Below, in pieces: positions 1 through 64,000 of a stretch of 64,000 nt of DNA. The notes beneath the pieces are model-generated. The model saw nothing but the letters and a program-made list of their open reading frames with translations. It had not been told where the DNA came from and searched no databases. How positions within the stretch are numbered: position 1 is the stretch's first letter; every line of letters starts with the position of its first letter. Source of the DNA: Candidatus Undinarchaeota archaeon (GTDB lineage: Archaea; SpSt-1190; JASMDC01); assembly GCA_964519305.1 (NCBI GenBank), contig CAZFHY010000007.1:32001-96000 (forward strand). Direction: 5' to 3'. The position numbers were made by a program, and so were the translations under genes.

Positions 1-115
1 CATCGATGGTCCTGGTGTGATGGACCTCTTCGTGCATGGGGCCCTCTCCCACTTCGATGATCCTCGTCATTATCAGTTTCCTCCCTATACTAGCGCGTCC
101 AACGACATGTCCAAG

Positions 116-805
116 TTATTTATTATTACTCTTACGAAACACGTCAAGGAAACGGACCTCGTCCTTCTTGACGTATTCCATGATCTCATTGGCTATTTTA
201 AGCTTGTAGGAGCGCGGGAATACCGAAGGCTCCTCGGGGACCACGATAGCGACGTCCTTCTTTCCGACAGTGATGTTGAATTCCTCAACCGGGAGGTCGA
301 GGTTGATCTTGAGGACGGCCTGGACCATTTCCTCTTCCTTCTTCACCTTGTCGCGTACGTCCACCTCGTATACGAGTGTCTTGCCAGCGAGCGGGTGGTT
401 GAAGTCAACGACGACTCTACCGCCGCTCACAGACGCAACGGTGCCGCTATCATTGTTCAGAGAGACGCTCATACCGGGGTATGGATTGATCCGCTGTTTC
501 TTGAACTCCCGCATTGGCACGAGCTTGCGCCTTGAGGGATCTCGAGCACCGAATGCCTGGTCGGGGGGGAGCTCGACTGTCATCGAGCCTCCTACCTTCG
601 AACCAACGAGCGCGTCTTCAAGACCTTTGATAAGGTGTCCTGCGCCGATGATGATCGTGCGAGGACCATAGCTCCCCTGAGGATCGAACACGTTCTCCTG
701 ACGTGCCTGCTCCTCGGACGTGAGGTCAAAGACCTTTCCTGTCTCTTTGATTCGACCGACATAGTCCAAGAGTATGAAATCGCCCTTTTCGATTTTTCCT
801 GCCAT
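116..805 (-). CDS. slyD: FKBP-type peptidyl-prolyl cis-trans isomerase (archaeal long-type SlyD)
   Basis: IEKGDFILLDYVGRIKETGKVFDLT, LIKGLEDAL and VVVDFNHPLAGKTLVYEV motifs. Start moved to the ATG at 805, which has a GGAGGTGG RBS at 813-820 (minus strand). Confidence 0.9.
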   Translation of the reverse strand: MAGKIEKGDFILLDYVGRIKETGKVFDLTSEEQARQENVFDPQGSYGPRTIIIGAGHLIKGLEDALVGSKVGGSMTVELPPDQAFGARDPSRRKLVPMREFKKQRINPYPGMSVSLNNDSGTVASVSGGRVVVDFNHPLAGKTLVYEVDVRDKVKKEEEMVQAVLKINLDLPVEEFNITVGKKDVAIVVPEEPSVFPRSYKLKIANEIMEYVKKDEVRFLDVFRKSNNK

Positions 806-913
806 GGTAGTACCACCTCCTATTGGGACAAGGAGCCCCAAAAGGAGAATGACGCAAGAAACCCCTGTTTTTAAAAAAGTATCCCTTCACGCAGGCCGCC
901 GTCATTTGTTTTT

Positions 914-1540
914 TCATTCCGGGTTGTGCGTAACTAATAGGTCGATGAAGTTGTTCACGATGATCTCACCATGGGTGTTGTCCTTTCCATGCTTGTGCAT
1001 TAGATCAGTCACCTCGGGGTGGAACTGAACACACCAGATAGGACGATTATTATGGGCCATCGCTTCCACCGGGCATTGTTTGGATTTTGCGAGTACTTGG
1101 AATCCTGCCGGAACGCGCATAACCTCGTCCTCATGCCATTCGAAAACGAGGACATTTCCAGGGAGATCTTTGAACAGCGGATGGTCCTCGAGCAACTCGA
1201 CCTCGGTAGGTCCTACTGCCTCGCGATACCCTTCCCCCTTTACAGTCAGTCCACCGAAGGCTTCGGCCACGAGCTGGTGTCCAAAGCAGATTGCCAGCAC
1301 TGGACGGTCAGTACTGCTCAGGAGATCGAGCTCACGAACAACCCATTCCTCTTTCCTGATCTCCCTGAGATAAAAATCTGAACCGCAGAGCATGAGGCCT
1401 GACACAATATTGTTGTCGGGCAGCTCACCTTTATCGGCACGGTAGGTCCGATGTGGGATGTCTCGTTTATCGAGGAGTCGGCGTACCTCCTCGATACAGA
1501 CCGTGCCGGGATGGTGCTGTAGCAGCGCCACGGGGAGCAT
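914..1540 (-). CDS. Class I glutamine amidotransferase (GuaA-like GATase domain)
   Basis: PVLAICFGHQ nucleophile elbow, WHEDEV, and VQFHPE catalytic His-Glu. Confidence 0.9.
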   Translation of the reverse strand: MLPVALLQHHPGTVCIEEVRRLLDKRDIPHRTYRADKGELPDNNIVSGLMLCGSDFYLREIRKEEWVVRELDLLSSTDRPVLAICFGHQLVAEAFGGLTVKGEGYREAVGPTEVELLEDHPLFKDLPGNVLVFEWHEDEVMRVPAGFQVLAKSKQCPVEAMAHNNRPIWCVQFHPEVTDLMHKHGKDNTHGEIIVNNFIDLLVTHNPE

Positions 1541-1637
1541 GAGCGCGGGGACGGTAGCTCAGGTTTAAACGTGTTCCGCGCGCGTTGAATCTGGCACTTG
1601 AGTACGTTAATAAATCATGAGACCACAGCCATGATAG

Positions 1638-1952
1638 ATGGTCATCTCTAAGATGCAAGGGGAGACCGTTGACCTCGAGGGGCTCATGGGGCTTTTCTTC
1701 CGTAGCCGATACAAGACTATCGCCATCAAGTCCCTGCAGACACTTCAGCAGAGAAGGATGACGACTAAAGAGCTCGCTGAAGTAATCGGGGAGTCACGTA
1801 CATCTGTGAGTGATGTCGTCAAGCGTATGGAGCGCCTTGGTATACTACAGAGGGAATGGCGATACTCACCGTGGTCCGTTTCCTCCCAGTTAGGGCGAAG
1901 GTTCAACCGGTATTATAACTTCTGGAAACGATTCCACTCCGAATCCATATGA
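1638..1952 (+). CDS. Winged helix-turn-helix DNA-binding protein (MarR/TrmB-like)
   Basis: MTTKELAEVIGESRTSVSDVVKRMERLGIL has a wHTH pattern. Confidence 0.75.
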   Translation: MVISKMQGETVDLEGLMGLFFRSRYKTIAIKSLQTLQQRRMTTKELAEVIGESRTSVSDVVKRMERLGILQREWRYSPWSVSSQLGRRFNRYYNFWKRFHSESI

Positions 1953-1956
1953 CCAA

Positions 1957-3870
1957 TCAAGGAATTGGCCTGCGCTTGCGCCTGTTTGTGCCCGGGGTTC
2001 CGGAGACGTCATCGCCATCAGAGTCTCTACTACGACTGCCACTCATGAAATAGGAGTAGATACCATCGGTACCTCGACCTATAGCTCCCGAAGCCTTAGC
2101 ACGTTCAATCTTGCGATGGAACTCCTTGTTCTCGAAGAGCATGGACTCGGATAAATGGAGCTTCTTCAACTCCTTCTCAGAGAGCAGTTCACCCTCTCTC
2201 TCTTTGTGATAAGCACCCGATGCACAGAATGAGCACAGGCCCCCGTGCGTGGCCGGGCGTTTCCCACATTTCTGGCACATCATCGCATACCCCAGTTCCT
2301 TGTCGAAGCGTCCAAGGAGCTTCTCGACGAGTGCTCCGGAGATACCGTACGCGAGCTTAATTCCGCCGACGGCCAGCAACACGGATACTATGAGGACCGC
2401 CATGGCACTAAGAAGGGTGCTCTGTTTGCGCATCTCACGTTTCCCTGAATCGAGGTACACACAGAAATGACCTGAACCGCATTCACCACCAGTTGAACAG
2501 TCATCATCCGAACGGCAACAGTCCATGCCGGTATAGCAGCATAGCCCTTTCGAACAATGACCACTCTTGCAGTTCTGGCTAGATGTGCAGTTAAGGCCGT
2601 CCTTGAGTGTGATACATATCCCGTTCTCGCACAGATATGATCCGCACTGGTCCGCAAAGGTACATGGATTATCGTTCTCTAGACCTGAGCAGGTCATGTT
2701 CCCACACATACCGCTCCTGCACTCGATGTCATAGACACACGCCGAGTTATGGTCGAGCGCGGCGCACTTCCCTGCGATGCAATGATAGCTCGTACACTCG
2801 TGGTCCAGGACACAGTTATCTCCGTTATCGAGAGTGATACAAATCTTCTCGCTACAGTGTCGTGTTGTGCATGCGACGTCCCGGTCACATTGTTCACCAC
2901 GGAGGCCGCGCGCTGCGCAGGTGTCCACCTTACAATACCCACTATAACATTCCTTGTCGGAACCGCATGAGAGTCCGTCCTCGATAAGTTCGCACGTACC
3001 CTGGATGCAGTGGCGAGTCTCACATTCCTTGTCATTCGTGCATTTCTCGCCACGAACACGCAACTGACAGATACCTCCTTTACAGGTAAGGTACTGGGGA
3101 CAGCCACAATCTGTACAGCACGAGTTGTAGTTCTCTGTACCATCGCAGAAACCATCACCACAGAAGAACGTGTAGCATCCGTTTGCTTCTGCCCTGTGAC
3201 GTTCGGGGAGGCAGTGGGAGCCCGTTGAACAAGGGCAGTCCGACGGATCGGTATCGCATCTTTCACCTATGTCAGAATCACATTCATTATCGCCTGCCTT
3301 CGCCCTTCTGAGACAAGTGATGATTGCAGATTGGTCCGCGAGTCGTTTACAGTAGGGGATGGCGGCCGTCTTGTCCGTAAGGAGCAATGTGTTGGCGACT
3401 GCGGTGATGCACGGCCCTTGGAGATCCGGTGTGGTGATGCTCGAGCAGATTGTGCCCGAAACCAAAGGATCATTCTCCACATGGATGTCGGCGATGTCCT
3501 TCAGGCAGCCATCTCTTTCGTTCACAGATCCAATGTCCGTGCATATGTCTGCACCAACATCGATGTGGGTCGTACCTATGTTCTCGCCGACGGACCGCAT
3601 GCAGGTATCGCGGTTCCACTGGCCGTGTCCGTCACGCACGAGTACCTCGCAGAGACCGAGAGATATTTTGAGATAGACCTCCTTCTCATGTTCGTCATTG
3701 GTTCTCCCATAGTACTCGGCCAAGTCACTCGCGTGGTCGAAGTAGCATGTGGCGCGACGACCGGGATGGAGAAATGCTTCACACTCCTCGACCACAGCAT
3801 CCTCCTTTGGTACCTCGCCCACGACAAGGCACAGGATCAATGCGAGGGCGAGAACAGCTCCTCTTCTCAA
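1957..3870 (-). CDS. Cys-rich single-pass membrane surface protein
   Basis: Signal peptide; helical CxxI...RDxC repeats; CGDGFCD module; seven ~25-aa CxxDxxCxSxxCxxxxC repeats; TM segment LLSAMAVLIVSVLLAVGGI; cytoplasmic zinc ribbon CQKC..CSFC. Confidence 0.8.
   Translation of the reverse strand: MRRGAVLALALILCLVVGEVPKEDAVVEECEAFLHPGRRATCYFDHASDLAEYYGRTNDEHEKEVYLKISLGLCEVLVRDGHGQWNRDTCMRSVGENIGTTHIDVGADICTDIGSVNERDGCLKDIADIHVENDPLVSGTICSSITTPDLQGPCITAVANTLLLTDKTAAIPYCKRLADQSAIITCLRRAKAGDNECDSDIGERCDTDPSDCPCSTGSHCLPERHRAEANGCYTFFCGDGFCDGTENYNSCCTDCGCPQYLTCKGGICQLRVRGEKCTNDKECETRHCIQGTCELIEDGLSCGSDKECYSGYCKVDTCAARGLRGEQCDRDVACTTRHCSEKICITLDNGDNCVLDHECTSYHCIAGKCAALDHNSACVYDIECRSGMCGNMTCSGLENDNPCTFADQCGSYLCENGICITLKDGLNCTSSQNCKSGHCSKGLCCYTGMDCCRSDDDCSTGGECGSGHFCVYLDSGKREMRKQSTLLSAMAVLIVSVLLAVGGIKLAYGISGALVEKLLGRFDKELGYAMMCQKCGKRPATHGGLCSFCASGAYHKEREGELLSEKELKKLHLSESMLFENKEFHRKIERAKASGAIGRGTDGIYSYFMSGSRSRDSDGDDVSGTPGTNRRKRRPIP
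2530..3055 (-). repeat. Seven tandem ~25-aa four-Cys repeats
   Basis: RGEKCTNDKECETRHCIQGTC / DGLSCGSDKECYSGYCKVDTC / ... / DGLNCTSSQNCKSGHCSKGLC. Boundaries approximate. Confidence 0.8.
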
Positions 3871-3889
3871 CGGGACGACGGGGTGTGCA

Positions 3890-3960
3890 AATCCTTAAAA
3901 AAAGAGGCTTTGGGGTGCATGAACAAGGGGAGCTTGTCCTCCATGGTAGCTTTTTAAAGC
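3890..3960. promoter_or_regulatory. Divergent archaeal TATA boxes
   Basis: TTTTTAAAG at 3951-3959 lies about 25 nt before ATG 3985. TTTTTTTAAG on the minus strand (~3895-3903) lies about 25 nt before the 3870 start. Confidence 0.6.
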
Positions 3961-3984
3961 TTCATTTGTATTTATTGATGCAAG

Positions 3985-6279
3985 ATGGAGCTACTCGTTC
4001 GGAAAACAGTGCTCCTTTCATTCCTGCTATTCCTAACTGCACTTGGACAAGCGGATAATCCTGATCCTTCGAAGGTGGACATACTCTACGATCACTTCTC
4101 CTTCCAGACCATTATACTCGTCGATTGTCTTTGGGTCCTTTCGTTCTTTCTCATCCTCGTATACACGGCCGAGATAAAACGTCACATAGTCTCGAAACTT
4201 TGGGACTACGTGAGTATGGGGCAGATCCTTTTCCTTATCGGTATAATCTTCATCCAGGCCAGTATATTCTCGACCCCTGTCGATCAGGTCTTCGCGACCG
4301 ACGAGACCGCGCGATTCATGATGGGCTGGGCAAAGATTATCCTTCTTTTCGCAATAGTCATTGCCGGTATCCTCTTCTTCGTCGAATGGCTCGCCATTTT
4401 CAATATTACGCCGACCATCATGTCAACTGGCAATCTTCCCTTTCTCGGATTGTCGATAGTCCTTACGATACTTGGGACCACGATTCCGATCTACTGGCAT
4501 CCAACCATTGTATTTGGGCCTGAGGTCATTCTTTTCCCAATCATTGCGCTCGCAGCGTTCATGGCCGTGACCATTTACTTCACATCGATGGGATTCCTAA
4601 TCCTACGCGAGCTCCCCCAGCTCAGGCGGTTCAAGTGGATGCTGGGATACTCACTTCTCCTGTCTGTGTTCGTTGTTATCGTCGTCGTGGACTTCCTTGC
4701 GTTCTACTCGCAACCAGAGAGCCCCATACCTCAGAACGTTGTATTCTTCGTCTTTGCGGGGATCAGCTTTCTCTTTGCAGGGTATGTGCTCGAGACAAAG
4801 GCAGTAGTCATCTTCGCTCAACAGTTCATCGTTAAGGAGAAGAAGGAGCACAACGTGAGCGGCACCCGCATAGGCTACGTCCTCGATAATCTGGCGAAGA
4901 AGTTCATGCGAACGACAAAGCTTGAATCGATCGTTGAGTCCAATTCTATCGAGGGTCTAGAATTCAGTGTGAAAGAAAGGTCGTTCATATTAGATGGGAT
5001 TGAAATCGATGATGAAAAGAACCAGGAAAAGTTGTCCCGACTATTCCTCGATATGTGGGACCTCATTATCGATTCAAGTCCACCGGAAACCATAACGGAT
5101 TATGATACCGTTGCGCTCCGTAATGAGTTCAAGGCAGAACTGTCTAGTGCAGAGGACAAACTACCGCCTCCTATTGCAGGCCGGATCCTTCCCCCGCGAA
5201 TGATACTTAAGGGTATGCTCGATGATATCGTGAACACGTTCTATCGCCTGTTTCCCGAGAGTAAGGAGTTCGGTTCACAAGTAAGTAAAAGCGTCAAGAA
5301 GGCGTTCGGCCCGGAGCATCTTAGGACCCTTGAGAAACTCGAGCGGTTCGATCCCGAGACCTATCTGGACAGATTGGAGATCAAGGATGATGAGGAGCTT
5401 ATTGCACGTGTATCCCGTGACTATCTGACCTTCTACCGACATGTCTGTAAGACCGCGAAAAAGATGGTAGACCGAAAGCGAGCTAGGGAACTGATCAGCC
5501 AGGCGATAGAGGATGCTGCACAGAATCCGATATATATCTCATCAGGTCTTTCGGATATGATTGGTAATGCGCTCTTCGCGACCGAACACTCATGGGGGAA
5601 CAACGTACTTGATCGCGAGTTCGAATTGCTTAACGCCTCATATTCCGTCATGACGTCGTTCCCACCCGACTTCTTCAAAGAACAGTTCTATGCGAGTATG
5701 ATCGATCGCAGCATCAAGCACCACAGGAATGCTATCTGGATAACTTCGACAAAACTTTCAGTGGTCAAACACCTCCTCGCTGAGAACATGAACGTCGAGG
5801 AACACCTCGATAATAACCGTCTCAAACTGCTCATACTGGATCCAAACTTGGAGGAGGCTGTTGAAAAAGGCCATAATTGCTACCTTGTTCCTCCAGGATT
5901 CAACAAGCTCGCCATGCAGTCAAAGATCGTGCTTGAAGACCTTCCCCCGAGTGGGAACGTTGTCGTGCTCGAACTACCAATAACGGCCATGAAGGCAGAG
6001 ACCACGCTCCTGTATAAGTTCATCTACCATATCAAGTCGATGTGCGAGAAGTATAACGCGACGCTCGTCATCGGTGTGAATCCAGTAATCCTTTCAGAAG
6101 AGGATATGGGGATGTTCAAGAACATCTGTGAAATCACAATCGAGGTCAAAGATGACATCATGAATATCCATCGCATGGACGGCCCCCGAGCTGCTGTCGA
6201 AGTAGCTGAGCAGAGCGGGATGCTCATGTATCGTCCGAAGGAGAAATCTGAAAAACCAAAAGACAATAGTGAAGCATAG
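3985..6279 (+). CDS. Polytopic membrane protein with C-terminal degenerate KaiC/RecA-like domain
   Basis: About 7-8 hydrophobic segments in the N-terminal 280 aa. C-terminal SVMTSFPPDFFKEQF...AIWITS...VVVLE resembles a RecA-fold with a degenerate Walker A. Confidence 0.65.
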   Translation: MELLVRKTVLLSFLLFLTALGQADNPDPSKVDILYDHFSFQTIILVDCLWVLSFFLILVYTAEIKRHIVSKLWDYVSMGQILFLIGIIFIQASIFSTPVDQVFATDETARFMMGWAKIILLFAIVIAGILFFVEWLAIFNITPTIMSTGNLPFLGLSIVLTILGTTIPIYWHPTIVFGPEVILFPIIALAAFMAVTIYFTSMGFLILRELPQLRRFKWMLGYSLLLSVFVVIVVVDFLAFYSQPESPIPQNVVFFVFAGISFLFAGYVLETKAVVIFAQQFIVKEKKEHNVSGTRIGYVLDNLAKKFMRTTKLESIVESNSIEGLEFSVKERSFILDGIEIDDEKNQEKLSRLFLDMWDLIIDSSPPETITDYDTVALRNEFKAELSSAEDKLPPPIAGRILPPRMILKGMLDDIVNTFYRLFPESKEFGSQVSKSVKKAFGPEHLRTLEKLERFDPETYLDRLEIKDDEELIARVSRDYLTFYRHVCKTAKKMVDRKRARELISQAIEDAAQNPIYISSGLSDMIGNALFATEHSWGNNVLDREFELLNASYSVMTSFPPDFFKEQFYASMIDRSIKHHRNAIWITSTKLSVVKHLLAENMNVEEHLDNNRLKLLILDPNLEEAVEKGHNCYLVPPGFNKLAMQSKIVLEDLPPSGNVVVLELPITAMKAETTLLYKFIYHIKSMCEKYNATLVIGVNPVILSEEDMGMFKNICEITIEVKDDIMNIHRMDGPRAAVEVAEQSGMLMYRPKEKSEKPKDNSEA

Positions 6280-6315
6280 TCATCTTCGATGGTCTTCAAA
6301 GGCCGACTAGATAAA

Positions 6316-6594
6316 TCATCTACTCGTACCCATGACTTCTGAGAGCATCTTCTCCAGTTGTGTCAGCCGACCGCGCATTTCCGTCACGTCTGCCTCAAGC
6401 GTAGAGATCTGGACGCTTTGATCACGGTTCTCCTTCCGTAATGTCTTGGCCCTCTCCCTAAGGTCGAGTCTTTGCTCTCGAAGGGAGGCAAGGTTGTTCT
6501 TGATATTACCGTGAGCCTCATCAACGATCCCTTGTACCGGGTCCTTTTGATTCGTTCCCATGAGATGTGACGCCTTCCTTTCGCTAGGGACCAC
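6316..6594 (-). CDS. Small coiled-coil protein
   Basis: Heptad-rich LREQRLDLRERAKTLRKEN...LTQLEKML; overlaps the stop of the upstream gene. Confidence 0.6.
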   Translation of the reverse strand: MVPSERKASHLMGTNQKDPVQGIVDEAHGNIKNNLASLREQRLDLRERAKTLRKENRDQSVQISTLEADVTEMRGRLTQLEKMLSEVMGTSR

Positions 6595-7597
6595 GTGCTG
6601 CGATGGACTCGAGTTTCGCTAGCATCTTGGAGTACTTTTCATGTTGTTGATCATACTGAGCCTCATTGATCTTTTCCTCGAGAAGGAGGTCATCAAGTTT
6701 CTCGATCTTTGCCTTAACCTTTGGGATGACAGCACGCGCATACTCGGGAGTGACCTTTCGTTTGCCGGGATCAGTGGGTGCAGGGGTAGTTACTGCTGGT
6801 CGAGGTGCAGGTTCCGGCTTGGTCGCAGGAGCAACGGGCGCAGGGGTGCTTGCGTTGTCAGCCTCCTCTGCGTCGAGGACATCTCCAAATGGATCTTCAG
6901 AGTCCACTACGGGCGGCGCAGCTGTCTTGACGGGAGCAGCGGCCGCATCCAGGAGGTCGCCTACGAGGTCTCCAGTCGCGGGCGGTGCCCGAGTGGGTTC
7001 TACGACCTTCCTTATGGTGGGTTGGACCCTTTGAACGGTCGGAGCCCTTTGGCGTTGGCCCCGTGTCTGGATCATCGTCTTGCCACGGGACCGGATGAAA
7101 GTATGCCAAGCTTCAGCATAATGTTCCTCATCGAACACGATCGACACCCTACCATGGGGCGTTAGAGCATCTAGTTGAGTTCCCGCGTAGGCGATCTTTG
7201 AAATGGCCTCTAGCTGTGTTCGATAAAGACCGCCTGACTCCTCATCCTGAAAATAAAACGCACGGTCCGTGAGGCACTCCGTAATCACTTTCCGGCTTAT
7301 GATGGTCCCTTTGGACGTCATGGCGAATGCACCAACAATGATCGCACCGTATACGACAATCCCTAATACTTTGAAAATCACCAGGAATACAAGTGCGAGG
7401 ACTACTGCGGCGCCAGCAGCTACTTGCATGTTATTCTTGACATAGGTTACCGATGGTGGTTCTTCTTGGCTATCTATCTCGAGCTTCTCTCGAACATATG
7501 CGATACGCTCATCCGGTAGAACATCTGGAACGATATCTGACGCGTTATCAATTTCAGATGTGCCTTGTGGGACCTCAGAGGAAGCTATCTTGCTCAC
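6584..7597 (-). CDS. Membrane protein with PH-like domain, Pro/Ala linker and SHOCT-like C-terminus
   Basis: Two TM segments; ECLTDRAFYF PH-like motif; C-terminal KIEKLDDLLLEEKINEAQYDQQ. Confidence 0.6.
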   Translation of the reverse strand: MSKIASSEVPQGTSEIDNASDIVPDVLPDERIAYVREKLEIDSQEEPPSVTYVKNNMQVAAGAAVVLALVFLVIFKVLGIVVYGAIIVGAFAMTSKGTIISRKVITECLTDRAFYFQDEESGGLYRTQLEAISKIAYAGTQLDALTPHGRVSIVFDEEHYAEAWHTFIRSRGKTMIQTRGQRQRAPTVQRVQPTIRKVVEPTRAPPATGDLVGDLLDAAAAPVKTAAPPVVDSEDPFGDVLDAEEADNASTPAPVAPATKPEPAPRPAVTTPAPTDPGKRKVTPEYARAVIPKVKAKIEKLDDLLLEEKINEAQYDQQHEKYSKMLAKLESIAARGP

Positions 7598-8234
7598 CTC
7601 CGCTGGCCATGCCGCCCACCTCGAGTTTACGATCCATGAGGTCTACGATAATGTTATTGATCGTTTGGACATCTGCTATCTTGCTCAGCTCTCTGATGTC
7701 ACCAAGCACATCGGTGACGTACACGCTCCCGAAACCGGTGTAGAGGTTGAATTCGGTCGTGAGCTCAACGATGTCCTTGACTTTCACTTCCTCTCCCTCT
7801 GGTCGGAAGATTATTCGCTGATCTGTGATGATGTATGTTCTATCTTGAACGTCGATCCGGTGGACCGTGCGTTCACCCATCATCGGAAGGAATTGTTTGG
7901 CCTCCTTTCCGGTCATGGCCGTCTTGGTCTTATCCGGAGGTTCCCCGATGATGAATGCGAGGACGATGAGCACTCCACCCAATCCCATGAACTGCTTTGC
8001 GTTCTTGATGGCCTTGTCACCGGCCTCATAGAGACTCTTCATGATGGTCACTACGGGCGAGCTGCCCATCCCCGCGGGCATAGAGGAATCGCTCATGACC
8101 TCCTCCATGTTGTCCACCTGCTCCTTGAGCATGGATAGTACCTTCTCCCGGATCAGATCACCCTGGGAAGAAAGGAAAGCGCCAACTATGATGATGACGA
8201 TTCCCATGATGAGTATGGGTTTGTTAGAACCCAT
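7575..8234 (-). CDS. Membrane protein with bacterial PH-like domain
   Basis: Two hydrophobic segments; TYIITDQRIIF...GFGSVYV pattern typical of bPH domains; TATA-like TTTTTAAAG about 25 nt upstream. Confidence 0.6.
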   Translation of the reverse strand: MGSNKPILIMGIVIIIVGAFLSSQGDLIREKVLSMLKEQVDNMEEVMSDSSMPAGMGSSPVVTIMKSLYEAGDKAIKNAKQFMGLGGVLIVLAFIIGEPPDKTKTAMTGKEAKQFLPMMGERTVHRIDVQDRTYIITDQRIIFRPEGEEVKVKDIVELTTEFNLYTGFGSVYVTDVLGDIRELSKIADVQTINNIIVDLMDRKLEVGGMASGGEQDSFL

Positions 8235-8293
8235 AGGACGGGGGATGCGGACTACCTTTAAAAAGATGTCCCCCGCTGCGCTGCTTTCTTCTT

Positions 8294-8980
8294 TCAGGGC
8301 GTGCTTTTCTTCTTTCTTGGGATGAGCGAATCGATTTTACCTGCGAAGAAAATCAAGATCAAACCTATCGCGATATTGATATAGGTCGCTCGTACGTTCC
8401 CTTTGAACAACATGTCAATGAAACCCGCATGTTCAACCGTTCCCTTTACGATAGCGACCTGATAATCGACCGATTCACCACAGTGTGGCTCATTGACCTC
8501 GAACGCTTTACATGTGAATCCGCATTGGCTACCAATATCATTTGATTCAAGAGATCTTCCCACAACGACATTTCCGTTCTTTAGTAGAAAGGCATAACCT
8601 AGGATTCCACCCTTTCCCTGGACAGCATATACCAAAGGCGAATCCAATGAGAGTGGGCCTTTGTACACCAGAAAAATTATACTGCCCCCCTCCTTTCTGA
8701 TATGCACCGTCGAATCACATCGTACTTGATAATCATTGACGAATCGTATTATCTTGTAGTTTTCTAGCTGCTCATCAAGCTTACCAATAATGGGGTTGAT
8801 TTCCTTGGATTCAGCTCCGGATTCGATGAACAACTTTTCTATGTCCTCTTTTGTAACGACCTCGTACGCGTCTGCACTCGCGTAATTGAAGTTCTTTGCT
8901 CGTACTCCACCGAAGAGGCCGATAAGGAGGAGCATGACACCCAGTACGACAAACTTCGGTGTTGCTGACAAATCAATCAC
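8294..8980 (-). CDS. Hypothetical membrane protein (TM at both termini), low-GC gene
   Basis: Hydrophobic N- and C-termini; two 60-nt lines counted by hand give 37% and 42% GC. Confidence 0.65.
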   Translation of the reverse strand: MIDLSATPKFVVLGVMLLLIGLFGGVRAKNFNYASADAYEVVTKEDIEKLFIESGAESKEINPIIGKLDEQLENYKIIRFVNDYQVRCDSTVHIRKEGGSIIFLVYKGPLSLDSPLVYAVQGKGGILGYAFLLKNGNVVVGRSLESNDIGSQCGFTCKAFEVNEPHCGESVDYQVAIVKGTVEHAGFIDMLFKGNVRATYINIAIGLILIFFAGKIDSLIPRKKKSTP

Positions 8981-9905
8981 CTAACTGAGCCTTGAGGGTA
9001 AGAGCGCCTTTATGCTTCGGATTAATCTGCAGCGCTTTTGCCACACATTTCTGTGCCGTGGTCGCGTCCCCTGACGTATGAGAGGCTTTTCCGAGGTCTG
9101 TCCAGATGTCGGGATTGTCTGGTCGGGCTTTAACCGCGGCCTTAAGGTGTGCCATCCCTTCAGCCACCTTGCCACTACTTACTTCAGCACCTCCGAGCGC
9201 TCCGATCGCCTCTGGATTGTTCGGGCTCATCTTCACTGCACGTTCGAAAGCCTCAAGGGCGCGAGCTTGGTCACCCATTTCCTCGAAGGTCCGCCCCATG
9301 TTTAAAAGGATAGTGATGTTCTCAGGATCGACGCGAAGGGCACGACGAAGGCAAACGAGCGCTTTGTCCGGAGTGTTTTCCAGACGATATAGCGTAGCCA
9401 TATTGTTCCATGCATCTGTGTCATCAGGCCTGGCTTTCGAAGCGCGTTTATAGCAATTGAGCGCGTTCTTGATATCACCGCTCTTTCTCAGGGCTAATCC
9501 AAGATTGAACCAGGCGTCGACAAGTCCATCATTGAGCTTGACTGCCCGTTTGAGCGCCTTCACACCGTCTTGAAGGGAACCTGTCTGTGAAAGGACAGCA
9601 CCGAGATTGCTCCATGCCTCAGCGTTCTCAGGTGCGGTCCTTACCGCTTGCTGGAGACATTTCAACGCTTGCTGGTCGTCACCAGTATGCATATAGGCTG
9701 AAGCGAGGTTGGTCCATGCTGACACGCGGCCCTTGTCAACACCTAACGCCTTTCTATAACATTCGATGGCCTTCTCACTGTTCCCTTGGAGCTCAAGAGC
9801 GATCCCAAGGACCTCCCATGCATCGGCGTCGTTAGCGTTCTGACGAAGGGCTTCGCGGCATTGGTCCGCGATGTTGTTAACAACCGAATGGTCGAGCTCT
9901 GCCAT
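8973..9905 (-). CDS. Tetratricopeptide repeat protein
   Basis: About eight 34-aa TPR units (AWxNLG...A..C...A....P); TATA-like TTTTTTAAG at 9932-9940 (minus). Confidence 0.92.
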   Translation of the reverse strand: MAELDHSVVNNIADQCREALRQNANDADAWEVLGIALELQGNSEKAIECYRKALGVDKGRVSAWTNLASAYMHTGDDQQALKCLQQAVRTAPENAEAWSNLGAVLSQTGSLQDGVKALKRAVKLNDGLVDAWFNLGLALRKSGDIKNALNCYKRASKARPDDTDAWNNMATLYRLENTPDKALVCLRRALRVDPENITILLNMGRTFEEMGDQARALEAFERAVKMSPNNPEAIGALGGAEVSSGKVAEGMAHLKAAVKARPDNPDIWTDLGKASHTSGDATTAQKCVAKALQINPKHKGALTLKAQLGD

Positions 9906-10057
9906 CTACTATCTTGATGTTTCGGCTAATGCTTAAAAAACCAACCCGCGGGCCTATTCTGTATATACGAACCCAACCATACTTATATAACGGTTTATTA
10001 CTAGTGTCTCGTTCAGTGATAGCGGGGACTATATTTGGCCGACGCCGACACGTGCGA

Positions 10058-13000
10058 ATGCTGACCGCACTAGTCCTCATATTACTACTTTCCCTAGGCA
10101 CCAGCTGGTGGGATGATGAGTGGCACTATCGAGTAGGGTTCAATGTAACTGCCGAACAGGTTATGCGTGAAGTGCCTGTCGAGCTCACGATAAACCTTGG
10201 TAGTCTCGTGGACAAGGACCTCGATATGAACTCTGTTCGGATAGTGCGCGCCATTAGGGCGAATGACTATCCTCTTGATCCGATGTTCTCGTGGTCGGAT
10301 GAATCTATCCACATCTACTTCGTGCTCGAACGCATCCCCGTCGAAACACAGCAGTACTATGTCTATTTCGATGTAACCGATTTTCCGGAGAAGGAGGCAA
10401 TAACCTTCAATAACACCGAACTCGGTGTAGACTACCGGGATATGAACGGCGATGGTGTCGAGGACATCCTACTCTACAACAGCAAGGTCGATGTGGTGCT
10501 CTCCGGGAGGAGCGGTGCCCCACTCCAACTCACTGACAAGTACCAACGTGGTATCGGCAACTTTACATACGTCGCTGAGGACGAATCGTGCTTCACGATA
10601 GACCAGTCGAAGGTCGTGCGTAAGGATTACTCCACTATCGTGGACAATCACAAGGCGACAGCAACGTTCACATCGACGATTGATGATGTTAACCTGGTGA
10701 AGGGGAGGGACCTCGAGTTCTATTGGGAGGCCGAGATCGAGGAGAATACGACAGTTGTATGGCTCACGTTCACCATCACCAACCTCTTTCAGCTTGAGGA
10801 GAGTTACACCGGTTGCGAAGACTGCGAGTATTCACGGTTGTTATTGAATTCAAGCTTACCATTCTTCAACATAAAGAGCCACGGACAGACCGAGACGACC
10901 TTCGAGTACGACCATTCGTGGGACGGACCTCGTATGGTGTTCGGTGACGTGGGGTACTTCTATACGCTCCTCCTCACGGACCCGGGGGTAATTCATGGTG
11001 CCTGCCACGATCCGAGGGCACTGACGATGAAAGAGTTCGAGCTCGGCACAGATGCCACGTTCACGCTACCCATGGTCGCCACGCACACGACGAGCTACGG
11101 TCATATCGACGAGATCCTCAACAGGTTGAACAGTTCTGTAACCATTGAGACCGGTAGCCTAGAGTACATCAACTACTGCGGTGACGGTAAGTGCAATCCC
11201 GAAGAATGTTTCGAGATGTGCGAGGACTGCTCGTCTGGTGACTTCAACAGCACGTGCGTCGGCGATAGCTTCTGTGCTTGGCAGGTGTACGGTGAGAACT
11301 GTGAGACGAGCGCGGATGACTGCTCCTGTACGGATGTGGAGTATTGTAAACCCGATAACAAGCTATCCAACGAGTTCGGTTGCGTTCGCAAGAGCATGAA
11401 GATAGATGAGGGGATGACCTGCGTCTCCAATGAAGACTGTCAGACTGGGAACTGTGTCAATGGCATCTGTTGTCAGGAAGGAAAGGACTGCTGCCTGACC
11501 CACGAACACTGCGGTTCTGACAGGTATTGTCTTTTCGACCTGCTCTATTGCACGAGCAAGAAGGAGAACGGCGTCGTGTGCAATGCGTCGCTTGAGTGTA
11601 GTAGTGGTAATTGTAAAAATGTCTGCTGTCAGGCAGGATCGCTATGCTGCAGGGATGATGAGGACTGTCTCTATGGCATGTGCACCGATAATAACTTCTG
11701 TATCATCTACCTCCCTGAGATCGTAGTTGACAAGACTCTGACGAGCAAGAATATCACCATCGACAAAGAGACGGACATCACCGTCATCGTGAAGAATGTC
11801 GGACGGGGTCTCGCCCATAAGATCATCGCCACCGATCCCCTCCCTGAGAACACGGAACTGGTGCGTGGCTTGAACCAGGTTGAGATCGAGTATCTTCTGC
11901 CCGAACGGGAGCACGCCTATAGCTATACCGTACGCGGCATCATAAGTGAAGGGAATGCGACCGTGGGGAACGCAACAGCGGGAAATGCAACGACCATCAA
12001 TGAAACGAGTGGGGGCGGTCCCGCAGTCACCAGGACCACTTGGCTGTACGAGGTCAACAAGACCATCGTGGAGGTGTTCGACCAGGAGGAGGATAAGACC
12101 ACTGTGGTGGTCACACCTGGTGAAGTCAGGATCGTGGTGGCCACACCGACCCCTGTACCGACGATGGTGCCGACACCCGAGCCGACCCCTGAATCCACTC
12201 CCGAGCCTACGCCGACTCCTACTCCTACTCCCACTCCAGTGCCTACTCCCGTGCATCCGGAGCTCACGCCCAGACCTACGGTGACTGAAACGCCACCACC
12301 TGAGGAGGACATACAGTACGATGATTGGGAGGTCGTGGACAAAGCACAGGGCGGTCTCGGACAAGAGCATCTGAAGAGCCTCATGACCTACACCGTCGGG
12401 CGCACCATCAAGTCGTTCTCAAATATCGGACATGTTAAGAAGGCCCCGGAGGGTGATGTTTTCTCATCAATCTCGTTCACCTATTCCTGCAACTACGATA
12501 ACAAGGTGGTCTATCTCGAACTCATCGACGATAGTGGGAAGACCCTCTGGGGGAACAACGTTCCGGGGAGGTCGTCCGGAACGGAGGAGATCACTGACCT
12601 GAACACGACATCCGTCACCTTCCGCCTCATCGCCATCAAGGGTGGACGAACACCCAAAAAGGAAAAAGCGTGGTACGCGACGGTCCAAGATGTAAAGGTG
12701 ACGACCGGAGGGGCAAAATCAACTCCGAGCTCATTTCTGCCGACCACTAGCGAGGACTCCACCGTCGCTGAGAAGGTCCGGGCGTATGGGCCCTATATCG
12801 TAATAATCGCTTTGATAGGTGCGATCGTCATCAAGCGGGACGAGATCAAGGGCCGGATAGAGGAAATGAAGACACGCATGGCCAAGAAGAAGGAAGAAGA
12901 GGCTAAGGCCGCGGAGACAGGCCCTGAGGAGGAGGCCACGCTGGAACCTGAACCGACGCTCACTGAAAGTGATGACTTGCTCGGTGGGGAGGGGGCCCTG

Positions 13001-13627
13001 TTGGAGGGCGAAGGCGACATCCTCGCGGACGAGGGTGCGTTGCCTGGAGCGACGCCCGCACCGGCCGATGAAGCGACTGCTGTCACAGCTCCGGCAGGTG
13101 ACGACCTCCTGGGCGGAGAGGATGACTTGTTCGGCGGTGAGGACGACCTTCTTGGTGGAGAGGGGGATGATATCTTCGGTGGTGAGGATGATCTTCTCGG
13201 TGGTGAGGATGATGATATCTTCGGGGGAGAGGTCGAGGAAGCGCCGCTGGAGGAGGAGCAGCCACCTGCCCTCACTGGTATACTGGGCAACGTCATGGCT
13301 TCAGCTTCCACTGAGATAATGGCCGACGATATCGGTTCGAAGGATATTTCGCTCGGATTCGAACACCGTGACCGTGTAGCAAAGATTCAGGAACATGCTG
13401 AGTCCCTTGACCTGTTCATCGAATCGAAAAAGAAGTTCGCTGATGGTAAGAGGCTCCAATCCCTTGAGGCGCTACAAGCGCGTATCAAGACAATTTCTAG
13501 TGAGGGTGCAAATAGTCTGAGCTCTGTCCAACAGGGGAGCATGGAACGCGCTGACCTGGAAGGTGTTCTTACTAATGTGGAGCAGGAGCTCAAGAAGGTA
13601 GTTGATTTCTTCGGCATCGACCTATAA
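10058..13627 (+). CDS. Large multidomain cell-surface glycoprotein with acidic cytoplasmic tail
   Basis: Likely start MLTALVLILLLSLG; WWDDEWHYR (DUF2341-like N-terminus); DMNGDGVED Ca-binding-like motif; Cys-rich modules; DUF11/BatD-like Ig domain (VVDKTL...VKNVG...DPLP); Pro/Thr linker; TM YIVIIALIGAIVI; DDLLGGE repeats. Confidence 0.8.
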   Translation: MLTALVLILLLSLGTSWWDDEWHYRVGFNVTAEQVMREVPVELTINLGSLVDKDLDMNSVRIVRAIRANDYPLDPMFSWSDESIHIYFVLERIPVETQQYYVYFDVTDFPEKEAITFNNTELGVDYRDMNGDGVEDILLYNSKVDVVLSGRSGAPLQLTDKYQRGIGNFTYVAEDESCFTIDQSKVVRKDYSTIVDNHKATATFTSTIDDVNLVKGRDLEFYWEAEIEENTTVVWLTFTITNLFQLEESYTGCEDCEYSRLLLNSSLPFFNIKSHGQTETTFEYDHSWDGPRMVFGDVGYFYTLLLTDPGVIHGACHDPRALTMKEFELGTDATFTLPMVATHTTSYGHIDEILNRLNSSVTIETGSLEYINYCGDGKCNPEECFEMCEDCSSGDFNSTCVGDSFCAWQVYGENCETSADDCSCTDVEYCKPDNKLSNEFGCVRKSMKIDEGMTCVSNEDCQTGNCVNGICCQEGKDCCLTHEHCGSDRYCLFDLLYCTSKKENGVVCNASLECSSGNCKNVCCQAGSLCCRDDEDCLYGMCTDNNFCIIYLPEIVVDKTLTSKNITIDKETDITVIVKNVGRGLAHKIIATDPLPENTELVRGLNQVEIEYLLPEREHAYSYTVRGIISEGNATVGNATAGNATTINETSGGGPAVTRTTWLYEVNKTIVEVFDQEEDKTTVVVTPGEVRIVVATPTPVPTMVPTPEPTPESTPEPTPTPTPTPTPVPTPVHPELTPRPTVTETPPPEEDIQYDDWEVVDKAQGGLGQEHLKSLMTYTVGRTIKSFSNIGHVKKAPEGDVFSSISFTYSCNYDNKVVYLELIDDSGKTLWGNNVPGRSSGTEEITDLNTTSVTFRLIAIKGGRTPKKEKAWYATVQDVKVTTGGAKSTPSSFLPTTSEDSTVAEKVRAYGPYIVIIALIGAIVIKRDEIKGRIEEMKTRMAKKKEEEAKAAETGPEEEATLEPEPTLTESDDLLGGEGALLEGEGDILADEGALPGATPAPADEATAVTAPAGDDLLGGEDDLFGGEDDLLGGEGDDIFGGEDDLLGGEDDDIFGGEVEEAPLEEEQPPALTGILGNVMASASTEIMADDIGSKDISLGFEHRDRVAKIQEHAESLDLFIESKKKFADGKRLQSLEALQARIKTISSEGANSLSSVQQGSMERADLEGVLTNVEQELKKVVDFFGIDL
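12142..12300 (+). repeat. Pro/Thr-rich (PT)n linker
   Basis: TPTPVPTMVPTPEPTPESTPEPTPTPTPTPTPVPTP. Confidence 0.85.
13100..13231 (+). repeat. Six tandem DD(L/I)(L/F)GGE heptapeptide repeats (~21-nt period)
   Basis: DDLLGGE DDLFGGE DDLLGGEG DDIFGGE DDLLGGED DDIFGGE. Confidence 0.85.
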
Positions 13628-13865
13628 GCGACCATCACTTGGAAACGCTACAAGGCATAAAGACCACTTGTCCGAGTCTCTGCATTCGGAACCGATAGTA
13701 TAGAGAATATGGAGAATAATTACGCAAGGGATTTGTGCACGAACGGTATTATTGTTTATTGCGACGTACGTGAAGGGGCGGAGTGTGTGGAACCCCAGTG
13801 GGTCTCCTTCCTCCCCCAAGTGTCACCCGCCCCTTCTTTCCCCCCTTCTTTAATCAGACACTCCT

Positions 13866-13903
13866 GACAGGATATTGTACCTGTCTGTGAAAAGGTTTTT
13901 ATG
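13866..13903 (+). promoter_or_regulatory. Putative operator palindrome plus BRE/TATA upstream of the larE operon
   Basis: GACAGG-N8-CCTGTC (13866-13885) followed by GAAAAGG TTTTTATG about 20 nt before ATG 13921. Confidence 0.5.
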
Positions 13904-13920
13904 CGGCTGCCTTACACTCA

Positions 13921-14817
13921 ATGATGGACATCTACATGGATGCGAGCTCATTGAATGGGAACGGTTCACAAGTGAGTCCGGCCAAGGACAATGGCCGGGA
14001 ACAGAAGCTTGAGGCTTTACGTGATTACCTCAAACAATGCGGTTCTGTCCTCGTTGCCTTATCTGGAGGAGTGGATTCCTCCGTATTAGCAGCAGTCGCG
14101 TTCGATGTTCTCGGTAAGGACGCCGTAGCGGCGACGGCTTTTTCTGAGACCTTGCCTTCACGTGACCGGAAGGATGCTAGGACGATCGTGGACCTGCTAG
14201 GAATTCGCCATGTGACCAGGAAGACACAGGAACTTGACATCCCGGGCTATGCTGAGAACGGTCCTGATCGATGCTACCTATGCAAGCGGTCATTAGCATC
14301 CGAGCTCAAGGATATCGCTCGAGAGGAAGGTCTGGAAAAAATATTGGAGGCCACGACCATTACTGAGGCTCAGTCCGAGGACCGACCCGGGCTCCGGGCT
14401 CTTCGAGAGGCGGGGATCCGCAGTCCGTTCTTGGAGCTCGATATCGGAAAGGACGATGTCCGTGCTATTGCGAGGATCTATGGGCTCCCCGTGGCCGAAA
14501 AACCATCATCGGCATGTCTGTCCTCCCGTTTCCCTCATGGTGAACTTATCACGGTCGAGGGGCTCCAGCGTGTATCACGAGCGGAAGGGATAGTCAGGGA
14601 CCGATTGGAAGCAATTCAAGTAAGAGTGCGGTCACAGGGCCGTGGTGCTCGAATAGAGCTGGATCCTCGTACGCTTGAGCGCATCATGTCATCTGAATGC
14701 CGTACGACCCTCACCGAAACAGTTAAAGAACTGAAGTCGCTGGGTTTCTCCCATGTCGCCATCGACCTCGAGGGGTACCGGCCTGGCGGGGCCGACGACC
14801 CCGGAAGAGGTTCTTGA
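13921..14817 (+). CDS. larE: ATP-dependent sulfur transferase LarE
   Basis: PP-loop SGGVDS, RCYLCK, DRPGLRA, SSACLSSRFP and VRVR motifs. Confidence 0.92.
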   Translation: MMDIYMDASSLNGNGSQVSPAKDNGREQKLEALRDYLKQCGSVLVALSGGVDSSVLAAVAFDVLGKDAVAATAFSETLPSRDRKDARTIVDLLGIRHVTRKTQELDIPGYAENGPDRCYLCKRSLASELKDIAREEGLEKILEATTITEAQSEDRPGLRALREAGIRSPFLELDIGKDDVRAIARIYGLPVAEKPSSACLSSRFPHGELITVEGLQRVSRAEGIVRDRLEAIQVRVRSQGRGARIELDPRTLERIMSSECRTTLTETVKELKSLGFSHVAIDLEGYRPGGADDPGRGS

Positions 14818-15580
14818 TTCCTATCATGATGGCTCGATTTCCCGCAAAGAGGCCATCGCAGCCTTAGAGGGTCTGAGCGTGCTCTCCGTTGGTTCTCTTG
14901 CTCGCATCGATCTGAACAGGGAGGCCAGATGTGGAGTGCCGGAGGTCGTGTACGGAGAGGGAAAGAGGCTTAATGAGCTCAAGGATATCGCACTAGCTAT
15001 GCTCAGAGAACGGGGGAAGGTCATCATTACGCGCCTTTCGCCGGAGCGTCGTGACGTCATCGTACCCCTTCTCAAGGATGCTGACATCGAGTACGACGAT
15101 GACGCCCAGGCTCTTGTGGCCCGTCGAAAGGGGTCCATGAAGAAAGAGAGCTATAAAGGGACCATCGCGGTCCTCACGGCCGGTACATCTGACATACCTG
15201 TCGCTGCTGAATGTGGACTTATCGCAAAGGAACTTGGATTGAAGGTGATCATGTTCAATGATGTTGGTGTTGCGGGAGTGCATAGGTTAGTACCCTGTAT
15301 CAAGACACTGGTGGATGAGAAGGTGGATTGCATCATTGTCGTGGCCGGAATGGAGGGTGCGCTTCCCTCGCTCGTGGCCGGGCTCGTTGACGTCCCCGTC
15401 ATCGGGGTTCCTACATCGATCGGCTATGGTGCCAACCTTGGAGGGATGACCACTCTGCTTTCGATGCTTTGTTCATGTGCGCCGGGGCTCGCTGTTGTCA
15501 ACGTGGATAATGGATTCGGGGCAGCAGTGTTCGCACGCAAGGTCTGCATCACGCATCGGAGAACGGAGGGTTCACCATGA
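14753..15580 (+). CDS. larB: Nickel-pincer cofactor carboxylase/hydrolase LarB
   Basis: PEVVYGEGK, AGTSDIPVA, DVGVAGVHRL, VAGMEGALPS, VPTSIGYG, VVNVDNGFGA. True start uncertain. Confidence 0.93.
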   Translation: MSPSTSRGTGLAGPTTPEEVLDSYHDGSISRKEAIAALEGLSVLSVGSLARIDLNREARCGVPEVVYGEGKRLNELKDIALAMLRERGKVIITRLSPERRDVIVPLLKDADIEYDDDAQALVARRKGSMKKESYKGTIAVLTAGTSDIPVAAECGLIAKELGLKVIMFNDVGVAGVHRLVPCIKTLVDEKVDCIIVVAGMEGALPSLVAGLVDVPVIGVPTSIGYGANLGGMTTLLSMLCSCAPGLAVVNVDNGFGAAVFARKVCITHRRTEGSP

Positions 15581-16029
15581 GCGTTGGACCCGGACGTATA
15601 GCTGGTGGAGGGCATGATATCCAGGTACAGACTACCGTTGACGATGTCACGGGCGAAGTGCTCGGATATACGATGGACCGTCTACTTGAGGCAGGATCAT
15701 CTGACGTTACATTCACACCTGTCACCATGAAGAAAGGCCGACCCGGCATCACCGTCACAGTGCTATGTGCAGAATCGCTCCTTGATCAGGTCTGTGACAT
15801 CCTTATTGCTGAGCTCGGGACACTTGGTGTACGATGGTGGCCTGTTCATCGCAGAAAGGTCGAGCGTCGGTTCGAAGAGGTATCTGTGATGGGGGAGCGT
15901 ATCACACTCAAGACCGGTACCGTGAACGGTCGAGATGCAATGAGCAAGCTTGAATACGATGACGCGTGCAAGGTGGCTCAGAAGCTCAAGATACCTTTGA
16001 GGCGGGTCCTTGAGGAGGGAAAGCAATGA
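15577..16029 (+). CDS. larC: LarC C-terminal domain only (LarC2-like nickel insertase fragment)
   Basis: TTVDDVTGEVLG, MKKGRPG, TLGVR and EYDD motifs; 150 aa with no N-terminal His-rich domain. Confidence 0.85.
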   Translation: MSVGPGRIAGGGHDIQVQTTVDDVTGEVLGYTMDRLLEAGSSDVTFTPVTMKKGRPGITVTVLCAESLLDQVCDILIAELGTLGVRWWPVHRRKVERRFEEVSVMGERITLKTGTVNGRDAMSKLEYDDACKVAQKLKIPLRRVLEEGKQ

Positions 16030-16928
16030 GCATACTCGTTGTCGGCGATATAGCCGTGGACTCACTAGGTATCGTCAGTCATTTCCCGGAGGTCAGCACT
16101 AATGCAGAGGTCAATAACTTCACGAAGGCCTTTGGTGGCAGTGCTGCGAACACAGCAGTGGTCGCTCGGATGTTGGGGGACAAGGTCGGTTTTGCATCCG
16201 TGATAGGTCATGATTTCCCAGAAGGGTACATGGACCGGTTGAAGACGATGAAGCTTGACCTTTCCTACCTTGGGAAGAGCGAGTTGAACACGACATCCGT
16301 GTTCATCTTCAGCAAGGGTAACGATCAGGTCTCATTCTTCTATCCGGGTTCAAGTCAGGAGCTCGATGGGATGCGCATCCCGCGCGACTACTTGTCCAAG
16401 TTCGATATTGTCCACATGTGCCGTAACTTCCCGAGCCTCCAGTACCGTATCGTACGAGAATGCCGGGACCTACGTACGAAGGTGTCGTACAATCCTGGTT
16501 ACGGCATCGATGAGATGGACAAGCTCCACCTCAGACGTATCATCAAGGGTACTGATATCCTCTTCCTGAACGAGGCTGAACTCGATTACATGCTGGAGCT
16601 CTTCGGGCTCGAGGCACCCCATGACGTTCGGGGATGGGCTGACCTCGACATCCTTGTCCTCACGCTTGGAAAGGATGGCTCCCGCGTCATAACACGGGAA
16701 GGGGAGGATGCTATCGTCCCGGCCATCGAGCTACAGGTCGTGGATCCCACCGGCGCAGGTGACTCGTTCACTGCGGGTTTCCTCACATCTCTAGTGCAAA
16801 CAGGGGATCCTGTCGAAGCAGCAAAGATCGGTTCGGCGACCGCTAGCTATGTCATCACCAGCACGGAGACACAGCCGACCATCACGTTGGACAATGTGAT
16901 GGAGAAACGAAGAAGTCAATATATCTAA
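16026..16928 (+). CDS. PfkB/ribokinase-family carbohydrate or nucleoside kinase
   Basis: GGSAANTA, FLNEAE, TLGKDGS and DPTGAGDSF signatures. Confidence 0.92.
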   Translation: MSILVVGDIAVDSLGIVSHFPEVSTNAEVNNFTKAFGGSAANTAVVARMLGDKVGFASVIGHDFPEGYMDRLKTMKLDLSYLGKSELNTTSVFIFSKGNDQVSFFYPGSSQELDGMRIPRDYLSKFDIVHMCRNFPSLQYRIVRECRDLRTKVSYNPGYGIDEMDKLHLRRIIKGTDILFLNEAELDYMLELFGLEAPHDVRGWADLDILVLTLGKDGSRVITREGEDAIVPAIELQVVDPTGAGDSFTAGFLTSLVQTGDPVEAAKIGSATASYVITSTETQPTITLDNVMEKRRSQYI

Positions 16929-16989
16929 GAGCTGAAAAAGAATGATGCTCCTCCAAGCTCGAACGGGAACGGACCGCGCGTGATGTGCT

Positions 16990-17691
16990 ATGGGGATTGA
17001 TGTTCTTGGGAATCGACAGGCTATATCCCAGTTCAGGGGTCGGTTCGAGTCGATGGCGAAGGGCAAGCTGATACGGCTCGGTAACGCGGTCCCAGGTGCG
17101 GGACGATACGATCCATCAGCACTCTATGCTCATCTTATCACTGCTCTGGCACCGCTCGCCAAGAGAGACCTTTTCAGACCCAATGCGTTCTCAAAGGAGC
17201 GACGTCTCCATGCAGATGCAGGGACTGGGCCGATCTTCGACTTCGCGGACGAACTCCTTGAAAAACTCCTTGATTTCTCAGCCCTCCATGGTGACAAGGA
17301 CCTGCAGGATGACCTGCGGTCCGTTCAATGGAGCGATATACCGCGGCGATTGGATCTTGAGAGCGAGATAGCGGAACTGACGACTGAGCTTGATCCCAAG
17401 ACATTCCTATTCTCCTGGGACCGGGCCGTAAAGGGCTTTTTCCATAAGTATACTCGCGTCTTCACTCACGATGAGCTATGGTATTCGATATACCTTCGTG
17501 AGCTGGAGGACTGTGCGTTCCTCGTTCTATCAGTGAAGGACGAAGAGCTCGAGCAGGAGCTCAACCGCTTTTTATCCTTGCTGCTTATCGTATATCCGTC
17601 AACATGGCGAAGCAGGAAGGGTGTGCTCGATGTCCTTTGGTCCCGCGCGGTGAGCTTCTATAACAGGCGCTTTGGAATGTATGACCAATAA
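16990..17691 (+). CDS. Hypothetical protein
   Basis: 233-aa ORF filling the gap with protein-like composition; no motif recognised. Confidence 0.6.
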   Translation: MGIDVLGNRQAISQFRGRFESMAKGKLIRLGNAVPGAGRYDPSALYAHLITALAPLAKRDLFRPNAFSKERRLHADAGTGPIFDFADELLEKLLDFSALHGDKDLQDDLRSVQWSDIPRRLDLESEIAELTTELDPKTFLFSWDRAVKGFFHKYTRVFTHDELWYSIYLRELEDCAFLVLSVKDEELEQELNRFLSLLLIVYPSTWRSRKGVLDVLWSRAVSFYNRRFGMYDQ

Positions 17692-17812
17692 CTAGTGGAT
17701 TAATACCGGCCCTTCAGCAGCTCACGTTGCTCGACAACATATAATTATGATGATTGTCCCACACTGAACACCCGTGTGAAAAGTCATCAATCCGGTAAAG
17801 AGAGCGAAACAG

Positions 17813-19021
17813 ATGGACGTACTTATCGAACTCATCCTCATCCTTGGTCTAGCTAGAATATGCGGTAGCATTGTCGAACGACTTGGTCAACCCCGCGTAG
17901 TAGGTGAGCTCCTCACAGGGTTCGTCCTTGGCAAGGCATGGCTGGACATTATCCAACCGGACGCGGCACTGGATGTCCTGTCGAACTTGGGAATTATCTT
18001 CCTGATGTACCTCGCTGGCCTCCATATGAAGCCACAGGAGCTTCTGGACGTATCAATACCGGCTTTTCTCGTTGCCTTTTTCGGTGCTTTCGTTCCTATG
18101 GTCCTCGGGTACGAAGTGACCGTCTGGTTCGGATTCAATCCAATACATGCGTTGTTCGTAGGTGTTGGGCTCTCCATAACCGCGGTCGCGGTCAAGGCAC
18201 GCATACTCATGGATCTGGGGGGTCTGGAGTCGAGAGTGGGGAAGATCATCATGAGTGCGGCCGTCTTGGATGACGTCATGGGCCTGGTGTTCTTCGCTAT
18301 CCTCTCGTCGCTTGCCGTCGACGGCGTGCTCCCGACCGGAGGGGCACTACTTAACATCCTTGTTCACATCATGTTCTTTTTCGGATTCGCCGTGTTCGCG
18401 GGATATCTTCTACCATATCTGGCGCCAAGGATACGGAAGCTGGCTGATACAAAGGACGGCCTCTTCACGTTCTGCCTGGTCGTGAGCTTCTCCTTTGCGT
18501 ACTTTGCAGAGGAGTTCGGCCTCCATCCTATGATCGGCGCCTATGTCGCAGGTCTACTCGTTAAGTCGCTAGGGATGCAGGGCATCGATACCAAGCAGGT
18601 ACTTGATATGTTCACTCCCGTAGCTTTCGGGTTTCTAGGCCCGCTCTTCTTTGTCCGGATTGCGTTGGAGGTGGATGCGAGCGCTCTTTACGAGCATGGT
18701 TCTTTCGTTCTCGCGGTCATCACAGTAGCTATCATCGGAAAGGTTTTCGGATGTGGTCTTGCAGCACTCCTGACGGGGAGCTCAAGACGCGAAGCAGTCG
18801 TAATCGGCCTTGGGATGAACGGACGGGGTGCCGTGGAACTGGTCATTGCCCAGTTCGGTAGACAGATGACGGCCAATCCTCTCCCTGATGTCATCTTCTC
18901 TACACTTGTGATAATGGCGTTCACAACGACCTTGCTCACCCCCATCACACTGAAACGGGCTTTGCCTTGGTATAATGAAGAGCGGTTGGCACACACTGAT
19001 CCCTCATGGCATGAGAGCTAG
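17813..19021 (+). CDS. Cation:proton antiporter (CPA2, NapA/Kef-like), copy 1
   Basis: GQPRVVGELLTG, LSITAVAV, AAVLDD and GMNGRGAVEL motifs; about 12-13 TM. Confidence 0.92.
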   Translation: MDVLIELILILGLARICGSIVERLGQPRVVGELLTGFVLGKAWLDIIQPDAALDVLSNLGIIFLMYLAGLHMKPQELLDVSIPAFLVAFFGAFVPMVLGYEVTVWFGFNPIHALFVGVGLSITAVAVKARILMDLGGLESRVGKIIMSAAVLDDVMGLVFFAILSSLAVDGVLPTGGALLNILVHIMFFFGFAVFAGYLLPYLAPRIRKLADTKDGLFTFCLVVSFSFAYFAEEFGLHPMIGAYVAGLLVKSLGMQGIDTKQVLDMFTPVAFGFLGPLFFVRIALEVDASALYEHGSFVLAVITVAIIGKVFGCGLAALLTGSSRREAVVIGLGMNGRGAVELVIAQFGRQMTANPLPDVIFSTLVIMAFTTTLLTPITLKRALPWYNEERLAHTDPSWHES

Positions 19022-19132
19022 AATCAACTCATTCGCGCGCGGTCGGGGTAAGTATTAAAACATTGAACGGGGTCCAACTCCCCGGGAGAACATGCGGACG
19101 ATTTTTCGTGTTGTGGTCCAGGAGTGCACGTA

Positions 19133-20377
19133 ATGCAGCCCATCCTCTTCGAGCTCATCGTCGTTCTTGGTTTCGCACGACTTGGCGGGAGCATCGCCCA
19201 GCGCTTGGGACAGCCTCGTATCGTGGGCGAGCTCATGGTAGGGTTCTTCATCGGGAAAGCCTTCCTCAATCTGATCGAGGTATCGGATGCGCTGGATGCT
19301 TTCGCTGATGTCGGTATAATCTTCCTGATGTATCTCGCAGGGCTTCACATGAAACCGACGGACCTTCTGGACGTCTCGATCCCATCCTTCCTCGTTGCGA
19401 TCTTCGGTGCATTCATCCCCATGTTCCTGGGATTCCAGGTGACCATATGGTTCGGATTCCATCCGGTACATGCGCTCTTCGTCGGTGTGGCTTTATCTAT
19501 AACCGCAGTGGCCGTGAAGGCGCGTATCCTCATCGAGCAAGGTGAACTCGAGACACGTGCAGGTCGCATTGGCATGGGTGCGGCAGTTCTCGATGATGTC
19601 ATAGGTCTTGTGTTCTTCAGCATCCTTTCCACGATGGTCGCTGTCGGGACGCTCCCGGACGGTATTGAACTGTTGAGTATCCTTGCGCGCGTCATGTTCT
19701 TCTTTGGATTCGCCATGCTGGCTGGATTCCTCTTACCACCTCTCACGAAGCGGCTGGGAAATCTCGGTGAATCGCCGGATAATCTCCTGACGTTCTGCCT
19801 AATCATAAGTTTCTCATTCGCGTACATCGCTGAAAACTTCGGGGTCCATCCCATTATCGGAGCCTATATCGCCGGTCTCCTGGTAAACTCTATCGGCATG
19901 CAGGGCATCGATACGCGTAAGCTACAGGAGATAGTCCATCCCCTGGCCTTCGGGTTTCTAGTCCCCCTCTTCTTCGTCCGCATCGCTCTCGAAGTGGAGG
20001 GCTCCGCGCTCTTCGAGAATCCAACGTTCACCCTAGCGATAATCATAGTTGCAGTGTTAGGGAAAGTGGTAGGGTGCGGGATCGCCGCCCGGATTGCCGG
20101 CAGTTCATGGCGCGAAGCGCTCATAATCGGTCTTGGGATGAACGGACGAGGTGCCGTGGAACTGGTCATTGCTGAACTGGGAAGACAGTTCACGAGGAAC
20201 CCTCTTCCGGATATCATTTTCTCGAGCCTAGTTCTCATGGCGTTCACGACGACCATCCTTACACCAATCACTCTCAAGATCGCCATGCCTTGGTACCGCG
20301 AAGAATTGATGGCGTTCACTGAGCCGGACTGGCGAGACAGCTCGGAACCCGTCCGTAGCTCGCGAGCGGGTGCGTGA
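19133..20377 (+). CDS. Cation:proton antiporter (CPA2), copy 2
   Basis: Tandem paralog of 17813-19021 with the same motifs. Confidence 0.92.
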   Translation: MQPILFELIVVLGFARLGGSIAQRLGQPRIVGELMVGFFIGKAFLNLIEVSDALDAFADVGIIFLMYLAGLHMKPTDLLDVSIPSFLVAIFGAFIPMFLGFQVTIWFGFHPVHALFVGVALSITAVAVKARILIEQGELETRAGRIGMGAAVLDDVIGLVFFSILSTMVAVGTLPDGIELLSILARVMFFFGFAMLAGFLLPPLTKRLGNLGESPDNLLTFCLIISFSFAYIAENFGVHPIIGAYIAGLLVNSIGMQGIDTRKLQEIVHPLAFGFLVPLFFVRIALEVEGSALFENPTFTLAIIIVAVLGKVVGCGIAARIAGSSWREALIIGLGMNGRGAVELVIAELGRQFTRNPLPDIIFSSLVLMAFTTTILTPITLKIAMPWYREELMAFTEPDWRDSSEPVRSSRAGA

Positions 20378-20781
20378 AGGTGGGGAAGCAACGACATCAC
20401 CGGTTACCAAAGGTGATTGATGAGGATGACGACAAGATCCAACCTGTTCTAGTCGAGGTGTTCTCGTCACCCACATGCCCTCACTGTCCACGTGCGGTGC
20501 GAACGGCAAAGAGGGTTGCTCGTACGTTCGGTACAAAGGTACGTTTCATCCATACCGACATAGGAATGGGTGCTGGATCACGAAGAGCGAAATCGTTCAA
20601 GGTCATGAGCGTTCCTACGATCCTCATCCACAGCCCCGAAGGGGAGGTCCTTGGACACAGAGGGAATCCTGAGGACAGCACACTTGAGAAGATGATACGC
20701 CAAGCACTTGGTGAGGCCGAGCCGATAGGATCATCAGATGGAATACTGACCCGTATCAAACGCACGATAATCGGCGACTAG
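20374..20781 (+). CDS. Thioredoxin/glutaredoxin-family protein
   Basis: VEVFSSPTCPHCP active site and cis-Pro motif VMSVPT. Confidence 0.88.
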   Translation: MKVGKQRHHRLPKVIDEDDDKIQPVLVEVFSSPTCPHCPRAVRTAKRVARTFGTKVRFIHTDIGMGAGSRRAKSFKVMSVPTILIHSPEGEVLGHRGNPEDSTLEKMIRQALGEAEPIGSSDGILTRIKRTIIGD

Positions 20782-20786
20782 CTTGC

Positions 20787-21128
20787 TTATACACGGACGC
20801 CCCTCTTGACCTCCATGATCTCCACGTGGTCAGGCTCGAAGGCTGCTTTTATCGCGGGGAGCGCACGGTATGGATCGAGACCACGGCACGTAAAGATATC
20901 GATAGCGGCATATTCGTGCTCAGGCCACGTATGGATCGATATGTGGGATTCCGCGATAATGGCGACGGCTGTCACTCCCTGAGGCGAGTACTTACGGGTC
21001 GTCATATCCATGAGCGTAGCACCGCAATCGTCCACGGCCTGACGGAGGGTCAGCTCTACATGTTCCATCGTATCCAGGTGCTTGCAGCCCCAGAGCTCGA
21101 TGAGTACATGAACGGCGAGGGCTTCCAC
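20787..21128 (-). CDS. speD: S-adenosylmethionine decarboxylase proenzyme (SpeD/SpeH family)
   Basis: PQGVTAVAIIAESHISIHTWPE pyruvoyl cleavage motif and DIFTC. Start set at GTG 21128 (VEALAVHVLIELWGC). Confidence 0.9.
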   Translation of the reverse strand: MEALAVHVLIELWGCKHLDTMEHVELTLRQAVDDCGATLMDMTTRKYSPQGVTAVAIIAESHISIHTWPEHEYAAIDIFTCRGLDPYRALPAIKAAFEPDHVEIMEVKRGVRV

Positions 21129-21165
21129 GGGTATATGAAGGACCGTAAAGGATAAAAACAAGCTC

Positions 21166-21435
21166 GTGGACTGTAAATCTGTGCTTACCGGAACGTTCGT
21201 TGACGAACTAGTCATCATCATACTCATACTGGCCGTGGTGTTTGGCCTTTCCACAGGCCAGATCCTTGTCATTCTCGAGATCACGCTCAAGTTCTTTGCT
21301 GTCTTTGCCGTGATCTGGTTGACCTATTCGTTCTTTGTCCTCGGCAGTTCCGAGGGCGATGAGGATGACGAGGGTTGGTGGGGTAAGCGACGTAAGAACG
21401 AGCAGGATCAAGGGGGCGTGGAGCACGTCAACTGA
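21166..21435 (+). CDS. Small membrane protein
   Basis: Two hydrophobic helices and a charged tail; start uncertain. Confidence 0.5.
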   Translation: MDCKSVLTGTFVDELVIIILILAVVFGLSTGQILVILEITLKFFAVFAVIWLTYSFFVLGSSEGDEDDEGWWGKRRKNEQDQGGVEHVN

Positions 21436-21613
21436 TACCTGTGCGGTCTGTAGTGCCCCTGTCAAAGAGCGCCGGGGAAAGGTACAGGGCACCTATGTCA
21501 AGATCCCTGGGAAGAAGAAGTACCTAATTGTCTGCTCAGGTTGTCAATCACGTCTACGGACAAGGGTCGGCGACCGTAACATAAAGTCCGAGGTTCTCGA
21601 GAGCCTTGATTGA
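21335..21613 (+). CDS. Small zinc-finger protein
   Basis: CAVC...CSGC pair; start uncertain. Confidence 0.5.
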   Translation: MSSAVPRAMRMTRVGGVSDVRTSRIKGAWSTSTDTCAVCSAPVKERRGKVQGTYVKIPGKKKYLIVCSGCQSRLRTRVGDRNIKSEVLESLD

Positions 21614-21804
21614 GCCCGCTTCAAATACTTGTGGTAGCCCAGTAATCGAATCCGCCCACGATTCGTAGGAGTGTTCTCTTGGTCGGATCGAGTGCAATAC
21701 GTGCGTGGGGACGTGAGATAACCACAGAACGCAAAGGCGATTGACACCCATCCGACATCCTTAAAACCTTGAGCATGTAGGTCGACGATGACGTACGGGG
21801 GCAC

Positions 21805-22572
21805 ATGACAATGGGTATGGTTGAAGGCGTGATCCAAGGGGAGACCATCACATATGAGATCGCTCGAAAGATCACCTCCCGGAACTGGTCACGTTTCTTC
21901 CTCTTTCTCTTCATAGGATTGGTCCTTCTGGGCGCGCGTGGTGTCCCTCAGCTTATCGGACTTGTGTTAGTCCTCCATTCCTTCACGAACCTCTGGGGTA
22001 CTCGGCGTGTGCCCATGGTCGTATGCACGGACCGTGCCTTCTATCTGCGCAACCGTGTCGAGGACGAGAAAATGCGTCGCATGTCCTACAAGCATCTGGC
22101 CGATTCGTTCCTCATCTCGCAACAAAAGGATAACAAGATCGTCCAGGTGGTCAATATCGTGACTGATTCGGGTGACCGCCTGTCCTTTACCAGTCATAAG
22201 ACCGAAACCGCGGCTGATGTAGTCTCATGCCTCAAAGCCAACATTAAGGCGGCCATGGGACGTCATAGGGTCGTTGAGAAGAAGATCATTGAGCGCGAAC
22301 GTATCATAGAGAAGGCGGCCACCACCCCGAAAGCAGGCGCTGGAAAGGGTTCAAACCGATGCTCCTACTGTGGTGCCACGTTCGTGCGAAAAATGTCCTC
22401 TTGTCCCCATTGTGGTGCGGACCTCACGAGCGATGATAGCAGCGGGAACGATGAGAAGGGAAAGGATGATGTCGAAACGAAGCTTATCAAGCTCCGCAAG
22501 CTACACGACAAGGGCCTTGTGAGCGATGAGAGCTTCAAGAAGAAGGAACAGCAACTCCTGGACAAGCTCTAG
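21805..22572 (+). CDS. Membrane protein with PH-like domain, zinc ribbon and SHOCT domain
   Basis: Two TM; VVCTDRAFYL; CSYCG..CPHCG; KLIKLRKLHDKGLVSDESFKKKEQQLL (SHOCT). Confidence 0.75.
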   Translation: MTMGMVEGVIQGETITYEIARKITSRNWSRFFLFLFIGLVLLGARGVPQLIGLVLVLHSFTNLWGTRRVPMVVCTDRAFYLRNRVEDEKMRRMSYKHLADSFLISQQKDNKIVQVVNIVTDSGDRLSFTSHKTETAADVVSCLKANIKAAMGRHRVVEKKIIERERIIEKAATTPKAGAGKGSNRCSYCGATFVRKMSSCPHCGADLTSDDSSGNDEKGKDDVETKLIKLRKLHDKGLVSDESFKKKEQQLLDKL

Positions 22573-22706
22573 AGTGACGTAATCGTCACAGAGATACCTA
22601 TCCTGCATAGGACCATCCTTGACCGTAAGGGGATTTCGAGCTGGTAGTATTATTTCCTAGTTAACGTCCTATAAGGGATTTGTGCCCCTCTTCGCCCTCC
22701 GCGACA

Positions 22707-22718
22707 ACTTTTTATACC
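22707..22718 (+). promoter_or_regulatory. TATA box of the + strand giant-protein operon (probably leaderless)
   Basis: ACTTTTTATACC about 24 nt upstream of ATG 22740. Confidence 0.6.
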
Positions 22719-22739
22719 TACGTGGGTTGGTTCTGTGCA

Positions 22740-25511
22740 ATGAGGCAGAGGTATGTTCTACTGTTGTTGATAACCCTCTCGCTCATCGCTCCGTTCGCCG
22801 GGGCGGTGGCCGCCGAGAGCATCCGCGAGGAGGTGACATTGACACGGCTAGACCGGTTGGAGGCGACCGTCGAGTTCATATTCTCGAAACGACAGATGGA
22901 CTCCATACAGGAAGAACACGTAAGGATGATCTGCAACCGGGCCCACTTCTCCTCATGCGATGCAGTTGTCGATAGGCTCCATAACGCCATCACGGTTACG
23001 GCCTCCATGCGACCTACAATCGTTATCGATACCGTTGAGGACGCAGGTGGAGGGAAGCTTCGTGCGGTCTTCGCTCATAGGTACGCACCTCTGCAGCATG
23101 TCCTGGCCACGCGAGTTAGTACCCAGAACACCCGCCTAACCATCCACTATCCTACCCATTCTTTCTCATTCGACAAGCCCGTGATGGAGGAAATGAGGAA
23201 CACCTTCACGATAACCTTCAATCACCAGCCCTTCCCGTTCGATTTCGGGACGGCCCTCGCGAGCTCGAACGAGGATCTGATCGTTGGCGATACCATAGAC
23301 ATCCCGGAGATGCACGGGGAATTGTGCTATTCTGCCCTATTTTTCGGTACGACGAAGGTATTCCATACGACAACCGTTGGTTGCCAGAAGATGTACCTGC
23401 CCAGCGGAGGTGCACCGACCGGAGTGGAGCCAGCTATCCATGTCCTCTCCTATTCAAAGGACAATGTACAGTATTCTACCTTCGGTCCGGAGGACGTTCC
23501 CATCGAGCCCTCTTCCATGGCCCTCGCCCTTTCGCTCGAGCAACGCGTGATCAAGCTCGGCCGTCCGGTCCGAATCGACATCACGACCGATGAGGAAGCC
23601 GAATGGTGTGAGGTGGTAATCATGGACAGCCTCCTTAATCCTCTTGGTACGGTTAGGTACGAATCTTGCGATGAGATCCTTGTGGGCACTAGGACGTCGT
23701 GGTTGCCCGGGCTCCATTATTTCAGGGTGACCGTTCACGCTGGTTCCAAGCATGCGTCCGCGTCCGAATCCGTTACGCTCGAACCTTCAGGTCATGAGGA
23801 GGGACCAGGATTCGATGTGGAGAAGGACGTGTTCACAGCAGGTGAGTCCGTGACCCTGCATTCATCCTTCCGTGGTAGGGGCCTCTACTGCACTACGCGT
23901 CTCTACGATCTCGAGTACAACCTGGTTTCAGAAGTGGACTCGTTCGGATGCGAACGCGCCACTGTAGACCTGGACGAGACACTAGCAGCAGGCAGTTATA
24001 TCATCAAGACCGATATGTACGAAAAGGGACGGCTAAAAGGATTCGAGTCCACCATCATCCAGATCAAGCCATGGAGCCCTCTTCCAGGTACGCTCATGGA
24101 GCGGTTATGCTCGGGTTCGTTCTTCAGGTTGGAGGACGAACGCATACCTTGCCTCGTACCTGGAAGGACATGTACACCGACCTCGCTCCAATTACCGCTG
24201 TGCCTGTGCTTTGACAAGAGCGGCAACGTAAAGGACAGTTGTAACTATGCGGATGTCTGTACAAAGGACGGTTGTCGCGAGCGTGCGATACCGCCCTACA
24301 CCGTTATCATGGACGGGACCAAGTGTGTTGCTAGGCGTGGAACACATGTACTGCCATGCGTCGGACCGGGAGAGCTCTGCTCAGGTTCGTGCTTATGCGT
24401 GGACAGGTTCCGATCACCGATCTCTACATGTAATGAGAACTCTCTATGCACACCGACCGGTTGTAGCGCACCAGAGATTGTGTTCGATGTCGAGGAAGTG
24501 GAGCCCGTCTCCGCACGTCGTTCGGATCTTGCGAACGGAATAGACATGACCTGGCACGGCGTGCTCAAATACCACGACCGTATCACGGCCGGAGAGGGAT
24601 TCACCGTCCGCTCGCGCCTCGGAGATGCTGATGAGAGCGCGACCATCGATGCATCGGGTGATGGACGAGTCACAGTTTACACACACCTGGCGACACAACT
24701 CAAGGAGGGGGAGACGGAAGCCTATCTCCTGTTCGAGAGAGAGGAGGCGAAGCTCCTTGTGAAACGACAGTTCTCGGTACAGTACGATGATCCGGGATTG
24801 CTGTTCGAGATCGTGGACGTTGAGCCGGAGGCGCTCGATGCTGAACGACTTCGTGGTGAGCAGTCGCTGCGTGTGCGTATGCGCGTGTATGACGAGCAAG
24901 GCCATGATGTAGTGTCACTCCCCATCTCGGCGTTCGATATGGTCGTCGACGGCGTGCTTGTCCGTTCGATCTCAGCGAAGTTCATCGACGACATGTGGAC
25001 CGTGGTCGGAACGCTCTGGGCGGAGGATCTCCCGCCGGGGCCGAGGCGACTGACATTGTCCGTGGACCACCTAGGACGATCGCGCAAGATCGAACGCAGC
25101 ATCGATGTGATGCGAAAGGCACCACTCGACGTGAGCATCATGAAGGTCGATCCGGGTACGAAACAAAAACCGCTCTTCCTCATGATCGTCGGTATCGGGT
25201 TCGATATGGATGTCTATGTTGAGCTACAAGGGTCCGAGAGCCTGAGCAAGAACGATGTGACCATTTCACTGAACAAGAAGGACATCTCCGATACGATCAC
25301 ATATATCGTGAGCACGGCCAAGGGGCCGAAGATACACCTCTCCAACGTCCGGCTCTGCCCCGACCATCCCCCTCGCCCGAACAGCGAGATACCGTTCGAG
25401 GTACAGATACGAACGGGAGATGAGACGGCCAGCGACAAGACCCGACTGGTCGTCCGGGGGAATCCCGGCGATTGGTCGAACCTGGGACAGACGGGGTGTG
25501 ATGCCCGATGA
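22740..25511 (+). CDS. Component A: secreted multi-Ig-like protein with duplicated central Cys-rich module
   Basis: Signal peptide MRQRYVLLLLITLSLIAPFAGAVAA; beta-rich Ig-like segments; paralog of 48357-51140 (shared GNPG-W-N C-terminus and PGT..PLF motif). Confidence 0.8.
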   Translation: MRQRYVLLLLITLSLIAPFAGAVAAESIREEVTLTRLDRLEATVEFIFSKRQMDSIQEEHVRMICNRAHFSSCDAVVDRLHNAITVTASMRPTIVIDTVEDAGGGKLRAVFAHRYAPLQHVLATRVSTQNTRLTIHYPTHSFSFDKPVMEEMRNTFTITFNHQPFPFDFGTALASSNEDLIVGDTIDIPEMHGELCYSALFFGTTKVFHTTTVGCQKMYLPSGGAPTGVEPAIHVLSYSKDNVQYSTFGPEDVPIEPSSMALALSLEQRVIKLGRPVRIDITTDEEAEWCEVVIMDSLLNPLGTVRYESCDEILVGTRTSWLPGLHYFRVTVHAGSKHASASESVTLEPSGHEEGPGFDVEKDVFTAGESVTLHSSFRGRGLYCTTRLYDLEYNLVSEVDSFGCERATVDLDETLAAGSYIIKTDMYEKGRLKGFESTIIQIKPWSPLPGTLMERLCSGSFFRLEDERIPCLVPGRTCTPTSLQLPLCLCFDKSGNVKDSCNYADVCTKDGCRERAIPPYTVIMDGTKCVARRGTHVLPCVGPGELCSGSCLCVDRFRSPISTCNENSLCTPTGCSAPEIVFDVEEVEPVSARRSDLANGIDMTWHGVLKYHDRITAGEGFTVRSRLGDADESATIDASGDGRVTVYTHLATQLKEGETEAYLLFEREEAKLLVKRQFSVQYDDPGLLFEIVDVEPEALDAERLRGEQSLRVRMRVYDEQGHDVVSLPISAFDMVVDGVLVRSISAKFIDDMWTVVGTLWAEDLPPGPRRLTLSVDHLGRSRKIERSIDVMRKAPLDVSIMKVDPGTKQKPLFLMIVGIGFDMDVYVELQGSESLSKNDVTISLNKKDISDTITYIVSTAKGPKIHLSNVRLCPDHPPRPNSEIPFEVQIRTGDETASDKTRLVVRGNPGDWSNLGQTGCDAR

Positions 25512-27346
25512 GCGCAGGGATCGAACGCCGTGGTCAGTTCACGCTCATAGGTCTTGCAGCAATCGCTCTCGTAGTGCTCATGATCGTCATGTTCACGCTC
25601 AAGGGGACCGAGGCCGATCGGGACCGTCGCATAACTGAGAGCGAAGCAATGGATATTTCGCGGGTCCTTGAGAAGGAGACCCGGTTCCTCGAGGGTGTTC
25701 TTGAAGATGCTGTTGCGTCCGCCGTGTTCGAGATGGGGCAGAACGGCGGGTACACGCTGGAGAACAGGCCCGGGCTCAAGCATATGGGCATCCCCTACCT
25801 GTTCTATCAGGGGCATGTCGTGAACGTACCCACGGTCACAGTCATGGAGGACATGCTCGCAGAGGAGGTCGAGCGTAGGGTCACCAACGCGATCGAGAAG
25901 CATAAGGTCCAGCTGCGAAAGGAGAAGCGTACCTATTCCTTCGGTCATCCCGTGGTAGGGGGCATCATCGAAGAGACCGGATGTCGTATCGATCTGAGCG
26001 TACCGATCGTGGTGGAGGCAGAGGACGGAACGATGCATGCATCATCCACGATCGAGTTCACCCACGTGAGCCCTCTGCGGATAGGTCATCTGCGTAAGCT
26101 GGCCGAGGAGTACGTCCAGAACTACAACCAGCTCCGTTTCATGGAGATGGGGATTCTGGCAGGTATCCGGGAGGACGCCCGTATCTGGGAACCTCCGGGA
26201 AGGCTCATGCACTCGGTATCTTGTGAGAATCCCCCATACAAGGGGAAAGATGAGATGGTGACGCCGTTCAGGGAGAACTGCCAGCTATCGGTGGCACGTG
26301 AGCTCAAGCGCATCCGTAACCTCTTCCGTGAGGACCGACATGTAGAGTGGAACCTCGACTTCAGGCCCACCGACACCGATTTCACCTTCGTGGCGGAGAA
26401 CGATAAATATGGGTACGAGACAGAGCGTATCTATCTAGTTCCTCAGATGCTCGCACCATTCTCACCACGGTCGGACGTATGCATCTCACACTACGAAGTG
26501 ACCTATGAGCTGAGCTGGCCGGTACTGGTATCACTTATCGACCTGCTTCCAACGGCGAAGGTCGTGGGCGGTTCGGGTTCCGCCCTTATCAAACCGCTAG
26601 AGTTCCAGTTCTATCTGGAACCGTATCTAGGGACCAACGAGGACGGGTCCGTGAACACACGTGCCGTTAACGAGTCCGTCGATGCTCCTTCACAGGTCGA
26701 TAGTAAATGCGCCGGTTCATGCAAGCTCGATCTGACGTTCACCAACTCGAACAACGGGCGGGTATGGCTCGATACATGCGCATTCTCCTACGACGGTAGC
26801 AAGCTGTACGAGGAAGAGGTCACCTGCGGTGTGCACACGCTGGTCGCAGCCGATGCCACTGACCCGACCCTTGGCAGGTTGATTAAGAGGGTGAACCTTC
26901 AGGACAAGCTCGAAGCGACCTACACGATCCCGCCTGCGATAACGGTGGAAGGGACCGTGTACGAAGAACAGCGGACCTACTGTGAGATGTCAGGTACCCT
27001 TACTTCACCGAACAACGTTCCGATCGTAGCCCGGGGTGGTGCACCTCCAGCTTACATCGAGGTACTGCTCATTCCATTAGAGATCGGACTGGGTGATGTG
27101 CAGTACGCTGCGGCCGATAATTCAGCACATTACTCGTTCCCGCAGGTGACACCTGGCGAGTACTGGCTCGTTGCCCGGTCCACTCCTGATGCGGACGGAC
27201 ATCCCCTCATCGCTGTGGACCCGGAAGGGAGGATAGTCAACATAAATGCTGACTCGCGAAGGATCGACGTAATCATGAAGCCGCTCCAGATCGCGTTCGT
27301 CCATGGCAAGTACGAGCGCGTCTCGGAGGTGAACGACGCGTGCTGA
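25508..27346 (+). CDS. Component B: large pilin-like protein with class III signal peptide
   Basis: ERRG/QFTLIGLAAIALVVLMIVMF; EMGQNGGY...IPYLFYQG..VNVPT motif; C-terminal beta domain (VTPGEYWLVAR); ATGA overlap with A. Confidence 0.8.
   Translation: MSAGIERRGQFTLIGLAAIALVVLMIVMFTLKGTEADRDRRITESEAMDISRVLEKETRFLEGVLEDAVASAVFEMGQNGGYTLENRPGLKHMGIPYLFYQGHVVNVPTVTVMEDMLAEEVERRVTNAIEKHKVQLRKEKRTYSFGHPVVGGIIEETGCRIDLSVPIVVEAEDGTMHASSTIEFTHVSPLRIGHLRKLAEEYVQNYNQLRFMEMGILAGIREDARIWEPPGRLMHSVSCENPPYKGKDEMVTPFRENCQLSVARELKRIRNLFREDRHVEWNLDFRPTDTDFTFVAENDKYGYETERIYLVPQMLAPFSPRSDVCISHYEVTYELSWPVLVSLIDLLPTAKVVGGSGSALIKPLEFQFYLEPYLGTNEDGSVNTRAVNESVDAPSQVDSKCAGSCKLDLTFTNSNNGRVWLDTCAFSYDGSKLYEEEVTCGVHTLVAADATDPTLGRLIKRVNLQDKLEATYTIPPAITVEGTVYEEQRTYCEMSGTLTSPNNVPIVARGGAPPAYIEVLLIPLEIGLGDVQYAAADNSAHYSFPQVTPGEYWLVARSTPDADGHPLIAVDPEGRIVNINADSRRIDVIMKPLQIAFVHGKYERVSEVNDAC
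27325..27332 (+). promoter_or_regulatory. Shine-Dalgarno for C1
   Basis: GGAGGTGA 7 nt before GTG 27340. Confidence 0.7.
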
Positions 27347-30300
27347 AAAGGCCTCATGGCCAAAAAAAGTATGCGTTGGTATTCGTACTACTGTTCATTA
27401 TAACGACCTCAGCCCAGGCAGGGCTCGTACCCATATCCGATAAGTACGCGGGTGGCGCAAAGAACATGTGCAAGACCTGCATACAGTGCGTGGATACCGA
27501 GGGGGAGGAGCAGAAGAGCTGTCTCATGGGCTGTCTCAAGGCGGGTGTCGACCTGCTGCTCGGACCACTGTGCGGTAAGATGTGCAAGGACAGCAAGATC
27601 TGCAACGGTCTGTGCGGTAACTGCATCCCATGCGCGTTCGAGAAAGGGGATGCGGCAGAGAAATGCCTTGTGAAGTGCGTTGGTGAAGCTCTCATCATAG
27701 GACCTATCTGTGGTAATGTATGCAATAAGACCGTGAGCCAGGACTGGATGAACGGTGCGGAGAAGTGCGAGGGTGCATGTACCGAGTGCGCTTCATGTGT
27801 GTTCGAGGAGGGTGGTGATGCCCAGGAGAAGTGCGCGCTCAACTGTGTCGTGAAGAACATCCTGCTCAATCCGCTCTGTGGAAAGGCCTGCTCGAAGGCC
27901 GGGGGCGATCCCAAGGGATGGGAAATATCGGAAAGTGACTCGGCAGAAGAGCAGGCGAAGAAGAAGGAGGCCGCAAAGGAAGGCGCCAAGGCGGTAGGGC
28001 AGTGCGAGTCCATCTGCACCACGGCCGTTGAATGTGCCCCCTGCGCCTTCAAGAACACTGGAAGGGAGAAGGCGGCCTGCGGAGTCTCATGCGTCGTCGG
28101 TAACTTCATATGCGAAAAGTCCTGTCGCAGTATATGCGATGATCCGAAAGCTTATCTGACCGAAGAGGAGAAGAAGGCTGAGAAGGACAAGAAAGGACCG
28201 AAGAAACCATCAATGACCGATTGCACGAGCAATTGTCTGTCTATCTGCGGCACCTGCAGTCAGTGCGCGAACCAGAAGACCGATTCGGGGCTGAAGGAGT
28301 GCCTTATCAGGGAGTGTGTAGGTAAGAACCTGATCAAGGTCGCATGCGAGAACCTCTTCGTGGGCCCCATGGTGCAGAAGTGCCTTGAGTGCGGGAAGTG
28401 TGCAGCAGAACCAAAGGAGCTCCGGTCCACGTGTCTGAAGGATTGTGTCGGTCGACAGCCGTTGGCCTTCGATATCTGCGAGACCGTGAGCTGTGATCCC
28501 ATCTGCTCGGGCCAGCGCACTGAGGAATGTCGGAAGAAGTGCGGCGGGAGCGACACGTGCGTGGACGTTTGCATCCAGGACTGCAAGGTCGAATGCCTGG
28601 ACCTATGCCATGCTTGCGGCCGGTGCGGTTTCGAGGGCACGAAGGAGGCCATGCACGAGTGCACGATACGATACTGTATTCGGCCATTCATGATGACGCC
28701 CATCTGCGAGGACTATTGCTCTGAAGTGATTAAGGGACTGCGGCCGGAGAACTGCATGGCCATATGCATGCAATGCGAGGATGCGATATTCTCTGTGGAT
28801 TGTGTGACCAGAAAGAGCCAGGTGCGACCTCTTCTTGTGCAATGCATGTTCCGTGACGTGTGCGATGAGCGATGCGACGAACACTTCGAGAACGTGCAGG
28901 AGGCGGACGAGTGCAAGGCCAACTGCGACAAGTGCAAGCACTGTGCGAACGAGGATGATTATAATGTCCAGAAACAGTGCATGGAGGACTGCTTCGGTTC
29001 CCTTTCGGTGAAGGCCGAGTGCTCGGACCTCTGCGTGGAGTGGGGCGTGGCCGCGGGCGACGCTACGCTCAGGTGTCGCACCCTTTGTGCGGCCTGCGTT
29101 CGATGCGATGGAGAGACCGATCCGGCGAAGAAGAAGAACTGCCTCCGCAACTGCACGATGACCCAGATGGAGGATTACTACGGCGAGCGGTGCGACAGTG
29201 TATGCCAGGACCAGGACGATGTGCCGACCTGTCGTGACAAGTGCATGAAGTGCGACAGCTGCCCCTTCGAGGGCGACGGTCAGAACATCACGTCATGTAT
29301 CCTGAACAAGTGCGTCGACTCCATCTCAGTGGCACGACCGATCTGTGAGGACGTGTGTGAGAACGAGCAGAACAAGGCCACATGTATTCAGGGCTGCGTC
29401 AAATGCCCCACATGCGTCGAGTACGATACACGACGCAAGCGCATTGACTGTTTCACCGAATGCATCGCACCGGACATCCTAGGTAGTCAATGCGACTCGC
29501 TCTGTATGGAGCGACCCAACGTCACCGGATGCAAGCAACGGTGCCGTAATTGTCACCTGTGCATGGACAAGACCGGTGACTCACGCTTTAGATGCCTCGA
29601 ACGATGTGCGGACCGGGGACAACTCCGCTCTTCGTGCGAAGGTCATTGCGAGACGGCCAAAGACCCGGTCTATTGTCAGAGCGCGTGCATGACCTGTCCC
29701 CAGTGCGACAAGCTCGAGGGCACGGAGCTTGACTCGTGCATACAGGAATGCACTGGGATAGTCACCCGACAGATGCTATTCGACACGTGTGATGACCTGT
29801 GCGCATCTTACCAAGATCCGGATCGCTGCAAGGCAGCATGCGACGAGTGCACAGATTGCGACATGGGTGCCGGACAGTACGATTGCCTGCAGGATTGCGT
29901 GGATGCGACGGACCCGGGTCTGGACTTCTCTGATAAGGAGAAGGAACGGCGTGAAAAGCTCAAGAAAGGATTGCTATCCGGTGTTTGCGACCTCATGTTC
30001 GGCAATATCTGGGACATGTTCTCCTGTGACCTGGTATGCGCGATGGGTGGTCCTTGCCCGATCCCTGACCAAAGATATCTTCTAAAGTGCCCCGAGACAG
30101 CTCAGGAGAACCTCTACCTCTACTACTCTGACCTTATCACATACTTCGAGAACGTAGCTGAGTTCTACGCGAATATCGAGGCGGCCCTGGACGCCATACT
30201 CTTGGGTACGGCGGGGATGTGCGGTATGTGCAACTATCAGCTGGCCATGATACAGGGGGCGTACAGCACGTGTAGCGGCGTCTGGAATCCCACGCCCTTC

Positions 30301-39800: not shown

Positions 39801-40146
39801 GGCAATCGTCCAGACAATCCCATTCACCACATCCATAACAAAGGCCTTTGCGATCGGCCCCGATGGTAGCGCTGTCGAGAAGTCGGAGGATAGCCGCTAC
39901 CGTGTCAGGGTGACCGCGAAGACCGATGCGATAACATGGGCGGACATCGATGATCATGTATACGTTCTTGAGACGCGTGCCCTCGGAGAGGGGGTGACCT
40001 CGGACGTCATGGCCTCCAGCGAGTTCGAGGGTTGTAGCGTCAATGTCAGCTGCACGGATTGTTCAGAAGGATGTGAAATCACGATAATGGACTGTGAGCC
40101 GGTCCTTAACCTGTGCAAATGTGCTACTTGTACATTTTCGAGATGA
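33853..40146 (+). CDS. Component C2: giant secreted Cys-rich protein (2097 aa), paralog of C1
   Basis: Colinear with C1 (AGLIP...AKNMCKTC; YLLKCP..AQENLYLYYSDLITYFENV; GDAFWHY). Confidence 0.88.
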   Translation: MVRRPVVGMVVVMLILTSATAGLIPMSQKASASAKNMCKTCIDCVGTEGEEQNACLMGCLQAGVMAFLGPMCEKICKDSQMCSNLCGKCIPCAFEKGEGAEKCLIKCVGESVLLGPLCGELCSSATAQSWMKDADKCTGKCTECASCVFEDSADARKECALTCVVEDLILGPLCEKACSKAKDAAGCTETCLKVADCAECAFKDTDKEKELCALACVGVNFVFDAVCEKACNKTANPGNCTATCMKIAKDCAPCAMKPTPDTREECLIRTCVGFEIIGPLCENLFVGDVVQKCKECGACAREPEENRDACLKECVGRQPEAFDVCEQVSCDPICGGQRTAECREQCGEDSTCIENCKQSCMNDCKQLCGSCGQCGYEKSREAMHECTIKYCVQPFMMTPVCEDFCSNSMMGLQPNDCVAICNSCEDCIMSVDCVTGTAQVESCLKECMFDDSCSKNCNRMYSSSKNVDDCKKNCQSCKHCANEDNVTMQPCLMECFDSLDVKDDCSGLCQQWGVASGDSMTRCNALCASCIKCDGLPGQEKTGCLRNCTMGQMEDYFGDQCDSLCRDQNDTASCRYKCMHCDSCVFEADGQNMTSCILDKCISPLDVAKPICEEICANEPDVNTCVASCMEKPECVHHDTRRKRQDCYTEHVAPAQLGPSCDQLCNDLPEPDKCKRRCRSCNLCMNDRGTNRDGCLERCADRGRRGDSCEDHCASAKDPRSCRSACMTCPMCDRLEGDAQQSCIAECTGEVTAQMTFDTCDDLCSTYNDFDRCMAACGDCNQCSMGPEQYGCLEDCVDATDPGLDFSTKEKEKKEKAKKALLSGMCDLAFGNFWDAFSCDLVCSMGGVCPIVDERYLLKCPPMAQENLYLYYSDLITYFENVALFYENMEKALDGIMMGTVGLCAMCNYELINLQATYSTCTGIWNPTPWGAATIPWNEWMCDVSGMISCQPRICSALAGVNRCPQLCSLAECHYVFGGMCCCGWPFCCPSYIAVPSTTVHVNPTGMKSCHRLVHETDDACTMDGLWWRGVVEAPALRNPCHVVTKIAELKNYVHKFRTEILPDIIVQLRAMRANARRCTVRISCSSNIKIYLDILEEIWDRANHIDGWDTEKFEFETNKFTLAMQDFNEDINSGGSGFGFDFSSGSGWTNFKTGLSVGASAYFDNMQGKNPEKYLVWVPDYNPPYCIPGATSAATTAATTAAADKLVDKVKKSLKEKMMDAVKETFGVRQIAVLAAYHAELLAVSLSNSFAGVAGVPGPWCTGGFPMTCIDAFPIRWHLVEGMNLGEDLVFKMPVIPSCGVEAFAKSMPGDAFWHYHECLLYQGHTPDPTSGDEERELEDELEEEEEVEEEEFEEEEEQEEEEFEEEVDCSDKEDQESCFEGDGLCCNGECIPGAEACTTEGEEECAIAEDGSSCGGGKGICCLGTCVPGASGCGEEEEECAGEEAGAPCDGGQCCEGRCVPGATGCSGTADCIKRPDGASCVNGTGMCCEQNCIPGAEACAVAPECQAGYDGLPCADGTCCDGVCVPGALSCGGYSHECVEGGDLTVCTADGLCCRDRCIPGATSCGGRPGGELPDDIKEICTRACDEASGGDHYCHPTERMCTCRTTRGPVYIEDIPCAPRVSKRLVAGLRRCCESKGMDEVDHCYTLESETGFCCQGAFTEVPIEFECVKDAPVVEIASIAWMDGDREVLSMVAGATANLTAVLRNTGKRLEDGDLSFRIDSDGKRLISQDEHNIAIGESSVHRVGLPVELETRLAGRALIAHALIGYLNVQVSSDPVRLYVLAEDTIDIADGYFESSRERDYYVIAGDVVAAAAAVTSSKDDAVEVVIEIVMTANGTELESTRTARTTTLERGATVTIRTPTRFIGESDVGTELGMIVRVEGARGKVLQYKRLESETYPDAVRSVGSPYLFLRDVAWKDEGGRRLKRTYENVNTRAEVTLHNPIPMSFDGTVAIEVVDGQGNVVATGGRRAVIDMDGSAIVQTIPFTTSITKAFAIGPDGSAVEKSEDSRYRVRVTAKTDAITWADIDDHVYVLETRALGEGVTSDVMASSEFEGCSVNVSCTDCSEGCEITIMDCEPVLNLCKCATCTFSR

Positions 40147-43100
40147 TGATCGTGAGCACTGCTAACGATCCAGTTCGCAAACGAACGTACCGGTGTGCTA
40201 TCATCGGATTGTTGACGCTCATCATCTTGATGAACACAGGGCTCGCAGGTCTAATCCCCCTGAGCGGGCAGTGGTCCGGAGCTGCCAAGGGCATGTGCAA
40301 GACCTGCATCCAGTGCGCTGACATGGAGGGAGAGGAGCAGAAGGCATGCCTTATGGAATGCCTTCGTTCTGGCGTTGGATATCTCCTTGGGCCTCTCTGC
40401 GACGAGGTTTGCGCTTTCGGTGGAAGTGATAGCGGATCCGGCTCTGGAGGCAACTCCTCCATAGGACCGCTGTGCAAGAGCCTGTGCAGCGAGTGCATTC
40501 CCTGCGCGTTCGAGAAGGGGGATGCCGCCAAGAAGTGCGTCATAAGCTGTGTCGGAGAGGCGCTCGTGGGGAACGTACTTTGCAACAACGTGTGCGGTAA
40601 GGCAGCCGAGGAGGATTGGATGCGGAACACCGCACGGTGCGAGAAGACATGCAAGGAGTGCACTATGTGTGCGTTCGAAGGATCGAGCGAGGAGCGGGAG
40701 AAGTGCGCTCTCGATTGCGTTATCAGGAACCTCGTGCTCGGTCCGCTCTGTGACAAGTCGTGCGCCAATGCCGACGATAAGGATGAGTGTGTCGAGACTT
40801 GCTTGAAGATCGAGGAGTGCGCGATGTGCATCTTCGAGAGCGATAACGAGGCCAGGAAGCAGTGCGCTCTCATGTGCGTTGCTAACAACTTCGTTTTCGA
40901 CGCGGTGTGCGACAAGACATGTCAAGGTGTCAATTCCACCTTCGGCTACAACAAGACGTCCACCTGCAAGCAGAAGTGCCTGGAGGTCGCGAGAACTTGC
41001 CCTGTATGCGGGATGAAGAACTCACAGGAAGCTCGTGAGACATGCCTCATCCGTGAATGCGTGGGCGCACATATCATCGGACCGCTGTGCAACACCCTGT
41101 TCATGGGCGATATGGTCTCAAAATGCATGGAGTGCGGCGCCTGCGCGGCAGAGCCCGAAGAGAACCGCAAGGCCTGCCTCAAGGACTGCGTGGGGAAGGA
41201 AGGGGAGACCATCGACATCTGCCGCGATGATACCTGCCGTCCAATATGTAACGGCCAGCGTACGGAGGCCTGTAGACAGAAATGTGATCCCAGTGGACTC
41301 GACGATGGATGCGAGGATACCTGCATACAGGCCTGCATGACCGAGTGCGAGGCCCTCTGCCAGCAATGCGGCAGATGCGGGTACGAACCCAACCGAGCAG
41401 CTATCCGTGCCTGCACAACCCTCTATTGCGTGCGTCCGTTCATGATGCGGCCCGTGTGCGAGGATTACTGCTCAGAGAGCGGTACGGGGGGATTGCGCAC
41501 GGAGGACTGCGTCAACGACTGCATCAACTGCGAGGACTGCATCATGGAGGTGGACTGTGTCACACGCAAATCACAGGTCCGCCCCTGCCTTGTCCAGTGC
41601 ATGTTCAGGGATATTTGCGAGGACTCCTGCGAGGAGAACTACAACACCGGAGTGGACACCGAACGGTGTAAGCGTAACTGTCAGCGATGCAAGCACTGTG
41701 CAGGGGACGATCCTGAGGAGACAACCTCGTGCCTCACCGGATGTTTCAATTCCCTGTCGGTGCTGGAGGAGTGCAACGTCACATGCATCAGCTGGGGCCT
41801 CCCCGAGGGCAGCGAGAGCCATACACGGTGTACTACGCTGTGCGCGGCCTGTACCAGATGCGACGTCCTTGAGGAACCGGACAAGGGCGCGTGTCTGAAA
41901 GAGTGCACCATGGCGCAGATGGGGGATTACCACGGCGATGTGTGCGACGGGCTCTGTCAGGACCATACGAACGTAACTCGCTGCCGCCAGAAGTGCATGG
42001 GGTGCACTAGCTGCGTTTTCCAGAGCGGGGGCGTTAACCTCACCACTTGCATCCTACGCCAGTGCGTGGACCCGGGTGTGCTCGCTAATTCAATATGTGG
42101 GGAGGTATGCGCTGGTGAGGACGGGCGAGAGGACTGTATCGATGCATGCGTGAGATGCCCGGGATGCATGGAGGGTGATACACGCAGGAAACGCCTGGAC
42201 TGCTTTACACAGTGCACAGCCGAGCCCATGTTCGCGGTCGAGTGCACGGACATCTGCCAGGACCGTCCAGGGATCGATGGATGCTTCGATACATGTAAGG
42301 GATGTGTGCTCTGCCTCGATGATACCGGACCACGAAGGCGGGGCTGCCTCGAGCGATGCGTCGATCGTGATACGCGACGTGAACGCTGCGACGTGTTCTG
42401 CGCATCGGCCATTGACGCGGGTTCATGCCTGAGCGCTTGCTTGACGTGCGACAAGTGCGATCCTCTTGAGGGCGCTAACCTACAGGAGTGCATACATGAC
42501 TGTACTCAGGTCATCACTGTCCAGATGCAGTGGGATATGTGTGACGATGTGTGCGCAAGCTTCCCCGATCCTGAACGATGTCTTGGTGTATGCAGCGGAT
42601 GTAACCAATGCTTTGGCCAAGAGAACCAGTACGACTGCCTCGGGCAATGCGTGGATGCATCGGACTCGGGACTCGACTTCTCCAACAAGGAGAAGGAGCG
42701 TGAGCTCGAGCTCGAGAAGGAACTGCTCTCAGGGGTTTGCGATCTCATGTTCGGCAACATCTGGGATATGTTCTCCTGCAACATGGTATGTGCTCTCGGC
42801 GGGCCTTGCCCGATAACCGAGATGCGCTATCTTCTCAAGTGCCCTGAGATAGCTCAGGACAACCTCTATGTCTACTACACCGACCTTATCACTTACTTCG
42901 AGAACGTGGCGGCCTTCTACGAGAACATGGAGAAGGCCCTCGACGCGATACTTATGGGTACCGTCGGGCTTTGCGGGATGTGCAACTACATGCTCACTAT
43001 GCTCCAGGTCACGTATACACCCTGTGTATCCGTCTGGAATCCCGGCCCCTATGGTGCCGCTACTCCGTACTGGAACGAGATGATCTGCGACCAGGCCATG

Positions 43101-46100
43101 ATGTCGACCTGCTTCGGGTGGCCCGGGTTCTGCCCACCTACATGGTTACAAGCTCTTGTCAAGTTCGCGGACCGCTGCCCCCTGTGCCAGGTCGCGGACT
43201 GCGTCGGATTCGAGTCCATATGCAAGTGTGGGTACATACCCTGTCCGAAATGGGGCGATTCACAACAGGCGTTCGCCTATCCTAAAGCGATGGACACCTG
43301 CCACGAGGTCGTGCACGAGGCCGATGACGCCTGCACGATGGAAGGATTGTGGTGGCGGAAGGTCGTCGATGATCAGGGAGAACGCAATCCCTGCCATGTC
43401 ATCGGAAAGATACAGGAACTGAAGAACTACGTCCATGTGCTCCGCACCGAGATCATCCCCGACACCATCACCCAGATCCGTGCGCTGAGAGCCAATGCAA
43501 GGCGATGCACGATCCAAGTATCATGCCGGTCGAACATCCGGATCTATCTCGATCTCCTGGAAGTGACCTGGGACCGGGCCAACCATATCGATGGATGGGA
43601 CACCAGGAAGTTCGAGGACGAGACCAACAAGTTCACCCTGGCCATGCAGGACTTCATGGGCGACATCAGCTCCGGTGGCATGGGCATCTCTCTCGGCAAG
43701 GGCGGGAACATAATGGGGAACGTCAGGGGCGGACTCACTGTGACGGCATCGGCCTATCTCGATATCACAGCTGAGGGTAACATGGAGAAGTACATGGTGT
43801 GGGTGCCCAAGTACCAGGACATGCAGTGCGGTGGCGGTGGGAAAGGTGACAAGGGGAAGGACTCGGGCAAGAACGCCGGTCAGGAGGCCGGGGACGGCGC
43901 CAAGAAAGAGGTACCGAAGACCTCGGCCATGGACGTCGTGAAAAGCACGTTCGGCGTGAGCCAGATCCAGGCAATGATCAAATACCAGAAAAAGCTCATC
44001 CAGCAGTCCAAGAACAAGAAGAGCCCAGCCGGTGACTCGAACGGACAGAGCGGATGCACGAGCTCGGGGGGTATGTACTCATCGTGCATCCCGTCATACC
44101 CTACTGACATGTACATGGTGGAGGGCGATAACCTGGGTGAGGACCTTGTGTTCAACTTCCCCCTTTTCCCAAAGTGCGGCGTCCAGGCTTTCGGCACCGC
44201 AATGCCCGGTGACGCCTTCTGGCACTACCATGAATGCCTGCTGTACCGCTCGCACACGCCGGGCATGACCATGGAGGGTCTCTTCGATGAGGAGACTGGC
44301 GGCGATGAGGAGACCTGGGATGAGGAAGAAGAGGTCTGGGGCGAGGAGGAGGAAGAACATGAGGAGGAGGAGATAGACTGCACCGACCTTCCCGATTTCA
44401 CATCATGTTACGACGACGAAGGTATTTGCTGTAATGAGGGTTGCGTTCCAGGAGCTACTGATTGCATCAGCGAGGAGGATACCTGCTCCCAGGAGGAGGA
44501 TGGATCGACATGCATGGACGGTATCGGTCTTTGCTGCACGGGCACGTGCTACCCCAACGCGACTGGATGCGGCACGCCATCGGTCGAGTGTCATGGTGAG
44601 CGCGATAAGAACACATGTAGTACTGGCCTGTGCTGCGACCAGCGGTGCATCCCCAACGCGATCGCTTGTGGTGGGACGACAGCGGACTGCCTCGGTAAGA
44701 ACGATGGTGAGAGTTGTGCCGATGGCAGGGGTATCTGTTGCGAAGAGGGTTGCATCCCAGGCGCTCTCAGCTGTGCCATAAAGGCCGAGTGCAGCAGCGA
44801 TGTCGATGGTGAGGAATGCACCGGAGGTCTCTGCTGTGACGGGTATTGCATACCGGACGCCCGGTCATGTGGTGTGTTCTCCAGCGAGTGCTCGTCGGGA
44901 GGTGACCTCCATCCGTGCATGGCAGATGGGCTCTGTTGTCGCGGCACTTGTATCCTCGGTGCGACCTCATGTGGTAGCAGACCGTGGACACCGCATCCGG
45001 ACGAGCTGTCTGGCGAGTGTAAGAAACGTTGTAATGAGGAGCACTCAAGCCCTCATTACTGCCAACCGATGGCGGGCGTTTGTGCCTGCATGACATCTAA
45101 CGGTCCGCGGGTAATAAAGGACTTGGCGTGTTCGCCTCGTGTGTCACGTGACGTGCTCGAGGGGATGAAACAGTGTTGTGCAATCCTTGGGATAGAAGAG
45201 GTGGATGTTTGCTTCTCGGAGGAGAGCGAGACCGGATACTGCTGTTTTGGTGCCTTTTCCGAGCATCCGATCGATCTTGACTGTGTGAAGGGAGCACCGC
45301 TCGCGTCCGTATCCACCCTGACATGGCGGATAGAGGAACGCACAATCGATGCATTTGAGGTCGACCGTGATGTCAACCTGACCGTCCTTATCCGCAACGA
45401 GGGGAGCGACCTCAGGTCAGGAGAACTGTCATTCGTCGTGAAGTCCATGGGTGAGCGTGTGATCGAACGCACGATAGAAGAGGTATCCGTAGCAGCTGCG
45501 AGCGTCGGGAGGTTCCATGTCCCAGTGGTCCTGGAAGATGGATTGGCAGGATCTGTTCTGGAGGCCAGAGCGGTCCTCACTTACGCGGATAACGTCGAGA
45601 TATCGGACCCGGCCTATCTCTTCGTGCTCCCCAACAATGCAGTGGGTGCGGTCGACGGCTATTTCTTGAGCAATGGTGAGCGCGACATATTCCTATTCCC
45701 CGGAGACAGGGTATCGGGTGAGGTCAAACTCGTATCATCACTTGATGAAGACGTGACCGCAAAGATAGAGCTTTGGTTGACCTCGGACGGATCAATCGTG
45801 GAGGGGACACTGTCAACTGAATACGTGGACCTCGGACCCGGGACGACGGTGAGCCTAGCAACAGAACCTCTCTACCTCGGAGAGGATGATGTGGGGAAGA
45901 TGGCCGGCATACTTGTACATATAGAGGACGATGGTGGGCGCACCCTGCTGCACAAGAATCTAGTCAGTAGCGTACTTCCTGATGCAGAACTCATCGTATT
46001 CCCGCCCTATCTCGATCTTGGGATGATCACTTGGAGCAACGAGAACGGCGACATCGTTGAACGTGCGTTCGAAGGCACGAGAATGAAGGCTGCCGTACAA

Positions 46101-46565
46101 GTCGTTAATCCGATGCCGATAATGTTTAGTGGAGAGGTTATCGTCAGTGTGATTGACAAGGACGGTAACGTCATCGTGACCGGTACGGAGTGGACCGAGC
46201 TCACCGAGGATGAGAGGGCAGTCATAGTCACCGATCAGTTCACAACGAAACTCGCCCAGGTGTACACCAGGGGGGATGATGGCAGTGCTATCACCACAAG
46301 GGAGGATAATCAGTACCAAGTCATCGTCAAGGCCTCCTCTGCGAGGCTGACGTGGCTAGAACTGGAGGACCGTGTTACCATCCTTGAATCACCCGCTCTT
46401 GAGGAGGGTGCTGAGATCGATGTTATCGCCACTAGCGAGTACGAGGATTGCGGTCTTGAAGTAAGGTGTGAGGGATGCACCTCGAACTGCGAGATCGCTA
46501 TCAAGGATTGCATGCCCGTGTTGAACCTGTGCAAGTGCAGGACCTGCAGGCATATCAGTACATGA
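40143..46565 (+). CDS. Component C3: giant secreted Cys-rich protein (~2140 aa), paralog of C1/C2
   Basis: Colinear paralog; start set at ATG 40143 (ATGA overlap with the C2 stop). Confidence 0.88.
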   Translation: MMIVSTANDPVRKRTYRCAIIGLLTLIILMNTGLAGLIPLSGQWSGAAKGMCKTCIQCADMEGEEQKACLMECLRSGVGYLLGPLCDEVCAFGGSDSGSGSGGNSSIGPLCKSLCSECIPCAFEKGDAAKKCVISCVGEALVGNVLCNNVCGKAAEEDWMRNTARCEKTCKECTMCAFEGSSEEREKCALDCVIRNLVLGPLCDKSCANADDKDECVETCLKIEECAMCIFESDNEARKQCALMCVANNFVFDAVCDKTCQGVNSTFGYNKTSTCKQKCLEVARTCPVCGMKNSQEARETCLIRECVGAHIIGPLCNTLFMGDMVSKCMECGACAAEPEENRKACLKDCVGKEGETIDICRDDTCRPICNGQRTEACRQKCDPSGLDDGCEDTCIQACMTECEALCQQCGRCGYEPNRAAIRACTTLYCVRPFMMRPVCEDYCSESGTGGLRTEDCVNDCINCEDCIMEVDCVTRKSQVRPCLVQCMFRDICEDSCEENYNTGVDTERCKRNCQRCKHCAGDDPEETTSCLTGCFNSLSVLEECNVTCISWGLPEGSESHTRCTTLCAACTRCDVLEEPDKGACLKECTMAQMGDYHGDVCDGLCQDHTNVTRCRQKCMGCTSCVFQSGGVNLTTCILRQCVDPGVLANSICGEVCAGEDGREDCIDACVRCPGCMEGDTRRKRLDCFTQCTAEPMFAVECTDICQDRPGIDGCFDTCKGCVLCLDDTGPRRRGCLERCVDRDTRRERCDVFCASAIDAGSCLSACLTCDKCDPLEGANLQECIHDCTQVITVQMQWDMCDDVCASFPDPERCLGVCSGCNQCFGQENQYDCLGQCVDASDSGLDFSNKEKERELELEKELLSGVCDLMFGNIWDMFSCNMVCALGGPCPITEMRYLLKCPEIAQDNLYVYYTDLITYFENVAAFYENMEKALDAILMGTVGLCGMCNYMLTMLQVTYTPCVSVWNPGPYGAATPYWNEMICDQAMMSTCFGWPGFCPPTWLQALVKFADRCPLCQVADCVGFESICKCGYIPCPKWGDSQQAFAYPKAMDTCHEVVHEADDACTMEGLWWRKVVDDQGERNPCHVIGKIQELKNYVHVLRTEIIPDTITQIRALRANARRCTIQVSCRSNIRIYLDLLEVTWDRANHIDGWDTRKFEDETNKFTLAMQDFMGDISSGGMGISLGKGGNIMGNVRGGLTVTASAYLDITAEGNMEKYMVWVPKYQDMQCGGGGKGDKGKDSGKNAGQEAGDGAKKEVPKTSAMDVVKSTFGVSQIQAMIKYQKKLIQQSKNKKSPAGDSNGQSGCTSSGGMYSSCIPSYPTDMYMVEGDNLGEDLVFNFPLFPKCGVQAFGTAMPGDAFWHYHECLLYRSHTPGMTMEGLFDEETGGDEETWDEEEEVWGEEEEEHEEEEIDCTDLPDFTSCYDDEGICCNEGCVPGATDCISEEDTCSQEEDGSTCMDGIGLCCTGTCYPNATGCGTPSVECHGERDKNTCSTGLCCDQRCIPNAIACGGTTADCLGKNDGESCADGRGICCEEGCIPGALSCAIKAECSSDVDGEECTGGLCCDGYCIPDARSCGVFSSECSSGGDLHPCMADGLCCRGTCILGATSCGSRPWTPHPDELSGECKKRCNEEHSSPHYCQPMAGVCACMTSNGPRVIKDLACSPRVSRDVLEGMKQCCAILGIEEVDVCFSEESETGYCCFGAFSEHPIDLDCVKGAPLASVSTLTWRIEERTIDAFEVDRDVNLTVLIRNEGSDLRSGELSFVVKSMGERVIERTIEEVSVAAASVGRFHVPVVLEDGLAGSVLEARAVLTYADNVEISDPAYLFVLPNNAVGAVDGYFLSNGERDIFLFPGDRVSGEVKLVSSLDEDVTAKIELWLTSDGSIVEGTLSTEYVDLGPGTTVSLATEPLYLGEDDVGKMAGILVHIEDDGGRTLLHKNLVSSVLPDAELIVFPPYLDLGMITWSNENGDIVERAFEGTRMKAAVQVVNPMPIMFSGEVIVSVIDKDGNVIVTGTEWTELTEDERAVIVTDQFTTKLAQVYTRGDDGSAITTREDNQYQVIVKASSARLTWLELEDRVTILESPALEEGAEIDVIATSEYEDCGLEVRCEGCTSNCEIAIKDCMPVLNLCKCRTCRHIST

Positions 46566-46572
46566 CGCGCTA

Positions 46573-48360
46573 TTAACATTCCTCACGACGTGAGATAGGA
46601 ACGTAAAGGTCACCAATACGTTCTGTGAGCAATGGCTGGAGTACCACGTCCTTTCGGGTATTGTCCCCTGAGGTGATCTTCACAAGGGAAACGTCCACTT
46701 GGGCCAGATACGTCGGAGCACCCGATGCGTCAAGTGAAGGCCTAGCAACGCGGAGGTAACGCCCGGGCTCTGCTCGTTCGAGGATGTAATATCCGTCCTC
46801 ATCGACTATCGCACGGAGAAGAGGTCCGGGGCCAAGGGGTGCGAAGAGCAGCTCGATGTATTGGTCAACGCTCCCTTTGACATAACCGAGAGGCTCACTG
46901 GACCGCTCCTCTACTCTGTGATCGTTGGTACAGAGAACGGTCGAGTTGAGGTACACACGGCCTACGACCTTACCAAATGGCTCCATCGTAATGGTCTCGG
47001 AAAGTGTGTCCCTGATGTTACGCTCAAGGGTTACACGTGGCAGACCTGTAGGATCCGTGGATCCGATGATGATCGAATGGATGCCGCAAGGTACATCGTT
47101 CGCACGGAGCATACCGTCCGTGTAAGGATAAGAGCAGGCGTCAACGGAAACGGTCCCCGTGCGCGATCCTTCTATAGTGAGCTCGATCGAGCAAGGCCCA
47201 GTACAGGGATCATCGATTGTGGAAGGATGGCCTTGGTCGTCCTGGGCTTCAGTATTCTCGCCCATTAGGAGCGGGCGCATGTAGAACACCAATTCAAGCG
47301 TGTTTGACACATCCGTTCCTGATCCTCCTATCACACGATAGGCTTTATGGACATCTCTCAGAACCAAGCGGAGCGGGAAGTCAATGTTGTAGGATACCGT
47401 ATACCGCCCCATGCACTTATCGCTGGCCACGTCGACGAGGGGCATGGAGGTCGGGACTATGTGTATTATCTTCTTGCTCTCATACCCTTCAATACCTTGG
47501 TTCGCCAGCATAGTGAAGTTGACTGCGAGCACGGTCATGGAATGGTCCCATTCGAGCGATGGATACTCGAGAGCGTCGTTCGCGAGGACTATGGTGCGAG
47601 CTACGGCCAACCGTACGTTATCCCTTACAGGCTCGATGAGCTGGTCCCTTTCACGTAATACGGTCCGAGTGCTGCAAGGAGTTGTGCCCGCCACTAGGCC
47701 CGGTGGTGATGGGATGCGCTCATCGTTGATTATCCCCGTGAGTAATGTCCCTTCCATGGTCCGGTTCCTTTCATAGTCGGTAATGAACGACCGGGCGGTC
47801 TGGAGGAGCAGCCCGAGCCGGAGTGAATAGGTCCGTGTTACTGTGACGGTGTCCTTAGCCACGGTATCGTCAGTGCGTACGCTTGAAGGTATCGTGAGCT
47901 CCACGCTGATATCTTCCACGGCGATCTCAATCTTGACGGAGGGTTCACCGACCTCAATCCGTTCATGGAGCTTATTCGCCGAGAGAGCGTTGCCAATAAG
48001 GACCTCCAGTCTGCGAGCGAGCATCTGCTCCACAACCGAGTCCGTGGGGACGTTGATGACTTTACCCCTGTAGAATAGATAGGGCACTCCGTTCACGCTC
48101 AGCTTAGGTGACATACCTGCGGGGAATCCACCGTGAGCCCCTACTTCGATTATTGCATCTGCAAATGACTCGTCAAGGATCCCCGCTATCATCGCTTGTA
48201 CATCGATGAGCTCGTCCCGCGTCTCCGTGGCCTTCTGGTGCTCCTGACGCACCTGACGTTCGACCTCTCGGGACTGTGAGGTCATGTAGACCATCGTGAT
48301 AATCAGAATGACCGTAGCGGCAAGGGCAATCAGGCTGATCTGAGCGCGATGTGTTCTCAT
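46573..48360 (-). CDS. Component B': pilin-like protein, paralog of B
   Basis: THRA/QISLIALAATVILIITMVYM class III-like signal; EVGAHGGF...VPYLFYRGKVINVPT; ends in Cys like B. Confidence 0.8.
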   Translation of the reverse strand: MRTHRAQISLIALAATVILIITMVYMTSQSREVERQVRQEHQKATETRDELIDVQAMIAGILDESFADAIIEVGAHGGFPAGMSPKLSVNGVPYLFYRGKVINVPTDSVVEQMLARRLEVLIGNALSANKLHERIEVGEPSVKIEIAVEDISVELTIPSSVRTDDTVAKDTVTVTRTYSLRLGLLLQTARSFITDYERNRTMEGTLLTGIINDERIPSPPGLVAGTTPCSTRTVLRERDQLIEPVRDNVRLAVARTIVLANDALEYPSLEWDHSMTVLAVNFTMLANQGIEGYESKKIIHIVPTSMPLVDVASDKCMGRYTVSYNIDFPLRLVLRDVHKAYRVIGGSGTDVSNTLELVFYMRPLLMGENTEAQDDQGHPSTIDDPCTGPCSIELTIEGSRTGTVSVDACSYPYTDGMLRANDVPCGIHSIIIGSTDPTGLPRVTLERNIRDTLSETITMEPFGKVVGRVYLNSTVLCTNDHRVEERSSEPLGYVKGSVDQYIELLFAPLGPGPLLRAIVDEDGYYILERAEPGRYLRVARPSLDASGAPTYLAQVDVSLVKITSGDNTRKDVVLQPLLTERIGDLYVPISRREEC

Positions 48361-51140
48361 GGGGCACCACCACGCATGTTCTTCCAGTTGCCGGGATTAC
48401 CTTCGAGCATCAGGGGGACACTATCGCTCAGTTCTCCCCCCGGTGAATCCATGGTCACGGTCAGTTCCAGAGATCGCCCACGTGACGGACCTGGAGGGAG
48501 CCTGATCCGGGTGAGGTGTAGCTTCACGCCTTTTTCAGTGCTCACCGAGTGGGATAAGGCCTTGGTGATATCCGTTCCGTCCAGAGTGACAGTGAAGTCG
48601 TCCTCGCTGATCGTGTCCAAGGAAGAGAGTGTCAGGTGGACCTCTATCGAGAAACCTACCGAAAGGAGGAGATTGAACAGAGGCCTATCAGCGGTCCCCG
48701 GATTGATATGAGATATGTGCATGGCTGCAGGAGCATCGCCCACTACGTCCATGAGCATCCGCGCTGCTCCGTTCCGACCGAATGACCAGACCGAGACCTT
48801 GATGTAGTTCGAGGCCGGTGGTGATGATGACTGGAATGTCGCGATCACGATCCACGTACCCGACTCGTGATCATAGGACGCGCTCGAGAACACCGGTTCC
48901 AGTTTATCGAGGGAGATATCGATGTCATCAGCGCTGAGACCCTCCACAGGATTCCCTGACTTGTCGTTGACCTCGAGCTCAAGTCGGATGGAGACACCCT
49001 GTAACAGGTCCGCAGCGTCGATACGCGACGGGGTGAATCGACGGACCTTGACGGTCAACTCGCGGTCTTCAAGTGGGTAGAGTACTTTAATGGCCCTTCG
49101 TACAGCGGAAATGCGTTCGCGATGATGTATTTCGACCACAGCATCATAGTCTCCAGGGGTTATTCGGCCCTCCACTGGAAGAGAGATGCTCCACATGGTC
49201 CCAGTAACGTCAACGGTGGCGTTCTGGGGCTGGAGGAAACCCACCCGTCCTAATGAGCTGACCTCTCTAGATGAGGAGGAATCAAGAGGCACGTCCTCGA
49301 ATCGAACGATTCCGGTCCAAGTTAAGGTGATGCCGTCAGCGATATCGGAGCTGGAGACTTTATTTGGTGTGAAGATCCGTGTCTCGAACTCGAGCTCGGT
49401 CTCGATGCATCCTTCAAGGGTGCATGTCTGACCGGCGTTGCATGACGAGATCGGGCCTCGTTCATCCATACAAAGACAGTGTCCGGAGCACACTTCACCG
49501 AGCGTGATGCAATCGAACTCCTTGCTCCCTTGACGTGCTTTGCATGAACCGGGGATCTGAACGATGATATAGGGTGACGTGCGTGGTTGTGGTTGGCACC
49601 CGTGCGGATCACAGATATCAGTTGGTCGACAAGCGGCAACTGGCTCACCACTGTTATCGAAGCAGAGGCAGCCGGGGATGGACGTCGAAAGCGCACTACA
49701 GTGCTGTCCCTCTAGAAGGCAAGCGATTGGCTCGCCATCCACCAGGAACGAACCCCTATGGCAGAGGGACTCCATGGGCGAACTGACCACGGGTTCCCAC
49801 TCTTGTACCTCGATAACACGGGATGCCATTCCCGTGAGCCTCCCATGGGAGTAGACGCGCGCCTGAACTATATAGGGCCCCGGAGAAATGGTCTCGTCCA
49901 GACTGATGCTACGCTCACCGCACCCTTCGGTCCGCGTTACAGCGTTCAGCTCATCATCGAGAACGGAGGTCTCGCACGACTCACCCGAGCTCTCGATCTT
50001 GACCACTACGTCATCACCAGGTCGATAGTCCTCGCGGTCAACGACGATCTCTGCATGGTCCGGAGCAAGACCTACAAGATCGACAGGAACGGTCACTGTG
50101 CTCATCGCCCACCAGGTTATCCCTGTGATACGGACCTGATAGCGTCCAGGGACCCATGTGGTGGACGTGCCCAGTGCCATTCTTGAGCAGTCCTCGAACT
50201 CTGAGCGTGCGATTTCACCCGTGTCCGGGGACACCAGAGAGATCTGGCATCGATCGATCTGCTCTTCCGTGGTCACTGAGATTATAATGGGCTCTCCAAG
50301 GCTGAGACCGTCACTCTGTAGGTCGACCTCGAAGGGGAGCTCTTGTTTGTTGATTGTGACAGGAGATGTCCCGAAATCTGCCTTGCCGGTGTCAAGGGAG
50401 AGCATTACGAGCTCGTAGGTACCCGGTGCGGTCCCCTGAGGAACGGATAGAAAGAAGGATTCGCATCCCTGCGAGGATGAGAGGACTATGACGTTGTCAC
50501 CGTCCATAAGGGCCCCGATGCAGAGGATACCGTCAGTAGACGGCAGATTGATTACATCCCCCGAGTCATAATAACCACCAGGGACATCGACCTGAAGTTG
50601 CCTCGTATCCTCGTTCACCACGAACGTGGATCTGATTGGTGTATCGAGCGGCCCCCCGATGATCGTCTCATGAGATGGATAACGTATGATGATCTCACGG
50701 CTGGACGCAAATATCCCGGGGGAGATCGTGAACTGAAGCGGACGATAAGTGAGGGCGAAGGATGTGGATGCCTGGCCGTCAGTGAGCTGGAGGTCCTCGA
50801 CAGTGATTCCCCCTGGGACCACTACAGTGAACACCACTCGTCTTTGGAGAGTGTCAACCAAAGCACCGCACGAAAGCGCATGTGGTAGCGTGGTGCATCG
50901 ACGTTCGAGAGATGACTGCTTAGGCAGTTCTCCGTCGTCCGGGAATGAATATGTAAGGATGGTCGTGATATAGGAAAGGGATGACACGTCCACTTCCTCG
51001 AGAAGTGAAGGTATCGTTGCTGCCGAAGATGGCAGGAGCAGGAGGATGAGGCAGATAAGGAGGACATTGACGAATGGCTTGCGGGGACATGGACTACCTT
51101 TGTACTTCGCTCGCCAGGAAGTACCGCATGTCTTGGTCAT
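48357..51140 (-). CDS. Component A': secreted multi-Ig-like protein, paralog of A
   Basis: Hydrophobic signal VLLICLILLLLPSSAA; MESLC..CLCFDNSG..; GNPGNWKN C-terminus. Start set at ATG 51140 (GAGGG upstream). Confidence 0.8.
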   Translation of the reverse strand: MTKTCGTSWRAKYKGSPCPRKPFVNVLLICLILLLLPSSAATIPSLLEEVDVSSLSYITTILTYSFPDDGELPKQSSLERRCTTLPHALSCGALVDTLQRRVVFTVVVPGGITVEDLQLTDGQASTSFALTYRPLQFTISPGIFASSREIIIRYPSHETIIGGPLDTPIRSTFVVNEDTRQLQVDVPGGYYDSGDVINLPSTDGILCIGALMDGDNVIVLSSSQGCESFFLSVPQGTAPGTYELVMLSLDTGKADFGTSPVTINKQELPFEVDLQSDGLSLGEPIIISVTTEEQIDRCQISLVSPDTGEIARSEFEDCSRMALGTSTTWVPGRYQVRITGITWWAMSTVTVPVDLVGLAPDHAEIVVDREDYRPGDDVVVKIESSGESCETSVLDDELNAVTRTEGCGERSISLDETISPGPYIVQARVYSHGRLTGMASRVIEVQEWEPVVSSPMESLCHRGSFLVDGEPIACLLEGQHCSALSTSIPGCLCFDNSGEPVAACRPTDICDPHGCQPQPRTSPYIIVQIPGSCKARQGSKEFDCITLGEVCSGHCLCMDERGPISSCNAGQTCTLEGCIETELEFETRIFTPNKVSSSDIADGITLTWTGIVRFEDVPLDSSSSREVSSLGRVGFLQPQNATVDVTGTMWSISLPVEGRITPGDYDAVVEIHHRERISAVRRAIKVLYPLEDRELTVKVRRFTPSRIDAADLLQGVSIRLELEVNDKSGNPVEGLSADDIDISLDKLEPVFSSASYDHESGTWIVIATFQSSSPPASNYIKVSVWSFGRNGAARMLMDVVGDAPAAMHISHINPGTADRPLFNLLLSVGFSIEVHLTLSSLDTISEDDFTVTLDGTDITKALSHSVSTEKGVKLHLTRIRLPPGPSRGRSLELTVTMDSPGGELSDSVPLMLEGNPGNWKNMRGGAP

Positions 51141-51154
51141 CGTTGTTCCCTCTG

Positions 51155-54100
51155 TCACGAGATGATACACCCGCACGAGCAGTCCCCGGTAAGCATCTCA
51201 CAAGATTGTGGATCGAATGAGAAACTGCAGTACTGGGCGCAGTCCTCGCACGCTAGAGCTAGTTTGCATGACTCGCTCGAAATAGTGGTCGCGATCTTTC
51301 CTGGTCGTTGTGACATCTCCACCAAGCCCACGTCCAATCGGGCGTACGGGAACAAGTTACGGTCCCCCAGGAGGTCAAGCCAGCTTGAACCAGTGGTGGT
51401 CTCTGCCAGAACTAGGAGCTGGTAGCCCTCGCCCGACTGAGCTGTGAATGCTGGTGTAGACAGGGATATTGACTGTCGTGATGCGAGTGAGATACCACTC
51501 TCCATGGCGAAAGCATCGTTGTAGACTCCATCATCATCGAGCACACGTAGCGTGATGTCACCGTCGAACACTATCGGCTCAGTGTTGATTATCGTGGCGT
51601 GCCCTTGGGCCCATCCCTCGATGAATAGACGGTTGATCTTCTGATCAATGTCATCGGTGAAGAACATGTCCCTCAACGTAAGTTCAGGTCGGACCACCTC
51701 CAAGGATGCATCCTGATACAGGGAACGGAGGTAGGCTACATTATCATTGCACCTGACCGTCATGTTATCAGCGTTGCACGCGGACACAACCATCCCTTGG
51801 GATTGGAAGCGAGCAGAGAGCACGAGCGAACCACCGCTCAGTAGATCGGCACCCATTTCGATAGTCCCGCCGACCATTGAATCCGTGAGCTCGAAGGGCT
51901 CTGTCTCAAGCGAGTAGATACCAGGGCCAGACACGGACATGTTCGTGATAGACGTCTTAACGGGGCCGTCCTCGTCAAGTGCAACGACAAGTCCCGTGAG
52001 TGGGAATTCGGTCGTCGCCAGCTCTACTACACCAACGACTGTCTCGCCAGGGTAGATCTGTGTGATCCGCTCACCCGTTGTTGTAGTGAAGTACACATCG
52101 AGCACGGTGATGTTCTCCATCGTGAACACTGCACAGAGCTCACCCTCTCCACGTCCAATGACCCCTGACGCTCCGCTGACCTCGCCCCTCGGGTATAAAG
52201 TGGTGTTCTCAAGGTCAGATGCGATGAGGAAAGGTTGCGCTGTGATGGATACGGTGGCGTCAGGTAGTAGCATACCTAGGTCGTGGTTGGCAGTGAGGGA
52301 TTGGAAGCGTTCATCGCATGGACAAGCACATTGCTGGTCCGTTCCGCACTCATCACAATGGCAGTCTGACAGGATGCGAAGATCGATGGCCAAGGAACCG
52401 CTGACCGACAACAGCCCACGGTTGCGCACGGTGACGCCTGCTCGCACCGTCTCGTCCAGGTAAAGTGCTCTGACTGGTCGTCCGCTCCTGAGGATGGCGG
52501 GTCTGATGTCCAGGTCGGGCGCCAGTGCATGGCACATGCGCTCGCATGTTTCAGTACCGTCCTCCCGCCGACACCGAACACGACATCCCTGGACGGTCGG
52601 ATCAACAGCGGCCTCGTGGACAGGAGCATCGCGACATCGTTCCACACACCGGACCTGAAGAGTTGCGTTCGTCGGGAACCGGTCCAAGCATGCCACTTCG
52701 CATGTGGGACCAAGGGCCAGACACTCCGCTGTGATAGCTTCTTCCTCGAAGCCATCGTAGCAGCACATACCGGTCGGTGAGGTCACCGTCTGACATCGGT
52801 CGAAGAAAGGTGACGGGATCTGTTCGGTCAGGGGAAGACACTCCTGGTCGGGATCGAGCGGGGGACGGGTCCAGTCCAGCGCCATGGTCGTGTTGAACAA
52901 CCGGGAACAGCACCCGAGGGCCTGAAGCTGTTTGCTGTGGCCTACCGTTGTGCATGGAGCGTGGGTCGTCGTCCATCCGGTCCCGGCCTCGCATACGCAT
53001 ACACCGGCCTGCGCATGGCAATGGGAGGCGGTAGAACCGTGACATCTCATGCAGACCACGGAGCAGTCCTGATGCGGAGTGTTGTATGCCAGGCAAGCGC
53101 CATCACCCACGAATATCTCTTCTGTCACCATACCCGCGATAGTGGCCACGACCATCGTTGCAGCGCTATTGTACCGGTCGAGGTTCGGGATGGAAAGGGT
53201 GTAGGACAGGTCCTCCACACTGCATGAGCCGCACCACGAGGGTCCGCCGCCCATTGGCATCCCGGGAGGACCACCGCCACCAGGTATGTCTATCGTAAAC
53301 GTCTCGATGATGTCCTCCGGTTCCCCGACGAGCCACGTGAAGAATCCCATGGGGGGTCCGAAGACCGAAGGGAGATAGTCGTAGTATCCGGCATCCGGGT
53401 CAAGGAAAATGTTAGCGGGATCGACAGCGTTCTGTATATAGTCCACGCCCTGTTGCGCCGGTGTCTTATCTCCCTCACGGACGGTTTCGATCACCTTTGT
53501 CTTATTCTCATCACCCGGTTCGCAACAGTACTGGCAGTCATGGGCCACTCCTGAACCACCACGACCGGTGCATTGCCGGTCGCTACATCCATCCCCCTCG
53601 CAATGCATCGCGTTCGCCGCCAGCCATGCCTTGCATGATGGCTTGCAGGCACCGGCCAACCACTTGCACCCGGGCGAACGCTGCTCGCACGCTGCCTTGT
53701 TGGGATAGTTACACGCTTCTGCATCCTCATCGTCCTCTGTCACAGGCTCGCGGTCGAAGCATGGTCCGGACGCGTACTGCCGGCAGTGACTCTTCCAGCC
53801 GCTCCCGCCTGTAAGCCCGACACCCACGGCCCTCGCAGGTCCCTCTCCCCGACCGATGTCCGTGAACACGCTCGGATCTGCAAGGGTGGCGATGACAGCA
53901 CGCATTTCGGTCTGGAAGCTGGTAATGTTGTAGTCGTCTGTGGTGAACGATGCGCCGATCGTGGACTCAAGGCGCTGAAGGTCCTCTTCGATGCGGTCAG
54001 GTGTCAATCCGCTCGCCGTAGCCTCGCGCACCCGTCCGGCCATGTCGTCCATCGTATCGGCGAGCTCGGGTAGGAGGGGGATCACGGTCCCAGAAAGGTA

Positions 54101-54793
54101 GCCGTTGAGTTCTTCCACCGTCTGTGCAAGATCGCATACGTTGGCATTCTTACCGAAAGTGCATACATCGTTGATAGCGTGGACCATTCGGGAGCACTCC
54201 AACACTTTCACGGGGGCAGGAAGGCTCTTATCATGGGAATCGCAATCATGTCCCTTGCGTTCGGGGATGTTCTCGCAGAGGACACATGAAGAGCTACTAC
54301 CACTGCAACGGGCCCTCGCTGCAATTCCACAGACCTTTGGTTCCACGATACTGGTCGGTGCCAGTTCGAGACCGCTCCCGCAGTGGGGATAATCTGCCGA
54401 GATGAACTCGTTCCTTACCTGGATGCATAAGGTACACTGGATCCGTAACGCTTGGGTAAGCAGCTCCAGATCCTCGCTCATAGCACCGTAGAACGCGTCA
54501 GCTCGCTCGTAGAACGCTTTGCCCTCTTCGAGATAGTGCACGATGTTGGTGTATGGGCGCGCCGAACAGTCCATTAGCGCAGCATTCAAGGGAACTGCAG
54601 TGTCATTGATGATCACTCCCCCTCTAACAGGGAAAGGCATCTGACAGGCACTACCGCTAGTGTAGTCTATCGCCATCGGCGTGGGTGATGGAGTCGGGGT
54701 GGCATCTTCACTACAAGTCGGCGATATGATAATGAACGCAATTATGACTAGGATCAGGGGATTCTGCCATTTCACATAGGATCTCAGGCCCAC
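51155..54793 (-). CDS. Component C4: shorter divergent C-family Cys-rich secreted protein (1212 aa)
   Basis: Gapless 51-aa match to the C1 helical block; shared TGxCC motif, Ig-like domains and 8-Cys C-terminus; lacks the N-terminal repeat array. Confidence 0.82.
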   Translation of the reverse strand: MGLRSYVKWQNPLILVIIAFIIISPTCSEDATPTPSPTPMAIDYTSGSACQMPFPVRGGVIINDTAVPLNAALMDCSARPYTNIVHYLEEGKAFYERADAFYGAMSEDLELLTQALRIQCTLCIQVRNEFISADYPHCGSGLELAPTSIVEPKVCGIAARARCSGSSSSCVLCENIPERKGHDCDSHDKSLPAPVKVLECSRMVHAINDVCTFGKNANVCDLAQTVEELNGYLSGTVIPLLPELADTMDDMAGRVREATASGLTPDRIEEDLQRLESTIGASFTTDDYNITSFQTEMRAVIATLADPSVFTDIGRGEGPARAVGVGLTGGSGWKSHCRQYASGPCFDREPVTEDDEDAEACNYPNKAACEQRSPGCKWLAGACKPSCKAWLAANAMHCEGDGCSDRQCTGRGGSGVAHDCQYCCEPGDENKTKVIETVREGDKTPAQQGVDYIQNAVDPANIFLDPDAGYYDYLPSVFGPPMGFFTWLVGEPEDIIETFTIDIPGGGGPPGMPMGGGPSWCGSCSVEDLSYTLSIPNLDRYNSAATMVVATIAGMVTEEIFVGDGACLAYNTPHQDCSVVCMRCHGSTASHCHAQAGVCVCEAGTGWTTTHAPCTTVGHSKQLQALGCCSRLFNTTMALDWTRPPLDPDQECLPLTEQIPSPFFDRCQTVTSPTGMCCYDGFEEEAITAECLALGPTCEVACLDRFPTNATLQVRCVERCRDAPVHEAAVDPTVQGCRVRCRREDGTETCERMCHALAPDLDIRPAILRSGRPVRALYLDETVRAGVTVRNRGLLSVSGSLAIDLRILSDCHCDECGTDQQCACPCDERFQSLTANHDLGMLLPDATVSITAQPFLIASDLENTTLYPRGEVSGASGVIGRGEGELCAVFTMENITVLDVYFTTTTGERITQIYPGETVVGVVELATTEFPLTGLVVALDEDGPVKTSITNMSVSGPGIYSLETEPFELTDSMVGGTIEMGADLLSGGSLVLSARFQSQGMVVSACNADNMTVRCNDNVAYLRSLYQDASLEVVRPELTLRDMFFTDDIDQKINRLFIEGWAQGHATIINTEPIVFDGDITLRVLDDDGVYNDAFAMESGISLASRQSISLSTPAFTAQSGEGYQLLVLAETTTGSSWLDLLGDRNLFPYARLDVGLVEMSQRPGKIATTISSESCKLALACEDCAQYCSFSFDPQSCEMLTGDCSCGCIIS

Positions 54794-54933
54794 GTCATCT
54801 TCACCGTTCTTGTCCGTTTAGGATAGTCCCCTCTACCCGGTAGTTGTTTCTGCCCTGTGTCATTAATAAGACTAAGCCTTGAGGACTGATGTGGGCCTCT
54901 GAAGGGCCGTCTGCTCGTGGAGAAGCGACGCAC

Positions 54934-55206
54934 TTATTCTGGCTCTTCCCGCTTCTTCTTCTCCTTGACCTTGAGGCCAGCAGTGAGTAGCTTGGAAAGG
55001 GTCTGCATCTTCTGGGTCACATCGCCAGACTCGACCATGAGCTTGTTCGTGAGGTCTATACCGAACTCAAGGTCCTTGGCCTCACCGCTCTTTAGCTCCT
55101 TGGTTGCCAGGGCGATCTGGATGTCGTGGATCTCGAACCTGATGTTATCGATATCTCCGAGTATCTCGTTGCATAGGCTCGAAGCTTCCTTGAGTTTCAT
55201 GGCCAC
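54934..55206 (-). CDS. Small helical/coiled-coil hypothetical protein
   Basis: 90-aa amphipathic ORF; AT-rich TATA-like stretch at ~55218-55230. Confidence 0.6.
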   Translation of the reverse strand: MAMKLKEASSLCNEILGDIDNIRFEIHDIQIALATKELKSGEAKDLEFGIDLTNKLMVESGDVTQKMQTLSKLLTAGLKVKEKKKREEPE

Positions 55207-55259
55207 GCCCTGCCGGATAATATATATAAACCCTTTGACATCCGCATTACGAGGCCGCA

Positions 55260-56030
55260 GTGGACGAGGACGTAATGTCAGGGCTCCGCCTTCTCGACCG
55301 TGCGCTCATACTAACGAATGAGGAGCGGATCCTCCTTGTCTCGGACCTTCATCTTGGTTTGGACCTTGAGCTACGGAAGAAGGGTGTCACGATCCCTTAT
55401 CAGACAGACCGTATCAAGAAGAACCTTCTCTCTATCACACGGTCTGAAACCCCTGATCGGGTCGTGATATTGGGCGATGTACGGCACGCGATACCCGTCG
55501 CGACGCGTGGTGAGGTCGTTCATATCCCTCGTTTCCTTGAAGATATCAGGAAGGAAGTTTCCCTTACTATCGTTCCGGGGAACCACGATGCTGGTATACG
55601 CGACCTTGTACCCCCGGATGTAGAAGTCGTATCGTCACGGGGTATACGACATGGTGAGGTAGGGCTGTTCCACGGTCATACGTGGCCGGGGGCCGAAGCC
55701 TTGTCAGCAGAGACGCTGATCTGCGGGCATGTCCATCCGTGTGTCACCCTCACTGATGAGGGGGGTCATCCATACCGTCTGACGTGCTGGGTCAAGGCCG
55801 ACCTCGACCGTGAGACTCTTGTCGAGCGTTACCCTGACGTGGACGTACGGGCGCGACGTCTAATAATTATGCCAGCGTTCAATCCGCTTATCACGGGACA
55901 GAGCCTCAACACTGGAAAGCGACCTCTGGGCCCGATCCTCAGGAACAACATTGCCATCCCTGAGAGCTTATCGTACACTTTATTGGACGGTACACACCTT
56001 GGAAGGATAGATGAGGTACCTACAAAGTGA
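55260..56030 (+). CDS. Calcineurin-like metallophosphoesterase
   Basis: SDLHLG, LGD, GNHD, HGH and GHVHP motifs; IMPAFN. Confidence 0.9.
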   Translation: MDEDVMSGLRLLDRALILTNEERILLVSDLHLGLDLELRKKGVTIPYQTDRIKKNLLSITRSETPDRVVILGDVRHAIPVATRGEVVHIPRFLEDIRKEVSLTIVPGNHDAGIRDLVPPDVEVVSSRGIRHGEVGLFHGHTWPGAEALSAETLICGHVHPCVTLTDEGGHPYRLTCWVKADLDRETLVERYPDVDVRARRLIIMPAFNPLITGQSLNTGKRPLGPILRNNIAIPESLSYTLLDGTHLGRIDEVPTK

Positions 56031-56061
56031 CCAGGATAGGTGTCACTGGGGAGAAAAAGGT

Positions 56062-56083
56062 GGGTGTGGCGTGAACCACACCC
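56062..56083 (+). terminator. GC-rich hairpin downstream of the phosphoesterase gene
   Basis: GGGTGTGG-cgtgaa-CCACACCC, a perfect 8-bp stem followed by GTTT. Confidence 0.35.
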
Positions 56084-56267
56084 GTTTCCACCCCCAAGGT
56101 AAGAAACTGGAAAGGTAAAATTGGTTTCATGGTTTATAAAGAAATGCCCGGCATCGAACGAAGGAACGTGCTCCATTGGGCGAAATAGAGAAGAATCTTC
56201 CGTTATTTGATCGAGTTCTCCGAAACGACTGCTCATGATTTAAAAACGTTAGTCCACGGACGAAAAC

Positions 56268-56894
56268 GTGACGGTGGACCATAGCTCAAAGCTCACATGG
56301 AAACGGTATTACAGCGAATGGGCGGTCGATTACGACGGGGATGTGATCACTTATGGTTACAGACCGATGGGTGTTCTCAAGAAGGCTTCCGAATCTGTGA
56401 CCATCGGCCCCAGGATACTTGACATAGGTGCAGGGACCTCCTTATGGTTCGTGTCAAGAAGTGAGATAGTCAAGGGAGAGAAGAGCACTGCTGTTGCGCT
56501 TGATATCTCACGAGAGATGTTAGAACGATCACGGTGGAGAGGTGCTGAGCCTGTACAGGGAGACGCGGAATCATTACCCTTCGCTCAAGGGAGCTTTGAT
56601 ACGGTACTGGCCCTTGAGCTAATCGAGGCCCTTCCTCGACCGGCGGCCTTTTTTGATGAGGTGAGGCGAGTCCTTCGTCCCGGTGGTTCTCTCGTCCTTA
56701 CCCTTGAGCTTCCTGGAGCGGATAACGTCGGGCTCCCGGGTAAGGAGATCATTGGAGGGGACATCATCAGACACTCTGTCGACGACATCATCGCGATGAT
56801 CGAGGGCGCCGGTCTCGAGCCCGTCGTCAATTTCCGGACCCGAGGATTCCACGTCTACGAGATCGTTGTCTTCTGTGCCACTGCGCCCGTCTAG
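56268..56894 (+). CDS. Class I SAM-dependent methyltransferase
   Basis: ILDIGAGT, ALDISREML, GDAESLPF..SFD and RVLRPGG motifs. Confidence 0.9.
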   Translation: MTVDHSSKLTWKRYYSEWAVDYDGDVITYGYRPMGVLKKASESVTIGPRILDIGAGTSLWFVSRSEIVKGEKSTAVALDISREMLERSRWRGAEPVQGDAESLPFAQGSFDTVLALELIEALPRPAAFFDEVRRVLRPGGSLVLTLELPGADNVGLPGKEIIGGDIIRHSVDDIIAMIEGAGLEPVVNFRTRGFHVYEIVVFCATAPV

Positions 56895-57977
56895 GTACTT
56901 CTTCTTGAGCGCTAACCAATGGACCATCCGTTCCTGCCACTCGTCAAGGATCGAAGGCTCCATGAGAAGGATCAGGAAATAACCATAGAAGAGCGAGAAC
57001 ACATGGAGGAGGTGCGCTTCGGGACGACGCATGTTGTCCACGGTCTGTCGATATGCTTGTGTTTCGTTCCGTACCTGTGCGAGCTGCCTGTTCGCGTCCT
57101 TCACGCGAACGGATAGCTCGTGTTGTCGTTGATTGAGCTCTGTAAGCGATTCATTGACAAGGAATCGCTCGACACGGATGCCCTCTAACGTCCTGTTGAC
57201 GTCCATTGTCCGCTCAATGAATTCGTCATGGGTGATAGTGCCGTTCGCTAGCGAAAGTTCCAGGAAGGTCCTGTTCTTCGTAGCCTCGTCCTCTAGCGTA
57301 CCGAGACGGATGTCTGTTGTCGTCTTGATCTCGACCTCGTCCTCTACGGAACTGAGCTCGCTCTGGGTGCTCTCCACCGTAGCGGTCGCTATCCATTCGG
57401 CAGTAATGCCATCGGAAAGACGGTCGTATACACGCTCGGTGATATCGGAACGGAGGACGGGAAGAACGATGAATCCCATGACAAATAGCGCGATCAGAGA
57501 CTCCCGGGGTCGGGAAACGACCCCTGCTCCGATACAGCACCAGATAAGACCTGAGGCTCCGACGAGGATCGTCTTGGGTGAGAGCGCTGCAAAGAATATA
57601 CTGGACCCGATGATAGAAAGGAGGAAGAACATCGCTGCACGTCGCGGGCGGAGACGGAGCTCGAGTATGGTGCCGAACACAGCAAGGAGCCCGATGTTCA
57701 TGATAAGATGGCCGGGATAGAGGTGGATAAGAGAATATGACAGGTAAGTAAGTGGTCGTGAGATGTGAAGCCCGTAACGGGAAACGGTCTTGAGGGTCGG
57801 TGAAACGAGCAGACTACCTCCCGTGAACCACAGATAAAGGAATACTATTGTGGCCAAGAATGAAAGGGTGACGACTGGCCAGATAGCGTCTTGAATTGTG
57901 GCCTTCTTACGATCGCCGTCGATTACCGGTCCCTCCGCTTTTCGTGATTCCGAAGGAATCTTAAGTATTTGCACCAA
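56619..57977 (-). CDS. Rhomboid-family intramembrane serine protease with large coiled-coil insertion
   Basis: HLYPGHLIMN (HxxxN), LELRL, GASG catalytic Ser, AHLLH catalytic His region. Both termini uncertain. Confidence 0.78.
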   Translation of the reverse strand: MVQILKIPSESRKAEGPVIDGDRKKATIQDAIWPVVTLSFLATIVFLYLWFTGGSLLVSPTLKTVSRYGLHISRPLTYLSYSLIHLYPGHLIMNIGLLAVFGTILELRLRPRRAAMFFLLSIIGSSIFFAALSPKTILVGASGLIWCCIGAGVVSRPRESLIALFVMGFIVLPVLRSDITERVYDRLSDGITAEWIATATVESTQSELSSVEDEVEIKTTTDIRLGTLEDEATKNRTFLELSLANGTITHDEFIERTMDVNRTLEGIRVERFLVNESLTELNQRQHELSVRVKDANRQLAQVRNETQAYRQTVDNMRRPEAHLLHVFSLFYGYFLILLMEPSILDEWQERMVHWLALKKKYLDGRSGTEDNDLVDVESSGPEIDDGLETGALDHRDDVVDRVSDDVPSNDLLTREPDVIRSRKLKGKDERTTGTKDSPHLIKKGRRSRKGLD

Positions 57978-59089
57978 TGGCTGAAGCGATGGACCCTGCG
58001 TTCAATGTTACAGCTGTCACGAACACTATTACGCTCATCCAGGCTCAGTCGAATATCATACGATACCTTCTCGGAGCCGCTGTGGTGTTCCTTTCTTACA
58101 TAATCTCACGGTTCGCAGGAAAGGCCCTACATAAGATTGGTACTAGGCTCGCCGAGCATACGAGCACGCGAGTTGACGATGAGCTCCTTCGTGTGAGCAT
58201 CAAGCCCGTAAAGGTGTCGATAGTCATCATCGGTTTACTTGGAGCCCTCTTCATTTCCGGGTGGGATGCCGAATCCCTCCGACTGATGACCAATCCCCTC
58301 GTCGCGATAGCTCTGATGGTGCTCGCGCGTATAGTCGTCCATACCAGCTGCGTATTCATCGAGGAGTACGGTGCTCACCTCGCCGATATGGCGGATACCA
58401 CCATTGACAAGCGGTTCATACCGACGATCCAGGCCATGCTTTCCATTGTCATATACTCTGTTGCCGGTCTTATGGCTTTCTCATCGCTCGGTGTGGACGT
58501 CACTCCCCTCGTCACGCTCGGTGGAGTCGCCGGTATCGCTGTTGCTGTCGCTTCTCAGGATACCCTTGGTAATGTTGTGGCAGGGATCATCGTCATGTAC
58601 GACAAGCCTTTCGCTTCCGGGGACCTAGTTCTGCTCGGAGGTCCCGAGGGTGACGGTGGTACGGTGCTGACGGTGGGTCTCTTCAGCACTAAGGTCAGAA
58701 CGTGGGATAACAACGTGATCACGTTACCCAATTCCGACCTGTACAAGAAAGGTGCCGTCAACTACTCGTACGGTGACGAGCGCGTCCGTGTTCGCATCCC
58801 CGTGGGTGTCGCTTATGGCACCGATATCGAAAAGGCCCGCGGTATACTGCTCGAAATTGCTAAGGAGGATGAGAGCGTGCTCGATGAACCCGAGCCCAGA
58901 GCTCTATTCCTATCATTCGGTGACTTCGCATATAACTTCGAGCTCAGGGTGTACATCAAGGACCTTATGGACATATTCAACGTGAAGGACCGCATCAATA
59001 CGAACATCAAGAAGCGGTTCGACGATGAGAAGATCGAGATACCGTTCCCGGTCAGGACCTTGCTCATGCCGAAGAATCCTATTGAGTGA
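57977..59089 (+). CDS. mscS: Small-conductance mechanosensitive channel
   Basis: GVAGIAVAVASQDTLGNVVAGI, DKPF..GD, TLPNS, VGVAYGTD and IEIPFP motifs. Confidence 0.93.
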   Translation: MAEAMDPAFNVTAVTNTITLIQAQSNIIRYLLGAAVVFLSYIISRFAGKALHKIGTRLAEHTSTRVDDELLRVSIKPVKVSIVIIGLLGALFISGWDAESLRLMTNPLVAIALMVLARIVVHTSCVFIEEYGAHLADMADTTIDKRFIPTIQAMLSIVIYSVAGLMAFSSLGVDVTPLVTLGGVAGIAVAVASQDTLGNVVAGIIVMYDKPFASGDLVLLGGPEGDGGTVLTVGLFSTKVRTWDNNVITLPNSDLYKKGAVNYSYGDERVRVRIPVGVAYGTDIEKARGILLEIAKEDESVLDEPEPRALFLSFGDFAYNFELRVYIKDLMDIFNVKDRINTNIKKRFDDEKIEIPFPVRTLLMPKNPIE

Positions 59090-59186
59090 TCGTTCAACAG
59101 GACTTCAGGAGGACTTCCCGGTCCTAGTCCGTATCAGGGACCACAACAGGAAACTTTATATACCGGTTTTCCTGCCGAGTGACAAC

Positions 59187-59696
59187 ATGTTCAGGAGCAA
59201 GAGGGGAGAAATCACTATCCTGTTCGCTACGTTGGCCTTCGCTATGATTTACATGGCTACCACACTGGAGTACGGCAATGCGAATCCTGGTTCTGGTTCC
59301 AATGTCGTGGACCTGGCACCTGTCAAGTTCATCGGTGTGACGTATGCTGATCCGGAGGCCGGCTATTTCAGTGGAGGGTCCGGGGAGAAGGTCGTACTCA
59401 TCTCTCTGCGCAACAGCGGAGGAACCCATGAAGAACTATCTCTCGTGTTCATTCATTCCCCTCGTACTGAGGTCCTGAGCAACGACCTCGAGAAGGAATC
59501 AGAGGATATCAATGGCACCGTGTACGAGCGGTTCCCCCTTCCTGTGCTGTACGGGTCGGAGAAGGAGGTAGCCTTCACGCCGTTTTCGCTCAACAGAACG
59601 AACAACGTGTCCGTGATCATACAGAAAGAGGAATTAACGGTCAGGCTCGTTGACGTTGAGGATACCGTATACGATGAACGCGCTCTAGAAATCTGA
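59187..59696 (+). CDS. Small pilin-like/secreted protein
   Basis: MFRSKRG/EITILFATLAFAMIYM class III-like signal; TTTATATA box about 25 nt upstream. Confidence 0.6.
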   Translation: MFRSKRGEITILFATLAFAMIYMATTLEYGNANPGSGSNVVDLAPVKFIGVTYADPEAGYFSGGSGEKVVLISLRNSGGTHEELSLVFIHSPRTEVLSNDLEKESEDINGTVYERFPLPVLYGSEKEVAFTPFSLNRTNNVSVIIQKEELTVRLVDVEDTVYDERALEI

Positions 59697-59772
59697 ACAA
59701 CGGATAACTGGCCGGAATAGTTCAGATATATATGCCTTTGTCGACCTAGGTAGAACGTCGAGGTATATATCG

Positions 59773-60471
59773 TTGGTACAGGACGAGGGCTCGGAATCCG
59801 AAAAGAAGAGGATACTCATCGTTTCAGGTGACATGGGTGAGGTGCTCCAGCTCAAGGAGCTCCTGACTCTTTATTCCCAAGACATGGAACTCGAGACCGC
59901 TGAGGATGGTATCTCGGCCTTTCGCAAGCTTCTAGGCGCCCGTTTCGACCTATTACTCCTCGACTTCTTCCTGCCCGATGCTGATGGTGAGGCAGTGCTC
60001 GACAAGGTCAAGGAGCTCCGGCCAGGTCTGCCGGTCATCATCATGGCCGGAAAGGGTGCGGAACAGTTCGCAGCCCATATGCTACGGCTCGGCGCCTCCG
60101 ATTATGTGCTCAAGGGTACGAACTTCCACAGCGATATGCTCCATGTACTCAAGCGGAACCTGGATCGGGTGGAGCAAGAGCAGCGTGTTATCCTCCTTGA
60201 GGGGATGCTGTCACAGATGCCGGTGGGCGCATTGGCCGTTGACGAGAAGGGAATAATCGTTCTGGCCAATACGAAAGCCAAGCAGATTCTTGGTAACGCG
60301 ACCCTTGAGGGAAACCCTGCCAAGAAGGTATTGACCGACGGTGATGATATCGCAGCGGCATGTACCAAAGCTCTGAAAGGAGAGGTCGTGCAGCTTGACA
60401 GAGGCACGGTCCAACCTATCGAACTCTATGGGTGCCCGTACTGGGCAGTCCTGTTCCTCAAAGAAGACTGA
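59773..60471 (+). CDS. Response regulator receiver plus PAS-like domain
   Basis: ILIVSGD, LLLLDFFLPDADG (phospho-Asp), GASDYVLK; then MPVGALAVDEKGIIVLAN (PAS). Confidence 0.85.
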   Translation: MVQDEGSESEKKRILIVSGDMGEVLQLKELLTLYSQDMELETAEDGISAFRKLLGARFDLLLLDFFLPDADGEAVLDKVKELRPGLPVIIMAGKGAEQFAAHMLRLGASDYVLKGTNFHSDMLHVLKRNLDRVEQEQRVILLEGMLSQMPVGALAVDEKGIIVLANTKAKQILGNATLEGNPAKKVLTDGDDIAAACTKALKGEVVQLDRGTVQPIELYGCPYWAVLFLKED

Positions 60472-60489
60472 TCTTGGGAACCCGCCCTG

Positions 60490-61206
60490 TTAGTTCTGCT
60501 TGAGCAGCCAGCGCATTATGTTCACCATGAGGAACTTGTTGTCCGCCTTGAGCAGGTGCTCGTTCGTGATCATGGAACCATCACCGAGAGCGATAATGCG
60601 TCCCTGGCCGGACTCGGACCCAACGATGATCGGAGGATAACCCTCCTCTCCCTCATCCCGCTCCATATCCATGTCTGCGTCAGCGAAGTGGTGATCACCG
60701 TATGCAAGGATGAAGGCGTTGTCGCCGTCCGCTCTGAGCGAGCATCCTGCAAGATAGAGGACCTCTGAGACCCCGCTCATGACCGGGTGGTCATTGTCAA
60801 CTACGATCGGTGTGTAGGCTGTAGGATCCTCGGACTCTTCGGTTACATGGTCCGGATTGAATCCGATCCCAAAGGCAGCAGCTAAGGGAGTGATATTATC
60901 CTTGTGGTTGAGGATGTTCCCGAGCTCTGCGACCAAGAGGAGCCCGCCACCGTTGTCCACGAACTGCTTGAGCGAAGCGACCTCTGCCTCTGTGAATGGT
61001 TTCTGTGGTACATTGACAACGAAAACTCCTGCGTTGGAGATGGCACCGAGACTGGGTGCCGTGCTTACCTCGAAACCATATTGTTTCAAGATGTCCACGA
61101 GGAGGGAGAGTCCCTCTTCTTCTGTGTTCGCGATATGGAAATAGTCTCCATGCGACTCATCAAAAAGGATTGCCTTTCCACCCATGTTGGTCCTTTTCTC
61201 AGGCAA
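60490..61206 (-). CDS. GldG/DUF4350 (GIFT)-like class I GATase-fold protein
   Basis: ILFDESHG, LKQFVDNGGGLLLV, GRIIALGD and DNKFL..NI..WL motifs. Confidence 0.7.
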   Translation of the reverse strand: MPEKRTNMGGKAILFDESHGDYFHIANTEEEGLSLLVDILKQYGFEVSTAPSLGAISNAGVFVVNVPQKPFTEAEVASLKQFVDNGGGLLLVAELGNILNHKDNITPLAAAFGIGFNPDHVTEESEDPTAYTPIVVDNDHPVMSGVSEVLYLAGCSLRADGDNAFILAYGDHHFADADMDMERDEGEEGYPPIIVGSESGQGRIIALGDGSMITNEHLLKADNKFLMVNIMRWLLKQN

Positions 61207-61260
61207 TGCTTAAATCTTGAACCACGCGTGCATCCAAACTCATTATCGAGAGGCCCAACA

Positions 61261-61599
61261 TCACTCGTTGAACAGCATCTGCTCGGCTTCCGGAGAGATC
61301 GGTTCTTCCTCCTCAGGATCACCGAACATACGGGGAGCATCGTCAACACGTTCCTGTACTCCGTAATAGAGCGCAATGAGGTGTGAGCAGAAGCGAGAGT
61401 GGTCCTCCATGAACTCAGGGCACGTGCAAACGAACCTATGGAACGGTCGTGTAAGGTCCTTGATCATACAGAAATGGTCATCTTTGTCATCTGAACAACC
61501 ACCGAAGACCGTACGGTCATGGATATCGTGTATGACTATGAATCCCGATTTGAAGAAACGATGACCTTCGAACACATCATCCATCTCTACCTCTGCCAT
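61261..61599 (-). CDS. SWIM zinc-finger protein
   Basis: CTCPEF...FCSHLIAL. Confidence 0.75.
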   Translation of the reverse strand: MAEVEMDDVFEGHRFFKSGFIVIHDIHDRTVFGGCSDDKDDHFCMIKDLTRPFHRFVCTCPEFMEDHSRFCSHLIALYYGVQERVDDAPRMFGDPEEEEPISPEAEQMLFNE

Positions 61600-61656
61600 G
61601 TGGAGCCCTTTCCCGTAATGACATTCATAAGTATTTGCGTAACGCGAGGAGTGCCA

Positions 61657-62763
61657 CTAGATCTCTTTGACGCCGAAGCTCGTTCCGACAGAGATGGCGA
61701 CATCGAGGAGATAGTGGTCCTTGGGAACGCAACGTTGTTTCCCGATTGTATCGGAAAGTGGTGAGGATGTTATCTCTCCCCCTTTATCAGCGACAAGTCG
61801 TCCGAACCTTCTCTGTGAAATGAGGTCAACGGCCTTCCTTCCGAACAAGGTGCCGAGCACTCGGTCCCGCGATGATGGAGGACCGCCACGTTGAAGGTGA
61901 CCTAGCACTGTGACGCGTGATTCGATCCCGGTCCGTTCCTGTATTCCATCAGCGACCACCTTTCCGATCCCACCTAACCGGATAGGGTCCGCACTGTCCT
62001 TGACCACACGCTTGACTACCTGTGTACCGCCTGCGGGTTTGGCACCTTCGGATACGACAATGATGGAGAACCGTTTACCGCGACGACTCCGATGGTCCAC
62101 AACCCTGCAGACCTCTTCAATATCGAACGGGATCTCGGGAAGGAGCAGGATGTCGCCACCACCGGCGATACCGGCATGAAGGGCAAGCCATCCAGCGTTC
62201 CGGCCCATGACCTCTATGACCATTGCACGATGGTGTGACATGGCTGTCGTGTGTATCCGGTCCAGAGCTTCAGTTATGATGCCGACCGCGGTGTCGAAGC
62301 CGAACGTGACATCGGTCCCTGCAAGGTCGTTGTCGATGGTCTTTGGGATACCAACGATGTTCATTCCGCGTTCGGCGAGCCTACCTGCAATGGATTGAGT
62401 ACCGTCCCCGCCGATAGTGATGATCGCATCGATACCTAGGTCTCTACAGGTCTCTATCACGCGTTGAGAGACATCCTCCTTGACGAGCTTCCCGTCCTGT
62501 TCGCGCGCGAATGCGAAGGGATCGGCCTTGTTGGATGTCCCGAGAATGGTCCCGCCCAAAGATAGGATCCCTGATACATCGTCGTACGAAAGCGGACGGG
62601 TCCTGCCCTCGATGAGACCGAGGAAGCCGTCCTCGATACCGATGACGTCCCAACCGTGTTCGACGATCGCTGTCTTCGATACGGAACGGATCACGGCATT
62701 AAGGCCCGGACAGTCACCGCCCGCGGTAAGGACACCGATCCTCTCGATCTTTTTATCGACCAT
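61657..62763 (-). CDS. pfkA: 6-phosphofructokinase (PfkA family)
   Basis: GVLTAGGDCPGLNAVIR, GGTILGTS, IGGDGT, PKTIDND, EVMGR and LGHLQRGG. Start set at ATG 62763. Confidence 0.95.
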   Translation of the reverse strand: MVDKKIERIGVLTAGGDCPGLNAVIRSVSKTAIVEHGWDVIGIEDGFLGLIEGRTRPLSYDDVSGILSLGGTILGTSNKADPFAFAREQDGKLVKEDVSQRVIETCRDLGIDAIITIGGDGTQSIAGRLAERGMNIVGIPKTIDNDLAGTDVTFGFDTAVGIITEALDRIHTTAMSHHRAMVIEVMGRNAGWLALHAGIAGGGDILLLPEIPFDIEEVCRVVDHRSRRGKRFSIIVVSEGAKPAGGTQVVKRVVKDSADPIRLGGIGKVVADGIQERTGIESRVTVLGHLQRGGPPSSRDRVLGTLFGRKAVDLISQRRFGRLVADKGGEITSSPLSDTIGKQRCVPKDHYLLDVAISVGTSFGVKEI

Positions 62764-62818
62764 GATGATACACGATCGAAGGTGCGGGCGAACGCTTATA
62801 TTCGTGATGGCGGCGTGC

Positions 62819-64000
62819 TCATTGCGACTGTCCGTCCCAACCTTGGGCAGTCTCTGTTCCACGTGCCTCACCCGTCATGTACCTATATCCATAGTAGGAT
62901 GACACTGCAGGCCTATCCGTGTAAGGACTGGGTGCGGTGGACGTGGAAGTGACGGGAGCTACCGGCGCGACCGTTCGTGGTGTGAGTTCCCTGAAGACGA
63001 CCCTGGCACCGAGCACTAGAACGATAAAGATGGCTAATCCGATGACGGCCAGACCGGGGATGTTCTTCCCGGTGATGAGATCCCACAGGAAGCTCTCCTG
63101 AATCGCCCTGAGGAGCTGGTTGCTCGAGCCGAATTTTATCGTCACGTGCCCTCCGGAAGTGGCGAGTTCGGGGAACGTCTCCGATGTTACCACGATGTCG
63201 ATATCAGCGGTCCCGGCGCTGGACAGGAACGTGAGAGGGAGGAGGAACGCATGCTTGCCATTCGGTTTAATGGTCGGTACCTGTACCTCGGTGAAACCAA
63301 GACGAGCATTGACTGTATTGATACGCACGAAGTAACTATCCGGTACATTGCCCAGGTTAGTGATCTGGACAGGGACGTCTATCACAGGTGTGTCCATCAC
63401 ATCGTAGCTGCCCATGACGTCGATGGAGACAGAGCACGTGCAATCATCGCTCCCCGCGCAGGATTCGCCGATAGCGGTATCGCACACACCGTTAGCGCAG
63501 AAGATGGGTGCACAATCCCTTGAACAGAAGCTGCATTCATGCGCAGCGCATATCCCGTCCCCGCAACCGGCCTTGCACAGCTCCTCATAGGCATCGCACA
63601 CCTTACCATCAAGACACCCACAGTCCTGGCAACAGTTATCCTCGTTCTCCGTGGGTCTATCACATACACTATCTCCGCACCACACGCCAACGCATCCTGT
63701 CGAATCGGCGTCGGTCCTGTGTGGATCACAGACGTGAAGAGGACCGTCGCATGCGCACCCAGGACCTGTACGGCAATCCTCGATAAGGGTATTGCACCTT
63801 TTGACGGTCGGACAGCCGTCCCTGCGATTGGGATCACGAGGACAATCTTCGTCAGTGTCCGGTACGCCATCGCCATCGATATCACGTCGGCATGTACCCT
63901 GAGAGCATGTGTGGAGCGGGCCATATGTGCTCGTGCACTCGGAATTCGCAGTGCAGGGAACGCAAAGGCCGCGTTCGCAGACCTGGCCTTGTTCCTGACA
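62819..64000 (-). CDS. Cys-rich membrane-anchored surface protein (5' end outside window)
   Basis: Frame is open from 64000 (CQEQGQVCERGLC...DIDGDGVPDTDEDCP, TSP3-like Ca motif), with CGD modules, an Ig-like domain and a C-terminal TM. Confidence 0.8.
   Translation of the reverse strand, partial: CQEQGQVCERGLCVPCTANSECTSTYGPLHTCSQGTCRRDIDGDGVPDTDEDCPRDPNRRDGCPTVKRCNTLIEDCRTGPGCACDGPLHVCDPHRTDADSTGCVGVWCGDSVCDRPTENEDNCCQDCGCLDGKVCDAYEELCKAGCGDGICAAHECSFCSRDCAPIFCANGVCDTAIGESCAGSDDCTCSVSIDVMGSYDVMDTPVIDVPVQITNLGNVPDSYFVRINTVNARLGFTEVQVPTIKPNGKHAFLLPLTFLSSAGTADIDIVVTSETFPELATSGGHVTIKFGSSNQLLRAIQESFLWDLITGKNIPGLAVIGLAIFIVLVLGARVVFRELTPRTVAPVAPVTSTSTAPSPYTDRPAVSSYYGYRYMTGEARGTETAQGWDGQSQ

What the first reader, a model, noticed from the sequence alone, without database searches (positions are those of the whole stretch)
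22740..54793. Two convergent paralogous operons encoding a candidate pilin-anchored giant disulfide-rich surface system
Seen: A-B-C1-C2-C3 (+) and C4-A'-B' (-) are tightly coupled by ATGA overlaps or short gaps, and they meet 7 nt apart. A/A', B/B' and C1-C4 are mutually homologous, so the same three-component module occurs twice. All eight proteins have export signals. Only B/B' have class III pilin-type signals, and no A or C protein has a C-terminal TM anchor. Inference: B is a membrane or pilus-incorporated anchor, A an Ig-like adaptor, and C an interchangeable displayed adhesin or host-contact protein. I recognise no named system with this architecture.
Basis: partly seen in the sequence, partly recalled or inferred. 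Interest (0 to 1): 0.92.

Follow-up and report, generated by a model that had tools for sequence, protein, structure and literature searches.

The report
Pilin-like anchor pairs with giant proteins
An archaeon related to the tiny DPANN archaea carries many copies of an unannotated gene pair, one member with a pilin-type export signal, often beside huge cysteine-rich secreted proteins; it is probably a modular cell-surface display system of a kind not yet described.

Summary
Eight genes sit at the stated coordinates with the stated overlaps and a 7-nt stop-to-stop gap. A/A' are 28% identical and B/B' 32%, both over the full length. C1-C3 are 48-55% identical. C4 shares only the C-terminal third with them. 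Each protein has one hydrophobic segment, at the N-terminus.

The genome holds 22 A and 22 B genes, almost always adjacent, which duplicated as a unit (Mantel r 0.93). It also holds 22 giants with one conserved C-terminal 8-Cys tail, 14 of them beside an A-B pair.

No Pfam, NCBIfam, PHROG or PDB sequence match exists for any of them.

B carries a conserved R-[GA]-Q class III (prepilin-type) signal. It belongs to an unannotated family found in 29 of 399 other archaeal genomes, all small, and there too next to 1000-2000-aa secreted proteins.

A, B, C1 and C2 are under purifying selection (dN/dS 0.06-0.08). The right-hand operon is missing in the sister species.

Best reading: B is a pilin-like membrane or filament anchor, A is its all-beta partner, and C is exchangeable cargo. 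Binding, cleavage and function remain untested.

The parts
22709..22716 (+). TATA-like box TTTTTATA, 24-31 nt upstream of the A start codon. This is a possible archaeal promoter for a nearly leaderless A-B-C1-C2-C3 transcript.
   Evidence: Sequence read. The promoter role is inferred and not tested.
22740..25511 (+). A: a 923-aa secreted all-beta protein. It has an N-terminal Sec-type hydrophobic segment, about 10 beta-sandwich domains, a Cys-rich double module at aa 457-575 and a conserved C-terminal GNPGxWxN...C tail.
   Evidence: No Pfam, NCBIfam, PHROG or PDB sequence hit.
25508..27346 (+). B: a 612-aa protein with a class III-type signal (MSAGIERRG|QFTLIGLAAIALVVL...). The model shows a 72-residue N-terminal helix, an alpha/beta head, beta-sandwich domains (CnaB-like by weak Foldseek matches) and an invariant last-residue Cys.
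27340..33843 (+). C1: a 2167-aa protein with 207 Cys (9.6%). It has a signal peptide and about 17 repeats of an 8-Cys unit (aa 44-853, nt 27469-29898). A conserved middle region follows, then an acidic E-run (aa ~1390-1440) and six 6-Cys repeats of ~34 aa (aa 1441-1638, nt 31660-32253). The C-terminal module (aa ~1745-2125) shared with the other C proteins ends in an 8-Cys tail (aa 2130-2162, nt 33727-33825).
33853..40146 (+). C2: 2097 aa, 205 Cys, 55% identical to C1, with the same architecture.
40143..46565 (+). C3: 2140 aa from ATG 40143 (2150 aa from GTG 40113), 48% identical to C1, with the same architecture.
46573..48360 (-). B': 595 aa with a class III-type signal (MRTHRA|QISLIALAATVIL...). 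It is 32% identical to B and 61% identical to the B of the contig C15 locus.
48357..51140 (-). A': about 927 aa from ATG 51140 (939 aa from GTG 51176). It is 28% identical to A and 55% identical to the A of the contig C15 locus.
51155..54793 (-). C4: 1212 aa, 69 Cys (5.7%), with a signal peptide. It shares with C1-C3 the C-terminal module and the 8-Cys tail, plus one weak mid-region match. Its closest paralog is the 1565-aa C of the contig C15 locus.

Best explanation
The region holds two copies of a lineage-expanded cell-surface module.

B is made with a class III (prepilin-type) signal. A prepilin peptidase would cut it after R-G/A. The long hydrophobic N-terminal helix then either keeps B in the membrane or feeds it into a short type-IV-filament-like stem, built by one of the genome's pilus ATPase/platform sets.

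A is a Sec-exported string of about ten beta-sandwich domains, translationally coupled to B. It forms a fixed pair with its own B, giving a stalk or adaptor.

The C proteins are Sec-exported giants. Their variable, Cys-rich N-terminal parts are the displayed working surface, probably for binding cells, particles or polymers. Their conserved C-terminal module and 8-Cys tail attach them to the A-B pair.

What is shown: gene structure, paralogy, a single N-terminal hydrophobic segment in each protein, the conserved class III motif, co-duplication of A with B, the shared C tail, purifying selection, and presence of the peptidase, ATPase and platform genes.

What is inferred: cleavage of B, the A-B and A/B-C contacts, disulfide bonding, surface location and adhesive function.
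For: 1. Real genes. Between this genome and the sister species G001, dN/dS is 0.071 for A, 0.057 for B, 0.084 for C1 and 0.078 for C2. Five flanking genes give 0.044-0.109.

2. A-B unit. The genome has 22 A genes (21 full-length) and 22 B genes (21 full-length plus one internal fusion), adjacent in nearly all cases. For 18 matched pairs the Mantel r is 0.926, with 0 of 5000 permutations reaching it, and the nearest-paralog choice agrees in 13 of 18.

3. Class III signal. R-[GA]-Q followed by about 20 hydrophobic residues occurs in 18 of 20 aligned B paralogs and [GA]-Q in 12 of 14 relatives from outside. The same RGQ motif heads two pilin-like genes in a canonical ATPase + 2 platform locus on contig C18.

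4. Machinery in the genome. There are 4 Peptidase_A24 hits, 6 T2SSE hits and 7 T2SSF hits over the curated cut-off. The closest paralog of the window's A-B pair (34-37% identity) lies directly behind a T2SSE-family ATPase and a ~9-TM protein.

5. B model. pLDDT is 85.4 and pTM 0.74. It shows a helix over residues 7-78, then an alpha/beta head with a 4-strand sheet, then beta-sandwiches.

6. Link between B and C. One 2638-aa giant with the C tail contains the B head (profile positions 55-472) fused in-frame. The 8-Cys tail occurs in 22 giants, 14 of them in one gene string with an A-B pair.

7. B family elsewhere. It is found in 29 of 399 other archaeal genomes, all 0.6-1.6 Mb. In 11 of the 12 stretches fetched from 10 of these genomes, B lies beside an ORF of more than 700 aa with an N-terminal hydrophobic segment; in 9 of the 12 that ORF is 1000-2000 aa.
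Against: - No pilin family HMM matches B.
- Foldseek found no pilin fold. It found only generic CnaB/Ig sandwiches with TM-scores of 0.15 or less.
- B does not match the C18 pilin-like proteins beyond the signal motif.
- Only 1 of the 22 A-B loci sits next to an ATPase.
- 8 of the 22 C-tail genes lie away from any A-B pair. 13 of the 22 A loci have no canonical C-tail neighbour, though 5 of those have another ORF of 1000 aa or more beside them.
- The A and C families were not found outside the genus. The A profile found nothing in 12 B-containing stretches from other genomes, and hhalign of A against the ~1000-aa neighbour family there gave probability 0.1. The trio is therefore not an old conserved system.
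- 0 of 15 genomes of the same class have B.
- A 600-aa subunit is large for a filament-forming pilin.
- There is no expression or proteome evidence.
- The organism appears to live in anoxic water, judging by the title of a close relative's record. Extracellular disulfides are therefore an assumption, and the Cys could bind metals instead.
Confidence: 0.45

Rival explanations
1. Two-component S-layer or surface-coat paralogs. B is a membrane stalk and A the outer canopy subunit, analogous to SlaB/SlaA of Sulfolobales. The 22 pairs would be alternative coat variants, and the C giants would be unrelated co-located surface proteins.
For: The gene order, with a large all-beta protein followed by a smaller anchor with overlapping stop and start, resembles slaA-slaB (that order is recalled, not tested). 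Foldseek aligned B to SlaB 8qox_B (E 2.4e-5, 216 columns). It aligned A to S-layer proteins, among many Ig arrays (7ptp_A, rank 43; 8s80_A by sequence, E 0.023).
Against: B's only hydrophobic segment is N-terminal and carries a class III motif, whereas SlaB is, as recalled, anchored by a C-terminal TM helix. The TM-scores are 0.12-0.16, which is generic sandwich similarity. Twenty-two diverged pairs (23-61% identity) are far more than known coats have. The B-head fusion inside a C-tail giant and the C adjacency argue that C belongs to the unit.
Confidence: 0.15
2. B is a plain signal-anchored (type II) membrane protein that is never cleaved or polymerised. A-B-C form membrane-tethered complexes independent of any type IV filament machinery.
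For: 21 of the 22 A-B loci have no adjacent ATPase or platform gene. No pilin HMM or fold match was found. B is large, at about 600 aa.
Against: A mere TM anchor would not need R-[GA]-Q directly before the hydrophobic stretch. Yet that motif is kept across paralogs of only 23-37% identity and in distant relatives. The genome has four A24 peptidase genes. Class III proteins encoded away from the filament genes are known from the bindosome (passages of PMC13705601 read).
Confidence: 0.2
3. The C giants are extracellular metal- or redox-active proteins, using Cys-ligated clusters or metal scavenging in anoxic water, rather than adhesins. A-B would be their anchor or assembly factor.
For: C1-C3 have 205-207 Cys, including 12-13 CxxCxxC and 51-55 CxxxC motifs, in a regular 8-Cys unit of ~49 aa. 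A close relative's record title points to an oxygen-deficient marine source.
Against: No Fer4 or other cofactor family hit at E of 0.1 or less. There is 1 CxxCH motif in C1 and none in C2 or C3. The signals look Sec-type, without a consistent twin-arginine motif (read). Paired CxxxC motifs are also typical of disulfide-stapled helices (recalled).
Confidence: 0.12

Closest known systems
Archaeal type IV filament systems functionalised by class III-signal proteins (the Sulfolobales bindosome and SPIII binding proteins; PMC13705601, passages read)
   Same: Many non-pilin-sized proteins share a conserved class III N-terminus. They are encoded away from the ATPase/platform genes, next to their functional partners. 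A few base machineries sit elsewhere in the genome.
   Different: The known cases carry substrate-binding domains and sit beside ABC transporters. B has no known domain and sits beside A and the giant Cys-rich proteins. Supplementary figure S10 of that paper, on DPANN loci, could not be seen.
Modular minor pilins, such as Streptococcus sanguinis PilB (PMC8179133; seen only in the search listing and abstract)
   Same: A pilin-type N-terminus is followed by extra globular modules that give the filament an adhesive function.
   Different: That pilin is bacterial, a single gene within the pilus locus, with recognised modules. Here there are 22 copies, an obligatory partner A, no family match, and no proof of incorporation into a filament.
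Large adhesin-like proteins in archaeal T4F loci (system 2; arCOG05616 in subsystem 4G; PMC13705601)
   Same: Large Ig-fold proteins are encoded together with class III-signal proteins.
   Different: Those lie inside complete T4F loci in Thermoproteota and Methanobacteriati. A and C here lie outside such loci in 21 of 22 cases and have no family match. arCOG membership could not be tested.
SlaA/SlaB S-layer of Sulfolobales (PDB 8qox)
   Same: A pair of adjacent genes encodes a large all-beta protein and a smaller sandwich-rich membrane anchor. There is a weak Foldseek hit between B and SlaB.
   Different: The anchor polarity is opposite: B is N-terminal and class III. The copy number is 22. 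There is no sequence similarity.
Giant surface proteins of DPANN archaea (the 'SPEARE' type of nanohaloarchaea; PMC10266531, passages read)
   Same: Very large Sec-exported Ig-rich proteins in DPANN-related archaea, thought to contact other cells.
   Different: Those are single proteins of 5000-9400 aa with a VirB4-like ATPase domain. The C proteins are 1200-2200 aa, Cys-rich, without any known domain, and come with A-B.

Membership tests
Type IV pilin-like / class III signal peptide proteins (for B) | A short charged N-region, [KR]-[GA] just before the cleavage site, then about 20 hydrophobic residues. The motif is as recalled from Szabo et al. 2007, a paper that is not held. | tested here: met
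   R-[GA]-Q plus a hydrophobic stretch occurs in 18 of 20 paralogs and [GA]-Q in 12 of 14 outside relatives. There is a single N-terminal hydrophobic segment.
Type IV pilin-like / class III signal peptide proteins (for B) | A match to a pilin or archaellin family model such as Pfam Pilin_N. | tested here: not met
   No Pfam family at E of 0.1 or less apart from a sub-threshold Phage_fiber_C hit (E 0.087). No NCBIfam hit.
Type IV pilin-like / class III signal peptide proteins (for B) | A long N-terminal helix packed against an antiparallel beta-sheet head. | tested here: inconclusive
   The model has a helix over residues 7-78 followed by a 4-strand sheet at 143-188. Foldseek listed no pilin. 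The aligner libraries that might have found a domain-level match were not available.
Type IV pilin-like / class III signal peptide proteins (for B) | A prepilin peptidase, an assembly ATPase and a platform protein are present and linked to the gene. | tested here: inconclusive
   The genome has 4 A24, 6 T2SSE and 7 T2SSF hits over the cut-off. Only the contig C2 A-B locus lies directly behind an ATPase and a ~9-TM protein.
Type IV pilin-like / class III signal peptide proteins (for B) | Cleavage by the peptidase and polymerisation into a filament. | not testable with these tools
   This needs N-terminal proteomics, a cleavage assay or imaging.
SlaA/SlaB-type S-layer (for A-B) | An anchor subunit with a C-terminal TM helix and coiled coil, and sequence or fold similarity to SlaA/SlaB. 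| tested here: not met
   B has no C-terminal hydrophobic segment. There are no PDB sequence hits. The Foldseek match to 8qox_B has TM-scores of 0.12-0.16 only.
Bindosome-type SPIII substrate-binding proteins (for B) | A substrate-binding domain and an adjacent ABC transporter. | tested here: not met
   B has no Pfam domain. Its neighbours are A and C, not transporter genes.
Sortase-assembled Gram-positive pilins (top Foldseek hits for B) | A C-terminal sorting signal with a TM helix, and CnaB domains. | tested here: not met
   The similarity is restricted to beta-sandwich domains, with TM-scores of 0.15 or less. There is no C-terminal hydrophobic segment, and the organism is archaeal.
Ferredoxin-like or multihaem redox proteins (for C1-C3) | Fer4-type CxxCxxCxxxCP motifs or CxxCH haem sites recognised by family models. 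| tested here: not met
   No Pfam hit at E of 0.1 or less. CxxCH occurs 1, 0 and 0 times in C1, C2 and C3.

The most novel reading that the evidence does not exclude
A-B is a universal docking stalk, and the conserved C-terminal module with its 8-Cys tail acts like a dockerin. Any of about 22 very different giant proteins could then be mounted on any of about 22 pilin-anchored stalks, perhaps covalently through the conserved terminal cysteines of A, B and C. That would give a large-genome relative of the DPANN archaea a combinatorial, rapidly reshuffled cell surface for recognising partner cells or particles. The B family would be the long-missed common anchor for giant contact proteins across small-genome DPANN archaea.
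Probability: 0.2. Interest if true: 0.88.

Novelty: new variant of a known kind. Interest (0 to 1): 0.74.

Why it matters
DPANN archaea live by contact with other cells, yet how their huge surface proteins are held on the cell is largely unknown. B is an unannotated family with a conserved prepilin-type signal, and it lies beside large secreted proteins in many small archaeal genomes. In this 3.6-Mb genome it has expanded to 22 copies, each with a dedicated partner.

If B is the anchor, one testable protein family would link the type IV filament machinery to giant-protein display in a whole superphylum. The A/B/C genes take up about 6.5% of this genome, and gene content differs between sister species. 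Both are typical of loci that decide whom a cell sticks to.

The 8-Cys repeat arrays, with about 200 Cys per protein, in an organism whose close relative's record title points to oxygen-deficient water, also raise a biochemical question. Either disulfides form outside the cell without oxygen, or these are extracellular metal sites.

Tried and rejected
Family and sequence searches
- Pfam, NCBIfam and PHROGs gave nothing for A, A', B, B' and C1-C4 (A', B', C2 and C3 went to Pfam only).
- PDB sequence profiles of A and B gave nothing below E 0.01.

Structure searches
- Foldseek gave only generic beta-sandwich arrays, with TM-scores of 0.17 or less.
- The 'pdb_via' and 'pdb_via_wide' libraries were not on the machine.
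- The protein atlas gave unnamed DPANN clusters for B (scores 0.91-0.92; a lead only) and nothing for the C1 middle region.

Complex prediction
- The job used A 22-180, A 700-923 and B 79-612. It returned 'no answer': score 0.30 against a mark of 0.32, runs 0.53, 0.27 and 0.30, controls not run. It counts neither for nor against binding. The central half of A was not included.

Homology searches
- The word-based searches were insensitive here. B found 2 proteins, the A profile 2, and the C4 C-terminal part 3. They did not even recover the genome's own paralogs, so they say little about distribution.
I used the genome search instead.
- The A profile against neighbours of B-like genes in other genomes found nothing better than E 0.45. 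hhalign of A against the ~1000-aa neighbour family there gave probability 0.1.
- The B profiles against the two contig C18 pilin-like proteins gave E of 0.03 or worse.

Considered and dropped
- A phage or mobile-element origin: no PHROG hit, housekeeping flanks.
- A periplasmic disulfide catalyst encoded next door: the thioredoxin gene at 20374-20781 has no hydrophobic N-terminus, as read in G001's ortholog. In G001, three genes separate A from the zinc-ribbon gene that directly precedes it in the window.

Not obtained
- Expression evidence: the look-up of sequencing runs was unreachable four times.
S10 Fig and the tables of PMC13705601, and the MAG tables of PMC10936187, may bear on whether such loci were noted before.

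Literature searches that found no description of this module:
- 'Undinarchaeota / genome size / free-living'
- 'DPANN / cysteine-rich / giant / surface proteins'
- 'SpSt-1190'
- 'DPANN / class III signal peptide / pilin'

Full report
WHAT IS THERE

The window is G000:C7:32001-96000, from a 3.63-Mb assembly of 42 contigs that is 99.8% complete. The assembly is archaeal: the archaeal SSU model scores 1508 bits over its full length.

Eight long ORFs fill 22740-54793.
- A/B: ATGA overlap.
- B/C1: 7-nt overlap.
- C1/C2: 9-nt gap.
- C2/C3: ATGA overlap, which makes ATG 40143 the likely C3 start.
- A'/B': ATGA overlap.
- C4 stop, then 14 nt, then the A' ATG at 51140.
- The C3 and B' stops are 7 nt apart.

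A TTTTTATA box lies 24-31 nt before the A start. The flanks are ordinary genes: LarE/LarB/LarC-like genes, a PfkB kinase, two Na+/H+ exchangers, a thioredoxin, SAM decarboxylase, a rhomboid, MscS and PFK.

PARALOGY

- A/A': 28% identity, E 3e-127.
- B/B': 32% identity, E 7e-95.
- C1/C2/C3: 48-55% identity.
- C4 matches C1 only over the last ~330 residues (E 1e-12), with one weak mid-region hit.

EXPORT

Each protein has one strong hydrophobic stretch, at the N-terminus, and none at the C-terminus.

NO KNOWN FAMILY

Pfam, NCBIfam and PHROGs give nothing. PDB sequence profiles give nothing below E 0.01.

THE MODULE IS GENOME-WIDE

tblastn, blastp and hmmsearch on the assembly gave these counts:
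- 22 A genes: 21 full-length and one truncated.
- 22 B genes: 21 full-length, plus one B head fused inside a 2638-aa giant.
- Nearly always adjacent pairs, as A-B or, in five divergent loci, as B-A.

For 18 matched pairs, the A and B identity matrices correlate with r 0.926 (0 of 5000 permutations reach this). The nearest paralog agrees in 13 of 18. The pair therefore duplicates as a unit.

The C proteins are defined by a conserved C-terminal module that ends in an 8-Cys tail (C-x5-C-x2-C-x3-C-x8/9-C-x6/7-C-x-C-x-C).
- 22 giants carry it, and 14 of these lie in one string with an A-B pair, in the order A-B-C or C-A-B. The other 8 lie elsewhere.
- 9 of the 22 A loci have such a neighbour. Five more have another ORF of 1000 aa or more beside them.

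The 66 A/B/C ORFs make up 234.6 kb, which is 6.5% of the genome. A mechanical count finds 115 ORFs of 1000 aa or more, totalling 601 kb. That count is an upper bound, because some are shadow ORFs. One example overlaps the C12 ATPase gene on the other strand.

ANATOMY OF B

B paralogs start with a short basic stretch, then R-[GA]-Q and about 20 hydrophobic residues (18 of 20). They also share an invariant GG(Y/F) motif, eight invariant Cys, a DExGxYxFxxVxPGxY sandwich motif and a Cys as the last residue.

The AlphaFold model has pLDDT 85.4 and pTM 0.74. It shows a 72-residue helix (7-78), an alpha/beta head with a 4-strand sheet, then beta-sandwiches. The order helix, loop, sheet is that of pilins. 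That is my reading of the secondary-structure string, not a fold match. Foldseek returned only CnaB/Ig-type domains (SdrD, BcpA, streptococcal pilins, SlaB) at TM-scores of 0.15 or less.

ANATOMY OF A

A (pLDDT 82.1, pTM 0.49) is almost all beta. It has about ten sandwiches, a Cys-rich double module at 457-575 and a conserved GNPGxWxN...C end. Foldseek hits are macroglobulin, complement, titin and S-layer arrays at TM-scores of 0.1-0.17.

ANATOMY OF C1-C3

Each has 205-207 Cys, arranged as follows:
- About 17 units of C-x3-C-x2-C-x2-C-x11-C-x3-C-x10/12-C-x3-C, with a period of ~49 aa.
- A conserved middle region.
- A Glu run.
- Six 34-aa C-x8-C-x6-CC-x3-C-x6-C units.
- The shared C-terminal module and tail.

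MACHINERY

The genome has 4 Peptidase_A24, 6 T2SSE and 7 T2SSF hits over the cut-off. On contig C18, an ATPase and two platform genes follow two pilin-like genes that also start ...RGQ. B profiles do not match those proteins beyond the motif.

The closest paralog of the window's A-B pair is on contig C2. It lies directly behind a divergent T2SSE ATPase (53.7 bits) and a 726-aa protein with ~9 TM segments. The other 21 loci have no such neighbour.

DISTRIBUTION

A full HMMER scan of 1.84 billion representatives with the B profile gave 7383 hits at E of 0.001 or better. Most of them match only the C-terminal sandwich repeat. About 27 of the best 150 are full-length, and about ten more proteins of 600-740 aa match the N-terminal half. 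None of the ten tested has a Pfam domain. One is an NCBI 'Nanobdellota archaeon' hypothetical protein, and two members come from Tara mesopelagic data.

These relatives keep [KR]-[GA]-Q (12 of 14) and the GGY motif.

Among 401 archaeal genomes, 31 match at E of 1e-5 or better. These are G000, its congener G001, and 29 others of 0.6-1.6 Mb. None of the 15 genomes of the same class matches (likewise).

I fetched 12 stretches from ten of the 29 B-positive genomes. In most of them, the B-like genes lie beside signal-bearing proteins of 1000-2000 aa and a 4-6-TM protein of ~250 aa. Those neighbours form families of their own. They are unrelated to A and lack the C tail. Apart from Ig domains in one giant and a sub-threshold AAA_16 hit, they have no Pfam match.

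A B ortholog at 94% identity lies on a public record titled 'Candidatus Undinarchaeales archaeon' MAG. The paper that mentions that MAG name says nothing of pili or adhesion ('pili' and 'adhesion' each occur 0 times in its preprint version).

SELECTION AND TURNOVER

The sister species G001 (about 85% nt identity) keeps A, B, C1 and C2 at 92.7, 93.6, 88.3 and 88.5% aa identity. Their dN/dS values are 0.057-0.084, against 0.044-0.109 for five flanking genes.

G001 differs in structure in two ways:
- It has three extra genes before A: 650 aa, 365 aa and a 1455-aa protein with 9.6% Cys.
- It lacks window 40401-53718, which covers most of C3, all of B' and A', and the 3' two-thirds of C4. The junction has a 4-nt microhomology.

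A C4 relative at 80% identity does exist in other data. The genes are thus conserved as proteins but variable as content.

READING

The conserved class III motif, the peptidase genes, the single ATPase-linked locus and the bindosome precedent (PMC13705601) make a pilin-like anchor the best reading of B. The strict A-B pairing makes A its partner. The shared tail, the adjacency and the B-head fusion make C the attached cargo.

None of the contacts is shown. The one complex job gave no verdict (see Tried and rejected). Rival readings are a surface coat, a plain uncleaved anchor, and metal-binding C proteins. I put 0.45 on the main reading.

COMPARISON AND NOVELTY

The system works like a functionalised type IV filament or a modular pilin with associated adhesins. 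It is not a demonstrable member of any pilin, S-layer, bindosome or SPEARE family (see the membership table). I found no description of it in four literature searches. Supplements that might show DPANN loci were closed.

I rate it a new variant of a known kind, with an appreciable chance of being more than that.

Noticed in passing
window 62819-64000 (-), continuing to G000:C7:100056: The 3' end of the window holds the C-terminal part of another giant ORF of 1745 aa with 13.0% Cys. It is not of the A, B or C family by BLAST.
   Followed up: partly
window 9914-13627 (+): A 1237-aa ORF with 3.0% Cys and only a sub-threshold DUF11 hit (E 0.001, 19.8 bits). It may be another large envelope protein.
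   Followed up: no
whole genome G000: A mechanical ORF count finds 115 ORFs of 1000 aa or more, totalling 601 kb or 16.5% of the genome. Many have 5-15% Cys, including one of 8378 aa and one of 4130 aa with 15.4% Cys. Some are shadow ORFs, so this is an upper bound.
   Followed up: partly
G000 compared with relatives: The only same-genus genome is 3.8 Mb. All 15 same-class genomes searched are 0.6-1.2 Mb. This lineage is therefore a large-genome outlier among small-genome archaea.
   Followed up: partly
G001:C36 (L087-L089), against window 22572-22687 and 40401-53718: The sister species has a 7.6-kb insertion of three genes (650 aa, 365 aa and a 1455-aa protein with 9.6% Cys) before A. It also has a 13.3-kb deletion with 4-nt microhomology that removes C3 through to the 3' part of C4, and an extra 553-aa gene beside the junction.
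   Followed up: yes
G000:C1:22048-29964 (L009): A 2638-aa giant with the C-type tail contains the B head (B profile positions 55-472) at residues 354-765. This is a natural fusion of a B domain with a C protein.
   Followed up: partly
L075, L077, L079, L080, L081 (other small archaeal genomes): B-like genes there have a conserved neighbourhood with no Pfam match: a ~1000-aa secreted protein, a ~600-aa protein, a 4-6-TM protein of ~250 aa, B, and a 1500-2000-aa Ig-bearing protein. Those B-likes end in a P-x-[FIL]-[KRE] motif instead of a Cys.
   Followed up: partly
G000:C18:57024-63073 (-): A canonical type IV filament locus. It has two RGQ-type pilin-like genes (363 and 208 aa), a 665-aa ATPase and two T2SSF platform genes.
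   Followed up: partly
G000:C1:44461-46677 (L010): A T2SSE-family ATPase with an N-terminal 4Fe-4S ferredoxin-type domain (Fer4, E 1.8e-7), followed by two T2SSF genes.
   Followed up: no
window 13921-16029 and 61657-62871: The window holds a LarE/LarB/LarC-like gene set (nickel-pincer cofactor) and an ATP-dependent phosphofructokinase (PF00365, E 4e-107) in an archaeal genome.
   Followed up: no
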